This document shows positions 1-64,000 of a stretch of 64,000 nt of DNA, one piece after another. This DNA comes from Amoebophrya sp. A120. Taxonomy: Eukaryota; Protista; Dinoflagellata. A program made the position numbers and the translations under genes. Numbering within the stretch: position 1 is the stretch's first letter; each line of letters begins with the position of its first letter. The stretch is from assembly GCA_905178155.1 (NCBI GenBank), contig CAJINV010000003.1, forward strand, positions 7,398,601 to 7,462,600, read 5' to 3'. Under the pieces are notes generated by a model. It searched no databases and was not told where the DNA came from. It worked only from the letters and a program-made list of their open reading frames with translations.

Positions 1-2856
1 TCGATCTTTATCGCGGAAATCGTTGCGTCCACGTTTACCCAAGTCCCGTACAGATCTACGACGCTCGGAAGCGTTGCTTGCGCTACTTCTGTACCTCCGT
101 TCTGCAGGGTGTAATTAGCTTCATTAATATTTACGTCTATAGAAGATTGGACATCCCGACGGAAAACTACAAAACCCGCCACGTGGCGGGCCTGGAAATC
201 TGTCTGCCACCAGTTCGTGCCAGCACTCCCGGTTGAAGCGAAGCACTGCTCACAACGGTCTTTGATGCAGTTTTGAGTAGGATCGCTTCCGGCAGCGTGT
301 CCACCAAGGCCAAAAAGCTCATTGGGCATCCTCCGTAAGAAGACATTACCTGGGAAGTAGCCAGGATTGGCAAAGTCGTCGTCTTTGGAAAAGTATGTTG
401 AGCCGGCCGTTGCCGTTTGTTCGGAGGGGTCCACAAGCTGACCCCAGCATCCGCTCGGAAGGGTGCGCTTCGGCATATAGGCCTCCATTGACTGCCCCGA
501 ACAAGTGCCATACATACCCCAGGCGTCTGCGTTCCTGTTGTGGTTCCCAGGCGATTCGTCCCAAGAAAAGGGTGTCGGGTCCGTGTATGCAGCGAAAAAA
601 TCCAAAGTACACCGACCACCCCCAGATTTGAACGATTTCCTTAGCCCGGCACAGAACCTACTTTACATTTTGATTTTCATTTACTATACGGCAGAAAACT
701 ATATCGGACACGGGCACCCGGTAAAATTTCGTGCCGGCAAAATCCATTGCGTACTTGCCTTCCAAGGGGCACGAGTTGTAACGGTGCTTGACGTGTATGC
801 ATGAAAAACTATTATACCTGTACTTACCACTGTAACAACATGCCAAAGAAATGAAAAGCGAGCGTGGTTGCATGAGGATGGAAGTGTGCACTTCAACTTC
901 TACTTTTCTCTCGAATAAATTGCTTGACCACTTTCCTTGCAAGGCCCCAAAACCACTACGAAGACTTCGCCGGTACTCGTCCACAATGCTGAGAACGGTC
1001 CTGCGACAACTTCCGGTCATAATGGTCGAGTCGCTGTTGGGTTTTGCTTGTAGCTGCTCTTCAAAGTCCTCACCGCGGAGCAGCATCAGGGTGCACAACT
1101 CCGCCTCCCCCTCATCCGTTGTGTATCTACCTACAGTGACACAGACGAGACAAGCTCCAGTCAATGATGCAGTTTCATCAGAAACACAACTCTGTTACCG
1201 AGGATTTGTTTTTTCCTTATCTCGGCTTGCTTCTGAAAGTGTCTGTCATGCACAAAAAATGGCGAAGCAGAAAGTAAAAGTAAGAAGCGTCATCGTCATG
1301 ATGTAGTGGACACCCGTACCCAGCGCCACAGGTCAAGGATCCCCTTCCCGGGGGGTGGGCGAGGAAGCACTTATTTCGGCGACCTCATCAGACAATTTCG
1401 AATAGAAAGGATTGGGTAATACAATTTTGAATGACAAATGAGATGGAGAGGCAGCTGTGCGTTTTCATAAACAAGCGACAGCTGTCAAACATGTCTCCAT
1501 ATCAAGTGCAAATATGCCTGGGTCGGGAAGAATGCAACTTGTGATGCTGTACTTGGATTTGCGTGACGAGCAAGAAAAGTCCAGTTTGTGCTGCGCGGGG
1601 CGGGCATTTCTCATGCGGAATAAGCATCAGAGAGCTCTCGAAAAGTGTCTGATGCTAGGTCATGCATTACAGGCATCACGGGTCACGCAGAATATGCATG
1701 ATGACAAACTCTCCCAAGAAGCTTCCAGACCGCCCAGACATATTTGCATTTGATACTCCAGAATCTGAAACGAATCGAAGTCCCGTGCATTCGACAAGCT
1801 CGGCACAGTACGTAAGGCATTCGTAGTAGGTGCGCAATCCGCTAGCGCGATCGTACAGACCAATCGTATCGATTGCAGCGGCTGTACTATGCACGTTCAC
1901 GTGAATTGGGCAGTCTTCATACAGCGACAACTCCTTCGGCAAAGACGAAGTCGCCCCGGCGCCTCTGCGCAGCTTTGTAGTTGCATCGCTTAACCCAGCC
2001 GCGGCGACAACACGCTGTCCGCGGCGCTTCCGCTTGTCTTCACCTTCTCTCGCCTCATTTATCAACAGAAGTCCCCCCTCCCCATATCAAAACGAAATTT
2101 CTGATGCTAGATTTGGATACACAAATCAAATTTGTGTTGCAGTACAGGACTGCACGCAGATCGCAAGCCTCAGCAGGGGCCTTTTGGTGTAGGCGCCTAG
2201 CATGGTAGACGGCTTCCCTCTAGTAGGCCTTAATACAACACAAGAAATCGTCTGCATGACGTGGCGGACGGCCTGGACCTGCTTTCTTGCAAGACAGACG
2301 CGATTTGTGGCGACAAATCTGCATAACAAATTTTCGGACAATACGGGGAGCGGGGATTTTTCCTTGCAATACCATTATTTGCTTCTTCTACTTCGTACAG
2401 CTCATGCTTTTGCAGTAGAGCTGCGGCAACGTCCGTCGAAAACCCATCCGCAGGAGGAGATGGCGCAGGAGTGTCCTCTCGCAGCGCTGGCGTAACGGAT
2501 CCGGGAGCGAGTCGAGGTGCAGGTCGTGCCGGTTCTTCTACTAATACTTCAGCGCGACCGGTTGTTGATATAGGCTCAAAAGGCTGTCGCTCACGATCGA
2601 GTTGTACTTTCAGCACCTTATCACTTTCCTGCTTGCGGTGGCCCGACCCACCAGCATTGCTGCGACCTCTTGCGGCTCTGTTTGATTTCGGACGTGCTTG
2701 TCCGTGAACCCCGAAAGGACCTCTTTCATTCACCGGGAGAGATTCGTCGCGTTTTGATGCTGTGTTGCTTTGGTTGCGCTGACGCTGCTCCCTTTTTCGC
2801 ACGAAAGGCGTGAAAACACTTACACCGCTCCCATTTGATAGAATCTTGCCGGACAC
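1..2856 (-). CDS. Hypothetical multi-exon gene, probably running off the left edge
   Basis: Successive minus-strand ORF pieces (2230-2856, 1676-2065, 658-1164, 346-612). Removing element 1500-1755 plus one CTCCA keeps the 1676-2065 frame open (LRFVSDSG|DMFDSCRLF). No recognisable domain; exon boundaries uncertain. Confidence 0.4.
1290..1389. repeat. ~100 bp dispersed repeat, copy 1 (copy 2 at 42252-42353)
   Basis: Shared blocks TGGACACCC, CAGCGCCAC, CCCGGGGGGTGGGCGAGGA, GGAAGCACTT and TTCGGCGACCTCATC in the same order. Confidence 0.8.
1500..1755. mobile_element. Family A MITE-like introner
   Basis: Ends TATCAAGTGCAAATATG...CATATTTGCATTTGATA; 5-bp direct repeat CTCCA on both sides. Confidence 0.9.
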
Positions 2857-5800
2857 CAGTGCTGCTTGGTCTGAAAAAGAAAACCGTTAATTATCCCCTC
2901 CTCCATGTATCAGAAAAATCATGCTTGGCAGACTGCTCTCCCTAACTGGGATCACCGGCGAGGGACAAGGCCGCGGCAGGGCACCTTGTCGGGACCAAAT
3001 AAACACACAGCGCCAGCTATAAAGCTTGGGCCCCGTCGATCGCAGTCTCTCGCTCACAACGTCAAATAAATGCCTCGATCAACAAGATCGCTGTCCTTTA
3101 CCACGGTAGATTTCACATTGCACAAGAATCGAAATGGAACGCTCTGCCTTGTTGTGTAAAGTGCATGCGACATGATGAATTTATTCTGTTCGGCGTTTTC
3201 GCCTTAGAATTCCCTTCTACGACCTCTCAGTCTCATCATCTGTATATCCGTGGTGGCGGAATGCAGCCTTTCCATAGCGCATCCCGATTTCGCCCCAGGT
3301 GCGCGAGAATAGGATGAATACCGCAGCACAGACTCGCACTATGCTGCATGAAAAATTTGCATGAGTGCTTGTGCTTGTACAGCCTGCACAGCTCATCTCC
3401 AATAGTTCGTTGCTCCGTGATTGCATCTGAACAAGCTCCATCGTTATCAATTTAGTTTTTCATGCCGGACAAAATAGCTCAAAAAATCATGATTTTTTTG
3501 TCTGGAGAGGTGACCGCATTTCCTTTTTTGATACTCGAGCTGCGTTCTCTTTGGGCGGTGCTACGTGAAAACCAGGCACCAGAACACCACACGCTGTTGA
3601 AAGAGCAACAACTGAAACGAGTGCTCGCGAAATCTTCTTCCCGCCACGTTCCATGTCCACGAACGGACCAGATACCAAAGCAAAACCTTGAATCGAGTCA
3701 CGAGAAACTTGTTGAAACCTCTCGCGCTTGGCGAAGCGCGCTTTTATCGCTGTGCGCTTGGGTTGTACAAGCGTGCTAGACCGAAACGCAACACGCGTTT
3801 TTTAGACAAAAATAGCCTTGATCTCGAATATGCATGCTGCACCCCACACCGCAAACACTCAGTACTTCTACTTACACTATCTTCAACTCCAACATGCAGT
3901 TTACCACATAAAATGAAAAATCAAAATGCCCAGGCTCGCATTACAGATTTCGCTTTGATACCAAGCCACGTAGCATGAGCAAACGTGCTGTGGCAATCCC
4001 TGGCCCTTCTCTCGCTACTGGCACCCGAGGACAACGAATACAGCTAGCGAGGTAAAAGTATTTGTTCATGGAGAAAATACGAAACTTTCAACATGCATGG
4101 TTTAAGCATGGCAATTGGCAAATAGAAATACCTCGCATATCTATCTAGTAGTATTGCAGCCTCATTCCGGTCGATGGTGCTACACCATCTGGTTCTATTT
4201 AGGACCGAAAAGATGCCGCCCACACTACAGGGCGCGACTGTGTTTACAAAAGTTGTCTTTCAAAGTTGACCATGACGACCACGAAGCTAAATTCAATATA
4301 TATTCTGCCTCGCCTTCAACGAATGTCCCATGCATTTACCACGTTGAAGTTGATTTCCTACAGTGGCTACATTTATACACAGGCCCACGCGGATGTGAAA
4401 CTCCAAGCGCCCTGGGCGGCTACGCCGCTCATCTTTTCTGGTTCCTGGTTGAGCATCGATATCGACGGAAAGCTCTACGCGCCACCAGCTCGCCCAGACC
4501 TTTCAAGTCATTATTAGACTACCCAAATTCAAGGCCAGCCTCAAAATCAATACGTCTCTTGTTTGCTATTGATGACAGACTCAATACTTGCAGGCCTTTG
4601 TTCGCTAGTGATGTTGAACTGGTTCTCAGCAAACAAAGGAACTAGGCCTTGCACAGGAAACTCCTATATCGCTCAACTGTGCATCAAAGAGCCCGACAAC
4701 TCAATCGCACGCATGCGCTGCTTCTGCGAGAAATTTGTATCCCTGTCGGGCGATTTTAGGCGAGGTGCCTTCATATCTCACGTGCAGGACGCCGCCGCCG
4801 TTTTGTATTTAGCCCCGACGAAATGAACGAGAGAGTAAAGAGTGAAAACACAAGGCGTGCCTGTGGCGCTGCACACTGATTTTTCATTCTGTCTGAGGCG
4901 ATTTGTTCGCTCAACTTAGGAGGAAGGATAAATTTCTTACGCTGTGAGTGGCCATGTAACTCAACAGTCGGACGTCCGGCCGTCACGCTGAATGGCCGCG
5001 TACGAAACCCCTGTCTCGAAAAATCGAATCCCCGCAGGTTTGATTTTGAACGGGAGGAGACACCAAAGCTAGCTGCGGTGCAAAAATACTTCCGGGGGGG
5101 GCGCTAGACTCGCATAAAAAAATTATCGAGCGCGGATACTTTATGTCAGTGATTGAGAGGCCGAGATCTTGAATGCAGCGCCCCAAATTTCAAAGAAACA
5201 GTGTTAGTGCCAGTGAGCGCCGCTCCTTACTGTTACTAATTTGCAGCGGCTGACAAGAAAAAAAGCGAATGGACAACCCGCCCTCTTTGCCATGCGCGAC
5301 CATCATAACACACACTTCGCGGCCCGCCGACGTCTAAGCAAAGCAATACTTGACCCCTCGACAACATGACCCAACGAGATGACCAACGAGATGATCTGCT
5401 ATCTACTTTGCGAGCTGCCTAATGCTAGAAGTCATCTTCGAGCCTTCCCCTTGGCGGGCTACTCCGCCACGGGGACGCCGACGCCAACATCTTGGGCATA
5501 GTTTAGTTACCCCGCCTTCAAGACTGCTCTTGTAAGCCGTCTATCACTTCCAGATTTTCGAGGACGCAGGAGGGAGCTAGTAGACCTCTACGCGCCACTA
5601 GCTCGTCCAGCCCTCCAAAATATCGTCCCTACGGAAAAACAGAGGGCGCAATACCGAGCACCATTGCCACAATAACAGTCGGAGCTCCGCCATTGCGATC
5701 ATCAAATTTCTTCCAGTTCCAAGACTGCGACTTTATGTGTCACTAGTATCGTCGATCTTCTGAGAAAGTTCCTGTGGGGTGCTATCGATCCTGACGATGG

Positions 5801-7045
5801 ATTGATAAAGGCCGCACTCAATACTCTCTGCGGAGTCGTAACCTCCCTCAACTTCTAACTAGGTACACACTGGCTGCTCGGCCTACACATTCATATCCGG
5901 AAGATGAGACACGCAACAGCGTCATAAATTCTCTTCTTGATCTCAACAAACGACAAACGGAAACGCGCTCGGATGCTTCGCTTTTCATAAACGCGCCGCA
6001 TTAGCATATTAGTGACAATCTGTTCCTCGCATCTATCATGTTCCAGCTGTCTGCTGGGATTCCAGCAACAAATCTATTCGATTTTCATCAGCTGTAAAAG
6101 TTCGGCATGTCATGCTAGCTCACTGGGATATATGGAAAGAGAAACGCTCATGGCATTCGCAGCTAGAATCAGAAAGAAGTGAAACCTACAACGACTTCAT
6201 CTATTTTTTTGCCAAGTGAGAGCTCCTGCTCCGGCCCCTGCCTTGTTAGATAGTTACTTATGCTGCGAAACATTCACTGGTGGTCTTGATGTAGGCTTCC
6301 TGACGAAGAACTACAACCACACCGAATATCTGCAGAGATCAATTCCAATGGAATCCATTGTTTTTCGTAAAATTATAAAAATGAAAATTAATTTTGTTGT
6401 TCGTACAATAAAAACAATTAGCGGCGTACTCGAGAGAGAAGCCGAGTTAGAAACCGCAGGATGCTGGGGTGAGAAAAGAGGGCTGTCTCGCGCCTCGGCG
6501 GTGGGAAAGGAAAAGGTTCTCGGGTAGGTCTGTTTATCATCTCTCGATAACGCCGAAGAGCTAGCTGCACGGTGAAATTCTTATGAAATGAACATGATGC
6601 TCCTGGGTAGGATTGATTAGGATATCTGGGACTTGTTTTTTAAACATGTTGCGACAAATAATCTTTAAATCGTACACTTGCTGCTATAGTCGTGAACCGG
6701 TGCAGTGTCATAGGAAGACAATAAATCATATGCGATACAGCTAGTACTGCAGGAATCCGTCAAATTTTCAGCTTCGAAAAAGTCATCACGCTGAAGAATC
6801 GATAGCTACCCCGTCAAGCGCGCTAAGCGTCCGCCGGAATACCGTGTAAAGATGTCAGGGTTCAACTCCGCAGAGGACGAAGCGACACAGTCTTCCCCTT
6901 GATGCATGCAGCAAACCAAGAAAGACTGACTAAGATTTTGTTGCGAGGCTCAATCGGCCTGCCATCTGAAGAACAAACTGATCCTTACAAATCATATAAG
7001 TGAGAAAATCAAATCCAGTGTCCTCGCTCGACATGAATCCGGCCA

Positions 7046-10000
7046 TTATACACGACACAGTTCATTGCCAATCTGATGTCTTTTGGCATTGACTTCGAGT
7101 CTGACTTTAAGTTTGACCCTGACATGATGCTTCCAGTGCATAACGAGCGTCACTTCATCAAGGCCATGGGGCTCCCCCTTTTCCAAGCGCTGTTCGGCCG
7201 CTACGAAGGCCGCACAGGATATCCAGGAAAAAAAATGCATACAGATCACACTATGGCAATTTCTATTCTTCTCCGCAGGCACAATGTCCATGATGTCCAT
7301 GACAAAAAGACATATCTGCATGAAGAACGAATGCGCTGCTGCCACACTCACTGCAAGCCAGATTTATTTCCACCGTCTGTCATAGCATTTGGTTGACTAA
7401 ATTTTTTTGAAATTGCAAACCTGCGACAGTGATGCATGGCTTCTCTGCATAAAGCCGCGATATGAAAGGTTCGGCCGGAAATTCTTCCGAATGGAAGCAC
7501 ATAAAATACTATTTTCTTTTGAAGCCCCTGGTACCTGTCTCCAAAAACTGCGCACGTACGCAATCAATGAATGTACACTCCTGAATCCTTCCGACAAGGA
7601 GTCTTTTGCTTCTCATGCTGCTTCTCTTTACCTTAGCGCAAAGCTGCAAGCAACTCGTTGTCGTTGAGCAGCACTTGCAGCTTGTAGAGAAATCACGAAG
7701 ACAAACACAAAAGATATGATCCGGAGGAAATAAAACAGACCCACCCTATTATACTTGTTGTATATGCAAATCTGGGATGTGCGAGAGTTCCGCTTCTGTT
7801 CTGTAATGTGGAGAGAAGCGCTGGGCTGAACGAGGCCAATCGCGATTATGGCTTCATACAACATGCAAAGCTATTCTTCCATTTTACCCGAATCCCCTGT
7901 CAAGCTATCATACCCGAATCATGTTGTTGACGAGGTCCACCTATCAGAATGAAAAAATCCTCCCACACAGCAAAGATAGATTTGTGTTGCTCGATTCGAT
8001 GAGATGCAACGAACAAGAACAAGATTATTTTGGCATGCGCAATACCTTAATCAACGACTCACCAACAAGCACCATTTTGCCAGCCACTACCTCGGGTAAT
8101 GACATCGGAAGGTCTGGCCTGACATTTTGATTGTCAGCCCAGCTATGTGTAGTCATACGGCTTTCTCCATTTTTTTCACCCGTCATCTATACTCATGCCC
8201 ACACATTGAGCAACACGAATTCGACTCACTACCCAGCATTCGAGTAAGAATCTATTAATCTTCAATGTGGGGATCGGGATGGCATTTTTCCGCACGATAC
8301 CACCTCGGACTTGCCTAAACGATCGGAATTCGATATCACATGGGAAAGTGTCCCTACTAGTCCAGAATGTTCAAAATCTTTTCTCGTCTTCGTCATTCTG
8401 ATTGGGAACGAATATATAAGAATCACCACATTTAGCCATGCATAGGAGGACGCTTCTGGTGCTTCTACCAGCGTCAGCGCGTGCAAGTGGAGAGACCGAC
8501 GGCGACGCAAAACGCTGGCATGACAATTGCAACAAAGCAACTTTATTTGCAGTTGCGGACCTTAAAACGTACAAAATTTTGCATTCGATCATTTACTTCT
8601 TCAACTTTGCGATAATTCCTCGAAGACTTTTATTTCCGGTGGTGCATTGACACCGCGGGCGTTCAGGTTTCCAATCAGAATGAGGCTTTCCTGTACATTT
8701 CTGGTTACCAGGGCATGCTTTTTATTTCCATATTCGAAATGTCCCAGACGCCCCCACTGCTGTCGCTATCCACACCGGCGCCACCTGTTGAGTTTTGATC
8801 TTGGTCAACACCTTTCGAGGCTCTTTCATATTCGAGGCAAACCATGGATTCTCTGTACTAATGTGAAGTAACTAGTATTTGCCTGCATTTTTATCGTCGA
8901 ACAACTGCCAGACGAAGGATGGTGCATCGATTCATCTATCTGGGCTTGAGTACCGGGGGCGTTGCTAACCGCCCAAACCAACATAAACATATGAAGAAGC
9001 ATTGGGATCATGCTCACAGGATTGGCACTTGGAAGCCTTCCGTTTATCACTATCATTCCAACTACATTCAGGTAGAGTCCTCTTTTGTATTTGTACCTAG
9101 AACGAAGTACTCACAACAGCAAAAAAGGGACAACGAAGTAGCAATGTTCCCCAGTCTAGGCCTAGGGAAAAAGCTGTCTGTGCACCGAAGAAACAGTACC
9201 TCGCGGTTGCAGGCTGAACTTTTTGCAGACTGCCTTGAAGTCGGGCAGTGCCGACAGAAGCGGGATCTTTACCATTACGCTGGCACGCAGGCCTGTTCCG
9301 AGATTTGACGGGCAGACGAGCACGTATCCCAGATGGTCGTTGTGCATGAAGTCGTAGTATCGTCTGGAAAAAACTGTTCCCTACCCGTACTCAAACGGAA
9401 ACTTTGTTTCACGCACGATTTAAGTGCAGCAGAAGTCGAGCCGTATTGTTAGAAACCAAAGCGCCAAACAAACTTGAAGATGCGGACTGGTTTGCAGGCT
9501 GCAATTTGGTGTGCTACAACTACTTCCGGCAGTGCAGTTGCTCTCTGTCAAGCTGAACACACAGCGTAGTCTTTCCCTCGTCCCGGACAGCAATTGTACA
9601 CATCGCGTTTCTACTTCCGCCCCTCGTCTGCCGTGACAACTACGTGCCTTGTGATCAGAAATCATACTACATTGCAAAAACAATCCCAGTTCGAGTAGTT
9701 AGTATGGGAAGGGATAATTTTTCCTTTTGGTACATAGCCCTCGGCCTTAACGACGTCTTGCACAGCGTTGCACCCTGTTGCAAACCGCGAAAATACCTCC
9801 TTGATGTCGGCGCCCATCTGCATGGATATGATCCGGGTGTGGTCCTCCTCGTTCACCCAGACCTATCCTGTGTAAAACAACCGTCGTCCCCACCCCAAAA
9901 CCAAGATGGCGGTTTTTCTACACGACAAGCCGAGAAGTTTCGGGCTCGGGCTCGGCTGTTGCGGACTACAAGTTCGCTCTATGTATTGGTGATAAGCGCT

Positions 10001-13000
10001 AGCGCCGCACTGGCATCACAAGTCGATCATCTTAAACTTACAAATATTTCCTGAAGAAGATTGATTACATCACAAAGAAATTCCACAATAGCATTTAGAA
10101 AAAAAATCCTGATGGGGCCGGGCTGCGGCTGCGCATCCGAAATATCGTCTAAGTACTACGCATACAGATATTTATTGTGAGACATATCTATACTTATGGG
10201 GTGGCGGGGGCGACGTTTCTACTGAGCATAAGACCAGGAAGTTCTTCTTGTCGTTGAAGAAAATTCCGTATCAGTGTGCAAAACTCACCGCTCTCTGTAT
10301 CATAGCAAAAATAGCATCAGAAACGACAGCAGAGGCGCAGCTTCTGTGTGACAGGAGATCCCGGCACATAGTTGGAGTCGAGTGCTACAACAGCTTGTCA
10401 TCACCATGCAAGTCAGTGCTCAAAGGCAACGGCATGGGTTGCAATTTAAATTTTGCCTGTCAAAGAAGCGGGAGGGGGGGTTGTGCACTGTCATATTCCG
10501 CGCGCGTCCGGCCAGTGTCGACCCATGCCCCCCGAAAGTAGCAGTGTGGAGTCCGGCTCTTGAAAGAGGAAGTGGTCGTTTCGGAGTTTCTCCTCCTCTT
10601 CGTAAGTGATCCCGTTAGGCTTGGGTTCGTACGACTTGCTGCCCACGTATGAAAGTGCAGAACTCCCGCTCCGCCTGCTTGCACTTGCTTCTAGAAGGGC
10701 ATGATGAAGATGAACAAGAGCAAAATACAAATAGTAGCAGACGCAACACCAGTATATTAACAGAGTAGTTGTAGTTGACAAACGAACCTTCATTCGAGAC
10801 GGACAATCTGCGGCTATTTCCGCTCCAGGAGCTCGTCACGCAGGCAGCGTACAATTGCCAAAAAGCTGAGCATGGAAATCGAAATCCTAATCCAACCGGT
10901 GCTGCACCTCATCGCACTATTGGTATTGCTCTCAATTTCGCATCACAAGTGTAAATGAAAACTAGGGGGAGCTGTGCAGGGTCGCTTCATACCGCGAGCG
11001 GATAGTAGTCGCCTTTCAGATCCCCTTCCAAGGTCATCAGTGCCTTCACCACTACTCGTTCAAGCTCCCGCCATCATCGCAGCGTAAAGCACACTCATAC
11101 CAGAAATCAACCGGATCAATTTCACGTAGGTGTGTTTCCGGGACAGAAAGTTTTGCGATGCTGATCTGCAGCAGGGGCAGGGTTCTGTCATGCATCCTGG
11201 AGCATGGAAGTAATGCAGACCAGCGTGACAAAGGTTTGTCATGCTCAACAAACAGCCTGATTTCTGGCTCCTGACCTGAAAAATGAAAAAAGCATTACAA
11301 CTACGAAACTCATTTTTTTCTGGCATGGGTGTAGTTCTTTCCTGTTGGGTAGGCGGTCCTCCTTGGTGCATGCCGGCGGGAGCCGCAGGCCGCGAACGCT
11401 TCGCCCGGTCCGCACGCGGGAAGATATCACGTACTGCCCCGTCGGATCAATGTCAGTGGAGTCCAGCTATCCGCTGAAAATCTTTCAGGGTCAGGAACGA
11501 AAGAGCCGAAAATTGCTATTTCTATGTTGAAATGTGGCGGCTCCTTCCGGGCAACATCTCCACCAAGTAAAGGTGGCGGGAGCGGTCTAGTCTCGTTTTA
11601 CGTCAATACATTTGAATAGGAGAAACAGCTAGAGTTTATGACTTACAACAGAGGACATCATAACGTCAATGTCAACCGACGAGCAGCATGACAGCACACT
11701 GCGCGTTGCATTCGTTTTCCTTTTCGCTCTTTTCACCTTGCTGACATGAGTGCTTGCAAGCATACCAGCTTCGAGATGTCCATATCTGTGGGGTGGACTG
11801 CGTCTGCCGCATAGCCGCCGTATCAAATGTAAAAGTGTCTGGGTCTGGAAGAATGCAACTTGTGATGCTGCATTTGGATTCCAAAAAAATTTGTATTGCA
11901 TGAGTACCAAAGGAAAGGCAATTTTTGCTACGCTGAGAAGGCATTTGTCATGCGGAATACGCATCAAGAAGCCCTCAAAAAATCTGTATTGCTATGGGGT
12001 GCATCACAGATATCATGGCTCATGCAAAACGTGCACGACAAGTGTCAGATTCTTCCAGACCCAGACACTTTTACAGTTGATACGCCGTGTCGGATGTCAA
12101 TGATCGGGTCAAACAATTTCGCAAAAACCTGCCAAAATGCACGTACAGTTCACCTTCTCCTTCACATTATCAACAAACTCTTAAATATAAAATATTCTCT
12201 TTTGCGATGCGCGATATGAGGCTGGGACGAAGCAACTACGAGGAAAAAAAAAAGTTGCCGTACGTTGTAGCTCTCCTCATCCCCGGCGACGATACCGCAA
12301 GTCTTGATCATCGGGTGGCCCTTGTTGTCCATGCCCGTTTTGATGCAGCGCGCGAGGCCGACGCCCATCTCCGTTTTGAGGTCCTTGAGTTCGGCGTACA
12401 GGTCGGGATTCGCCTTGAGCACATCCGTCATAATGCTGTTGTGGTGGGACAAGTCGGGGCACTCGTCCGGGCACACGTCGTGGGGGAAGCCGGGATACTC
12501 CTCATCCCCGAGGCCGGGCATGAATTCGTAGATAAACTCGCCCTTCTCCAGCGCTTGTTCCATCTTGATCAACTTCGCACAGCCCTCGATCATGTTGTTC
12601 ACGAGAGCCACCTCAGACACGCCTAACCGGTCCGAGTTCGAGATGTCAAAAATCCCTCCCACGGCGCCGGAATCCACTCCCGCACCCCCGCGGGCCTGCA
12701 AACGCATCCCCTTGCAGATGTCACGGAAGTCGTGTCGGGCGGACAACTTGGGCAGCTATTTGAACAATTTGGGACTTGTTCGAGGGTGGTTCCAGCTTTG
12801 GAACATTGAAAACAAAAAGCACAACTGAAAAGGACGAACAAAACGCGTATGATCAGTTCGAGCTGTATGTGTAGCTGTATCTCTATCTTCACCACCGAAG
12901 CTACCACATTTACCCGAAGTGGATAGTTAATATGGGCGTGCGGGACTGCAAACCAGAACAAGGAGGAGCAGTAGAAAATCTATGCACAGGTAAAATAAAA

Positions 13001-16000
13001 AAATACGAACACGATCAACCCAGTAAGAAAGCACTACCTTGACCATGACACTTGCTCGCAATCCAGTTCCGAGGTTGGACGGGCAGACGAGGACGTATCC
13101 CAAATGGTCATTGTGCATGAAGTCGTATCCCTCCGCTTTTACGACGTCCTGCACGGCGTTGCAGCCACTGACGAAGCGCTCGAAGACCTCTTTGATGTCG
13201 GCTCCCATCTGCATGGAGATGATCCTATCCCATCGAGAAAAAGCTAGAACCGAGACCGATCATGTACATGCGGCGCTGTTTCAGATGCAATTAAAAAAAA
13301 AGCTTAATATGTTGAGTTCGAGAAAGTAGTAATTGTAATTCCGCGATGATCCCATCAACCTGGGCCGCCGCGGGGAGCCCATAGCACTAAGCCGCCGTCC
13401 AAACCATGCAAAAACGACATTTGTTTCCGATAATTTTTCCGCTGTCCAGCTTCCTTTTTTAGTTACCCAGCGGATGTTGGAGTGGATCCTCGTTCCGCTT
13501 TTTTCATCTCTGGGATACATTCGGGTGTGGTCCTCCTCGTTGACCCAGACCAGGAAGTTCTTTTTGTCGTTGAAGAAAATACCGCGGGCGTCCGGCCAGT
13601 GCCGACCCATGCCCCCGGAGAGCAGCAGCGTGGAGTCCGGCTCCTGAAAGAGGAAATGCTCTTTGCGCAAGGTTTCCTCCTCCTCGTAGGTGATCCCGTT
13701 CGGCTTGGGTTCGTAGGACTTGCTGCCCGCGAGCGGGTAGTAGTCGCCCTTCAGGTCCCCGTCCAGCGTCATCAGCGCCTTGACCACGACGCGCTCCAGC
13801 TCGCGGCGGCCCTCCTTCGTGCACGCCGGCGGCAGCAGGATACCCCGGATGCTGCGGCCGGTCCGCACGCGAGTCGAAATCACGTACTCGCCGGTGGGAT
13901 CGATGGAGGTCGTGGACAATTTAGAAACATCCATGTCAGTCGGATGCTTTGCGGTTTTGGCATACCTGTATTCACGTTGGTTCTTTCTCGTCGTGACCCG
14001 ATGCTGTCTGTCATCTTCATCCGCGAGGCAAAAGCTGGAAACTTGTTGTATACAATGCTGCGTGGTATCAGACTATCTGTACTACTTATGTGCAGATCAT
14101 ACAGTAGACAACTTCCAGACAGGAGCCGTGGCACTTTTCTGCAACTGACGTATGTAGTAGTCTTTACTCTGTGGCAGCACTTGCACTAGCGCCACAAAGT
14201 GCTTCATATAAATTGGCCGCCGCCGCGCCACAAATCGACAAAACATTTGAGTTGTACAGCTCCCTTTGCACAACTGAAACTGATGAACTGCACGAAGGAG
14301 CAGAATAAAGTGAGAAGTTGCTCACCGAGAAGATCGCGCCCTTATTCAATGTCAATCTTTCTTTTGGATGAAACTGTGATGAATAAAGTTGCGGCGTCAA
14401 CATCAATGCTGTACCCTCCGTGGCGAATGTCGATAACGGGATCGAAGTATGAGATTGCAAAACTCGCCCTCCCCCTCACTTGAGTGGCATGAACAGCAAC
14501 ACAAGCATTGGCAGAAGTGTGGCCTCCGCATGACAAATTGCAGTGCGGTTTGGATGAAACTTGTCATGCTAAACAGAAGTGCGGCACACTTTGCCTCCCC
14601 CTTTGCAAACGGCCGCAGATGGCTGTCACGCAGGGAAGGTAGGTCAGGCGGACACCGAAGTGCACAACAAGGTCAGGCGGACACCGAAGGATGAAACTTG
14701 TCATGCACAACAGACCTAAGAGGGAACGAGTGGACATGGTATTTTCCATGACAAATGAGGGAAAGGGGAAGTTGTGCAGTCTCATACGAAGAGGTCGGCA
14801 AACACAGTCCAGGACTCCTCGTCTCCGGCCACGCAACCGCAAGTCTTGATCATCGGGTGTCCTTTGTTGTCCATGCCGGTCTTGATGCACCGCGCGAACG
14901 TCACCCCTCCGGCAGTATGGAGTTCTCGAGCGTTACAGTGTCCTCTGTTGGCTACACACACTTGCGGTGCAATAACAAAATGAACAATGAAACCCCTAAT
15001 TAATAGCTCGTAGAGCCGTGTCATCTTCCACCATGAAAGAGTGAAAGGGGGAGCTTGCTCCTCTCGCATCAAAACTTACTTCGGCACAGAGAGACATCAA
15101 TCCTGTTTGGACATGCGAAGTAGCTTGATTGCGTGGGCGTGGTGCTGGCGGCTGATGGCGATTTTGGATGAAACAGCAAGCAACCAGCTAGCAATGTAAC
15201 GTTATTTGAGAATCTCATGCATAGCTAGTAACTTTGTCCTTTAGATTTGCATAAAGCGTCGGGTCCTTCTTCAGTACGTCGGTCATGATGCTGTGAGAGT
15301 CGAGTAGTTATTTGAGGACTTACAAGCGAAAGACCGCACCTGTGGCTTTGGATGGCAGCGAGTTTTGCATTTTTTATTGCAAGCTGGTTGCACTTCGTTC
15401 ATATGCGGCTGATGCTACGTACTGGGAAAGAGAAAAAGAAAAAGTGGGCAGCGGCAAGAATACGTAGGAACAAATTTAGACGTACCTATTGTGGTTTGAG
15501 AGGTCCGGGCACTCGTCCGGGCACACGTCGTGGGGGAAGCCGGGATACTCCTCATCCCCGAGGCCGGGCATGAATTCGTAGATAAACTCGCCCTTTTCCA
15601 GTGCCTGCTCCATCTGCACAATCTTCGCGCAACCACTGATCATGTTGTTCACCAGCGTCACCTCGGATTTTCCGAGGCGGTCCGAGTTAGAGATGTCGAA
15701 GATGCCGCCAACAGCCGCACTGTCGACGCCCGCACCACCCCGCGCCTGCAGACCCATGCCCTTGCAGATATCCTTGAAATCGTGTCGCGCGGAGAGGAGC
15801 GGAATCTTAACCATCACGCTGGCGCGCAACCCGGTTCCGAGGTTAGACGGGCAGACGAGGACGTATCCCAAATGGTCGTTGTGCATGAAGTCGTACCCCT
15901 CCGCCTTGACGACATCCTGCACGGCGTTGCAACCCGTCGCAAACCGGGTGAACACTTCCTTGATGTCGCATCCTGTGCAAAAACGATCATGTTCCAGAAG

Positions 16001-19000
16001 TAGCAAAGTGGGCATTTCAGGAAGTACCTACACCGAGAAGCTTTGGCTGTTCGTCGTGCAGGACATAAACAGGCTGCGCGGCTGCACAGAAGGATCTTTC
16101 ACACTTGCGGGCAATTTGAGGCTGCTGCGCGTGACAAGTTTGGTTTCGCCATGCAGCAAGCGTCTGTAGCTAGTGCAGCTGCATCGCATTCGCAGATTTA
16201 TACTCATATAAATGATCCTAGTATAACAAACTGCCAGACAGCATCAGAAACAGAGAATGCTCCTCATTGGGCTGCGCATGAGAAAAATCCTGAGCATCAG
16301 CCTCAGCATGCAAACTTGCATGACAAATCTGAGGTGGGGGACCTCCAGACCACGTTTTTACAAGGATATGTCGGCGCCCATCTGCATGGAAATAATCCTG
16401 GTGTGGTCCTCCTCGTTCACCCAGACGAGGAAGTTCTTCTTGTCGTTGTGAAAGATACCTCAACTATGCAAAGCAAAATTTCCTTCTTGACAGTTTCACA
16501 TCAGGTTCGTTCCTGGAGCCGCAACCTTGTTCAGATCAGCTGTCTGCCACACGTAAAATTAATGCGCAGGAGCACACACGTTCGGTGACCTCACTACATA
16601 CGATCTCATCGTGGTCCTCGTAGATGATAATAGATTTGTCAAGTCAGTGTTAGTTGCTGAATCAATCAGGAAAAATGTGTAACTGTAAATAGGCTTTTCT
16701 GGTGGGATACCGACCCTCGGGCCAGTGTCGGCCCATACCGCCCGACAGCAATAGAGTGGAATCAGGTTCCTGTTCCATTGATTTTCATCAATTTTGCGTT
16801 TTGTGCTCGAAGTTCTATGTATACACCCGTCGTTTCTTGTCATCAACAGCATCACCACTGTTAGTAAAACTAGAATCGCCCTGGCAAGAACAGTGATAAA
16901 CATATAACTCAAACAGATGTATCAGGGTGCTTCAAAAACTAGACGGCTGGGAAGAGGGCTACTTACATATCTTCACTGTGGAGAGGTGGACCATAAAACC
17001 TATAGAAAAGTGAAGTACTTGGAAGAGGAAATGGTCTTCGCGCTTCCGTTATGAAATGCAAAGTTGTCTGGATCGGAAAAATTATGCTAATATTTGGATA
17101 ACGAGAAAACTCCGATACGGAACTCCTCGGCATGACAAGTTTTTCCGCGACAGCGTCTTGGGTAGATCGCATGGCATGAGCATGACATTGACACGCACAG
17201 GCACACGCTCACCCTCACGCCCCGCTTTTGCATGACAAATGAATGACTGACACCGCGTCGCATCAACATGGAATATAGAGTTTTGACTCGTGTTGTCAGA
17301 AATATTTATGGCATTTCGAGTCACACAAGCTTGCAGACCCAGACCGGTATAGTTGATTTGATATCTGCTCCTCCTCTTCCATCGTCATGCCCGTTGGCTT
17401 CGGGGCGTAGGACGTCGACCCTGCGAGCGGATAGTAGTCGCCCTTGAGTTCGTATGGAGGGTCACTCAATTGTACTATCACTGTTTTCCAACTTTCGCAT
17501 CCAAAATACTTAAGTAAATGTGCCCACCATGTCGCGTTTGCAGAAAGACAACAGATGAAATCTCCGTGTGCCAAGAATTGAATGTTGCTTCTTGTCTTTT
17601 AAGGATTTTGTAGTAATGCTTGAAATGCGAAACTGTATGTAGTGACGGTCATTCTCATTTCTTCTTACATAGTTCGCCCTCCAGCGACATCAGCGCTTTG
17701 ATTCTTGCAGAGAAATGTGCCCCACCTTCCGAAAAAAAAATGCAGAAAGCCTCGCCATGACATCCAATTTCTCATGTTCGACAGATGAAAGAGCGAGCTC
17801 GCTGTCCCAACTTCTGGAACTGGTGAAAATTTTAACTTGTCTCTATCTGACAATTATCTCCCCGGGAAGGGTTTTTTCTCAACGTGATACTCACCACGAC
17901 GCGCTCCAGCTCCTTCCTGGAGTCCCGGGTGTGGCTTGGAGGCAAAACGATGCCACGAATGCTGCGGCCGGTCCGGACGCGGGTAGAGATAACGTAGTTT
18001 GTATCGAGGTAAAAATCTCTGAGTGACAACTCATTTACAGAGTCGCAACAACGCTCGCCGGGCGCGCAAAAAAAATCACGGTTATCGTGCTTCGCAGACA
18101 CTCCTTTTGCAGCATTTTTTGCCCGGCAGGCTGTAAAATGTAAATGTCATTCTTGTTTCCCTTCATTGCGTTTTGCACGAGACCAGTGTCGTCCGAAGGA
18201 TGAAGAGGAGAACCAACGGCCCCTCGGGCAGAAGTACTAATTTAAATATAAGTACTTATTTCTGCAGCTGGTCAAAAATGCACAGGAGCTACAGAAAGCC
18301 CGTCACAGTAGTAAACGAATGTCACACATCACTCCTTTCTCGTCAGTAACTTTATCAAATGTAAAAATGTCTGGGTCTGGAAACTTGTGATGCTGAGTGG
18401 CGTCTCATGATGAGGCCACAAATGCAAATGCTGGCTCAGCATGACAAGTTTCTGAGCTTCTATCTAGGTGTTGCCTATTCTGCATGACAAACTGCGTTCC
18501 TGCATCACAGAACAGTGGAGCTCTTGGGTGACGTGCATGACAGATTTAAGAGTCATGCCAGACAAGCATGACAAACATGCATTCTTCCAGACCCAGACAT
18601 ATTTGCATTTGATAAACTTCCCGTCGGGTCAATTTCTGTGTCCAGCAGTTTGGACACGTCCATGTCGGTTGGGTGTTTTGCGCTCGCAGGGTAGCTATCA
18701 AATGTAAAAATGTCCAGGTCTGGAAGAATGCAACTTGTGATGCTGCGTCTGCATTATGCAAAAATCTGTATTGCATGAACAGCAAAAGAGGTCTGGTTTT
18801 GGCCCCGGCGAGAGGGCATCTCTCATGCGGTATAGGCATCAGAAAGCCCTCACAAGATCTGTGATGCTAGGGCATGCATCGCAGACATCAGGAGTCATGC
18901 AAAATGTGCATGACAAACTTTGCATCCTTCCCGACCCAGACATTTTTACATTTGATAGTAGCCGCCATGCCGAATATCAATCACCGGATCGAACAACTCG

Positions 19001-21926
19001 GCAAACATGCTGAACGACTCTTCATCACCTGCGACGCAGCCGCACGTTTTCACCATCGGGTGCCCCTTGTTGTCCATTCCTGTATTTGCTTGTTTTGATT
19101 TCGTCGTGTTCATGATGAATCAGCACTTCTCACACGGCTGCCACCATAACTGCCCGCTTCATTCTTTGATTCTGTGCACTAAGTTGTAACAGTGACCATG
19201 TCGCGCGGCACGCTTCACTCTCATGTAGAAAACAAATGCACACGCAAATCTAGGACCAGCACACCACGCACAGGCATCACGGACAGACCTTTGCGAATTC
19301 GGGTCCGATTTATTTTCGGCTTGTTTGATGTAACAAGAAAGTTCTCAACATGACAAAGCCGGAAACGCACCAAATTCCACCTGCCCCTCTCTTTTATAAT
19401 AATTTCACGAAACTGCACCGCAATATGCTCCTAGTGCAACAAAATTCTTTTTGTTTTTAGTGATGCCACTATATAATTTACATCTACAGTACCTGTTTTG
19501 ATGATTCTGGCAAATCCCACACCCATGGCGGTACGCTTCTCCTTCAGGGTCGCGTAGATACTCGGGTCCTTTTTGAGGACATCGGCCACCTTCATCACAT
19601 TGCAAATCGTTCCTGGTCTGTTCGTGTACTTGTCTTCTTTCTGCGATTTTGCAAAAAGAACGAAATCTTGCGCGCGTGTTTTATTGGCCTGAAAAGTAAC
19701 GCTAACGTCATGCTCAGCCGCAGGGTAAGGGGCCCAAGAGAGAAATAGTTTTGCTGCCGTATCGATCATGGGAAATTGATTGGGGAAAGACAAGCAGGAA
19801 TGCAATTTTTGTTTCTGACGTTTCATTCCGGCTTCATGTTCATCCAAACGCACGACAAATACGACGTCCTAGACGGTGGATTTTCACAAATCATACTGAT
19901 GGAGGCGTGCTTGCTGAGGTCTGGCATTTCGTCCGGGCAAACGTCTGCCGGAAAGCCGGGGTACTCCTCGTCGATTGTATGAAATCAAAAACCGCTGCAG
20001 CTAACGTTTATAATTACGCTGTGCCCTCCGAATACGACTTTTTGCAGTTGCATTTGAAACTCTTCGAATTTCAATCAACTTGTTGATTCACGACCACCTG
20101 CAATGATCTTCAATGCCTCATATCGATTTCTGATTCTGTCTCGTCGCAGCCGACACACTACAACATTCTTAGGATGACTCACGTTATTAACGCAGACTAG
20201 GTACAGCACTGTTACTGTTGTGATACCCCAGACCCGGCATCGAAGCGTAGTCCGGTACGTTGCTCGGCACAATGGCAATGGATTCCTCTGCCGGCGCCTC
20301 TGCAGGTGCATCCGGATCCGCAGCCGCTGCGCGGGCCGAGGGGGATCCGGCGGGGGAGTCTTGTCCTTTTTGCTGCGACAGGTACGAAATCATAAATGCC
20401 AACGGATCGCCAGGCTGTTTCGCCAAAAGACCGTGAATCATGCTTTGCAACGTCCCTTGCACCTACAGTTTGAGAAATCACATCAATTCAAAAGAGCACT
20501 TGGCGCATGAGCATGTTCTTGTACGCGACAGGAAAATAACCGTCATCATCATAATCATCTTCATCATCAGGAACAGGATTATCAAAATTGGTGCTAACGT
20601 TTGGAGGGTGCCCCTGACCGCCCCCGCGCGGCCGCCCGCAGGCATAGCTATAAATTCTCATGCAAGTATATGATCTAGAATGCTAAAAAGGAATGCCGTT
20701 TCTGAGTACGATCGACGGCTGCACCGGCTCGGTCGCTGAAAAATGTGCACAGGTCCTCATGGAGTACGTTTTCTACTTCGTACAACCAAGAAAAATCGCT
20801 AGTAGTTGCGTAATATGCGACAACAACAGCGATGGAGAAGAGAATCATTGACGCATTGGCATTTGGGCTTGGGGCATCTTCAAAAATAAGTACAACGTTT
20901 TCACTTCTACTCATCCAGCAGAAACAGAAAAGCAAAAACAGGGATAGAACATATAGTATCATACCGCGTGTTCGTCCAGATATTTTGTGGCCTTCAGAGC
21001 CGATTCATGCCGGCTAGAGCGGGACTTGTTCACATCCTGTTTCTGGCTGTCCGACGTACAGCCCAGCGTGAGCTTGATGCCGCTCTCCATCTCCACGAGC
21101 TCGTGGAATTTATCACGGAGAAAAGTCATAAAAAGCTGGCATACAATATATATTTTTATCTCAACGAAGCTTTCATGCAAAAATGGTTCTGATTCTGAAG
21201 CTGCCGCGCATAAGTATGTATGTACCTCTGCACACTTGATGCCCATGACCAATTCGTTCGTGTTTTGAATAGCATAATATTACACAGTAGTTTTGGTTGT
21301 AAGCTAGCTTTTGTTTGCAGTGTCGTAGAACTGCGGGTCTGCTTTCATGGAGCTGAGCGGAACGATTTTTGATGCCACCTTCTGAAACACGTCCACCTTC
21401 ATGGTGGCGTGGTTGGACGTCGGAAATGGAAAGGGGGTCGCATCCGCACGAAACGGGGCCTGTCGCCGTTGTTCCCCGATCCGAAGAGTGTCAATCGGAA
21501 AACTAGTACGACCCTCAGCCAAGGAAGGCAACTACACGCTTGCGCGGCAAGACAATCTTACTACAGCACGACCTGCCCTTTTTTCTACATCTTCAAACAC
21601 GTCGAGCCTCCCTAGTAACCCAGTAGATTAGCACATAGCCAAATCGGTCTTGCACACATCACACACTAGCACCATCATGTGGGTAATATCTGTTAGTCTG
21701 CTATATTATACTTCAGCACGATGGAAGTGCACGATCAGTGTCCTCAGTTCTGCAACAGGAGGCGTCGCGAACTTCATCTCTTGGTTTTTTGTAGAAATCT
21801 TACGCAAAACAATCCTTTGCCTTTCCTGGCGGTCCACCGAGAGTGGCACCGGTTCTTTCCACGTCCATAAATAGACACGTAGGCCTTGTCCGGAAGCCCC
21901 TCGCCAGACACCACACTGACGTTCAT
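7046..21926 (-). CDS. Three-domain creatine-kinase-type phosphagen (ATP:guanidino) kinase with N-terminal C2-like and Dpy-30/RIIa-like regions; roughly 30 exons
   Basis: Three collinear copies of GMDNKGHPM(I/V)KTCGxVAGDEES, [32 protein letters not shown] and DISNSDRLG (domain 1 ~19975-15560, domain 2 ~15560-12510, domain 3 ~12510-7150). Upstream exons read KYLDEHAV|[27 protein letters not shown] and [18 protein letters not shown]...[11 protein letters not shown]. Start and stop are approximate. Confidence 0.92.
7942..8299. mobile_element. TA-ended introner in kinase domain 3
   Basis: Direct repeat CCACC; ends TATCAG...ACGATA; excision gives KSEV|DLVNNMIR. Confidence 0.85.
8334..8732. mobile_element. 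TA-ended introner in kinase domain 3
   Basis: Direct repeat TTCGA; excision gives DISN|SDRLG. Confidence 0.85.
9358..9732. mobile_element. TA-ended introner, decayed direct repeat
   Basis: CGTAG/CATAG flanks; excision gives KAEGY|DFMHN; right end resembles that of 62386-62570. Confidence 0.75.
9864..10230. mobile_element. TA-ended introner in kinase domain 3
   Basis: Direct repeat AGACC; excision gives NFLV|WVNEEDH. Confidence 0.85.
10269..10495. mobile_element. Family C introner
   Basis: TATCAGTGTGCAAAAC...GTTGTGCACTGTCATA; direct repeat TTCCG; excision gives DARG|IFFND. Confidence 0.88.
10648..10991. mobile_element. Family C introner, decayed direct repeat
   Basis: TATGAA...TTCATA; CCACG/CCGCG flanks; excision gives YYPLA|GSKSY. 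Confidence 0.8.
11468..11764. mobile_element. TA-ended introner with weak inverted repeat
   Basis: Direct repeat CCAGC; excision gives DISKL|DSTDIDP. Confidence 0.8.
11821..12082. mobile_element. Family A MITE-like introner
   Basis: ~34-bp near-perfect TIR TATCAAATGTAAAAGTGTCTGGGTCTGGAAGAAT; direct repeat CGCCG; excision gives DIRHG|[11 protein letters not shown]. Confidence 0.95.
13226..13517. mobile_element. Family D introner, decayed direct repeat
   Basis: TATCCCA...TGGGATA; flanks GATCC/CATTC; removal plus 5 nt gives EEDHTR|IISMQ. Confidence 0.75.
14448..14786. mobile_element. Family C introner
   Basis: TATGAGATTGCAAAACT...AGTTGTGCAGTCTCATA; direct repeat CGAAG; excision gives ADLF|DPVID; internal tandem duplication AGGTCAGGCGGACACCGAAG. 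Confidence 0.9.
15969..16368. mobile_element. Introner with CA...TA ends
   Basis: CATCCTGTGCAAAAACG...CGTTTTTACAAGGATA; direct repeat TGTCG; excision gives MGAD|IKEVF. Confidence 0.85.
16465..16709. mobile_element. TA-ended introner, decayed direct repeat
   Basis: Flanks TCAAC/CCGAC; removal plus 5 nt gives WPEGR|GIFHND. Confidence 0.7.
17050..17363. mobile_element. Degenerate family A introner
   Basis: TATGAAATGCAAAGTTGTCTGGATCGGAA...CAGACCCAGACC...TTTGATA; flanks TCCGT/TCTGC; removal gives EEEEQ|KREDHFLFQ. Confidence 0.75.
17453..17671. mobile_element. TA-ended introner in kinase domain 1
   Basis: Direct repeat GTTCG; excision gives LEGE|LKGDYYP. Confidence 0.8.
18353..18614. mobile_element. 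Family A element at an exon/intron boundary
   Basis: Family A TIRs; direct repeat AACTT. Excision alone runs into TGA, so it forms part of a longer intron ending near 18000. Confidence 0.88.
18696..18957. mobile_element. Family A MITE-like introner
   Basis: TATCAAATGTAAAAATGTC...GACATTTTTACATTTGATA; direct repeat GTAGC; excision gives DIRHGGY|PASAKHPTD. Confidence 0.95.
19978..20225. mobile_element. Old TA-ended intron, direct repeat lost
   Basis: TATGA...TGATA ends; flanks differ, but removal plus 5 nt gives MPGLG|DEEYPGF as in the two inter-domain junctions. Confidence 0.6.
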
Positions 21927-22789
21927 GCTTCGGATTTTTCTGTCTTGTGATGTTACTAGGCGGTAGCTCACGATCTAAGAAGGAGCGGTTTGTTCTGTCT
22001 TTTTTTTAAAAGAGTATTTTTATTTTCGTTACTGAGCGATCGCAGCACGCAAAGGCAAACCATAACCAACCAAGCCGTTTGGTATTTCTAACAAATGCGC
22101 CGTGCAGCTGCGCCAATGCGACTGCAGAAGAATTGTATCCCCGTTTTTTCTTCAGAACAGTGGCTGAAAACTACCTTTCCAAGGACAAATGATGAGTCGG
22201 ATATTCTTGCAAAAATTTTGGATTATCGGCGCTCTGACATGAAATCTTTCGCTTTGGTTTGTCTCGTTCCTCTCCAGCTTCACGACCTCCAAGCTTACAC
22301 TTTACTTTTATATTTCTCTCTGTCCAGCACGTTTGCGCGGGAGATATCAGTCTACTGCCCTGCAAAATCTTGATGGATGGAGATACCCGTGAAGTAGATG
22401 GCGCGCAGCCAGAGCCCTGTCAACTTCCACTATCTAATTGACAGAATGCGACGTCAATGCTGAACAAAAACAGGTGTTTGACTTGCCGGCGGCCGCAGCG
22501 CCTGCGCATTACTGCAACAGCACCGAGGTTTCTCTTTCTTTTGCCCAGAGTAGAGCAGACAACGAAGCCGTAAACCTAAACACGATGTCGTCGCTCTGAG
22601 CTATAATACATGTCACTGTGCGTTTCATGTGCCAACTGTGCGGCTTCCTGGGTACGACGCCGGAAGATCATGAGTCAGACATTCATAATTGCTGTGAGCG
22701 GAGGAGCGAGTACAACTTTGACGCGCAAAAGAAAAAATAACTTTAAGTCCTTACACTCAATATCTTAGCTTTTGTCCGACGACATCGAC

Positions 22790-25700
22790 TACCCGTTCGC
22801 CAAGGAAGAGGAAGATCTTTGCGTCCGCCAGCACCAACACGCGGTGAACACAAACCGCGTCTCGCGAACGCAGCTTATTCTTACCAGTAAAAAAAATGAA
22901 GTTCTTCACTTATACATCGTCCTCCCCCACCTGATCTCGGACAGGCAGGCAGCGCAAGTAGAGCAAGCCCGCTGGAACCATTTCCAGGGTCTCCCAGAGC
23001 TGCCCCGAGCCCACCTCGTCGCGCTGCTCTTGGTCAAACAGCAGCCGCGTCGTGTGGTGTGACACTGTACCCGTACGAGACGTTTGTAAGTAAGGATTCA
23101 GCACCGGATTTCGCTCCGCGTTCCCCCGTTCCCGCTCAATCATCTTCGCTAGCTGGCCGCCACCAATTTGACATCTGAACAAAAAAATGGAAAGTCTTCA
23201 CATCTTTCAACAGAACGGAAAATGATACAGTGACAACTACTCAATGTAGTTCTATGGTTCCTGATAAGTAAGTACTAGCTACTACACCTGTCAACTCTGA
23301 TCATTGCCGCGCGTCCTCACAGGTACTCAGTGTTCAATCGTCCTGAGTGAAACGCGGGTGTTAGTGTGGTCAGGATTATTGCAATTGCTGTTTTTGTGTC
23401 GTCGAAGCTAGATGTGACGACTTTCTTCCGCATCCTATCCCGACTTTCTTGATCGGACCTTCGGCGTCGCAGCAAAAGCTAAGCTGATACCGAACCATAC
23501 GCTGAAGCTGAAAATACCAATGGCACCGGCACAAAAAAATATTAAAAACGACGCATCTATGCTCTGTGCGCGATTCGTAAGAAAGCAATAGCTTATAGCT
23601 TTTGCTTTTCTGGAACATCGCAATCCAATCCCAATCAAACAATAAATGGAAAAATGAAAATGAATCGTATCAAGAACCTGGATATGATTTCGCTGTTGTA
23701 GATGTTTTGCTGGCGCAGTTCTATGGTAAGCACCTCGGTCTCCTCCATCGGATCGAAATTAATCTGAATTGTTTCCCTTAAATCCAGGCGGAAACCGAGA
23801 GTTGCCTGGTCTTGCGTTCCGGCCCCACGGGCGGAGGTCGTGCCGGGTGGAATAGTTGCAGATGAGTTGATGCCCTCGGGGATTGTGCTCACGACCCCGG
23901 GTGCAGTACCTGTAACTCCCGCTCCAGTGCCGCGCATACTGTGGTGCGTTTTGACTCGAGTTTTATGGTCGAGGTTGTAGCCCTATTCACAGAAAAAAAC
24001 CCACCGACCCCCATGAGCCACTTTAACGTTAGCACGACCTCCAATACAGACTATGCGTATGCATATGCTTCATGTTGTTCTGGATGACTACTTGGATTAT
24101 CGGGGGATGGGTTTTTGGCCTGGATAAGCCCATTGATACGTTCAGGAAAACGTGCTTCCCGACACTGGCATTCTCGATCTTCCAGAAAACCAACTCCACA
24201 GGCTCAAAACGCTGCATGCCCCAGCAAGTGACCCAGTCTCGGAAGTCGCCCAGTACCTGCCCCTCTTCTAGAGATGAAATTGGTCGTCCCCAACAATTAT
24301 CGGCTTCCCTCGCGACCACGTAATCTAATCGATTATTTACTTACCGAGCTGAACAGAAGAACATACAGCGTTAGCACCTTGATAAACTACTCTCGATCTT
24401 CCGCAGGGGAAACAACTACAGGACCTATGTATGAGCAGCCGGAAAAATCGCCATTTCTCCAATACAAACCATGCTGCGTCTCTGCCGCCACGCAGCTGCT
24501 CGAGGATCTCTCAACGAGGTATCAGTATATGAATCGCAGGAGCTCCGCGGACGTAGTTCTATTCTCGCAATCTACCATCATGATAAAAAGTATTTTGAAA
24601 TTATTCTTTCAAAAAGCATGCTGCCCTTGTGGACGTTCGCCTGGACCTGCCACGTCGGAGACGACGACTTGCATGTTCATACGGGTCTGTCGATCCCAAC
24701 TGCAAGTAACAATCGGTCCTTGAACTTCCACAGCACCCTATTCAGGCGAAGAAGAAAAGGCTCCGCCCGAACTGACCGAGCTCGAATAACTACAATACTA
24801 TCTTTCTAGGTGTAGGTATCTCTTTGTGCAAGCAAAATAAGTCTGATTCTGTGGCTGTACATAATTCTATCATAAATGCTGCATGCCCTATGCACAAATG
24901 CTCTTGTTCCATGACACATTGAAACTACTCATCTGGAGGTGCAAGGTCAAGCTCAAGGCCCGAGAGGCCCGGAATCTTCGCTCCTTCCCCATGAGATAAA
25001 TGACAATATGGAGCGAAAAAAAACTTTGTCACAATGACAGTCACAGTCATAGAGTTGCAGGTTTTGCATGAGAAATTACTTGTCATCGTATTGCAGACAC
25101 ATTAGGAAAATGCCGTATGGGATAGAAATTGGACTGTGATCGTGATGCATTTTTACAACCCATGACAGAAAGATAGTTCTAAGTACTTAATCTGTTGGCA
25201 AAAATTCCCATGAGTGATCCTGACGAACAACTTTTTTTCTTTGATAGACAAGGAGCAAGATGTACACAAGCGACTGCAGCACGTCGTCAACCTTGCGCAA
25301 AACGTAGGCCAGCAACTGCACCGTTTGCAGGAAAATGTAGTCAAGGTCATAGCCCCTTGTAGTGTGCAATGTAAACGTGAGAAACCCGAAGCAGACCAGG
25401 GTGGCGAGAAGGTAATACACCCGTCGGTGGATGTTGAACTGCTTCCGGAAGTTTTGCGTGGTCACGACGCGAAAGAGGGGTGTGCAAGGAAACACATACG
25501 CAAATATGAACACTCCGATTGCCAATGGCACCGCAACCTGGTCCCAGATTATCATCTTCGTCTTCTATCTCCTTGTTTTTCGCTCGGTTTGGATTTGGCT
25601 TTGGCACAAACTTTGTACCTCATTACATTTTGCGGCAGTTCTGTTCTCACTCTGCCGGGGGCGCCACGTCGATGGGATTCCTCCTGCTGTCAAAAAGAAC

Positions 25701-25852
25701 CGGGTTTGGACGGGCTTCGGGATTGCAGCCCCAAAAATCCAAGTGCATGCGAATTGTTTAGTTAGGCAGGGAAAAAACCGAATTGACAGGCTTCGCAAAG
25801 ATCCCCCGTGTACCAGCCAGACACAGAACGTGATCCGTATCCTGTTGATCAT
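22790..25852 (-). CDS. Hypothetical multi-exon membrane protein
   Basis: Minus-strand ORF pieces 25565-25852, 25187-25555 (two hydrophobic stretches), 24029-24319, 23635-23937, 22910-23182 that read as globular or transmembrane protein. Not assigned to a family. Confidence 0.5.
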
Positions 25853-27073
25853 ATAGCATTGTCATTCACGAGGACAAACACGTGAACATAATCCTTCATT
25901 CGTAGGTTCAAACAAAACTTCTTGCTGCTGATTTTCATCTTCTTCATACGGGTTGTAAGCTGCAGCAGCCAGTGAGCATCGACCCTCTACATTTTCTGCA
26001 ACGTCTTATTCCGCTTGTGCCAATTATGCGCTAGTACTGCGAGCGCGTCCAGTACTTTATTATAGCATAGGAAGCAATGAGCTTGGAAACTAGCTTCAGT
26101 CCTGCGCTATGTAACGCTCACACCTAAGTCATTGCGAGAAAAAGCTACCGGTGCGAAGGTCAATGTGACAACGAAATCGGATCATACGTATCTTCAACTC
26201 GTTGTTTTCTTTCAGTCCATGCGACGATCACGATGCTGCCGGCACTGAATGCATAATGTTCAGTCATGGGTGTGGATAAAGATAAAAACCAAACGAAAAC
26301 CTCGGTAATGTTTTCAAGCTGGATACAGATACATCACTAAAAACCTTGCTGTGAGAAAGTGGGCGCTAAAAGATTTTTAATATGGAAATGCCCAGTAGAT
26401 ACAGAAACAATGACACATCCGAAAATCGGCAGAAAGCCACAAGCTGTGCTGTCAGGCGGAAACTGAAAAAAACGTCCCAGCAATGAATCATGGCAGGTAT
26501 TACTAATCGCACCGAAGTGGCTTTCTCATCATGAATATGATTGTATGCATCGCCGCGAAGGCGAACACACAGAATAATAAAAGCCCGGAAAAATTGTTTG
26601 TCAATTCTACGTTCGAAGTCGGAGTCGCTATGTATCTTCGTCGTTGTGGTCTCCACCAACTTACGTAATCATCTTCCTCGCAGAGAAGAGTCAGAGTGGG
26701 AAAGGCTGGGCAATTCGAACAGTTCAATTATGTGGTTAGAGTTTTTGGAGGTGGTACTTAATGATGTTGATGTACGCGGGTACTCGTGTGCTGCCTGTGG
26801 GGCCGTATTAGCACCACTGAACGACGTCGCACCCGAGTTACCTCCTACAACGCGTGCACCTGCATTCTGGGTGATTATTTCGCCAATGATGATGTACGTG
26901 ATAGCCGACTTGACCACCGCAATTCTCGAGATAGGGTCCACAAACAGGGGTGGATGAGCGCAGCTCACCATGTAGATGTCGAGATCAGGTAGGAAGAATG
27001 CACTGCAAATATTGATCTGGGTCTGGATGTCATGCTTCCTTTGGTTCACGCCAAAAACAAAATCTACTGCGCC

Positions 27074-30000
27074 TCACTTCAAGAATAAGCGTGTCTGAAA
27101 AACGATCTTCTGCAATCCTTCTATTCTATTTGTTTCTGCCACCAGGCCATTAAAATTGATTCCAACGTAGTTCATCTTCCTGTGTGATTTTGCATTGCCT
27201 CCTGCACGATAAGATAAGATCCACATCCAGACTTGTGATCTACAAGAATTTCCAGTGAATAGCTCTGCGGCATGCGCAAGGTCAGCTTCCTCGGCGTTCG
27301 CGTTCTCGTAGTCGCGCATTTCCACGTCATTCTCGTCGAAGTACTGTTGTAGGTTTCCCTGCATCACTGGCAAGCGCCCGTCCTCGCCATGTACAACCAG
27401 GTTTCCGAGCTTTCTTGGAACTACCACGTCGTCCTCTTCTGGCCCGACTTCGCAGAAAGCATCCTCATAGGCCGACGATGGCCGGTTTGTGTCGTTCGCC
27501 GCAGACACACAGGCCGACGTGGTCGCGCTTCCTGTACAGGACGGACCGGAAGAGGACGAGCTGCTGGATGATGTCCTTGACGTCCCGACCAGGTCGTTAT
27601 CCCTGTCGTCGCGGCCCGAAGTGCTGTTTGTTGTTGCACTAGCGTAGACATCACACTGGTCGTGGACAATTTTTGCGCGAGTTCTTCTACTCGGCGACGG
27701 CAAAGCAGCACGGCGCAGCCTGGGTAGAACTTGGTCACGAAAGAACAGCTGGGCGTCGCGGTAACCCTTTACCATGAACTCGCCGGGCACCCGCAGTCCC
27801 AAGCGGTCCTGTACCGGTCCCATAATCCTATCGCAGGCCTCTATCAGGCCCCAGGACCAACTGGCTCGATGGTTGTTTTTGCCGCGAAACAACAGCTTTA
27901 TTTTGAGGCACTTTGATCCTCCATCTTCGTGCACTTGCGTTTTCGTCCCCAGCGCTGCGCGCTTCTCGCTGCAGTAGAGATTGTTTCCGCTCCTTCCCCC
28001 GGGGTCGGATAAAAACGACTCACTCCAGTTGGAAACCACAGCGGAAGTCGCCAGAGCAGATTCCTCCGCGTTCGTAACAGCTGGTACAGCACATTCGCGG
28101 CTATGCTTCTGAGCATTTTTTCCAGGCGGCGCCATGTTCTCCCCGCTTTCGCCTGCATCGCGGAAGTACATCGAGGCAAAAAACTGCCGGAGCCCCGCTG
28201 AGAACCGGTCCTGCTCCCGCTCGCGCTCAGCAGCAGACCCTCCAGAAACATGATCTTCCTCTTCAAGGTCACAATTCTCATCTTTATGATTACGCATCAG
28301 GTCAGGGAACAGTCTTACCACGACTTCGGGTTGTTCCTCTCCGACCTGGTCATCTGCGAGTCGCGGCTGCTCGTCTTGGTGCCAATAGCCAGTGTGCTCC
28401 ATTTGCAACAGTTCGGCATCCATGTCGCGCCAGGAGTCTCGCTGCAGAGCCCGCAGCCAGCCTAGCTCGAACAATTGGCGCACGACGTCGACGCTCTCGT
28501 CGCGGCCGTCGACGAGACTCGGGGCCGGCGAGCAGAAACGAGTTGCCAGGTGGTTTCTCTTCTCACATTGCTGCGCCTCCACTCTGTCACTCTCGAGCGT
28601 GCGCAGCACATTCGACAGTAGACTGCAGGCGGCGCCGTTCGTGTAACGATCATCGTCCCCAGTATCAACCGCAAATATGTCTGCGTCAGGAAGAATGCAA
28701 GGTTTGTCATGCGTAGTTTGCATCACGCATGAACTACATGATGCCTTCAATGCATGACCATGACCGAGCATCACAGATTTTTATAAAACTTCCTGATGCC
28801 TATTCCGCATGACAAAAAATGCCCTCCCCACGTAGCACACACTGGACTGCTCTTACTTGCTGCTCATGCAATCCAAATCTTTTTCCAACCCAATCACAGC
28901 ATCACAAGTTGCAACCTTCCAGACCCAGACATATTTGCATTTGATACCCAGGCCGCTCCTCCAACTCCGCGTCAGAGGTCCCCTCAGCGGGGTCCATCAG
29001 CGGGACGAGACCGGACCCGCAAGACGACCTCTGCGCAGGCCACGAGTTTTTCCACGACTGTGGCTCTCTCTTCTGTTGGCACTGTCGTAGAAAGACGGCG
29101 AACGCCGCATGCGGGTTCTTTATATGTCTTTGACTTTCATCTTTTGCAACGAGCTGCACATCACGGCGCTGGCCGTCGCAGTCCTCCTCGCCGTCGGCAG
29201 AGACGGTCGTGGGCGGCTCGGCCTGAACCCCCAGATCCCAGAGTGTGTGCAGTAACCACGGATCCCTAGCCACCAAGGGGAGCAGCAGTGGATACATCCG
29301 CAGATGAAAGGCACACTTCCCCGTTGTGTGCTCGTAGGCGGGACCACAAGGCGGAGCCCGCAATAAAGTAGACCAGCGCACCAGATCCCACGATCCGGAC
29401 GGCCGGACGACCGAAATTCTGGCCGCGGCATCAGCACTATCTTCCTGCTGCTCCTCCGCTGCCCTCGTGCTGGCGAGGAGAAACCGCGGGGGTCCGCTGC
29501 GACTGCGGACACGCGATTTTTGCAAACCTCCGGTGACGGCAGAGAATGAATCTTCTTCCCGATGCAGCAGTGGAGACTCGCGATTTCTCATTCCAATCAC
29601 CACCTCTTCAGAACGCTCGTCGTTTCCGCAACCACCGTCGAACCCAACTTCGAGAAAAGTGTTCTTCTGCGAAAGTGTGTAGCTTCCTACTTGCAGCTCT
29701 CGTTTCTTTTTACATAGTACTGCTCCACCTTGAGGTTGTAGAAGTTCACTGCGAGGATCGTAATATTGCCGCGTTTCAGCAGGCAGTTCGCTTGTGTGGT
29801 GTTCATCCTGCACCAGGGTCTGCAAAGTCAAAGAATCGCTTTTCAACACCGCGCTAGCTTCTGGTGGACCGGGGGCAACTACATGACTTACTATTTTTGA
29901 CGGAGAAGTACCACTACGGGACGGAGGGGCCGGTCGTTCCGAGTACGGTAGTGCTCCTCCTCCTGCCCGCTCATCTCTGAGAAAGTCAAAACGGGGACCC

Positions 30001-32114
30001 TTTTGATCATGTTCCGCACACTTTCGTTTCCCATTGGTTTTTCGCGCGACGACGACACCTCCGGGCGTTTCAACGCGAGCAGGGGACATTGAGTTCATCT
30101 CTCCTGCGCTTTCCGGAGCGCCTTCCGTGCGGCGTCCTCTTTTGACGTCTCCTACCCCAGCATTGCCACCCTCCTCGCCGACGACAAGAAATTCCGCCCG
30201 GAGGCGGGTGCTACGTTCCATGCTACACAGTGCCTCGGCGTAGAAGCCGTCGCCTGCCATTCTGTTTCGCAGGTACGAAAGGCGCCACTGAGCACCCCTG
30301 GCCTTCGGAAACAAACGAAAGATCGTCTTCGTTTCGTCTTTTCCGTCGGTGTGCTGGTTGCTCCGAGAAGTACGACCGCGCTTCTTCATCTTGCAGCTCC
30401 CCTGCTTAACATCAACTTCTCGCGCTGCAGAAGAAGTCGGTCCCGCCTGAAGAAGCAGTTCCTCATCGTATTCTTTCTTGGTCCTCGCCGTGGTCGAGAA
30501 GTTAGCAGTTCTTGCTTCCTCCACAAACAAAACCTTGTCAATTACCCCCGAAGTTGTATTTGTGCTGCTACAGGGCGTGTGCTGCGCTGAACAGTCTGCC
30601 GCAACCAGGTTGGTGCTGGTCGTGGCACGCCCGACTACATCTTCACGACCCTTCAAAGAACCATTTTTTCCATCTCCTCTGAATCTGGGGGAGGGCTGCT
30701 CGTCCACGCTTTGCGAAGTTGACAAGACGGAACCGGACTGGAAGTCGTGGTCCTCAGGCTTGTGGTCCAGTAGACGAAGAAGCTGCGGCGAATGCAAGTT
30801 CATCCTCACTAGGCGCTCAAACAACCTCAAGAGTGACAAAGAGTATGTGGTGGCGCGTGCTCCGTGGTTCGGGTTCTGCAGCGCGGAACGCACCTTGGGT
30901 AACTCCACCTCGGCCTCGATGCCCTCGACGACAAAACGCCGATCAAAAGCCCGACAAAAATTTTCCTTCCCGAGCGTCTTCTTCAGAGGTGGAGACGCTG
31001 CATCTTCATTCTGCCGTCGGGCTGCGGTAGAGCTTGCTGCGCTGCTGTCAGTCGAACTTGTTGTGCTTTCAGTACTTCTGCGACTGCCATCTCCGGGGTG
31101 CTCTCGCCCGAAGAAGTTCCAGGAAAGCCGGGCCAGCGGAATATCTGCCGACGTCGTAGCACAAGCCCTTGCTTGCTTCGGCGCATCATTTTTCTCACGG
31201 TCCTGCGGCAGCTGGTGACCACGCGTTCCGGTTGTAGTGGGAGTTCGCGTGAAAGCCATCCACTCTTGGAATAGATGAAGAAACGATGCCTGATCGACAT
31301 TTTTCCTTCTGCTAGACTCGTTGCAAATTTCCTCCGACGCAGTGGTACGATGACTCACACGAGGACCCTCCGTTTCGTAAGAAGTCACCGCACCGGTGTG
31401 ATGCGGTTGAGGCTCCTGACGGGGAAACTGTAACAATGTTCCACGTCGCAGCCGCACCGTAATTTTTGTGACATTCGATTCTCCTCCTGGTGCCGGACGA
31501 ACGTCTACTTCGCTAGCGATATTTTGATGATCCCCCTGAAGATGATCGCTGAATGAAGTAATTGCCTTCCGCATCCGATCACTAAGGGCCGCAAAGCTCG
31601 CCGCCGCAGCTCCGCCGGCGTTAGGCCCGCCCGCCGGTAGCCGCGATGCGCAGGAGATCAGCGCATCTCCGCCGTTCAACATAGTGACCATCAGGGCTGG
31701 AGCAGCGTTCAACATCTGCGGGGGCCCTCGTATCTTCGGCTCGTCCTGTTCATCGCGCTGCTCCCGTTCGTCCAGCAGCACTTTGGCTCGGAAGAATTCG
31801 AACCCTGACGTGAGGCGTGCCCGGTACTTCATCCGTAATCGCTGCGCCTGTGCAATGACCTCCACTCCTAGCTGCTCCGCAAGGCAGTGCATCTCTCCCA
31901 GCGAACAGCGCAGTGGGAGCCCCCGCAACAGAACCAGCGGCTCGCCAGGCCGGAGAGTAACGTCAACCACGGTGTCCCGTGCCATTTCGTTGCTGCAGTG
32001 CCGCGACGACCGCCGAGCAAAATTCTCGCCGCGTTGCGGCTGCTGCTGAGGGGAGGTTGACATAGAAGATCTAGATGTCGATTGCGCTGTCTCCGTCGCA
32101 ATGCTCGTCTTCAT
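27074..32114 (-). CDS. Large hypothetical low-complexity protein (~1580 aa) in two exons
   Basis: ORFs 28902-32114 and 27074-28774 fuse in frame (ELEERPG|DDDRYTNG) when 28663-28946 plus one CCCAG is removed. Contains QKNTFLEV, resembling the KNTF motif common in dinoflagellate hypothetical proteins. Confidence 0.75.
28663..28946. mobile_element. Family A introner, reverse orientation
   Basis: Family A TIRs; direct repeat CCCAG; internal sequence is reverse-complemented relative to 11821-12082. Confidence 0.93.
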
Positions 32115-33338
32115 CGCAGTAGATGTAGAGATTGAGTAGATTGATATATTCTTTAATCATTTAAATGCCATAACTAGAACTACCCCTAGCTTAATGTTAA
32201 TGCTTTTTTCCATATCTATTTGTCTTTCTACCATTTCTTGAATACTAGACGAAACAACGCTACTCCCCCGGCAGAAATAACGGACACTCACGTCCAACTC
32301 CAAGGAATTCCAACAACCTTGAGCTTGACTGGTGCATTATAGGGCCCCATTCTAATATCCTGGCCCACCCTTCGAATTTCTAGTGCAAAAAATTGAAATT
32401 GCGTCAGCTCGATCAGGAAAAATACTATCCCAAAGATTCAAATCACCGGCAGGATGGGAGCTCTAAAGCATTCGAGGAGTTGTACGTAGAATGCTTTGTG
32501 TTTTCCGGGCTCTTCAAAAAAAAGCTCCGACCTAATAATGGGCAGAAAATTGGTTTTCATCAAAATGTCGCTGGAAGAAGATTCTTCGACTGCGCTGCTC
32601 TAAGATATGATGGATCCTTTTGTACGTAGATCACATTTTTTGCGCCATGAATTACGTTTGCGCTTCTTCAGACTGTAACTGTATTTATCATATTTTATTG
32701 ATCATCGTTCCTTATCAGCCGAACCAAGAAACCGCGCGACTTATTTTTGTACATCCAGCACATTTAGAATTTTGATAAAGATCATCGAGCAGCGCCTTCG
32801 ATCGACGCATACTTCTTCTCTTCCTTTTTCGCGAGTTCGTCACTTCCGGAACGACTGGAACGCATTCGACTCGCAAAATGAGGCCAGAGAACGTCCCCCG
32901 GAGAGGGCGCGCCTCACTTGCTCACGTTCGCGCAAGGGCGCTTAGTTCTACATGAGTGACCAGGGCTTGCTCGACGGACTAGTCGGGTGCTGGGCAGGCG
33001 CTCCAGGGAAAGTCTTTTTTCATTTTTCTCTACTTCACTTACAGGAACAAAACACAACATTTCTTGTATCATCATTTGAGTTCTTCCACCTGCGTTTGGC
33101 TTAACGAAAATCAGCCAATATCACAGGGCTCCATGATCGGAAGATTTTAAGATTTTCGCAGAAAATAAGTAGTTTCTGTTTCAGATTCAGTTGCATCAAT
33201 ACAAACACAAAGTAAAGTGTAAAAAAAGAAGCTCGAAAAGAAAGCTACATCAACAACACAATAAAGTTATTTACAATCTTATCATGCTGGTATAGAGACT
33301 AACTACCTTGGCATAAAAGAATGCAAATCCAAATGTCA

Positions 33339-33507
33339 GTTCGGGTTTGAGTTTCAAGTTCGAGTTGGAGTTTCAAGCCCGAGCTTGAGTTCCAAGCTCG
33401 AGTTTGAGTTTCAAGCTCGAGTTTGATTTTCAAGTTCGAGCTTGAGTTTCAAGCGCGAGCTTGAGTTTCAAGCTCGAGCTTGAGTTTCAAGCTCGAGCTT
33501 GAGTTTC
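33339..33507. repeat. Tandem array, 19-bp unit GAGTTTCAAGCTCGAGCTT, about 9 copies
   Basis: Period 19; consecutive units form the 16-bp palindrome TCAAGCTCGAGCTTGA. Confidence 0.92.
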
Positions 33508-33508
33508 C

Positions 33509-33955
33509 AGCCAAAAGTCGTCCGACGGCCGTCCGACGGCCAAAAGTCGTCCGACGGCCGTCGGACAGCCAAAAGTCGTCGGACGGCCGTCGGACGGCCA
33601 CAAGTCGTCCGACGGCCGTTGGAGAGCCAAAAGTCGTCCGACGGCTCAGTAGAAGTCGTCCGACGGCCGTCGGACAACCGAAAGTCGTCCGAAGGCCGTC
33701 GGACAGCCGAAAGTCGTCCGGCGACCGTCGGACAGCCAAAAGTCGCCCGACTGCTCCAAAGTTGTCCGACGGCCGTCGGACAGCTGAAAGTCATCCGGCG
33801 GCCGTCGGACAGCCAAAAGGCGTCCGACTGGTCCGAAGTTGTCCGACAGCCGTCGGACAGCCAAAAGTCGTGCCCGACGGCCCAGAAGTTGCCCGACGGC
33901 CGTTGGACCGCCAAGAATAGTCCGGCGGGTCAGAAGTTGTCCGACGCCGTCGAGT
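33509..33955. repeat. Tandem array, 29-bp unit CCAAAAGTCGTCCGACGGCCGTCGGACAG, about 15 copies, decaying rightward
   Basis: Period 29 with some shortened units; each unit holds the 16-bp palindrome TCCGACGGCCGTCGGA. Confidence 0.92.
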
Positions 33956-33969
33956 CACGTCCATGCACC

Positions 33970-34160
33970 TTCGGGGCCGGGTTGACCAGATTGGGCGCGC
34001 CGAAGCCGGGGCGACCAGATCGGAAACCCCGGGGCCGGGTCGACCGATCTGGGCGCGCCGGAGCCGGGACGACCAGATTGGGCTCGCCGGAAATGGAGGG
34101 ACCGAGCTGGGCGCGCCGGAGCCACGACAACGAATCACACTGGGCGTGCCGGAGCTACGT
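33970..34160. repeat. Degenerate GC-rich tandem array (TGGGCGCGCCGGAGCC-like units)
   Basis: About 5 recurrences of TGGGC(G/T)(C/T)GCCG, several preceded by GACC(A)GA. Confidence 0.7.
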
Positions 34161-35501
34161 TGTTTTGCTTTTGGGGCCGGCGCTTTTTTCTTTTTGATTT
34201 GGATCAACATGCTGATGCTAACTGACATTTGCATTGCTTCTATCTAATGCCTACTTCCACGCGAAGCTGGCTTTGCTAGTGGAGATACATCAGTTACAGT
34301 TTTGCAGCATTTTGAAGTACCAGTCAATAACAAAGACTACTAGAGCTAATTTTAGATCGTGACTTCCTTGCATTTTGATTTTTTTATCGGCTTAAGAATT
34401 TTTGGGACGTGGAAAGAAGCAGAGATGCGAGTAGAACGAGAGAAGTTGTAGAGAGGAGAGAGAAGGAACGGAATTCCTCGAGCTGCGCGAAGCTTTCTTG
34501 TTTATTTTCTAGCGGTCTGCTGGTAGTGAACGTCTTCGCCATCGCCTGAAGCACCGGCCTAAAACTACATCCCGCTTGCCGACAGGGTGCAGATCGAAGC
34601 GAATCCATCGCGGAAACGCAAAGAAGTCTGGTTGCCGCTGCCGCGACCAGCGTCATGGTTCGAATCGGCAGTACCAAAATACTATATTCACGGCGGTAGG
34701 AGAGAAATGATGAGAATTCTAGAGCGAACCAGAAGCCGTAAGGTTTTAGGTAAACTCAAAAACTCACCGATGGAAAACTTCTCTGAATCTTTAAAACAGG
34801 ATGTATTATCAGCCCAATTAGCTAGATACGAATTGAGCCAAACTGGAAAAGATCAACATCTCTATTGTGCCGTGAAGTCGTGTGCTCTGCCGATTCGTTT
34901 TGGTTTCGCCTACAATAGAAAGCTTCTGCATAGCCTTAATTTAATTCCAGTCTTCAGCGATCTTCTATCTCGTACCATAACAAACTGGTATTAGGTAATA
35001 TTACTCTATTTATACTTTTTTAAGGCACGACATAGAGGCGCAACAAGAATAACGGCTTTATTCCCTCGCAATATAAGTGCAGGTAGCTGGCGTTCTCCAC
35101 CTTTTACGCGAATTCATATTCATTTGCCACGGCGCTCAGTCACAATTAATACTTATACAGTTACAGCTCAGTACCACCTCCCGAAATAATCCTGGAGCTA
35201 ATAATTTGAATAAGCGGGAGGAGAGGCAAACACCACAAACAACGAAGAACAAGAAACAATATCAAAACAACAAAATAGAGTATAGTAAATATCAACGACG
35301 GAAAGTCGATGAGTGCCTTATGATCGTGTCAGGTAGAGCGGCCTCTGGTAATTTTTAAAGAAGCCTTCGGTCGTAAACTTGGTCGCAAACCACCTTCGCC
35401 TCCGTTCGTCGCAGTGGTGATCAATAGGTAACCTTTCATCTCCAGAACGGCAAATGAACCAGTCTACTTCGCAGCGTGTAGTTATCAGATTCGCACCCGT
35501 C

Positions 35502-36820
35502 TCTTCCGCCCTGTTGGTACCTGATCCGTGATGTGATTTGGTAGCATTTGCTTTATCGTGGCGCGAACTCAGTCTCCTTCTCAAATCCCCGCAGCGCTGG
35601 CGCCCGACGGGCTCACAGCTTTCCGACGTATGTTTCACAAGGTCACGCACTTCAACATTGGTGGACTCCACCTCCAGTTCTGGTGTATATAAGTAAGTGC
35701 ATCAGCGCTGCTTCGCAGCGTGCGTCCTGTGCACAGATATAATATACAGTCGCGGGGCGCGCAGCAGGAACCGCGCCGCGACGTCGGCGCCACAGAGATG
35801 GCTGCGTGACGTCGCACTTGTCCGCCCACAGACGTGGGTCGGACCGTGCTCCAGCACTGCACAGAGAGGTCGCAGCGCCGGGCGCAGCAGAGGCTGCAAC
35901 AAGTGGGGGGTCCCGTGGCCAAGGCCCCCTTCCGAGGTTGCCGCCCTGTGGCTCATCCGCTAGGCGTATCCCGTCGGCTTTGTCGCGTTTCCAGTGTGGC
36001 TCGCCAGCTGTCCTGCCTCGTACAGTCCTCGCGCAGCGCTGCCGAGGACGTAGATCGGAGGCCGCTGTCGTATGCACCTAGGCCGCGCAGTTCCTAGCTA
36101 ATTCACGCACCACAGAGGTGGCCACAACTATGCTCGGCTGGTGTGGTGTCGAATCGTTTCCAAGGATAAACCCGTCATAATGAAAGAAGTTGCTCGCAAG
36201 CCAAGCGGGTCTGCGTAAGCAGACATCAACACGCAATGCGCACCCCGTTCACAGCCTCACGCCCTAGCTCCTTACTAGCCAGCCAGAGTGCGCACAGAGG
36301 TGCATCAACCAGCGAGGGTTCCGGCTAAACCGGCGGCACAGGCGCCGCCTCCCAGTACGGGATGGCAGCACGGAATGGCGCACCTCGGTGGACTTTCGTC
36401 AAGGTTTGAGTCGTACGACCCGCGCTCCGGCTGCCGCTGCCCAGGACGTGCCTGCGTTAGATCATAGCGGCCGGCGTCCTCAGCTTCGCCATGTCGGTGC
36501 GTGCCTTTAACGCGCGCGCGCGTGGCAATCGCGGGGGATTAGGCCCCTCCCCACCTGCTCTCGCTGGCCGTCCGCTTGCGCATCGGGCACGGGCAAACTC
36601 CGATGGTTATGCTTCGGAACCAACTCTGTGTACAAAAATGGGACCACAGAGGTGGTTAACCTATTCCGGCCCGCACGAGGTTCGCGCTGGTGCTGCGCGA
36701 CCTAGTCCCAATCTATGATACTTAGCCTCTGACGTGTCGAGTTCGTTTGGTAGATCGGGAATGAATTAGGTACTTGCTTACCTTGTGGGCGGCAGGAGCG
36801 CACGGCGCACGATTCTTCCT
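35502..36820. repeat. Diverged dispersed repeat, copy 1 (copy 2 at 46359-47305)
   Basis: Collinear shared blocks TCTTCCGCCCTGTTGGTACCTGATCC, GCTCCAGCACTGCACAGAGA, CGCTGGTGCTGCGCGACCTAGTC and CACGGCGCACGA; this copy has a longer middle. Confidence 0.85.
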
Positions 36821-36948
36821 GTAGGAGTACACAAGTCGCGCAATAGCAATATTACAACAGAGCTCCAACATAAATGCTTCCATTCCTCGGCTTCTCGTTG
36901 TCGTCCTTGTGCTCCTCGACGACAGAGATGTTGGTCGCGTTCAAATGT

Positions 36949-37460
36949 CTAGGATTGTTGAGCACCAATGGACGAGAGTTGCTGTTCTTTAATCTTCGCC
37001 GGTAAATCCTTCCGGGTGCCTAGTGGTAAGGGTTCGAATTTTTCATTTGTTCTCACATACCATTCCTGGGGGAGCTGGCGGGGCACCCCCTCACTGTCCA
37101 AGTCCTCCTCCTCGTTGCTGGAAGCATTCGTGATCACTTCGTAGGGGAAGAGCAGCTGACGCACTCCTCGCCTCGTGGCCCCGTTGCGCGTGATCACCAG
37201 GTACTCTTGCGTCTCTATTTCCCCTTTCTTGTTCTCCCGGTCGATGTACTCGCGGCGCAACGTGATCCGCGAACTGTCCCATGCGGGCCCGAAGGCCACC
37301 AGGTCGCTCTTCGCGTTTTTCTCGCTGTACTCGCTGACGCAGAGCGACCGGACGTCGTGTTCGACGCGGCGCGGCACCCTCCTCGATGTTGTCGCAGCTT
37401 CAACACCATGTTGCCCGCCTTGTAGTTGTAGTTCCTCGTCGCCGTACATTTGATCAAGAA
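36949..37460 (-). pseudogene. Possible degenerate retroelement integrase C-terminal fragment
   Basis: Frameshifted pieces YNYKAGNMVLKLR...FGPAW...YLVITRNGATRRGVRQLLFPY loosely recall the SH3-like tail of LTR-retrotransposon integrases; lies next to a dispersed repeat. No DDE core seen. Confidence 0.25.
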
Positions 37461-38543
37461 CCTCCCGAGCTGCCAGATCCTCCTCGTTCTCTCCGTCTTG
37501 TCCTCCGGCTGCTTGGGATAAATCCGAGCTTCCGCGCAGATTATAGTACTTCGACAGAGAGGAACTCGGACGGCTACTCGTGGGATCGCTGGTTGTTTCT
37601 TGCTGCTCTACTCCCGATGTTCCATCTCCCTCACGGGGAGCAGACGCAGAGGCACAGGCTCCCTGCGGTCGCGGAAGTGCCGGCGCTACAACTGAAAGAC
37701 CACGAGGAGGGGTAGGCGCGCGATTTTTGCTGCCTGAAGAAAGTAGTTTTTGGAAGTGGAGCTGCAGGGGCTTACATAACGGAATATCACTATCACATAG
37801 ATGAAACTACACAGGTGGACTAGGTCGTTAGAGCTCGCACAACCGTCGACACACGACTGAGCCGCACAGGACCCACCAGCGACCGCCCAGTATCAAACTT
37901 ACTAAGTAAGTGGCTTTGAAATTAAGGCGGAGAGGGATTTTGCGGCGGTTTTTCTTCTAGAGGGCCTCCGGTGCCCCGCTATACATATGCCCCTCCTCCT
38001 CTAGAGGGCCGGCCGGTACCCTCCAAAGGGTCCGCCACCCTGTCCGAGGGTTGGCCTGGATTCGATTTTCCCCCGGATCACCAAAATGAAAGGAACTGCA
38101 GAAGCCTGCGCGTAATCCATGTGGACACTTTTGGCCCACACACGTTGCTCCGCCCTGATGCTGGGCGTAGGCGGGTCCATGCCCGAGGACCACACATGCA
38201 CACCTTCTGATTGCCGGACATGAGTCCAATTTACCGTGCCAACCGCGAAAGGGCGCGTAGAAGTGAGCGCCCCGCTTGGCGGGGCCCTCTGGCTTTGGAT
38301 GATTTTAGGGCGGAGGCATAATTTCAATCCGGGAACAAATGAAAAAGGCGCGCATATTTCGGTGAACGCACCAAAAGGCGGGACTTTCGCGGGTGAGGCG
38401 TTTTTTGGGCGGAACTGTTTTCCAGCAGCCTCGGAACTGCGGAAGTTTTCGTGTCCGCCTGCCGCAGCGGCCCGAGTCAAATGCCTCCCCGCGCTTGGCT
38501 CTGAGAAGTGTGAAGGCTTTGGCCGGGTCACCTCCCGGTAACC

Positions 38544-41500
38544 CTAGCGGCGCGCCGAGATGGACGCCTTTCCCGGTGGAGTCAATAGTTGGGGTTTGGA
38601 TGGGCGGCTTTCAGAAGGGCACACAGGGGCCAGCTCGTCGCGGTGTGTCTCAAAAGGGTCGCGGGGTGTCTCGGAAGGCTCAGGGCCACGGGATCGGGCG
38701 AGACGCCCACGCCGCCCTTGTGTTGATGCATGATAAGTACCTTCCGGCGTAAAGGTAGTAGCTTGTTTCTCATTCTCGGCTTTCGTCTTCCTTGCTGATG
38801 ACAGCGGCTGCTGAAGTTGGCGGTGCTCTTCAGGTACTTCATGTCGTTCTTGAGCAAATGCTCCTGCACCCGGTACGCATCTCCTGCCGAAGCCGTTGCT
38901 GGAGGACTGCTCTTGGCTGCTAGGGGCACCACTGCTGCTTGTCCCGCTCCCATCACTCGCGGTCATATCTCCTCGCGGCTGCTCATCCATGTACCTGTCC
39001 CAGCCTGCAGCCCCACGACCGGCGGTGCCTCTGCTCCGCGAGAACGAAGGGGCTCCGGAGTCAGGTCCTCGCAGATCTTCCTCCCAGGTCTCGTTTTGTT
39101 CCCTCGAGGAACCCAGCTCGTTGTCGAAAACGCCCTCGCGCCGGCGAAAAGTGTCTTGCTCTGTCTGTTCGGAGCCGAAACCACTTTTCTCCCGGGGCCA
39201 CTTTCCTCCAGACAGAAGCAAAGAACGCTCGCCCCGCAAGCTGTTGGGGGGCGCCCCGGGCCGGGAAGAAGTGCTGGCCAGTAGAGAGACCGGACTCTCC
39301 TGCCCGATGGCCGACTGATGCGCGCTACTGCTATCTTCCCCTTGACCAGGCACAGCGCAAGCGGCTCCTGTATCTTTTCCATCGATGAGATCCGCAATAT
39401 GCATGGGCTCATCGCAGACGGAATTCTGCAACGCCGATTCGTGTTCAAGATCCAGCCCGTGGTCTCGGCGGTCAGCACGTTTGTCGTGGTCATATTCGCA
39501 ATCAAAATGCTGTTCCTCTGGCGGGTCCACGTCGGGAACCGCTCGCGCGCTCATCACCAGCATGCGCTCGCGATCGAGAATTTCCGCGCGCAGGCGGGTC
39601 TGCGAAAGAAACCTAAGCTGCTGCTATCCGGTGTAAAAATGTCCCCGGCCCAGAGTGAAGTTGGGAAGAACTCTGCAACACAAATAATCCGAAAGTTGTT
39701 TGGGGAGTCACACATGACATGACAGGTACGTCTCTGTATTGTAGTGCAGGTTAGCAAGTTGCACAGCCGCATCTTCACAAAGTCGTCTCCTTATAGACCC
39801 TGTTAAAAGCATTACAAATGCCGAAACACGATCGAAAATGGCTATCATAATCATGAAGATGCGCATTACAAGAAGTGTGCCAAGCTGTAGATGCAAATCG
39901 GTACGACAACCCTGTGGCGGCGACGTTTTTACTCCGGATAGCTGCGGCTGCTGGTTCACCCGGTCCTGCAGCACGTCCCCGTAGATGTGGAGCCCGAAGA
40001 ATCGCGGCGGTACCTGGGACCGGGCTGACTTCGTAAAATTTTCGCAACTGAGCAGCTTCCAGTGCCCCGAGAAGGCCGCGCGCTTGGAAAAACTGACGTT
40101 CGGATTGCGGGCCATCTCCGAAACGGACGTGGGGATTCCCTCGCACAGCTCCGCGGTGTCCGCCCGCGAAGACGTTGGGGGCCCCGTCCCCGGCCGCGCG
40201 TCGGTGATGCCAATCCGAGTGCTGTCACCCCCGGCGGCGACCGGTGCCCCTACCTCGACGTCTCCCACAAGGACAGAGCCTGCTCCTCCACCGGGGCCCC
40301 TTTGTAGTGCCTCTCTCTGCGTCTGCGCGACGAACTCGTTGACGTCGAAATACGTGTTCGGGTACGGAACCTCTTGGTACGGGTGATTGTAGGGCGGTTC
40401 GACGGCCCGCTCTGCCTCACCTTCTTCTTCTTGATCTCCGAGTCTTTTTTCCTCCGGCTGCACGTCCTCGTCCAGTTCCTGAACTTTCTGGCCGTGGTCA
40501 TTGTCCCCACGACCCCTACTACCGGAGGTTGAGTCGCCACCAGTACGGGCGGGAAAAAGCTGTGTCGCCCCCCCGTTACTGATACTGCCTCCAGCACCTT
40601 GCGACGCGGACAGTCCGTCCACGTCAACTTGGCCTACGTGCAGTAAGTTTGATGTCACGTCGCCTCGTGCTCGTCCAGATGAGACGCTTGCATGATGCTG
40701 GTCGTCCAGCTGCTCCCCGTCTTGTGGTCCCCCTCCGGCGAGGACCTTCTTCGAAGTAGATGCGGCGCCGTGGTGACATCGTTGCTCGGACGAACGATCC
40801 ACATCCATCAGATTCGGATCAACAGCATCGCTGGCGAGCAAATCTTGTGCGAAGAGTCTCTTGTCCTCCTCCTCTCCGCCACTGGAAAACAGCTCCCCGG
40901 GCACGACTTGAATGGGCGTCCACTCCTTTGTTCCCCGGGCAGAACAATTCTTGTCGTCCAGGTCGACGGGAAGCAGTCCGATGTCATATTTCTGAACGCC
41001 GGGAGAGCTGCAGTCGAGGAGGTCTAGGTCCTGCTTGTTCTTGATATTTTTCCTCCCTTTTTGATGTTTGGACGCAGCTGCAGAAAAATCGGAGGTGGAT
41101 CTAGCACGGCGATTCTTAGTACACTGCTTTGACAATAATTTCTCCGCTGGAACCAGTCGGCTCCTGCTCCTGCGAAGACAGCGCGCTGCTCGTGTGATAT
41201 CAATAACCTGCGCCGGAGCGTTTCCTCCCACAGCGGAGTCTGAGTCCGACCCTGTACCAGAAGAGGAACGAGAGGAACCAGACCAATCTGAGGAGGAGCC
41301 AGATAACGAGGAGCAAACAGATGAACTACAACTATCGTCACTGCCGGGAGAGGATTCTTCCTGGCCATCTTCTACCTCTGATTGCGTTTTCTTGCTGCTC
41401 CGAAAACAGGGTCCGCAACGACCGAGCGCGACCAGGTGCATGCGAAACTTTCTAGAAGATGTAGAGGATGGAGCACCACCAGTAACACAACTCGCGCTCC

Positions 41501-44500
41501 CTTTAGAAGAACAAGTACTCGCGCTTTTATTGCTTCTGCGACTGCGCCTGGACAGCTCGAGATCATTTTCTTGCTCACCACCATCATGAAGAGGAGCGCA
41601 GAAACCATGTAATTGACGAGCAGCCTCCTCACCACTGTTGGCTACTCCTGCACTAGCCGATGCTACACAACTGTTGACTTGCCGTTTTCGCAGCGCCTTC
41701 CTTGCCGCCCTAAGCTGCTTCTCCGCTGCGGCTCTGCGCTGCTGCTGGCGACGCAGCTGCCCCAGTAGGTCCTTGTTCGCCCGATGAAGAGTCTGCTCTG
41801 GAGACACGCACGACGAGATGAAGCCGCCGCTCACTATGGCAGCGACACCACACGCCAGGCCTATCGGGATCAGATAGGCCCGCGACCGCCCGATTGCGAT
41901 ATCGCTGAAGTCGATGGTGCGCAGCACATGGTGCTTCATCGGGCATGGAATTTTCGCCAGAATATTCAGAACGCCGTCAACCTCGCGATTTCCCGTCATC
42001 GTGTCTGCGGCCCAGTGTGCGATCGACGTCGGCTATCCTATGCAAAAACGTCCCCACCCCATAGTCAAGATGGGGATTTGGATACACAGAGCCAGCATCT
42101 TTTGGCTGTCGCGCAGGACAAAATTGGGCTCGCCGTGTCATCGCGTTTAGCTATTGTAGCTGCGCCACAAATCGATTGATTCCCTTATGCTGATTCTAGC
42201 ATGACAAACTACCAAACAGCATTACAGAATGCTCCTCATGGGGCTCTGCACCATCACCATCATGTAATGGACACCCACACACAGCGCCACGGGACAAAGA
42301 TCTCCTCCCCGGGGGGTGGGCGAGGATGAGGAAGCACTTTCGGCGACCTCATCTTCATACAAAAGCCAAGCGCTACCCCGGTAAGTCACCCGATAAAAAT
42401 TACTGACCAGTCGGGAACTACTTACCCACCACACCCGGCCAAGAAAGCCCAGCCGGCTAGCTAAGCGCGACTGCTGCCCCATACAGAATGATCCAGGACC
42501 CGACCCATTTCCCGCCATATGTTTTTGCTCTCACGGAAGAGACGACGCACCCCTTTAATTAAGGGGCGAGCCTCTCCCCTAAGCCGCTAACCCACTCGGA
42601 CAGGGGAGGCTTGGCCATTCGTGCCTTACCTGTGGCACGGACGAAGATATCAAGGGCACGGATCTTCACAGTTGTCAGGCAATAATTGGCCAGCTGTTTT
42701 TCACTGCTGAACCACAATGGGCACAGCGACAACTTAAGGCTTAGTTTGTGCGTGGCAATCAGAGTGCAGATTAGATTTGAGGCTTGCAGATTTGCATGAC
42801 AATTATAGTGTAGGGAGGTTTTTCCTCCGCATATCGGCTCCTGAAAATTCACAACGCGGTCATCATTCCAGGCCGACAACTTGGTCTGCAATTCCGGGCT
42901 GATATGGTAGACAGGCCACCAGTATCAAGTGTAAAAATGTCTGGGTCTGGAAGGATACAACTTGTGATGCTACTTTTGGAATCTACATAAAAACTGTATT
43001 GCAAGAACAGCAAAAGAGGTGTAATTTGTGCTACGCGGAGAGGGCATTTCTCATGCAGAATGGGCATCAGAAAGCCCTCGCACAATCTCTGATGCTAGGG
43101 CATGCATCACAGACCTCATGGGTCATGCAAAATCTGCATGACAAACTCCTGCATTCTTCCAGACCCAGACATTTTTGCAATCCATAACCAGTGCACTCCT
43201 GACGCATGTCGCGCGTGGCGCAGGCAGACGGGCTCCTGGGTCGCCTCATCCCTGAAAGCCTTCCAGATTAGTCCATCGTCGGAATCCGCATGCGCTTCCG
43301 GATCGGCGAAAATGTCGGAGCTCGTCGAACCGGTAGACTGGTTGCTGGCCTGCGGACGACCGGCACGAGAATTATCTTCTGCAGCAGGGGCATAAAAAGC
43401 ACCGCTACCGCCCCCGCCTTCGGAGGCCCCCACACTGCCGCCGGACTGACTACTAACCCAAGGCGGAGGTGTGCCAGCAGCTGCACTGCCCGCATCCGTC
43501 GGGGGCAGAGAGGAAGATGACGAGTAGGCTGCTGCCCCTGCGTTTGCTCTATGCTGTACAGAAGTACTATCGCACTCGTACTAAAACTAATCACCGCCAT
43601 CCATGCATCACAAATCTTTAGTTTTGTTTTTTTCTTAATTTCTATTTTTGTTCTTGAAAAAATTATATATTTGTGAAGCGTTTACTACTAGGGCGATGGT
43701 TCTGCCATGCATAAGCTCCTGCTGCACCTACTCCACTAGAAGCCCCGCCTGGTCCGCTGCCGGCTTGATCTTGTCCACTTGGTCGCGCCGCACTGCCATT
43801 GTTCACGACCACACCAGCCGCACGCGGCGCTCCTCCGGCGGACGCATTAGCGAAGTCAGCGCCACCAGTTACGACCCAGGGGGGCGGGGTGCCAGCACCC
43901 GCATATCCGTGCTCCGATACGCTCTTGTTGTCCATCCAACCTGTTCCAACGTCCCCTTTCAAAAGAAGAGACATAATACACTGGAGCTCCCCTCTCACCT
44001 CCTTCGAGAACCCTATGCATTGCAAATGCCTTTGGGTCTGGAAGCAAAAAAACGCACAAACTTGTGACGCGCATTATGGATGCCTGGATGTTGCCTAAGC
44101 TGCTGCTATTTTATTTAGAGAAAGCGGAACAATCCTCAGTCCGAACGCGTCGAAAAAGGGGGGGCCGCAATCCCCTCCTGGAACAGGAAAAAGTTTTTAC
44201 TCAAAAATCTACCAAAATAGTAGAGCCACTATAAAAATATGCAACTTTTGTTTTCATGCAGACTAGGCATGGGCAAGCCCCCCTGATGTGTGCACTCTAA
44301 ACCTTTTGTTGCTGTTCCCCTTCCTGCCCCAAAAACTGCATGAAACTACACAGGTGTCTGCTTTATTGTTCCAGAGGACCCAGACATATTTCCAACCGAT
44401 AAACCCGCCTAGGAGGATATCCGCGGTGTCTTCGCCCAATTCTGCCCCTAAAGCAGTCCTGCTCACGGCCACCAAGTTCCGCCGCGTCGAAAGCATGCGA

Positions 44501-46321
44501 AGCCGGCCGATAATGTCGGAGGCAAAGACACGGCGCGAGACCTCGTGCTCTATTTCCAAGAACACCTCATCCATATCTTTGTAGTGGCCCGCAATGTCGG
44601 TGGACCCCCATCAAGGCCGGCGGGGGCAAGGTAGAAGTTCCTGCCGAATAGGGGTGCTCTACGTCGCTGCTGTCCCCATCTCCATGCTCCTGCTCTTCAT
44701 CGCCGTGGGGCATCGCTTTGAAAGAGCGCTCCAGTCTTGAAGTGCGCTTGTGCTGCTCACTATTATGCTGCTCCGTCGCGGCGGTGATTTCGTCGCGGTG
44801 GCTTTTCTCCAGCACACACACAACGCCAAAGAACACCGTCTGCGCCGCCGCGGCCGACGAGGCAAAAATCTGCCAGAAACGGCGGGACGAAAGTAAGCCG
44901 CCCTTGCTTCTTCTCCCGCAGCCGCAGCCCTCCTTGCGGCTACTACTTTTTCCCTTCTTTTCGTCGTGCCTATTTTTCCTACGATGCTCAACACCTGGTG
45001 CACGATGATGCTCTTGCTGGTTTTGGTGGTGCTTAATGTGCTCGGTGGCTGCGGAAGCATCAGCACTGGGCAGCCAAGCCTCCCGAACGGTATTACCACA
45101 CGGTGAGGACGACCCCGCGTCGGGGGCGGCAGGCTCTTGCGCCGCCTTGTGTTTTTGCCGAACGTGAGACGTTGACGACTCTAGCGGAAAGCTGCACTCT
45201 TGCGCGTCGGTCTCCCGGCCCAGGTCGTCGGACGAAGCGTTCCTGAGGTCGTCATCAGGACTGCTACGAGAACTGCTACCCTGCATCTGCATCCTGAGCT
45301 TCGCTGCCTGCTCCTCGTCCTGGTGCGCCGGCGCGGATCTGCCGTACGTCGCGGGCCGCGGCTCGGCCGATGCAGTTTGAGTTTGATGTTGTTCGGGAAG
45401 ATATACCGCTGAGCTGCTAGAGCTTGCACTTTTCTGCCCGGGACTAATTCCTCGCCCAAAAACCACGAATGGGCCTCCACCTGAGGTGAGAGGCGCGCGA
45501 TCCGTCGGCTCCTCCTGCTGGAGGTCGTACTGCTGCCTAGAAGTAGAGGTGGACGACGAACAAGCTCCTTGTTGAAGACGAGGATGATCCACGTCCCCTC
45601 CTTCGTTCTTCGGCAGACCGGCGAAAGTGTCCGCCTTTGTGAGGCCCTTGCCGCCCCCAACGGACGCAAAAGAGCCCCCCTCGCCGCAGCTACCGACCCG
45701 GAAGGAGGAACTCGGACGCGAGTACGGAGTCAGATTGTGCTGGTTCCAGTTGTCGTCATCCCGGTAGCTTGTGCTGTCACCGCTTTTGGCAGGCGCTGCC
45801 CCGCGGAAGAGGACTGGGCGGCCGGAGGTTTCATCGTGTTTAGTGTTTGCTCTAGGAGGTGGAGCGCTCGCGATCGTCGGCGGCTCTGTCCCGGCACGAC
45901 CCGGATGAATTTTGCTCCCGCCACCGGGGGCGCTTGTAGCTGCACGAGGCCCGGACGCAGTCGTAGAATTCGTGGCAAAAATATCCGCGCGAACATGAGG
46001 AAGATTTCGCCCTCCCTGTTGTTCACCTCTGTAATTGTGGCCCATGAAAACAAGCGGGGGCAGCGACGGTCCCGAACTTCTTGAATCAGCAGCGGCACCT
46101 ACCCCAAGCCCCGCAGTTCCTGTTCCCGCTCCTGCCCCTTCAACATCTGAAAAGAAGTTGCGCTTTTGATCGTAGGCCGGTGTCGCAATCGAACGGTGCG
46201 CAGAGGAAGTTTGCTCGAATGGTTCCAGTACTTTTGTGTGTTCTTGATTCGGTATCAAAGGCTTAGGAGCGACGACGCGGGGATCCGCTTTTGCGGAAGA
46301 CGACGACTCCTGACGGTGCAC
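38544..46321 (-). CDS. Large hypothetical low-complexity gene (or two adjacent genes)
   Basis: In-frame joins after element removal: ILLGG|FSKEVRGE (44014-44401), SGVHW|WPVYHISPELQTKL (42923-43186), VNQQPQ|QLRFLSQTRLRAEILDRERMLVMS (39625-39940). Other joins unresolved; one hydrophobic segment near 41830-41880. Confidence 0.6.
39625..39940. mobile_element. Family A-related introner
   Basis: TATCCGGTGTAAAAATGTC...GACGTTTTTACTCCGGATA; direct repeat GCTGC; fuses ORFs 39708-41999 and 38544-39563 in frame. Confidence 0.9.
42252..42353. repeat. ~100 bp dispersed repeat, copy 2
   Basis: Matches 1290-1389 in the same orientation. Confidence 0.8.
42923..43186. mobile_element. Family A introner
   Basis: Family A TIRs; direct repeat ACCAG; in-frame excision. 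Confidence 0.92.
44014..44401. mobile_element. Degenerate family A introner
   Basis: Remnant TGGGTCTGGAAG and ACCCAGACATATTT; direct repeat AACCC; in-frame excision. Confidence 0.85.
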
Positions 46322-46358
46322 AGACTTATCCTCAGGAAAGCCCCCACTTGCACTTTCT

Positions 46359-47305
46359 TCTTCCGCCCTGTTGGTACCTGATCCAATATTTGATTTGGGT
46401 AGCGTTTTGCTTATCGTAGTAACACAAACCTGCCCAAATACCAGCAGCGCTACCCGCCGGGCTCGCAGCTTTACTTCATTCAGTTATATGTTTTCACAAG
46501 GCCACGCCCTTCGTTCACAATGGGTGGACTCCGGTTCATCTGTGCAAAAGTATATCCGCGCCGCTTAGCCGTCTCCTGTGTACTCCTACACGCAGATGCG
46601 AGGCACGCAGCAGGGACCGCGCCGCGACGTCCGCGCCACAGGGGTGGCTGCGTGGCGCCGCAGTTCTCTGCCCACAGACGCGGGTCGAACCGCGCTCCAG
46701 CACTGCACAGAGAAGTCGCAGCGCCGGGCGCCACAGATGCTGCAACAAGTCCCGAACCTTCCCCAACAGAGGTCGCTAGCGGGCAGCGGCGGCTCGCAAC
46801 GCGAGGCGTGTGCCCTCGCGTAGTTCGCTCGGCCACCGCGTCGGCAGAAAGAAGGGCTAGAAGTACGGGCCCGCTCACTCTACACATTCCCGTCATAGAC
46901 GTCAGGACGTGCCTTGCTAGTAAACCTAAAGAGAGGTCAGCAACAGTGCGCCCATGTTTGTCTAACATGCACGCGCGTCTTCCTTATCCTTTTCAGATTG
47001 ATTGTGGTCGTCATGGGCATGGGCTCTGGTGTTGGCACTCGCACTGCTGTGTCCCTCGTTCTGCTACTTCCCCCGAGTCGTCCATTTTTGTAGGCACGGG
47101 CTGGCGACGGGAGATCAAAAATGGGGCCACAAAGGTGGTTCGCCCATTCCGGCCCTCGCTAGGTGTCGCGCTGGTGCTGCGCGACCTAGTCTTACTTGTG
47201 ATGGTGCTTAGAATGTGAAGATATATCGAATGCGTTGCCTAGTTAGATTGGGAATGAAGTAGGTACCTTGTCGGCGGAAGGAGCACACGGCGCACGAATC
47301 TTCTT
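46359..47305. repeat. Diverged dispersed repeat, copy 2
   Basis: Collinear with 35502-36820, same orientation. Confidence 0.85.
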
Positions 47306-48458
47306 TCATCCGCGGCTGCTGAGAAGATGTAATAGGAACAAGATCTTCGTGGTCAGAAACGTGAGAACGGGGAGCAAGTAGAGCTCCTGGAGGCGTTGCA
47401 ACAGTTTGGATGATGTCCTCTCGGCGCCGAAGAGACGACGCCCCTCGTCCAGAAGTGGTCCTAGAAGGAGCAGAAGCTGCGGCCTCAGAAACTGCACCCG
47501 GCTGAGCTGCGGGGCCGGTATCTTCACGCTGTTCATGATCTGGCCAGAAGGACCGGACTTGGACCGCGTACACAGTGAGACGAGCGGGGCCGAAGTTCGT
47601 GTTAGAAGTACTACTATGGGTAGTCGTACTAGTTGTTGGGAACGTGACGCACAGAATCAGTCCCAGAATCACAGTCAGAAAGTTTGCGGATTGCGGATTG
47701 CGGTGGGGTTGGCGTGCCGGAACCATGAGGGTGCACTTTGGCTTGGCTTGGCTGGCTTGGCTGCTGGGGTGCCGTTCCGGAACTTTAAGAGTGCAGCCCC
47801 CGGAGCTCTTCATCATGTACTAAAACCGACTGATCCTCGCAGAAGTGGAATCGGGCGCGATACTGAAGAAGTTGTGAAGGAGCACCATGCGGCGCTAGTG
47901 TAAGTCGTTGTGGTTCGAGAGCGAGACCATCTCGCTGCAGCTGAAAATGAGCAGTAATTTTTTATGTTTTGCGCCGGCTTTCCAGTTTCACGAGTATGCG
48001 GAGCCTTACGTTCTTGAAGTCATGATGTAGTGTCCGTCACACACAAGCTACGAACAGAATAAACTGAACAAAATTAGTCCTGGTAACCGCAAAACGCTTC
48101 TCTTTTGGATGGAGGTTCTAAAAACGCTAATAGAAGGACGTGACTCAGACAACATTTGCGATCTCCACAAGTACTACTTTTCCGCACGCACTATCTCGAA
48201 ATTGATGCAGCGTTTGATTGAATGTGCGAATTTTCTTCGATCAAGCATGCCCGCATATCAACGTTATAAAAAGATCATAATACGTAGAGGAGGTACTTGA
48301 TGATCGCGACCTGTGTCTTTCGATCCGCTGCAGGAACTATCCTAGCTTTTTTCAAACGGCGTCCACACTACAGTAATAACTTTTACTCTAACTGAATTCT
48401 GCAGATCAAGGCGTCTGCGTTGAAGCTGTGAACGTGAACCTTCTATTGCCTTTGCCAG

Positions 48459-49433
48459 CGGTCAATCACAATAAGATCAAAATAGAACCCTAAATCCATA
48501 AACCCTTCCAACCCTTCGAAACCCTTTTCGACGCTGGCGAAGGAACCGGGGCGTAGGAAGATGAATCGGGGGAGAAGAACAGGAAACCGCACTGATCAGA
48601 GAGAGTGTGCACAAAAACGCATGGTAAGACCTAAAGGTTTTAACTCAAGCAAAATACCCACATAGGACACCGGAGGGTGTCATGTCCCGAACCACAAAAA
48701 AATCCTGCTTGGTGCCAGTAGGGCCCGGGGAAAGCAAAAGAGCAGCACAAGGAAGGAAAAGTAAAATCTACTTTCAAAAAGCGCTAATAAAGCCTTTTGC
48801 TCTGATCCGTCCGGGTGTGCACTCCCATCTGGTTCTAAAGCTTCAGCAGTGCTGAGAGCGCTCCGACCCTAAACCTCCTGGCCAAAGCCAAAAGATCTAC
48901 GTACGTATGCGCACGAGCAAGGCAGGAACATCGCCTGATGTGGACGATGTTCCTAAACTAAAAACAAAAAACGACTCTCAGACCGGAGGTAGCCTCACGG
49001 TAGTCGATGCGAGCGAAGGGCGCGAGGAGCGAAGCGAGAGCGAAAGCGAGAATGAGAGCAAAATCGAGACGAGAGCGAAAATCGAGGGCAAAAATCGAGA
49101 ATCGAATTCGAGGATCGAGAGATAAAGGAAGGAATCGACAAAAACGAATTTGCGCTCGATAGTGAAACGGAAACGCGAACAATATCGAAAACGAGATATC
49201 GAAAACGAGAAGTCTCTCTTTTCTCGGAGACGAAGCGAGAGAGAGAGAAACTCACATATCAGGATGTTGCAATTTTACATCCATGTTTTTCATTTTGATT
49301 TGATATACCAAAAAAAGTCAAGCAGGTCAAAAGTTTCAACAAGTCAGAAGGCATTTTTATAAATTGTGATCAGCCCAGATATCATGCATAAGCACAATGT
49401 CATGTTAGTTATGACGGTCAATCACAATAAGAT
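48459..49433. repeat. Segment bracketed by 19-bp perfect direct repeats
   Basis: CGGTCAATCACAATAAGAT at 48459-48477 and 49415-49433; purine-rich GAGCGAA/AATCGAG low-complexity tract at ~49010-49250 inside. Confidence 0.75.
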
Positions 49434-49930
49434 TCGTAACTTTGACACCAGCAAGAAGAGACTTTGCATCAAGGCTGTGTATTCTTCGAAGCTGAAAAAT
49501 GATGGCTGCTCCTGCTTCGAATTCTTGAAATCTGATTCATTCCGTTCATGTGGACATGCACAAGGTGGATGGCGCGAGTTTTTCTCTTTGTCTTTTGTCA
49601 TCTTGGGCGTGCCTCTGTCGATATCGATCTTGACACCAATGCTAAGAAACACTGGAACGCTAGGCACTATGATCTCTAATTAAAGTGATAGCGACGAGCA
49701 CCTCTTGACCGTCCATACTTTTTGGAGTAACAGACTTAGCCGTTTTGCATTTCTGACATTTGTTATGTGGTGGCACGGCGGACCCTCTTACTTCTGAAAC
49801 CCTCGGTAAACAGCTGCGGCTTCGCTGTACTTCACAGACTGGAACCCGACTAGGAGAGAGCAGTGTGGACACCTGTTGCACAAATGGTGAATTATTCCCG
49901 AAGAAAGTTAGCAGCTCGGCACCGCAGCTG

Positions 49931-52900
49931 CTACTGCTGCTTCACACCTTTACAGCGGGAATTCATCGTCGGCAGAGATTCATTTTCCAGGTATAGCTCT
50001 TTATGAGCAGCCCATCCGGCCCTCTCCTTGTGCCGATCAAACAAGTCCCGTAGCGCCGCAACATAACGCGTGTGCAGGTCTTCTACCTGTGCTGCGGTGG
50101 GGTAGAAGCCTTCCGTGCCGATGTTATGGCTTTCCATCCCTGGTGTTTCTCCATGTTGTTGTTCTTGTGGTCGTGAGGTAAAATCATAGTTCTCTTGTTG
50201 CGCTTTGCAACCATCGTTTGGGAGATCTTCCCCAGGGGATCGAGCATGCTGTCCGTCGTGCCTCACGACCGGAGCGATCGGCTTCCCAATATGCACTGCA
50301 AATATGTTTGCGTCTGGAAGGATGCAAATCCAAACTGTGTGTGATGCCGTCTTTAGATTCTAAAAAAAGTAGTATTGCATGACCAGCAGTTTGTGCTACG
50401 CGGACGCGGAGAGGGCTTTTCTCATGTGGATTAGGCATCAGGATCCCTCTCAACATCTGTGATGCTAGGTCATGCATTACAGGCATCATGCTGATGCCAT
50501 GAACATGATGGGTCATACAAAATATGCATGACCAACCTGGCAATCTTCCAGACCCAGACATATTTGCACTCGTACCCAATGCAAACCACCAATTTCCGTC
50601 GGTATGGTATCGGGCCGAATGGAATGCCGAAGCGGTCGGTCCAGTAAACCAGCGACGTTTAAAATGCACGAAAAAAAAAGTATCAGTAAGACACGAGAGC
50701 GAAGTCAAGGAAAAGGAATACGATGAAGCCGTGAGCATGACAATACTTGTCTAATATCAAAAAATATCTATATATTGCAAGAACGCAGGCTTCCTTGTGG
50801 TCGCGAGTAGTGCCCAAAAAACAGTATCAACAAGAGCGGTCGATACACATTCAACATACCTGTGTCACATTGATCTCGACGAAAGATCCCTGTCACGAAA
50901 CGCAAAATTACGTGGCCAGACCAAGACATTCACGTATAATTTATTCCCGCGAGGTGAAAACAAAATTCATCATGTTGGTCTCCCTGGACGAAGGCAAGCT
51001 GCGGAACTACGTGCATTTATTTTGAGACCTCTTTGATGTCTTAGTTTCATTTTTTCCTGCATATTTTCAGCTTCGAACTAACTCGGGCGAAGAAAGACCG
51101 GTGCGTGAATTTGCGATCGAAGATCTGATTCGCACCCATGCAGTAAACCGGAACCAGAAACGCGTTTGTTTGCAGAGCCACCTTGCAGAACCCCTGCCGC
51201 TTGCGGAGCACAATCTGTTCTTCTCCTTCGGTGCCGTAGAACATTTCCGTGATGCCACCCGGAAGCAGTGTGAGGAAGTTCTCCGGGAAAGGTCGTTGAA
51301 GGTTGCGCCGCAACTCCGAAGCAGAGACTTTCGTGAAGCCGAACTAGGTATCGTATTGAAAAACTGAAGGCCTCATTGCCCCAGGAGACAGCGCAGGCTC
51401 ATCCTGCAAATTATTGGCCCCAACACATCACTCGCTTTACTAGATGTTGGACGCATATAATTTTCATATTTATCACTCAACAGTGCAGATTTCTAAGGCA
51501 GGAAGATGAATAGGCACTGCGTTGTTGTAGCGGCCGCGAGGACCTGCTATAATACAAAAGCTGCCTTGCGTCTCCAGAAACCAGACAAGTAGGAAAGAGT
51601 CATAGTTCTTCTTCTTGCGTCCAAGTTAGTAGACTCATACAAGAATTTCAGTTTGGGTTTGCCTGTGACCGTTCGCAAGGGTGGCGCTGGGCATCAACTT
51701 TTCATCTTTATACCAGGCCAGAAACCGGCGCAGAAGTGGCAGTTTCGTCAACACATCCGCACCGGCAAAAAGCGGAAAAACCATCGGTCTGAAAAGAGGC
51801 CCTCCACCAGATCAAAGTACTTAATGCTTACACTGCAAAGCTCGCAGCGGGTGCAGCTGCCGTGTTTCAACGGCAGTACTTCAGACTCGTCCACCACTTC
51901 TCTTTCAGCTGCAGCATAGCGTACTCTTTAGGTGGAGCTTCGTCTTATTTCAAAGCTGAAGCTCTGGAAGGAAAGATCCACTCTGAACATACAATGTATG
52001 TATGTAACATACATACATACATACACGTTCCACGCGGCTTGCTTGCTTGCTTGGGTGCGCCCCATTCCTCGCAGCTCGCACTTCTGATGGTGAGACACCG
52101 CGAAAAACGGCCAATGCTGCACTTCTGATGGTGCACGTGAGGCTTGCCGCTGGTGCGGCGTCGGCTTATGTTCTTATGTTATTATACTCCCAACGGTGAA
52201 CGCAGCACCAGGAGCCCAAGCCAGACGAAAGGTGCTGAAGCCTGGCAACGAACCTTCTGGCTCTGCGAGAGGTTTGTGGTGCTCTAAATTTGGCCCTGTC
52301 TCCCGGAAAGCGATCCACCCAACGTAGTACGGGCGAGCAAGGGTGTGAAGGAACCCTCTGCGTTCGTGATGTGGACGAACGTCGCAAGAGGTGAAGAAGG
52401 ATCCTGGAGGTGCCTGGGCCGCCTTTTTCTGGGGGGGCGACTTAGAGCGCACCGGCGGGCTCTATATCCATGTTCCTGATGGCCGCATCAATGCGTCTTC
52501 GCTACGAGCGTCGTGTTGATTGATTTTGCCACGGTCTCCCAATGTCGGCGGCGGGCTACAAGCCTTGTGCCACGTTCATCATGCATCCTGCATTCTAGCG
52601 GATGCTACTACTCCAGCTCTTCACAGACAGAGAGAGGAGGAGGGGGGGGGTCTACTACGAGCAGGCCCCCGATGTCGGGGCAACCTCTACGGCAGCAACC
52701 GGAGGGCAGACGCGGACGCACGGGAAAGGCGCAGGCGCCAGCCCTGCGAGGGCCCTGCATGCGTCCACGCGCGTAAGTGAGAAACATCCGGGGCGCAGCC
52801 CAATCTTCCGGACGCGGGCCCATGGCTTTCTGGTGCTAGGTGGCAGGGAGGCGCATGGCAGTCGCGGGCCTTCGTGTCTCGAACATCTTTGCGCGCTCGC

Positions 52901-54088
52901 TGCGTGGCCCTGTATTGGCGTCCCGTTGCCGTATGCTCCGGGGCTGCACACGCAGCCGATCGGACGCGACGGGCATGCCACAGGGGAGGCTGCAGTGGCG
53001 TGGGCAATGTTTTTAGATGCTGAAGGCGGCTCGCGATGGTCTAGCTCCGAGCTAAACCGGCTGCGACGAGCGTTCCACGGACCAAACTAGGCCAGATGCT
53101 CCACAGGCCTCGCGTAGCTGAGGCGGATACATTCTCTCACTCTGAGCGCGTTGCCAGTCGGTCCTGGCATCTGCTGGGTCCTAAAGACAGACCAAGTACT
53201 TTTGTTTTCTGGCATCTGCTGGGTCCTAAAGACAGACCTATTTCAAAGCTGAAGCTGCTCTGGAAGCAAAGATCCACTCTGAACCAAAGCACAACGCTTT
53301 TCTTTCATGCAAAACAGCACGTCCCCACGCGCGTGCTGGTGGATTCAATTCATTATATCAAAAGTCCATGCGAATGTAGGTAGACACACGCACACACACA
53401 CACACACTTGCTTCTTCACGTTGCTTGGGGCCGGGCCGCCTTGTATTGAAATAAAAACCCCGTATTTCTCATACATTTCCTTTGCCATCAGAGAATGGCC
53501 GATCCCGAAAAGCGCGTGCGGGTGGTAAACGGCCAGAAAGTTGGGCGCTGCTCCTTTGCTCTGGATGGCGCACCGGATCCTCTCTTGGATCAGATCCAGC
53601 GACGGCGCATCGTCCTCATTCACGACACCAGTTTCCACCGCCATCTTCTGTTCAGTTGAGGAAGAAGTTCCTTTCCTTTCGCTTGCAGAGGCAGTGGTTG
53701 TACGCGAGGACGTTGATGCACCACTTGTAGTACCCAGCTCGAGCAGAGCCGCGGTCTCCGCACACGTGAACTCATCGATGACCTCCGCGGAGAAGTAAGT
53801 CCGCTTGCCCTCAATGTCGTCAAAAAAATGGCACCACGCGGGCCACACACAGGGGGTCCGCAGGGGAACAGCATAGTCGAGCAGGACCACAACCCAGAAC
53901 AACTGACAGACTCGGCTTTCCACACTGATAGCCCCATACAAGGCAAAGGGTAGCGCGAAAAGCACGAAGTTCAAGCTCAAGTAGAAGGCGCACACCAAGC
54001 ACACCTTCAGTTCCGACCAGGGCACACCGAAAAAAAGAAGCCCAGGGACAGGGGATTCCGTCGTTCTCGACGAAGGGGCCATGTTCAA
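49931..54088 (-). CDS. Diacylglycerol/monoacylglycerol acyltransferase (DGAT2/MOGAT family), multi-exon
   Basis: N-terminal hydrophobic segments, YHPHALF (HPHG-motif variant), LPLLRRFLAW|FG, LLPGGITEM, RKRQGFCKVALQTNAFLVPVYCMG, PIPYRRKLVVCIG|KPI, VEDLHTRYVAALRDLFDRHK. Confidence 0.9.
50290..50574. mobile_element. Family A introner in the acyltransferase gene
   Basis: Direct repeat CCCAA; excision gives LVVCIG|KPIAP. Confidence 0.92.
51349..51712. mobile_element. TA-ended introner, decayed direct repeat
   Basis: CTAGG/CCAGG flanks; excision gives RFLAW|FGFTKVS. Confidence 0.78.
51946..53284. repeat. Direct-repeat-bounded segment inside the long acyltransferase intron
   Basis: TATTTCAAAGCTGAAGCT...CTGGAAG.AAAGATCCACTCTGAAC at ~51946-51988 and ~53239-53284; tandem duplication CTGGCATCTGCTGGGTCCTAAAGACAGACC at ~53164 and ~53209. 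Confidence 0.7.
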
Positions 54089-54502
54089 TCAGATTAACTT
54101 TGGAACTGGAACAAAACTGGAACGTGAAAGAATTTACCTGTGACACTGCAACAAAAGCCCACACGTCGGCGACGACTGATGCTACCGGCTTGAAGACCTC
54201 ACTTCTTTTTGCTAATTTTTGTTTTTACGTACTTACTTTGGAAGATTTCGGAACATTCATGTTTCTCACTCCTGGAGCTGCTTGACATTCACAGGCGGGC
54301 CCTGCTGAGTCAAAAACTACTTTCGGCTTGAAACACAAACAACAATTTGCTTCATAAAATTCAAGAACGCGGGACGGCATTTTAATGCTCTCGTCGGGCT
54401 TCGACACCGACGGGCTAACTTCCAACATATACATATTTCGTGGCGCAACTATGCCCCGCGACGACAGCAAGAAGTACCAACGTAGTGCAAAGCCATATGC
54501 AA

Positions 54503-55293
54503 TATTATGCCGAAGCTCCGCGGCCCCTGAACTTCATCAAGCCCTCTGCTCAGCCGCCCCAGTCTAGCTTACAGGCTTCCCTAGCCCTCCCAGTTCTCGC
54601 AGCCTGTGCAGTTTTTCCCGCCTTTTTCGTCTTCCCACTCTTCCCCGTCTCTATCTTCCTTGTCCCGAAGGTCTGGCCTCCCTGCCCCCTTGTGTTCCGC
54701 CGTTTGCCTCGTCGCTTCTGCGTGGCTTTCAAACTGCTCGCAGATAGAGAAACAGGTCCCGCAGCAGACACAGGAAAACACGGGCGAAAATGGCCGCCGG
54801 AATCTGTTCGCACATAGAGAAGGAGGCGGCGCGAACGCCCTCCCGATCTTTCTAGGCAAGAGCTCCGGCCAAGCTTCCGAGAAAGTCCCGCCGCGGAAAA
54901 TATGAAGCGCGCCATGATCTTCAAACGCGCGCAGTTCTTAAAATAAGCGCACGAGCAAAGATCCACAAAACGGCCCACATCTGCGGAAAAATAAGATCGA
55001 CAGCCGGCGACTTGCCAAGTTAAATGCCGCTTCATAGCCAGAATTACCCGCAAGAGCTCCGCAAATATATTTGGCCAAGAGCAGAGCGACCGCGTCTCGA
55101 ATCTCATCGACACAACCAGGACCCCAATGGCTACCTGAAACTGACTAGCTGACACAGCCGCACCCTTTCCCCCCGTCCTCCCCTTCTAGTTCTGCTTCCC
55201 CCCTCCCAGTGCTCTCGATTTCGCTTCGGGATAGAGATTCCTTCCCCCTGGCTAGTATTATGCCGAAGCTCCGCGGCCCCTGAACTTCATCAA
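54503..55293. repeat. Segment bracketed by 38-bp perfect direct repeats
   Basis: TATTATGCCGAAGCTCCGCGGCCCCTGAACTTCATCAA at 54503-54540 and 55256-55293. Confidence 0.88.
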
Positions 55294-56199
55294 AGAGCGC
55301 AATCACATCTAAAAGTATTTGGGCCTCCATCTTTTCCTATTCTCGATATTCAAAAGTTTTTGGCGCATCATCAACGATCCTGACCTGTTCCGGGCTTGGA
55401 TTTGATCGGTGAGCCCGCAATATTTTCATTTGGCTCTATTGTGCGTGAAAGGCAAAGGGAACAGAATTTTAAGTTTTTGTCTCCCATTAGCAAGCATTGA
55501 CGAGGGTCCGCAGCTTGGTCCAATCCCCTTTTGTCACAAGAAATCTCCTCCAGCTTGCTCACTCAAGGTGGCAGAGGATAAAAAGTACTTTCTTTTGCAT
55601 TCGAGAATCGAATGTTCCCTTCGCTTTGCGCCAAGTTAGGATCTACGTACTGAATCATGCCATTCGATACTTAGTAGAGCTCTGTGCTCATCACTCTCCG
55701 CACATCACGAGGACATCAAGTCTTTTTATTTAAACCGTAAAAGAGGAGGTGGTCCGTCCGCAATTGAAGATTGACTCGTAGTCTAAACTCATATGGAAAT
55801 TGGCCAACCGGTGCGCTCGTGAATATGCTCTCGCTTTGTCTCTACATTTCAAAAAAAAAATTCTCAGAAACGGAAGGCACCGTTGTTATCAACTACATGT
55901 TCATACTTCCTGCTACTCGCCACTATTCCAACTGACAGTGATACTCAGGATACATCTGCACGAGCAAGGGCATCAGTGTAAGGGTAGGTACTTTGTATCT
56001 TCGGAGGCCCAAGTCCGCATCGGCAAGATGAGCTACTCAACACAGTTACATGTACTAAATTACATATTCGATCATGGAGATGTCACCACGGCAACAAAGA
56101 AATACTAGACAAGAGTCAAGAACATCAATTTTTCTGACCCCCGCTTTTGTTGGCCCTACCACCACTTCCTTGTGACCACTCAGCGTGGTTTTGGCGCGA

Positions 56200-59100
56200 C
56201 TACTTCCCGCCGGGAGACGCACTCAGCAACGTCGGCGGAGCGCCCGGCGAAGCGACCTCGACACTGGTCCGCTTGCTAGACTCGTCGGACGCGGCCCGCT
56301 CCAGGCTCTCTTGCAGCAATCGGTCCACGTCTCCTTTGCTAGCCTTGTTCTGCGAGAGGCGGCTGTTGCGCGGACTCGCGGCTCGCCCCGTCACTGAGCT
56401 GCGGCCGTTCGGTATGACAAAGAAAGAACAAAAAGCTAGCACAGCATATATAATATACAATTGTAAATGCAAAAACAAATGAACAAGAATCAACCAACGA
56501 ATAGCTCGCACCAGGGCCCTGACTGGGCGCCGGGCCCATATTACCATAAACCATGGTGCTAGCTTATGCTATACAAGAAAGATTTCAACATCTCTGCGTA
56601 ATATCCATCGGTATCTACTAATATTGTCCTTGCGTTTACAAATATGATAGTAGGCTTCTAGCTTTTTGCTCTAGGATATTCGGCGAGAACTCGGGCGAAA
56701 ACTCGTCCTCTTCGTCGTCCACCTCGCGAATCGCAGCCTGGTCCGCCTTGCGGTAGGCCGACTGGCGCGCCCGCGTGAACCCCAACGTCCCGGACCCTGT
56801 CGGGTCGGCGGCCGCAGCCCCCGCTGCTGACGGTGCGGAAAGCTTCTTTCCGACGGCCGCATTTAGTGTCTGCCCGTTCATTATGAACTGCAAAAATGTC
56901 TGGGTCTGGAAGATTGCTGAGGTTTGTGATGCTGTGTCTGCTTGACGGAGAAGGTGTTGCATGGAAAGCCTAGCATCACAGGTTTTAAGAGGGTTTCCCA
57001 ATGCATAATCCGCATGACAAACACCTTCTTTCGGCGACAGGAAACAGAGCTCCTTTTGCTGTCTATAGCATGACAGATTTTTGTGTGATCTAAGTATGCA
57101 TCACAAGAAGTTCGCAACCTTCCAGACCCAGACATTTTTACATTTGATATTCATCCCGGCTTGCCCCCGGTGGTCCACGTGGCCAAAAATCCGCCCGGCC
57201 TCGGTCAGCCGGGGATGCGCGGTGTCAGTATCGAAGCGTCAGCATCGAAATCGACAAAGTTGAAAAAATTTGTTGCGATAACGCACAAACTAAGTAGTAC
57301 CTATATTTTTCAAAGGCACGCAAGTGAGGGCGATTCATTGTAAGCCTGTTTGGAGCTCAACATAGAGCTTGCGAAAGTAGCACGACAGAGGATGTCTCTT
57401 TTGCCCTAAGAGCATGCACAAATTTGATTTCGGTGCTCGGAAAATCTGTCACGTACCCCGGACGTGACAGGTTGTCAAGCTCAAGAATGTCTAAGCCGCG
57501 GTACAGGTTGTACACCTACCGACTCCGACTTTATGCATTTTTACAAATCATTTCAGCTTTGTCGATTTCACACCTGACACTTCCGTAGTCGGCAAGCAAC
57601 GCGGAGTCCTTTAACCGGTCTGCCGCAAGCTTCGCGAAGGTCTCCATCACTTCGGCGTCCTCGTCGTTAAACGTGGAGATCTCGCCGTCAAACTCCCGCT
57701 TGTTCTGCATTACCACGATATCCCACATAAAAAGACAGGCAGGTGGCCGTGGCTCAGGGCATATTTATAATTTCTTGTATATGCAAAAATAAATTCACCG
57801 GGAAATGATCTTAGTCATGGGCGAGCCCGTACCCGTAGCGTGCTGGTCGTTGGGATATAATGCAAAAATACAGATCTTTTTTTCGCGTATATGTATTTTT
57901 GCCCTGTCCTCTTTTTCTGTGGGATACACGAGACCCAGGACCCGTTCGCTGTTCGCGGGTTGCAGGGGAACGACCAGCATAGTCTCCGGCCGCGTGGCCG
58001 GCTCCCCCGCGATCGCGGCCGCCGATGCGGTCGTGCCCGTACAGCAGAGGTTCTCGTGGTCGCAGTATCGGGGATATGCACAGAAAATCGATCTGTCCTC
58101 TGGGCCTGAAAATTTGCACGAGACTTGTTCATGTGATGCTAGTATTTTTCGCATCAGTCAGTATTTTGCACCCACCTGTACTGCAGCGTTTCTCATGATT
58201 ATACCTGGCCAAGTAAGTATTGCATATATAATACTTATGTCCATGGCGCTTCTTTTCACTTTGCATGTCTCCGCTGCACGCATTGATAAACAGACTTCCG
58301 TGCTGTCGTGCAGAACAGTTTGGCTCTGTTCCAGATGAACCAGACACGTTTGCAAGAACGCATAGAGGATCCTCCTGAACGTTTTCGGAATTGATGGTCT
58401 TCTTTTGCCGTAGGGCCGCCCCGCTGATCCCCACGTGGTCGGGGATGCGCAGCTCGTGCGACCCGGACAAGCTCCACAGGGTGCCCCTGCTCTCCTCGTG
58501 CAGGAACACGGCACACTGGTCACTCTGCACCAACTCGTGTGCGTGGGTCGTATATCCTGTGTAACTAACGACCCGTCCCCCTCTCCTAGTCAAGGTGCGG
58601 ACTTGTTTGCTACACAAATCAACAAGGCTTGGCTGCTGTGGATGACGAGTTTGGACTCGCGGCGTGATCGACATCGTGGATAGCTAGTGCGCCGGCCGCA
58701 TCATATTACACAAAATGAAAATCTTAACTTGCATACACAAAATCCAAAACACCATATACAAAAAGCTGTACAACTTATGGGGCTGCGCATGAGCAGAGAC
58801 ATCCTCACCGTGACCATGCGAATTTGCACGAAAAATGAATCCAGGGTGGGCAGGATTTTAACGAAGTACTTAGGATATCGTGATCGTCAGGATCATGCTC
58901 TGGGAGCCCAGATTCTTGGGGAGTGAGTTCTATAAAATGCAAAAATGTCTGGGTCTGGAAGAATGCGCGATTTGTCATGCTGCTTTTCCATGACCCATGA
59001 AGTCTGGAATGCAGGACCTAGCATGACAGATTCTGTGCGATCTCTCTCATGCCTATCCTGCATGAGAAACTCCCTCCCGACTTGGTCAAAACTGGACGAC

Positions 59101-61087
59101 TTTTCGTAATCATGCAACACAGATTTTTGCATGCTCCAGATTTAGCATGACAAGTTGCATTCTTCATCCAGACCCAGACATTTTTACATTTGATAAGTTC
59201 AACATCGAAATCATTCCCTGCGCCCGCTTGCAATGCGCGATCGCGTCCTTGTACACCTCCGCGTTACGTAGCGTAATCCCAACCAGCTGCATGAAGTTTT
59301 GAATCACAATCTCGTCCGCCTCGGTAAACACCGTGGTGAGCCCGTCGTCTGGTAAAATAAAGTAGTTATTCATCATGGTTTAACTTTAAAATGAGCTTGA
59401 GTGTCGTGAGATAGTACTCGTATAAAACTGCTAGCTATCATACCTATTGATCTGATCTGATCAGATTGATCAGTATAAATGGATTTGTTCAACGACAAAC
59501 TTTGGCAACAATCTGCAAGAACTCAAGGTGATCAGGCATCAGGTTCAGGTTGACTGCGCCGTGGTGTGCTGTCTCATTAGAGAAGTTCTACTGAAAAAAG
59601 TAGTAGCCCTGTAGGACTTTCACCAGTACAACTCATTTACCTTTGTTCAATGCCTGCAACACTCCTGTGACGTTTCCCTCAAAGTCCAAGATTGGCTTCA
59701 CGAGAATTGACTTGGTGAGGTACCCCGTCAGTTGGTCAAAAGAGGGATCAAATCGCGAGTCTCGGTAACAATCTGCAATATTCACCTGGATGGAAATTAA
59801 TCAGAGACACAGGTCCAGCATGCTACTTTTCCAGATGATGATTATCGTATCAAGCGTCCTGCTAAACTACCTCTGCGAATGCTATAGCTAGTACACAATT
59901 TGCTTTTATTAAAACTTATGTTCCTCGTTCAGGAGCCTTGTGGATCATCAAGCAAGAAGAACCTCCTGATCCTGTACGTCACTGCTACAAGAAAAAACAA
60001 AAACAATGGGTACGACTTACAGTTTCTCCGGTCTTGAAGACGTGCCCCGCGATTCCCTGCCCCGGGTTTACGCGTATAGGCTTAGACAGGTTCGAGGCAG
60101 ACAAGATCAGCATTTTGATTTTCTTGTCGTAGATGAAGATGCTTACCCGATTATGCAAGAAAAAAAGTGTGTGAGTGTAAGTCTGTGATGCAGAAAGTGC
60201 AAAACAGTAGCTTTTGTCATGCTGGACGTGCGTCATAGCCATGTTTTATACGTGTTTTCACGTACGAGCTGCGCATGACAGGTTTTTTTCTGTAATGCAA
60301 AGCGAATTTGTGATGCTGCTCGTCCCACACGATTACACTTACACACTTTTTTTCTTGGATACCGATCACACTGCAGTAGCCTCACGCTCTCCTTGATGCA
60401 GATGTTGATCGATTCCGCGGGGACCTGTGAAGAAAGTCATATCTTCTTTATTATACTTACAGATTATGCAGGAGTTTACAGTTTGTTTATTACCGTAGAA
60501 AAAAAATAAAACATAAGCATTCTTTTTCGCAATATCAGTGAAGATCGGCTCGGTCGGAAAAACAAAGAGGCTTCATAAATCTTCTTCTATCGCAGTCCAT
60601 TAGTATCCTGGCGGAAAGAACACGTGATTGATAAGATAAACCACAATTAAAGATAAGAGTCGTGGACCTACACGATGTACGGATGTTGAATAATCGCGAA
60701 CTCGAAATAAGTTAGATAGTAGTATCGGAGACAAAAAGAACTCAGTACGATTTCGTGAGTTATGTTTCGTGTGGCCTCAAAAAGGCGGATGAACCGGTCA
60801 ACGCCGATGTCGTGGTCGCAAGAGCCGTGCGCAGCCGCAACCGAAAACTTTTCAAGCGGATACTCCTCCCGCAGTTTTTGTAGAAGGAATCGACGGGGGT
60901 CGGCCGGGCGGCTTTTCAGCAAAGATTGCACCACCTCTTCCACCGTCTGAGTGATCTGGCACTGTCCGGTCTTGCTGGACGTGCAGTACCGTGCGAAGTC
61001 CGAAAACCCCTGCTGCGCGCAGTAGGCAGCAAGCTGGTCCGGAACCGAAGCGCTTGCTGCGGAAGCCGCAGTCTCACTCATCACCAC
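56200..61087 (-). CDS. Dpy-30/RIIa-like dimerisation motif plus tandem GAF-domain protein
   Basis: VEEVVQSLLKSRPADPRRFLLQKL; GAF-A LLQCDR|VSIFIY...GQGIAGHVFKTGET...DSRFDPSFDQLTGYLTKSILVKPI...GVLQALNK...FTEADE; GAF-B ELVQSDQCAVFL...GISG...EDP|RY...VMQNK...FNDEDAE. 3' end uncertain. Confidence 0.85.
56882..57149. mobile_element. Family A introner, reverse orientation
   Basis: Direct repeat TTCAT; excision gives open frame GQAGM|NGQTL. Confidence 0.9.
57719..57926. mobile_element. Family D introner
   Basis: TATCCCACATAAAAGA...CTTTTTCTGTGGGATA; direct repeat CACGA; excision gives VLGLV|VMQNK. Confidence 0.9.
58075..58364. mobile_element. Degenerate family A introner
   Basis: GGGGA/GAGGA flanks; excision gives VQEDP|RYCD (GAF DPRF-like motif). 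Confidence 0.78.
58553..58877. mobile_element. TA-ended introner, decayed direct repeat
   Basis: TATCCT...AGGATA; TCGTA/TCGTG flanks; excision gives ILTIT|THAHELV. Confidence 0.8.
58931..59195. mobile_element. Family A introner, reverse orientation
   Basis: Direct repeat AGTTC; excision gives SMLN|SLPKNLG. Confidence 0.92.
60152..60361. mobile_element. Family B introner
   Basis: TATGCAAGAAAAAAAGTGTGT...ACACACTTTTTTTCTTGGATA; direct repeat CCGAT; excision gives LLQCDR|VSIF. Confidence 0.9.
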
Positions 61088-62289
61088 GAATCCGGGTCGA
61101 TGCGATCGCTTTGGTCTACTTCAACCTGTCCTCACAAACACAAACCCACAGCACTGGTGGACGGCCTCAGCATCAGACGTTTTTCGATTGTACCACGCTG
61201 CGCCGGCAACAAGATCATTCTCTACCGACACGCAGTACTAGACCATATCTGGATTCGGTAATCGTGTACTATAAATACACTTACTTAAATTAATAAACTT
61301 GCTCTGTGTACAACTACACAGAGCAGCTGTCCACGCAGCTCGTATCTTTGGATGCACTCATTTGCTTGCGGTCATCTCATGTCGTCTCGGTCCAAACGTG
61401 TGGGTAACGCCTACAAGATGCACTCATCGCTCGGTGTCGCGTGAGTAAGGCCTGCAAGCGAATTGAGGTGGGGTACCTTTGCCGGCGATCGCAAGACAAG
61501 ATAGTGCGTACGGGTCTGGGCCTCACATGTCGGCACGACCAAGCTGTAGCTTGTTGAAGCGAAGTCACGAACTAAACAGCATCGCCGCGGCATCGAACAG
61601 ATAAGCTGAAGCTCGCAGTACGACATAACATCGCGGACAAAACAGCCAGCAGCTGCTTCGTTCTCTCTTCTGCAGCTTCGCTCCGAAGCTTTATATATGA
61701 GTTAGATCGCCCAAAAAATACAACTATCAGTCTTTTTTACAGAAGGAAAGAAAAATGTTCGACTTCCGCAAGTTTGCGGGTAATCTTGTGGTGCTCCCTT
61801 GCTTTGAGCTGGTAGCAGAAATGCTCAGTGCTATCCTGCCTCTCGTTTTTCGGCGGATGACATTGATAGATACAGGCTGCAAGTAATCGTCACGAACCCA
61901 GAAGTCACTGCAGCGTTGGGTAAACACTATTCAAAAAATTATATAGCCATCACCAAAAAAAGTTGCAGGAGTAGCATGATGTTGCCTCCGCTTTTTCCGT
62001 CTTGAGTTGCAATTTTTTCCATCGGCTATGACCATTCGCTTCTTTTGATGATAACGTCCACTACCTCCTGAGCACAGCACAAAGAGGAGATTTGACTTCG
62101 GAAACTTTTTCGTTTCCCTTTTTCAAAAAAAAATCGATAAAAAAAAATACTCGAAAAAAAACAATAAGTGCGCACCAATGAGTATGCCGGTGAGCAAAAA
62201 AAACTTCAAAACGTGTGATCTACCGAGTTTCATTTTATCAATCAATCTTTGATGTACTAGTGTTGACCTGTCAATCCACTATACTACCT

Positions 62290-64000
62290 TCAGATTTTAC
62301 CCTTGGTCAAATAGTTGTCATTACAAGCCTCAAAAACGCTGGGTCGAGCGTCCTGGTCCCGCTGCAGCAATCGGCGGATGTAGTCTATCAAAAGGAAAGA
62401 TCCCCCCTGCTCCCCACATCAAAACGAAAAGTCGCTGGTGAAGATGGCCCTCTCGCAACAAGACAGAGGCGATTAACTATTTTGCGGTTCCACATTATCA
62501 GCATTGCAAATTTTCTGAGGCGTGCCAATTCGATATGGGGAGCGAGGGGGGATAATTTTCCTTTACGGTATAGTCCTGCGCTTCCTTGGACACTTTGGGC
62601 TGGTCGGGAAACTCCACCTCGAGTTTGGTGTCGCCCCGGAGGGCAGAATGGTAGAACTTGTCCTGGGTCTGGTCGTGGCCGAAGGGTTTCCGTCCGTACA
62701 GCATCTCGTAAAAGATCACTCCCACGGACCAAACATCCACCTTGTTGGAAACTTCCTGCGGCGCCTGTGGCTCCGATTTCTGGTGCTTGTTCTGAGGCCG
62801 CGGAAAGCACTCGATGGGCAGGTACCAGTAGGTGCCCGAGCCGATGCTCGTCAACTCACAAGCCCGCTCGGCGAATTCGCTGTTGATCTGCTCCAACGCA
62901 GGAACGTGGTTCTGTCCCTGTTGCTGCTGCTGCTTCTTGTGTTCCTTCTCGTCTCGCAGCTTTTTCAACCTGTAGATGAACCATGAACGCGGAGATTTTC
63001 TTCAAAGTAGTTTTAGAGCTCGGAACTACTTTACGCGACGGATTAGGTTCGCATTTCAAGGCCGATAAATGCTCACGGACAAGAAAAGACATGATGAGGT
63101 GGATCCTCAATTCTATGGGTTGTACCGATGTCGATGCTAGTGGTAGTACCTACTGCACCGGGGGGCCGTCATGACGAACACGAAGCCAATGTTGTATCAT
63201 TCCATTACCGCATTAATCATCCCAGCTATATAAAAATCAGACACCAGCTCACTTCCGTAGTTCCATCTCTCTTAGCATGCAAAGTGAAATAAATTGAGAC
63301 GACCGTACACGCCAAATAGCGCTTTCTCCTACGTCGTTTCCTGGTTAGCGTATTTACAACAACGACACCTATCAAAGCAAAAAAGTTCAGGCTCTGCTAC
63401 CGTTCCCCATCTGCGTCCTTGATCTCTCGAATTTTTGGGTTGATAGTCAGTTTCGTGTCGTCGATGAGGAGCGCCTGCTCCTTGTCTAATTTCTTATCCT
63501 GCTTCCGAACAGAGGCGGTGTTTGCGGACGACGACGAGGCCGCCGCAGCGTTCGCCCCGGTCGTTCCACTCCCGACCTGGTGGTTGTTGGCCTGAGCCGC
63601 GCCCGGCGTCACCGTTTTGTTATTGTTCCCCCCCTTGGTCGGCTGCCCCGCCGTCCCCGTCTGCTTTTGTTCTTTGACTCCAGCTGCTGCTCCGCCAGTG
63701 GTGGTTGATGGCGCAGCACCCGCTCCCGTCCCCGCCACGAGCTTCTGATTGTTCTGTTGTTCCACCTCCATGGATATCCCTCAGGAAAAATCTTAACCTG
63801 GCAGGTCATAAGATAATGGTGCATGTGCAAAAATAAAGTATACAAAATCTGTCCTCTTGCATGGCCCACGAAAGCATGTACGTACAGGCTCGCCCATGCC
63901 CGATTTTTGTTTTTCTGTGTTGTATTTGTCATACTAGTCATACACTATTTATTTGCATTGCAATCTGCCAGCTTCTCCCTCGTTCTGCGTGATATGGGAC
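62290..64000 (-). CDS. TLK: Tousled-like Ser/Thr protein kinase, 3' portion (continues beyond window)
   Basis: [63 protein letters not shown]|IRRLL; stop at 62290. Confidence 0.85.
62386..62570. mobile_element. TA-ended introner in the kinase
   Basis: TATCAAAAGGAAA...TTTCCTTTACGGTA; direct repeat TAGTC; excision gives EAQDY|IRRLLQ. Confidence 0.88.

Follow-up and report, generated by a model that had tools for sequence, protein, structure and literature searches.

Ciliate IESs are transposon-derived, repeat-bounded sequences that interrupt coding frames in either orientation and leave the DNA. In Amoebophrya A25/A120, non-canonical introns and introners of about 240 nt were described by Farhat et al. 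2021 (PMC7789003): they carry inverted repeats starting with TAT, an A-run and direct repeats of 3–5 nt, are non GT-AG, were validated by RNA and were given a hairpin model. The border position was left unknown and splice sites were called variable in the legend of Fig. 3, while in Table S4 all nine top A120 motifs start with N-T and several are NT-AG (PMC7789003). A120 retains most spliceosome proteins and U2/U4/U5/U6, but U1 snRNA was not found (PMC7789003). Polarella glacialis and Aureococcus have DNA-transposon introners with TIRs that are also flanked by duplications, and several classes are intronic in either orientation (bioRxiv 2020.10.14.339549); their targets are constrained because GT/GC/GA-AG sites are built from element plus duplication. 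Nonconventional introns of Euglena are thought to be non-spliceosomal and are excised as circles (PMC12501133, PMC11282704), and Giardia introns have a VTATGTT donor, a constant distance from branch to acceptor and paired ends (PMC6679479).

The family A elements of the present locus are the introners of Farhat et al. 2021 (PMC7789003), with which they share the TIR start, a border repeat of 3–5 nt, a repeated non-coding and non GT-AG nature, removal from RNA and the host; deposited A120 proteins are already devoid of family A copies. What differs here from that description is a single register, polar constraints and two-way removal. The main text and the supplement passages covered hold no analysis of element orientation (PMC7789003); in the literature covered, neither the fixed register nor an orientation test was found in print, and figures S14–S25 of the same paper, with its snRNA alignments and repeat positions, may bear on novelty and on the snRNAs.

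Family A copies and their host genes

Nine family A copies with terminal inverted repeats (TIRs) of about 30–50 bp each are present in the window, i.e. the whole 64 kb stretch of DNA analysed, and an exact 5-bp target duplication was observed at all nine. Eight of them had been named in the preliminary description, and their orientations and minus-strand hosts were all found as given there. Those of sense A, on the plus strand, lie at 1500..1755 (duplication 1495–1499/1756–1760; exonic in a minus-strand gene of unassigned function), 11821..12082 (11816–11820/12083–12087; domain 3 of a creatine kinase gene), 18696..18957 (18691–18695/18958–18962; domain 1 of the same gene), 42923..43186 (42918–42922/43187–43191) and 50290..50574 (50285–50289/50575–50579; diacylglycerol acyltransferase gene, with DAGAT hits). 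Those of sense B, on the minus strand, lie at 28663..28946 (28658–28662/28947–28951), 56882..57149 (56877–56881/57150–57154) and 58931..59195 (58926–58930/59196–59200). The ninth copy, missed previously, is also of sense B (18353..18614, minus strand) and was inserted at the 5′ edge of an older intron starting with TAC, with which it forms a compound intron of 619 nt (18614–17996).

The alignment of all copies against host strand, as suggested earlier, was carried out pairwise on interiors trimmed by 55 bp at both ends. In all 36 pairs the expected sense had the higher score (10 to 186, for a shuffle maximum of −6), giving five copies in sense A and four in sense B within minus-strand host genes. 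In eight of the nine copies both ends start with TAT, followed by a less conserved spacer and then an A-run, and one TIR end of the 50290 copy is TAC. Family A thus presents TIRs, a fixed-length duplication, many copies and both orientations, which are traits of MITEs or non-autonomous TIR transposons; the Pfam hits of window ORFs include no transposase, and no Rfam match was obtained in the window. Unlike the Polarella and Aureococcus introners, no family A copy (0/9) can yield GT/GC/GA-AG in any register. Most in-frame G[TCA]..AG pairs near the copies alter product length; the three same-length exceptions (at 18696, 50290 and 56882) were rejected, being unused by RNA or protein junctions.

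All Pfam-positive frames are on the minus strand: in a Pfam search that took 297 of the 363 window ORFs of at least 75 aa, 8 of 149 minus ORFs were positive versus 0 of 148 plus ORFs. Window proteins match, by exact peptide blocks, database entries named Amoebophrya sp. A120, and three database proteins map on the minus strand across the copies at 1500, 11821, 18696 and 28663. P0125 spans the 1500 junction exactly, with 261 nt removed. Taking 289 nt out at 28663 fuses a minus ORF of 1084 codons with one of 568, and the A120 protein P0121 spans this junction, while at 11821 the A25 orthologue aligns across the junction without indel. At 42923 removal is putative, from a minus frame of 250 codons that is open once the copy is taken out. 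The three-domain creatine kinase gene (7914..21926, minus strand) has 31 mapped introns, 22 of TIR-type, 8 plain GT-AG and one compound, for which sister domains and the A25 orthologue served as empty-site controls. A clustering of intron positions across the kinase domains was considered and rejected (5 pairs versus 2.8 expected, P 0.15).

Removal from transcripts and presence in DNA

The preliminary description had proposed that family A is removed in either orientation, and this was borne out at 50290 (sense A) and at 56882 and 58931 (sense B). In transcript-like contigs of four out of four runs, which represent one sample and were labelled 'RNA?' by guess, none being on record as RNA, the element plus one duplication was missing, with joints from 50284 to 50575 (290 nt lost), 56876 to 57150 (273 nt) and 58925 to 59196 (270 nt). 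All three family A copies in the stretch covered by these contigs were therefore removed, both orientations being among them. Two of the 13 transcript joints were dropped, one running from TIR to TIR (50568 to 56895, side 22–23) and the other multi-copy and seen in one run (52035 to 52259); that from 51775 to 53453 was retained despite a short side of 23.

The elements nevertheless stay in the DNA. In the genome-like run X5, contigs continue from exon sequence into the element at five junction sides, at single-copy depth (25–28) and with 0 differences; two of the five sides reach the 31-letter bar, the others 26–28, and the 50290 copy is retained. This DNA retention refers to one genome-like run, with 15 of 307 joints displayed and cross-copy TIR joints dominating; the raw-read runs X9 (29 partial reads) and X10 (57) do not bear on splicing. 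The transcript-like contigs that lack the elements are likewise without a 292-nt GT-AG intron and leave the intergenic segment 54394–55356 uncovered.

One polar cut register in TIR-type introns

Since perfect repeats leave the cut unplaceable in 18 of 40 TIR-type introns, all family A copies included, the register was read from the others. Among 49 mapped junctions, leaving out the 8 plain GT-AG introns and the compound 18614 intron gave these 40, all of which are compatible with a cut N/TAY...AT(A/G)-NNNN/. Alternative registers fit fewer of the 40: for the neighbours, 35 (j=5) and 32 (j=3), and 24 for the mirror register, which is contradicted by 16 introns while the forward one is contradicted by none. 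In the remaining 22 the duplications have drifted and all give one register (a rough chance of ~1e-6 for independent, uniform registers). The cut position is fixed and follows the direction of transcription. Its lower bound comes from RNA at 51712 and 58364 and its upper bound from five protein-mapped introns, as RNA alone permits j=4 or 5 (11/11 each).

The residue required by this register is also found in sister domains for 19895, 17889 and 13517, and in the A25 orthologue for 19895 and 17889. In the older TAT-type intron at 19589..19896 (minus strand) only a cut 1 nt before TAT yields the conserved Ile-Met, and the repeat matches at 1 of 5 positions. In that at 19974..20226 (minus strand) the direct repeat is gone (0/5) and the register is unchanged. 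The earlier idea that the 5-bp repeat acts as a pointer fails on these two introns. At 51345..51713 (minus strand; joint 51342 to 51712 in 4/4 runs) 369 nt are removed; a GT..AG pair is available there at a distance of 370 nt and, in contrast to the Polarella and Aureococcus case, goes unused. A TAT-type intron with a decayed TIR (58070..58365, minus strand) was removed in two of four runs and read through in the other two.

Base constraints proved equally directional. T at +2 occurs in 40/40 introns versus 33/40 for its mirror A at −5 (p 0.012), A at +3 in 40/40 versus 37/40 for T at −6, and A at −7 in 40/40 versus 35/40 for T at +4 (p 0.055). Pooled for +2 and +3, departures number 0/80 versus 10/80 at mirror positions (p 0.0014, post hoc). 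Since the TIR registers were those with the best TAT match at the two ends, invariance is inflated but asymmetry is not; likewise, the U2-type donor bases U+2 and A+3 in 40/40 hold under a fixed register that was partly chosen on the motif. A−7 was unchanged where its pairing partner had become C. G+1 occurs in 18/40 introns and a terminal AG in 0/40, though AG ends may be commoner genome-wide because Table S4 of Farhat et al. has several NT-AG motifs. Where position 5 of the repeat is mismatched, the intron copy is G in 6 of 7 cases. The first exon base is G in 13, A in 11, C in 10 and T in 6. Plain GT-AG introns start with GTA in 9/9 and have A at −7 in only 3/9. A U-run at the 3′ end stronger than the 5′ A-run was not found in TIR-type introns, both being equally kept.

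These data divide the earlier reading of the orientations, which had taken strand-specific signals as dispensable and the symmetric ends as defining the junction. The second part stands: copies are removed in both orientations, no particular sense of the asymmetric interior is required, and the symmetric ends set the junction. The first does not: with polar constraints and a TIR that works both ways, strand-specific signals are required, and the TIR supplies them in either orientation.

Mechanism, alternatives and meaning

As a single transcription-following cut goes together with two-way removal, a relaxed spliceosome likely reads both mirror-image ends. We consider it probable that family A is a miniature DNA-transposon-like element whose transcript copy is removed by a relaxed U2-type spliceosome, with signals in both inverted ends and the branch at A−7. 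The element would insert with a 5-bp duplication in both senses, as observed at the nine copies, and element plus 5 nt would then be lost from RNA, as seen for three of them. The 5′ cut would fall 1 nt before the TAY of the TIR and the 3′ cut 4 nt past its last base, as read in the older introns and presumably also in family A; consequently the mRNA would keep 4 nt from the upstream repeat and 1 nt from the downstream one, and any target would be restored. N-U-A-Y may serve as donor with a free +1, plain introns here starting with GUA. By its conservation, the invariant A at −7, preceded by a U-run, is the candidate branch point, and the acceptor may be placed by distance with AG unneeded. End pairing could juxtapose the ends in lieu of the missing U1 snRNA and would have to open for catalysis. 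Orientation would be irrelevant because a reversed copy presents identical ends.

A rather unlikely alternative is spliceosome-independent removal of the Euglena type, in which proteins read the base of the TIR hairpin, cut 1 nt upstream and 4 nt downstream of the stem, ligate the exons and release a full-length circle. RNA hairpins are strong in both senses (z −7.3 for 56882 and −7.2), of 33 older introns, 29 have own ends that pair better than the mean of swapped ones, and 58364, the weakest-paired among RNA-seen introns, is also the one read through in half of the runs (n=1). Such an enzyme would need neither G nor AG, which suits an organism where U1 snRNA was not found (PMC7789003), and the circle-forming Euglena introns have a code of similar geometry, N3-CDG...CH′G-N5-6. 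The persistent end pairing and the equally kept A-run and U-run, which a hairpin-reading enzyme would also need, count against the spliceosomal model, as does the geometry of short 5′ spacer, longer 3′ spacer and complementary triplets, which resembles the Euglena code. Against the Euglena type, 10 terminal pairs are broken among the 40 introns, yet U+2, A+3 and A−7 never vary; in 4 of the 33 older introns the own ends have no pairing advantage over swapped ones; and drift of +1 to G gives GT-start hybrids (18/40), whereas hybrids are called rare in Euglena.

Direct-repeat-guided removal at the RNA level, by template switching or repeat-guided ligation without a fixed register, would suit the 18 introns with perfect repeats, family A among them, but is very unlikely given that the 22 drifted ones agree on one register and one intron lacks any repeat. 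The ciliate-IES-like DNA excision raised in the preliminary description, with the 5-bp repeat as pointer in a transcribed somatic stage, is hardly credible. An excision derived from a transposase would show just this combination of TIRs, duplication and indifference to orientation, and rare excised DNA may exist, as contigs drop rare variants and X5 is a single genome-like run with few joints displayed. However, X5 contigs run from exon into element, the element-less contigs lack a GT-AG intron and intergenic cover as well, the cut follows transcription with the mirror register excluded by 16 introns, and the repeat is dispensable at 20225 and 19895. In contrast to ciliate IESs, family A stays in the DNA of X5.

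The relaxed spliceosomal reading can be set against other introns. Like those of euglenids, A120 introns are MITE-like, with complementary end triplets, fixed spacers, free terminal dinucleotides and direct repeats; euglenids however have CAG/CTG at +4, N3 and N5-6 spacers and a purine as the first base of the exon, while A120 has TAY at +2, N1 and N4 spacers, a free first exon base and G drift at +1. With Giardia and Trichomonas they share a relaxed first donor base, a short invariant branch-to-acceptor spacing (the branch at A−7 being putative here) and end-to-end pairing, but those introns end in AG, carry an extended CTRAC motif (branch A at about −8 on this reading) and are few and ancient (PMC6679479), whereas in A120 AG is absent, only A−7 is fixed and the introns derive from mobile elements. 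Fritillaria borealis likewise has MITE-derived non GT-AG introns, there removed via an adapted U2 spliceosome (PMC13326754; PMC11282704). It prefers AG-AC/AG-AT, keeps U1 and has a duplicated U2AF, as against NT-NN ends and U1 snRNA not found in A120.

The elements themselves were known from Farhat et al. 2021, and two-way introners from Polarella. New here is a single register in 40/40 introns, which follows transcription, is independent of the repeat and is indifferent to an available AG. We see an even chance that this represents a second splice code of A120, N/TAY...A-T-R-NNNN/, in which a spliceosome without U1 disregards both G+1 and AG, branches at a transposon-end adenosine and finds the acceptor by counting 7 nt, so that a TAT-ended transposon would be a perfect intron from the moment it inserts, whatever the target and orientation. 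Since 2021 it has been a question how A120 can splice over half of its introns with neither GT-AG nor U1 snRNA. The single polar register reduces the 'unprecedented variety' of splice sites to one rule, the variable letters being target-site bases. It also points to the nucleotide to seek in lariat reads, which separates spliceosomal from Euglena-type excision, and it accounts for transposons filling exons without constraint of target or orientation.

Family A copies and their host genes

Self-BLAST and a motif scan of the window revealed a ninth family A copy, at 18353, beside the eight named ones. All nine are 256–285 bp long and each carries terminal inverted repeats (TIRs) and an exact 5-bp duplication; GT, GC or GA paired with AG is absent in every register of these copies. 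Sorting of the interiors, with ends trimmed before comparison, placed 1500, 11821, 18696, 42923 and 50290 in one orientation (sense A) and 18353, 28663, 56882 and 58931 in the other (sense B). The five and three named copies assigned to each orientation in the preliminary description were thus recovered, with 18353 joining sense B. Its placement of all hosts on the minus strand also held: Pfam matches were obtained for 8 of 149 minus ORFs and 0 of 148 plus ORFs of the window. Family A is real and belongs to the published A120 introner class, and two-way insertion by itself is expected for a TIR element and has precedent.

Protein searches found P0001 and P0121, database entries labelled Amoebophrya sp. 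A120, and a third entry, P0125. Placed on the window through exact peptide blocks, the proteins all land on the minus strand. One is a three-domain creatine kinase whose gene (21926–7914) has 31 introns and spans 11821, 18353 and 18696; the others are a 1053-aa protein spanning 28663 and a 1945-aa protein (residues 1–559 mapped) spanning 1500. Compared with the A25 kinase orthologue P0123, to which it is 88% identical, the kinase lacks any indel at the two exonic family A junctions. At 42923, the one support for removal is the open frame. Kinase-domain introns at 11816–12087, 13962–14414 and 18691–18962, two family A and one GT-AG, one per domain, lie within 5 nt of one aligned position; overall clustering of intron positions across the kinase domains was not significant (P 0.15). 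The host of 56882 and 58931 (55500–60400) combines TAT-type introns, older ones sharing the ends of family A, with GT-AG introns; it contains segments which we take to resemble GAF domains, and these gave no Pfam match.

Elsewhere, a minus ORF at 30390–32156 extends 589 codons upstream of the P0121 start, and the deposited N-terminus may be cut short. Segments 35502–36818 and 46359–47303 form two pairs about 75% identical in conserved order, a resemblance that suggests a duplicated gene or domain. Two adjoining arrays of short palindromic tandem units, of about 19 and 29 bp, occupy 33338–33952.

Removal from RNA and retention in DNA

Four contig sets of one sample (X1–X4), labelled ‘RNA?’, were taken as RNA because they leave 54394–55356 uncovered and skip a 292-nt GT-AG intron, the loose end at 59350 continuing as 59643 onward in all four. 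In 4/4 runs, 50284 was joined to 50575 (sense A), 56876 to 57150 (sense B) and 58925 to 59196 (sense B). The sequence lost at 50290, 56882 and 58931 is the element plus one duplication, with zero extra letters by record coordinates at the first two joints. All 30 bins are covered in the genome-like run X5, which behaves as DNA. At five junction sides an X5 contig continues from the exon into the element (depth 25–28, 0 differences), at two by at least 31 letters and at three by 26–28, though contigs would hide a rare excised form.

Removal therefore almost certainly occurs at the RNA level, since the cut is polar with transcription, the repeat is dispensable and the elements are retained in DNA. 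The DNA-level, IES-like excision proposed as an alternative is made very unlikely by this retention and polarity, and its use of the 5-bp repeat as a pointer by intron 20225, which lacks any remaining repeat yet obeys the register described below.

A 38-bp direct repeat occurs in two exact copies, 753 bp apart, at 54503–55293, and an X5 contig of single-copy depth omits the part between them; this may reflect polymorphism or assembler pruning beside a multi-copy stretch. The acyltransferase gene contains a 1677-nt TAT-type intron (51776–53452) with a multi-copy stretch near 52000–53200; the only segment matched by raw reads from X9 and X10 is 52470–52505, where they have poly-T loose ends.

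Register of the cut

The cut position is ambiguous in family A because its repeats are perfect. Most other introns of these genes have family A-like TAT-type ends with drifted repeats, and the 49 mapped junctions comprise 40 TIR-type, 8 plain GT-AG and 1 compound. With j the number of upstream-repeat bases retained in mRNA, j=4 was compatible with 40/40 TIR-type introns, j=5 with 35, j=3 with 32 and the mirror register j=1 with only 24. RNA junctions by themselves give j=4 or 5. In three kinase introns, j=5 is excluded by residues common to sister domains, in two cases also found in the A25 orthologue, so that this exclusion does not depend on annotation alone. Among these introns, the one at 19895 gives the conserved Ile-Met only with j=4. 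Intron 51712 offers a GT..AG pair with a span of 370 nt, yet 369 nt were removed in 4/4 runs; the cut therefore falls between A and G of the available AG. We infer that j=4 holds likewise for family A, in either orientation.

The ninth copy lies one base inside the 5′ end of an older intron, forming a nested pair (17996–18619). This compound intron, at 18614, obeys the 4-nt tail rule only if family A leaves first; two-step and one-step removal predict different Ser codons.

Candidate splicing signals

Among RNA mechanisms we lean towards a relaxed U2-type spliceosome, in which N-U-A-Y would serve as donor and A-7 as branch, the acceptor would be chosen by distance, and end pairing would bridge in place of U1 snRNA. 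The main rival, a hairpin-reading enzyme releasing a circle, is less likely, at under half the weight we give the spliceosome. Under j=4, T+2, A+3 and A-7 (counted from the 5′ and 3′ cuts) each occur in 40/40 introns and their mirror partners in 33/40, 37/40 and 35/40, respectively; choosing the register by a symmetric TAT score inflates the invariance and not the asymmetry, and intron 21869 has one alternative register scoring equally. Where repeat base 5 differs, G is in the intron copy in 6 of 7 cases, the remaining one being opposite. Plain introns start with GTA in 9/9 and carry A at -7 in 3/9. AG ends are found in 0/40 TIR-type introns, which is weak evidence because only about 2.5 are expected by chance.

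Family A copies show strong pairing of their ends; in older introns, own ends pair better than swapped ones in 29/33 and no better in 4/33, and the A-run and U-run are equally retained at both ends. Runs X1 and X4 read through the intron with the weakest end pairing among those seen in RNA (58070–58364); in runs X2 and X3 it is removed.

In its accessible text, Farhat 2021 (PMC7789003) describes the A120 elements, calls their border unknown and reports that U1 snRNA was not found; the top listed A120 motifs all start with N-T. As far as their accessible parts go, this account is repeated in two reviews (PMC11282704, PMC11453091) and merely cited in an Entamoeba preprint, a Roy preprint describes either-orientation introners with ordinary splice sites, another Amoebophrya has GT-AG introns and U1 (PMC12005148), analogous systems appear in PMC6679479, PMC12501133, PMC12621601 and PMC13326754, and Gozashti 2022 and Gozashti 2025 give no A120 register. 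In the literature, subscription journals and supplementary figures aside, we found no paper with an A120 register or orientation test. What is added here is a fixed, transcription-polar cut and a candidate branch A, which make the open splicing question directly testable.

Follow-up and report, generated by a model that had tools for sequence, protein, structure and literature searches.

How does a cell remove introns that have no recognizable ends? In Amoebophrya sp. A120, more than 60% of introns were published with "no clear splicing signature", at sites that vary relative to a hairpin, with the border unknown and the mechanism of removal open (Farhat 2021, PMC7789003). We analysed a 64,000-nt stretch of A120 contig CAJINV010000003.1, here called the window, for which a sequence-only reading had proposed that the cuts always fall 1 nt upstream of each element's first TA and 4 nt beyond its last. 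Protein matches identify A120 as the source, with three genes 100% identical to named A120 proteins. All three genes are on the minus strand, and no plus-strand gene for testing the register was found in the window:

6823..21926, minus strand: three-domain phosphagen (ATP:guanido) kinase gene GSA120T00017953001; 31 introns scored on the annotated protein and 3 more on spliced contigs, 34 in all
49931..54082, minus strand: diacylglycerol acyltransferase (DGAT) gene; 4 introns, all of the element type
56200..61081, minus strand: GAF-domain protein gene, used as a held-out test; 11 introns, 8 of the element type and 3 GT-AG

Introns were called from proteins and contigs, a profile-based element scan having been dropped because many ends were mispaired in it. 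The resulting 49 introns comprise 38 element introns and 11 GT-AG introns, with those reading GT-AG classed apart. In the kinase gene, some intron positions nearly coincide between domains. Spliced contigs came from runs X1-X3, which represent one sample whose RNA status is a computed guess (probable RNA), and X5 served as a DNA-like comparison run. Raw-read runs X7-X9 contained 4, 3, and 39 partial reads matching the window and zero junctions, and an Rfam search of the window gave no match.

The element introns have TAT...ATA inverted ends, a following A-run, and 5-nt direct repeats, with the consensus TATCAAATGGAAAAATG (profile of 38 introns). In 26 of the 38, the flanking repeats match at 4 or all 5 of their bases. 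Across the window, 38 TAT..ATA pairs have a perfect 5-nt flanking repeat; 100 resampled windows had 4.6 such pairs on average and never more than 10. One family of about 260 nt has 8-9 copies in the window, in both orientations and with 67-84% identity; no relative of any of the four elements named first was found there. By host, TAT inverted ends, direct repeats, removal from mRNA, and organization in families, these elements are the known A120 introners.

To describe each junction, we use k, the number of nucleotides of the upstream repeat copy that remain in the intron; at k=1, the cuts lie 1 nt upstream of the first TA and 4 nt past the element's 3' end. The four elements on which the fixed junction had been based are present where they had been placed, in minus-strand genes and with TAT...ATA ends:

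13222..13518, minus strand: element intron GTATCC...GATA-GGAT, join CGA-ATC; a mismatch-free contig piece ends at 13519, k=1-3; the annotated protein reads HTRIISM
16461..16710, minus strand: element intron GTATCC...CATA-GTTG, join GGT-CGA; joint 16460>16711 in X1, X2, and X3, absent from X5; k=1 or 2
19974..20226, minus strand: element intron GTATCA...CATA-CAAT, join CTG-GGC; joint 19973>20227 unambiguous in X1-X3, absent from X5; k=1 uniquely
51345..51713, minus strand: element intron GTATAA...GATA-CCTA of the DGAT gene, join GCC-TGG; FLAWFGF in the annotated protein, FLVWMGY in a homologue; k=0 or 1

When every offset was recomputed, the codon arguments made for these elements stood: the element at 13226 reads R-M-I when k=0 and R-I-I at any k of 1-5, a TGA arises at 16465 when k is at least 3, the Gly at 19978 is lost when k is at least 2, and a stop arises at 51349 when k is at least 2. 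Two of the predicted joins, CTG-GGC and GGT-CGA, were read directly; CGA-ATC is seen indirectly, through a contig end, and GCC-TGG at the protein level only. The description of 19978 as a decayed repeat needs amending, since its copies, TGGGG and CAATC, share 0 of 5 bases and form a repeat by position only. As +1 is G in all four cases, giving a GT donor, these alone do not show an NT donor.

Spliced contigs extended the set to further element introns of the kinase gene:

6834..7143, minus strand: decayed element intron TTATGC...TATT-CCGG, terminal A to T; joint 6833>7144; k=1 or 2
7216..7452, minus strand: element intron TTATGC...GATA-TCCT, neither GT nor AG in any register; joint 7215>7453; k=1-3
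7453..7456, minus strand: 4-nt microexon flanked on both sides by element introns (other registers would make it 3-6 nt), from a contig
7457..7913, minus strand: element intron GTATGA...CATA-TCGC; joint 7217>7913 with a single intervening letter; k=0 or 1
9354..9733, minus strand: element intron GTACCA...GATA-CTAC; joint 9352>9733; k=0 or 1
10644..10992, minus strand: element intron GTATGA...CATA-CGTG; joint 10642>10992; k=0-2
17046..17364, minus strand: element intron ATATCA...CATA-ACGG, GT impossible; joint 17044>17364; k=0-2
17699..17890, minus strand: decayed element intron GTATCA...AAGA-ATCA; joint 17698>17891; k=1 or 2 from the 5' TA
19589..19896, minus strand: decayed element intron GTATGA...GATG-AAGG, terminal A to G; joint 19588>19897 unambiguous; k=1 uniquely
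within 7938..18958, minus strand: eight element introns that are spliced and have perfect repeats, so that any register fits (7938-8300, 8330-8733, 9860-10231, 10265-10496, 11464-11765, 11817-12083, 17449-17672, and 18692-18958, from contigs)

Together, these junctions show one fixed register, N-TA...ATA-NNNN, for these element introns. Joints were read among those listed (15 of 43 in one set and 15 of 29 in the other), and listed joints linking repeat copies were set aside (1 in the first set, 5 in the second); the joint at 13226 lay outside the listed ones. We looked for other or variable offsets within the 5-nt repeat, the outcome named beforehand as refuting a fixed junction; all 10 informative junctions, those with mismatched repeats and listed joints, fit k=1, and no other single k fits them all. 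At 19973>20227 and 19588>19897, k=1 is the sole option. If offsets were random, the chance of any common k would be 1.5e-4. The microexon at 7453..7456 restores the residues RGCAAF, matching the A25 orthologue. For two of the perfect-repeat introns, 7938-8300 and 9860-10231, k=4 would also give a GT-AG reading.

Could the junction instead float within the repeat, the fixed offset being an effect of the small sample or of assembly, or the joined contigs being insertion-free DNA alleles? The legend to Fig. 3 of Farhat 2021 (PMC7789003) describes the sites as variable, automated calls vary between A120 families (among 22 of 58 families; PMC12130899 data), and contigs from a single sample lose rare splice forms and so could hide minor ones. 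Against this stands the agreement of all 10 informative junctions. Moreover, intron depth is near zero in X1-X3, where the junctions of 16380-20520 sit on one contig per run, while X5 is unspliced and has none of these joints. GT-AG introns are likewise missing from the spliced contigs, which makes these contigs mRNA-like. We consider a floating junction very improbable, and on the same grounds, namely the unspliced X5 and the loss of GT-AG introns from those contigs, rejected excision at the DNA level and insertion-free alleles.

With the register fixed, the composition of the splice sites could be read. An N-T-A start is compatible with the contig or protein in 49/49 introns of the three genes, and since all 11 GT-AG introns begin GTA, T at +2 and A at +3 are common to both intron classes. 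The first base of the element introns is G in 16, A in 8, T in 7, and C in 7, and GT is impossible in any register in 7 of the 19 contig-supported element introns. At the 3' end, 15 different dinucleotides occur and AG ends 0/38 element introns at the fixed register. Element introns thus depart from the U2-type pairing of a GT/GC donor with an AG acceptor, +1 being other than G in 22/38. Spliced contigs bear out both the proposed NT donor with invariant +2 T, which is in fact tighter, N-T-A-(T/C), and an acceptor that does not require AG. In Table S4 of Farhat 2021 (PMC7789003), T is at +2 in 18/18 "predominant" non-canonical motifs. In A25, the predominant donors are TT throughout. About 11% of annotation-based donors in large A120 families are GC/GA (e.g., 61/547 in fam16; PMC12130899 data), which may reflect aligner placement inside perfect repeats.

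One element interrupts the donor of another:

17998..18616, minus strand: nested intron; a young element sits between +1 and +2 of the donor of an old element, T-TAC...GATA-CAAA; joint 17997>18617, unambiguous
18349..18615, minus strand: inner young element intron TTATCA...GATA-AAGT, with the perfect repeat AAGTT; its own junction is inferred

The pair fits two rounds of the register rule with the inner element removed first, a step that is predicted. Cutting in a single step at the inner NTA would shift the reading frame, and we rejected it.

What measures the 3' cut? The sequence-only reading took the terminal TA as the ruler and the A at -5 as the branch point. The TA is intact in 30/38 element introns, and the register that this reading gives is correct. 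Its decay in the other 8/38 argues against the TA as the ruler: the introns at 19589-19896 (TG+4, unique) and 6834-7143 (TT+4) keep the register. At -5, 4 introns have G and 2 have T, while 2/38 have lost the T at -6. Wherever contigs show the junction of such an intron, it has stayed in place, so that A-5 as the branch is not borne out either. A TA ruler with its branch at -5 is accordingly a highly implausible reading.

Decay is strand-asymmetric: the 5' end retains +2 T and +3 A, and the 3' end retains A-7 and a T-tract (omnibus p=0.001; p=0.006 minus the first two positions). The A at -7 is kept in 38/38 element introns, compared to 32/38 for the A at -5 (Fisher p=0.025). The mirror of A-7, the T at +4, is kept in 32/38 (swap test p=0.031), a test weakened because all 6 changes at +4 are T to C and 7/11 canonical donors are GTAC, so these changes may be donor-driven. 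The T-tract occupies -15 to -18 (122 vs 103 of 152, p=0.004). This 3' pattern is not common to GT-AG introns (A-7 in 3/11, T-16 in 2/11). The branch role of A-7 was proposed post hoc from conservation in 38 introns of 3 genes; in the held-out GAF-domain gene A-7 is kept in 8/8, and as ATA is also whole there, -7 and -5 are inseparable in that gene.

From the invariant A-7 and the T-tract, we infer that the cell's ordinary spliceosome probably recognises the N-T-A donor and makes the 3' cut at a set distance, six bases after a predicted branch A-7 built into the transposon end, rather than at AG. As a precedent, yeast spliceosomes without Prp18 accept non-YAG sites at branch distances down to 7 nt, aided by poly(U) upstream (PMC10711555). 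Against this reading, the spacing of six bases is one below the shortest yeast case cited, and A120 has homologues of Prp18 and Slu7. The branch consensus TRAY is matched at -9 to -6 in just 8/38 (TNAY in 16/38), so U2 pairing there would probably be weak. This poor match is a point in favor of a spliceosome with an equally fixed cut that reads the T-tract and A-7 as a U2AF-type site and measures from a branch farther upstream, such as -12 or -14. A at -12 is enriched (19/38, p=0.013), A120 has both U2AF65 and U2AF35, and altered U2AF has been implicated in tunicate non-GT/AG splicing (PMC13326754). As A-7 alone is invariant, A-12 occurs in half of the introns, and the A-7 spacing falls between known fixed spacings (PMC2483917), we regard an upstream branch as unlikely.

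Alternatively, a terminal hairpin could set the same register, with the inverted ends pairing and a structure-reading machine, like that of Euglena, cutting 1 nt upstream of the stem and 4 nt beyond it. Inverted ends are present in every element, and the three outermost pairs persist in most introns (36, 36, and 32 of 38). Where -5 has changed, the new base is G in 4 of 6 cases, which retains a U-G pair. Euglena has fixed spacers around a paired motif (PMC12501133), and U1 snRNA was not found in A120. Yet the terminal pair forms in register in just 18/38 predicted folds, a fourth pair is possible in just 20/38, and pairing alone does not predict the strand-asymmetric decay. The start shared with GT-AG introns and G as the most frequent +1 base also argue against a hairpin, which seems to us an improbable determinant.

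If the ordinary spliceosome measures from A-7, each inverted end would carry a donor forward (TAT...) and a T-tract and branch A as its complement (TTTT...ATA), so that insertion in either orientation would yield a ready-made intron. The 1+4 split takes out exactly one copy of the 5-nt duplication, so the protein would stay unchanged at insertion. It is possible, and we put it forward tentatively, that the A120 spliceosome, apparently without U1 snRNA, recognises introns in the tens of thousands through a new code, N-T-A-Y...T-tract...A(-7)-N6, with no acceptor dinucleotide and with donor and branch signal on opposite strands of one transposon end, allowing scarless removal whichever way an element inserts, including within the donor of another intron.

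A single register turns signature-less A120 introns into a precise code with one predicted branch position. It would explain how a symmetric transposon invades genes in both orientations free of cost, and would let the A120 annotation be corrected; the end of one protein in the window is already mended. If the branch reading is true, A120 would have a natural spliceosome that chooses 3' ends by distance alone.

The elements match the A120 introners of Farhat 2021 (PMC7789003) in organism, TAT inverted repeats with an A-run, short direct repeats, lengths of a few hundred bases, and strain-specific families. Table S4 of that paper and its remark that repeats lie four nucleotides upstream point towards the rule, which is left unstated; the main text makes no mention of a lariat, polypyrimidine, or splicing branch point. 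Resolved here are the single register, the N-T-A donor, the invariant A-7, and the positioned T-tract, and we did not find the register rule in the literature text, figures aside. The nonconventional introns of Euglena (PMC12501133) similarly have fixed, unequal spacers between cut and motif and free terminal dinucleotides, with GT-AG introns alongside. There, the spacers are 3 and 5-6 nt around CAG/CTG and a purine opens the next exon, whereas in A120 they are 1 and 4 nt around TAT/ATA, there is no purine rule, and the start is common to GT-AG introns. In our set, the Euglena-type paired motif (CAG/CTG at +4 and -8 to -6) with a purine after the cut is replaced by TAT/ATA ends and a first exon base of G in 12, C in 11, A in 10, and T in 5 (purine in 22/38). 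In Yarrowia lipolytica, Trichomonas, and Giardia, the 3' cut falls 5 and 7 bases past the branch A, compared to 6 in A120 if A-7 is the branch; those introns retain ACTAAC and a terminal AG, while A120 element introns have neither (PMC2483917). The non-GT/AG introns of Fritillaria borealis are also MITE-derived, with TIR and TSD, and use a U2-type spliceosome with relaxed ends; they mostly end AG-AC or AG-AT with U1 conserved, whereas A120 ends are NT-NN and U1 was undetected (PMC11282704, PMC13326754). In fungal stwintrons (PMC8469720), as at 17998-18616, an inner intron splits the outer donor; the fungal introns are canonical U2 introns with no target duplications, while both members of the A120 pair are TIR/TSD elements with a predicted inner-first order. 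Other TIR/TSD introners (Gozashti 2022, PMC9860276; 2025, PMC12130899) resemble those of A120 in being non-autonomous TIR elements that duplicate their target and leave mRNA length unchanged. In examples from those papers, GY/AG-type sites are carried or co-opted, whereas in A120 both cuts fall inside the duplication and an acceptor dinucleotide is unneeded.

The minus-strand genes of the window encode a three-domain phosphagen kinase (6823-21926), a diacylglycerol acyltransferase (DGAT; 49931-54082) and a GAF-domain protein (56200-61081), each 100% identical over its aligned part to a named Amoebophrya sp. A120 protein. All mapped genes lie on the minus strand, in agreement with the unidirectional clusters described for the genus. 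Both strands of a GC-rich tandem-repeat stretch at 33470-34240 carry long open frames. The TAT...ATA elements, which are flanked by 5-nt repeats, are those reported as introner elements by Farhat et al. 2021 (PMC7789003), whose text describes splice sites as variable relative to the hairpin and the border as one that "remains unknown". As the elements were already known, the question became the register of the cut.

We mapped the three annotated proteins onto the window, enumerated all junctions compatible with the protein and added introns seen only in contigs. Contig sets X1, X2 and X3, which we guess to be RNA from one sample, are spliced; X5, used as the DNA control, is unspliced over the region, and the raw-read runs X7-X9 hardly cover it. 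The joints scored were 15 of 43 and 15 of 29 listed, with 1 and 5 repeat-copy joins left out. Among the joints listed, contigs back at least 24 introns, five GT-AG and 19 of element type. For k, which counts how many bases of the upstream copy of the repeat lie within the intron, 10 of these 19 are informative, eight have perfect repeats that make k unresolvable and one is nested.

Informative element introns (all minus strand) and the k values their contigs allow
6834-7143 (-), element intron, k = {1,2}
7216-7452 (-), element intron, k = {1,2,3}
7457-7913 (-), element intron, k = {0,1}
9354-9733 (-), element intron, k = {0,1}
10644-10992 (-), element intron, k = {0,1,2}
16461-16710 (-), element intron, k = {1,2}
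17046-17364 (-), element intron, k = {0,1,2}
17699-17890 (-), element intron, k = {1,2}
19589-19896 (-), element intron, k = {1}
19974-20226 (-), element intron, k = {1}

The sole value common to all ten is k = 1, the fixed junction that the sequence-only reading had proposed from four elements (one nucleotide before the first TA, four after the last). With random offsets, any common k would arise by chance with p = 1.5e-4, under a null without selection on protein. Contigs lose rare forms, and the register is that of the major product, with minor alternative cuts possible. For the major product in these three genes, we hold a fixed register to be very probable.

The four original elements (13226, 16465, 19978 and 51349) lie where they had been placed, the codon arguments were reproduced at every offset and the observation is confirmed. 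k = 1 gives a GT donor in all four, and the two repeat copies at 19978 have 0 bases in common. Two predicted joins, CTG-GGC (19978) and GGT-CGA (16465), were read directly in spliced contigs. CGA-ATC (13226) agrees with the annotated protein and with a contig piece that ends at 13519 without mismatch (k = 1-3), and GCC-TGG (51349) is seen at the protein level only, in the annotated protein and a homologue sharing the same Trp.

An N-T-A start is possible in 49/49 introns of the three genes (38 element type, 11 GT-AG), the NTA register of protein-only introns having been picked from the compatible ones. Among the 38 element introns, the +1 base is G in 16, A in 8, T in 7 and C in 7, +4 is T in 32 and C in 6, and there are 15 different acceptor dinucleotides. 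In seven contig-supported element introns a GT donor is impossible in any register. All 11 GT-AG introns begin GTA (7 GTAC, 2 GTAA, 1 GTAT, 1 GTAG), the same +2/+3 as element introns. T also occupies +2 in all 18 "predominant" non-canonical motifs of Farhat Table S4 (PMC7789003; nine per strain), which fits an N-T-A donor, placement within perfect repeats being aligner-dependent. The GT-AG intron 19080-19492 (-) is flanked by a perfect 5-nt repeat, shares the 1+4 register and has A at -7; it is perhaps an old element whose insertion fell on a canonical site.

In the nested intron 17998-18616 (-), the donor of an older element is split between +1 and +2 by a young element. The contig joint 17997>18617 is unambiguous and is the same product as two rounds of the k = 1 rule; a one-step cut at the inner NTA was rejected, as it would shift the reading frame. 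The arrangement, here seen in its final product, resembles fungal [D1,2] stwintrons as described in PMC8469720. Contigs also reveal a 4-nt microexon, 7453-7456 (-), between two element introns. It restores the kinase C-terminus to a match with the A25 orthologue; the public annotation omits it, and its kinase ends out of frame there. The 1677-nt DGAT intron 51778-53454 (-) has a 5′ inverted end that matches an inner end at 53239, not its own 3′ end, a duplicated unit of ~44 nt and, close to 51945, a second end that is similar; it looks like nested or rearranged insertions. Introns 11817-12083, 13966-14414 and 18692-18958 (-), one per kinase domain, all lie near the RHGGY motif, no more than a few bases away, and differ slightly in position.

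One family of ~260 nt (67-84% identity) occurs within the window in both orientations relative to transcription.

Copies of the ~260-nt family
1500-1755
11821-12082
18696-18957
28663-28946
42923-43186
50294-50574
56882-57149
58931-59195

In contigs, two copies lying in one orientation are spliced out; two lying in the other are identified as introns from the protein mapping. This is what would be expected were both signals present in each inverted end.

The terminal TA, earlier proposed as the ruler of the 3′ cut, was rejected: -5 is other than A in 6/38 element introns and -6 other than T in 2/38, while contigs show an unmoved cut despite such changes at 19589-19896 and 6834-7143. A at -7 is present in 38/38 (Fisher versus -5, p=0.025), whereas +4, its mirror, is changed in 6/38 (swap test p=0.031). 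T-16 and T-17 occur in 34/38 and 33/38, versus mirror A in 25/38 and 26/38 (3′ T-tract versus mirror p=0.004; omnibus asymmetry p=0.001). Because a symmetric element decays asymmetrically, these data point to selection on the RNA strand. A candidate element intron in a protein-kinase gene, 62386-62570 (-), outside these counts, has a 5′ TAC and an intact 3′ GATA, in line with the asymmetry. Against a cut set purely by the hairpin, the terminal in-register pair forms in 18/38 predicted folds and the fourth pair is possible in 20/38. A forecast of A-7 made before the third gene held in 8/8 introns there, but all eight retain the whole ATA, so -7 and -5 are not told apart. Against a branch role for A-7 count a TRAY match in 8/38, enrichment of A-12 (19/38) and GT-AG introns that lack the element-type 3′ pattern; +4 changes may also be driven by the donor, which weakens the case. 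That a predicted branch at -7 is the ruler of the 3′ cut is, in our judgment, an even call.

Most likely, a single U2-type spliceosome would read the +2T/+3A donor in both intron classes, and in element introns would branch at A-7 and ligate six bases downstream whatever the sequence. Because the 1+4 split would remove one repeat copy, a new insertion would be silent, and an inverted end bearing both signals would allow splicing in either orientation. We found no statement on a fixed register or branch position of A120 introner introns in a literature search or in the text portions covered of PMC7789003, PMC12130899 (22 of 58 A120 family rows), PMC9860276, PMC11282704, PMC12005148, PMC11453091, PMC13326754, PMC12501133 and bioRxiv 2020.10.14.339549; the cut rule is apparently unpublished. 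According to the text of PMC7789003, no U1 was detected in A120. Fixed short spacings are known in Yarrowia, Trichomonas and Giardia, as noted in PMC2483917. As PMC10711555 describes, when yeast spliceosomes have no Prp18, non-YAG sites are used at distances as short as 7 nt from the branch, with help from poly(U). A120 differs in that the text of PMC7789003 records Prp18 and Slu7 in it, along with both subunits of U2AF.
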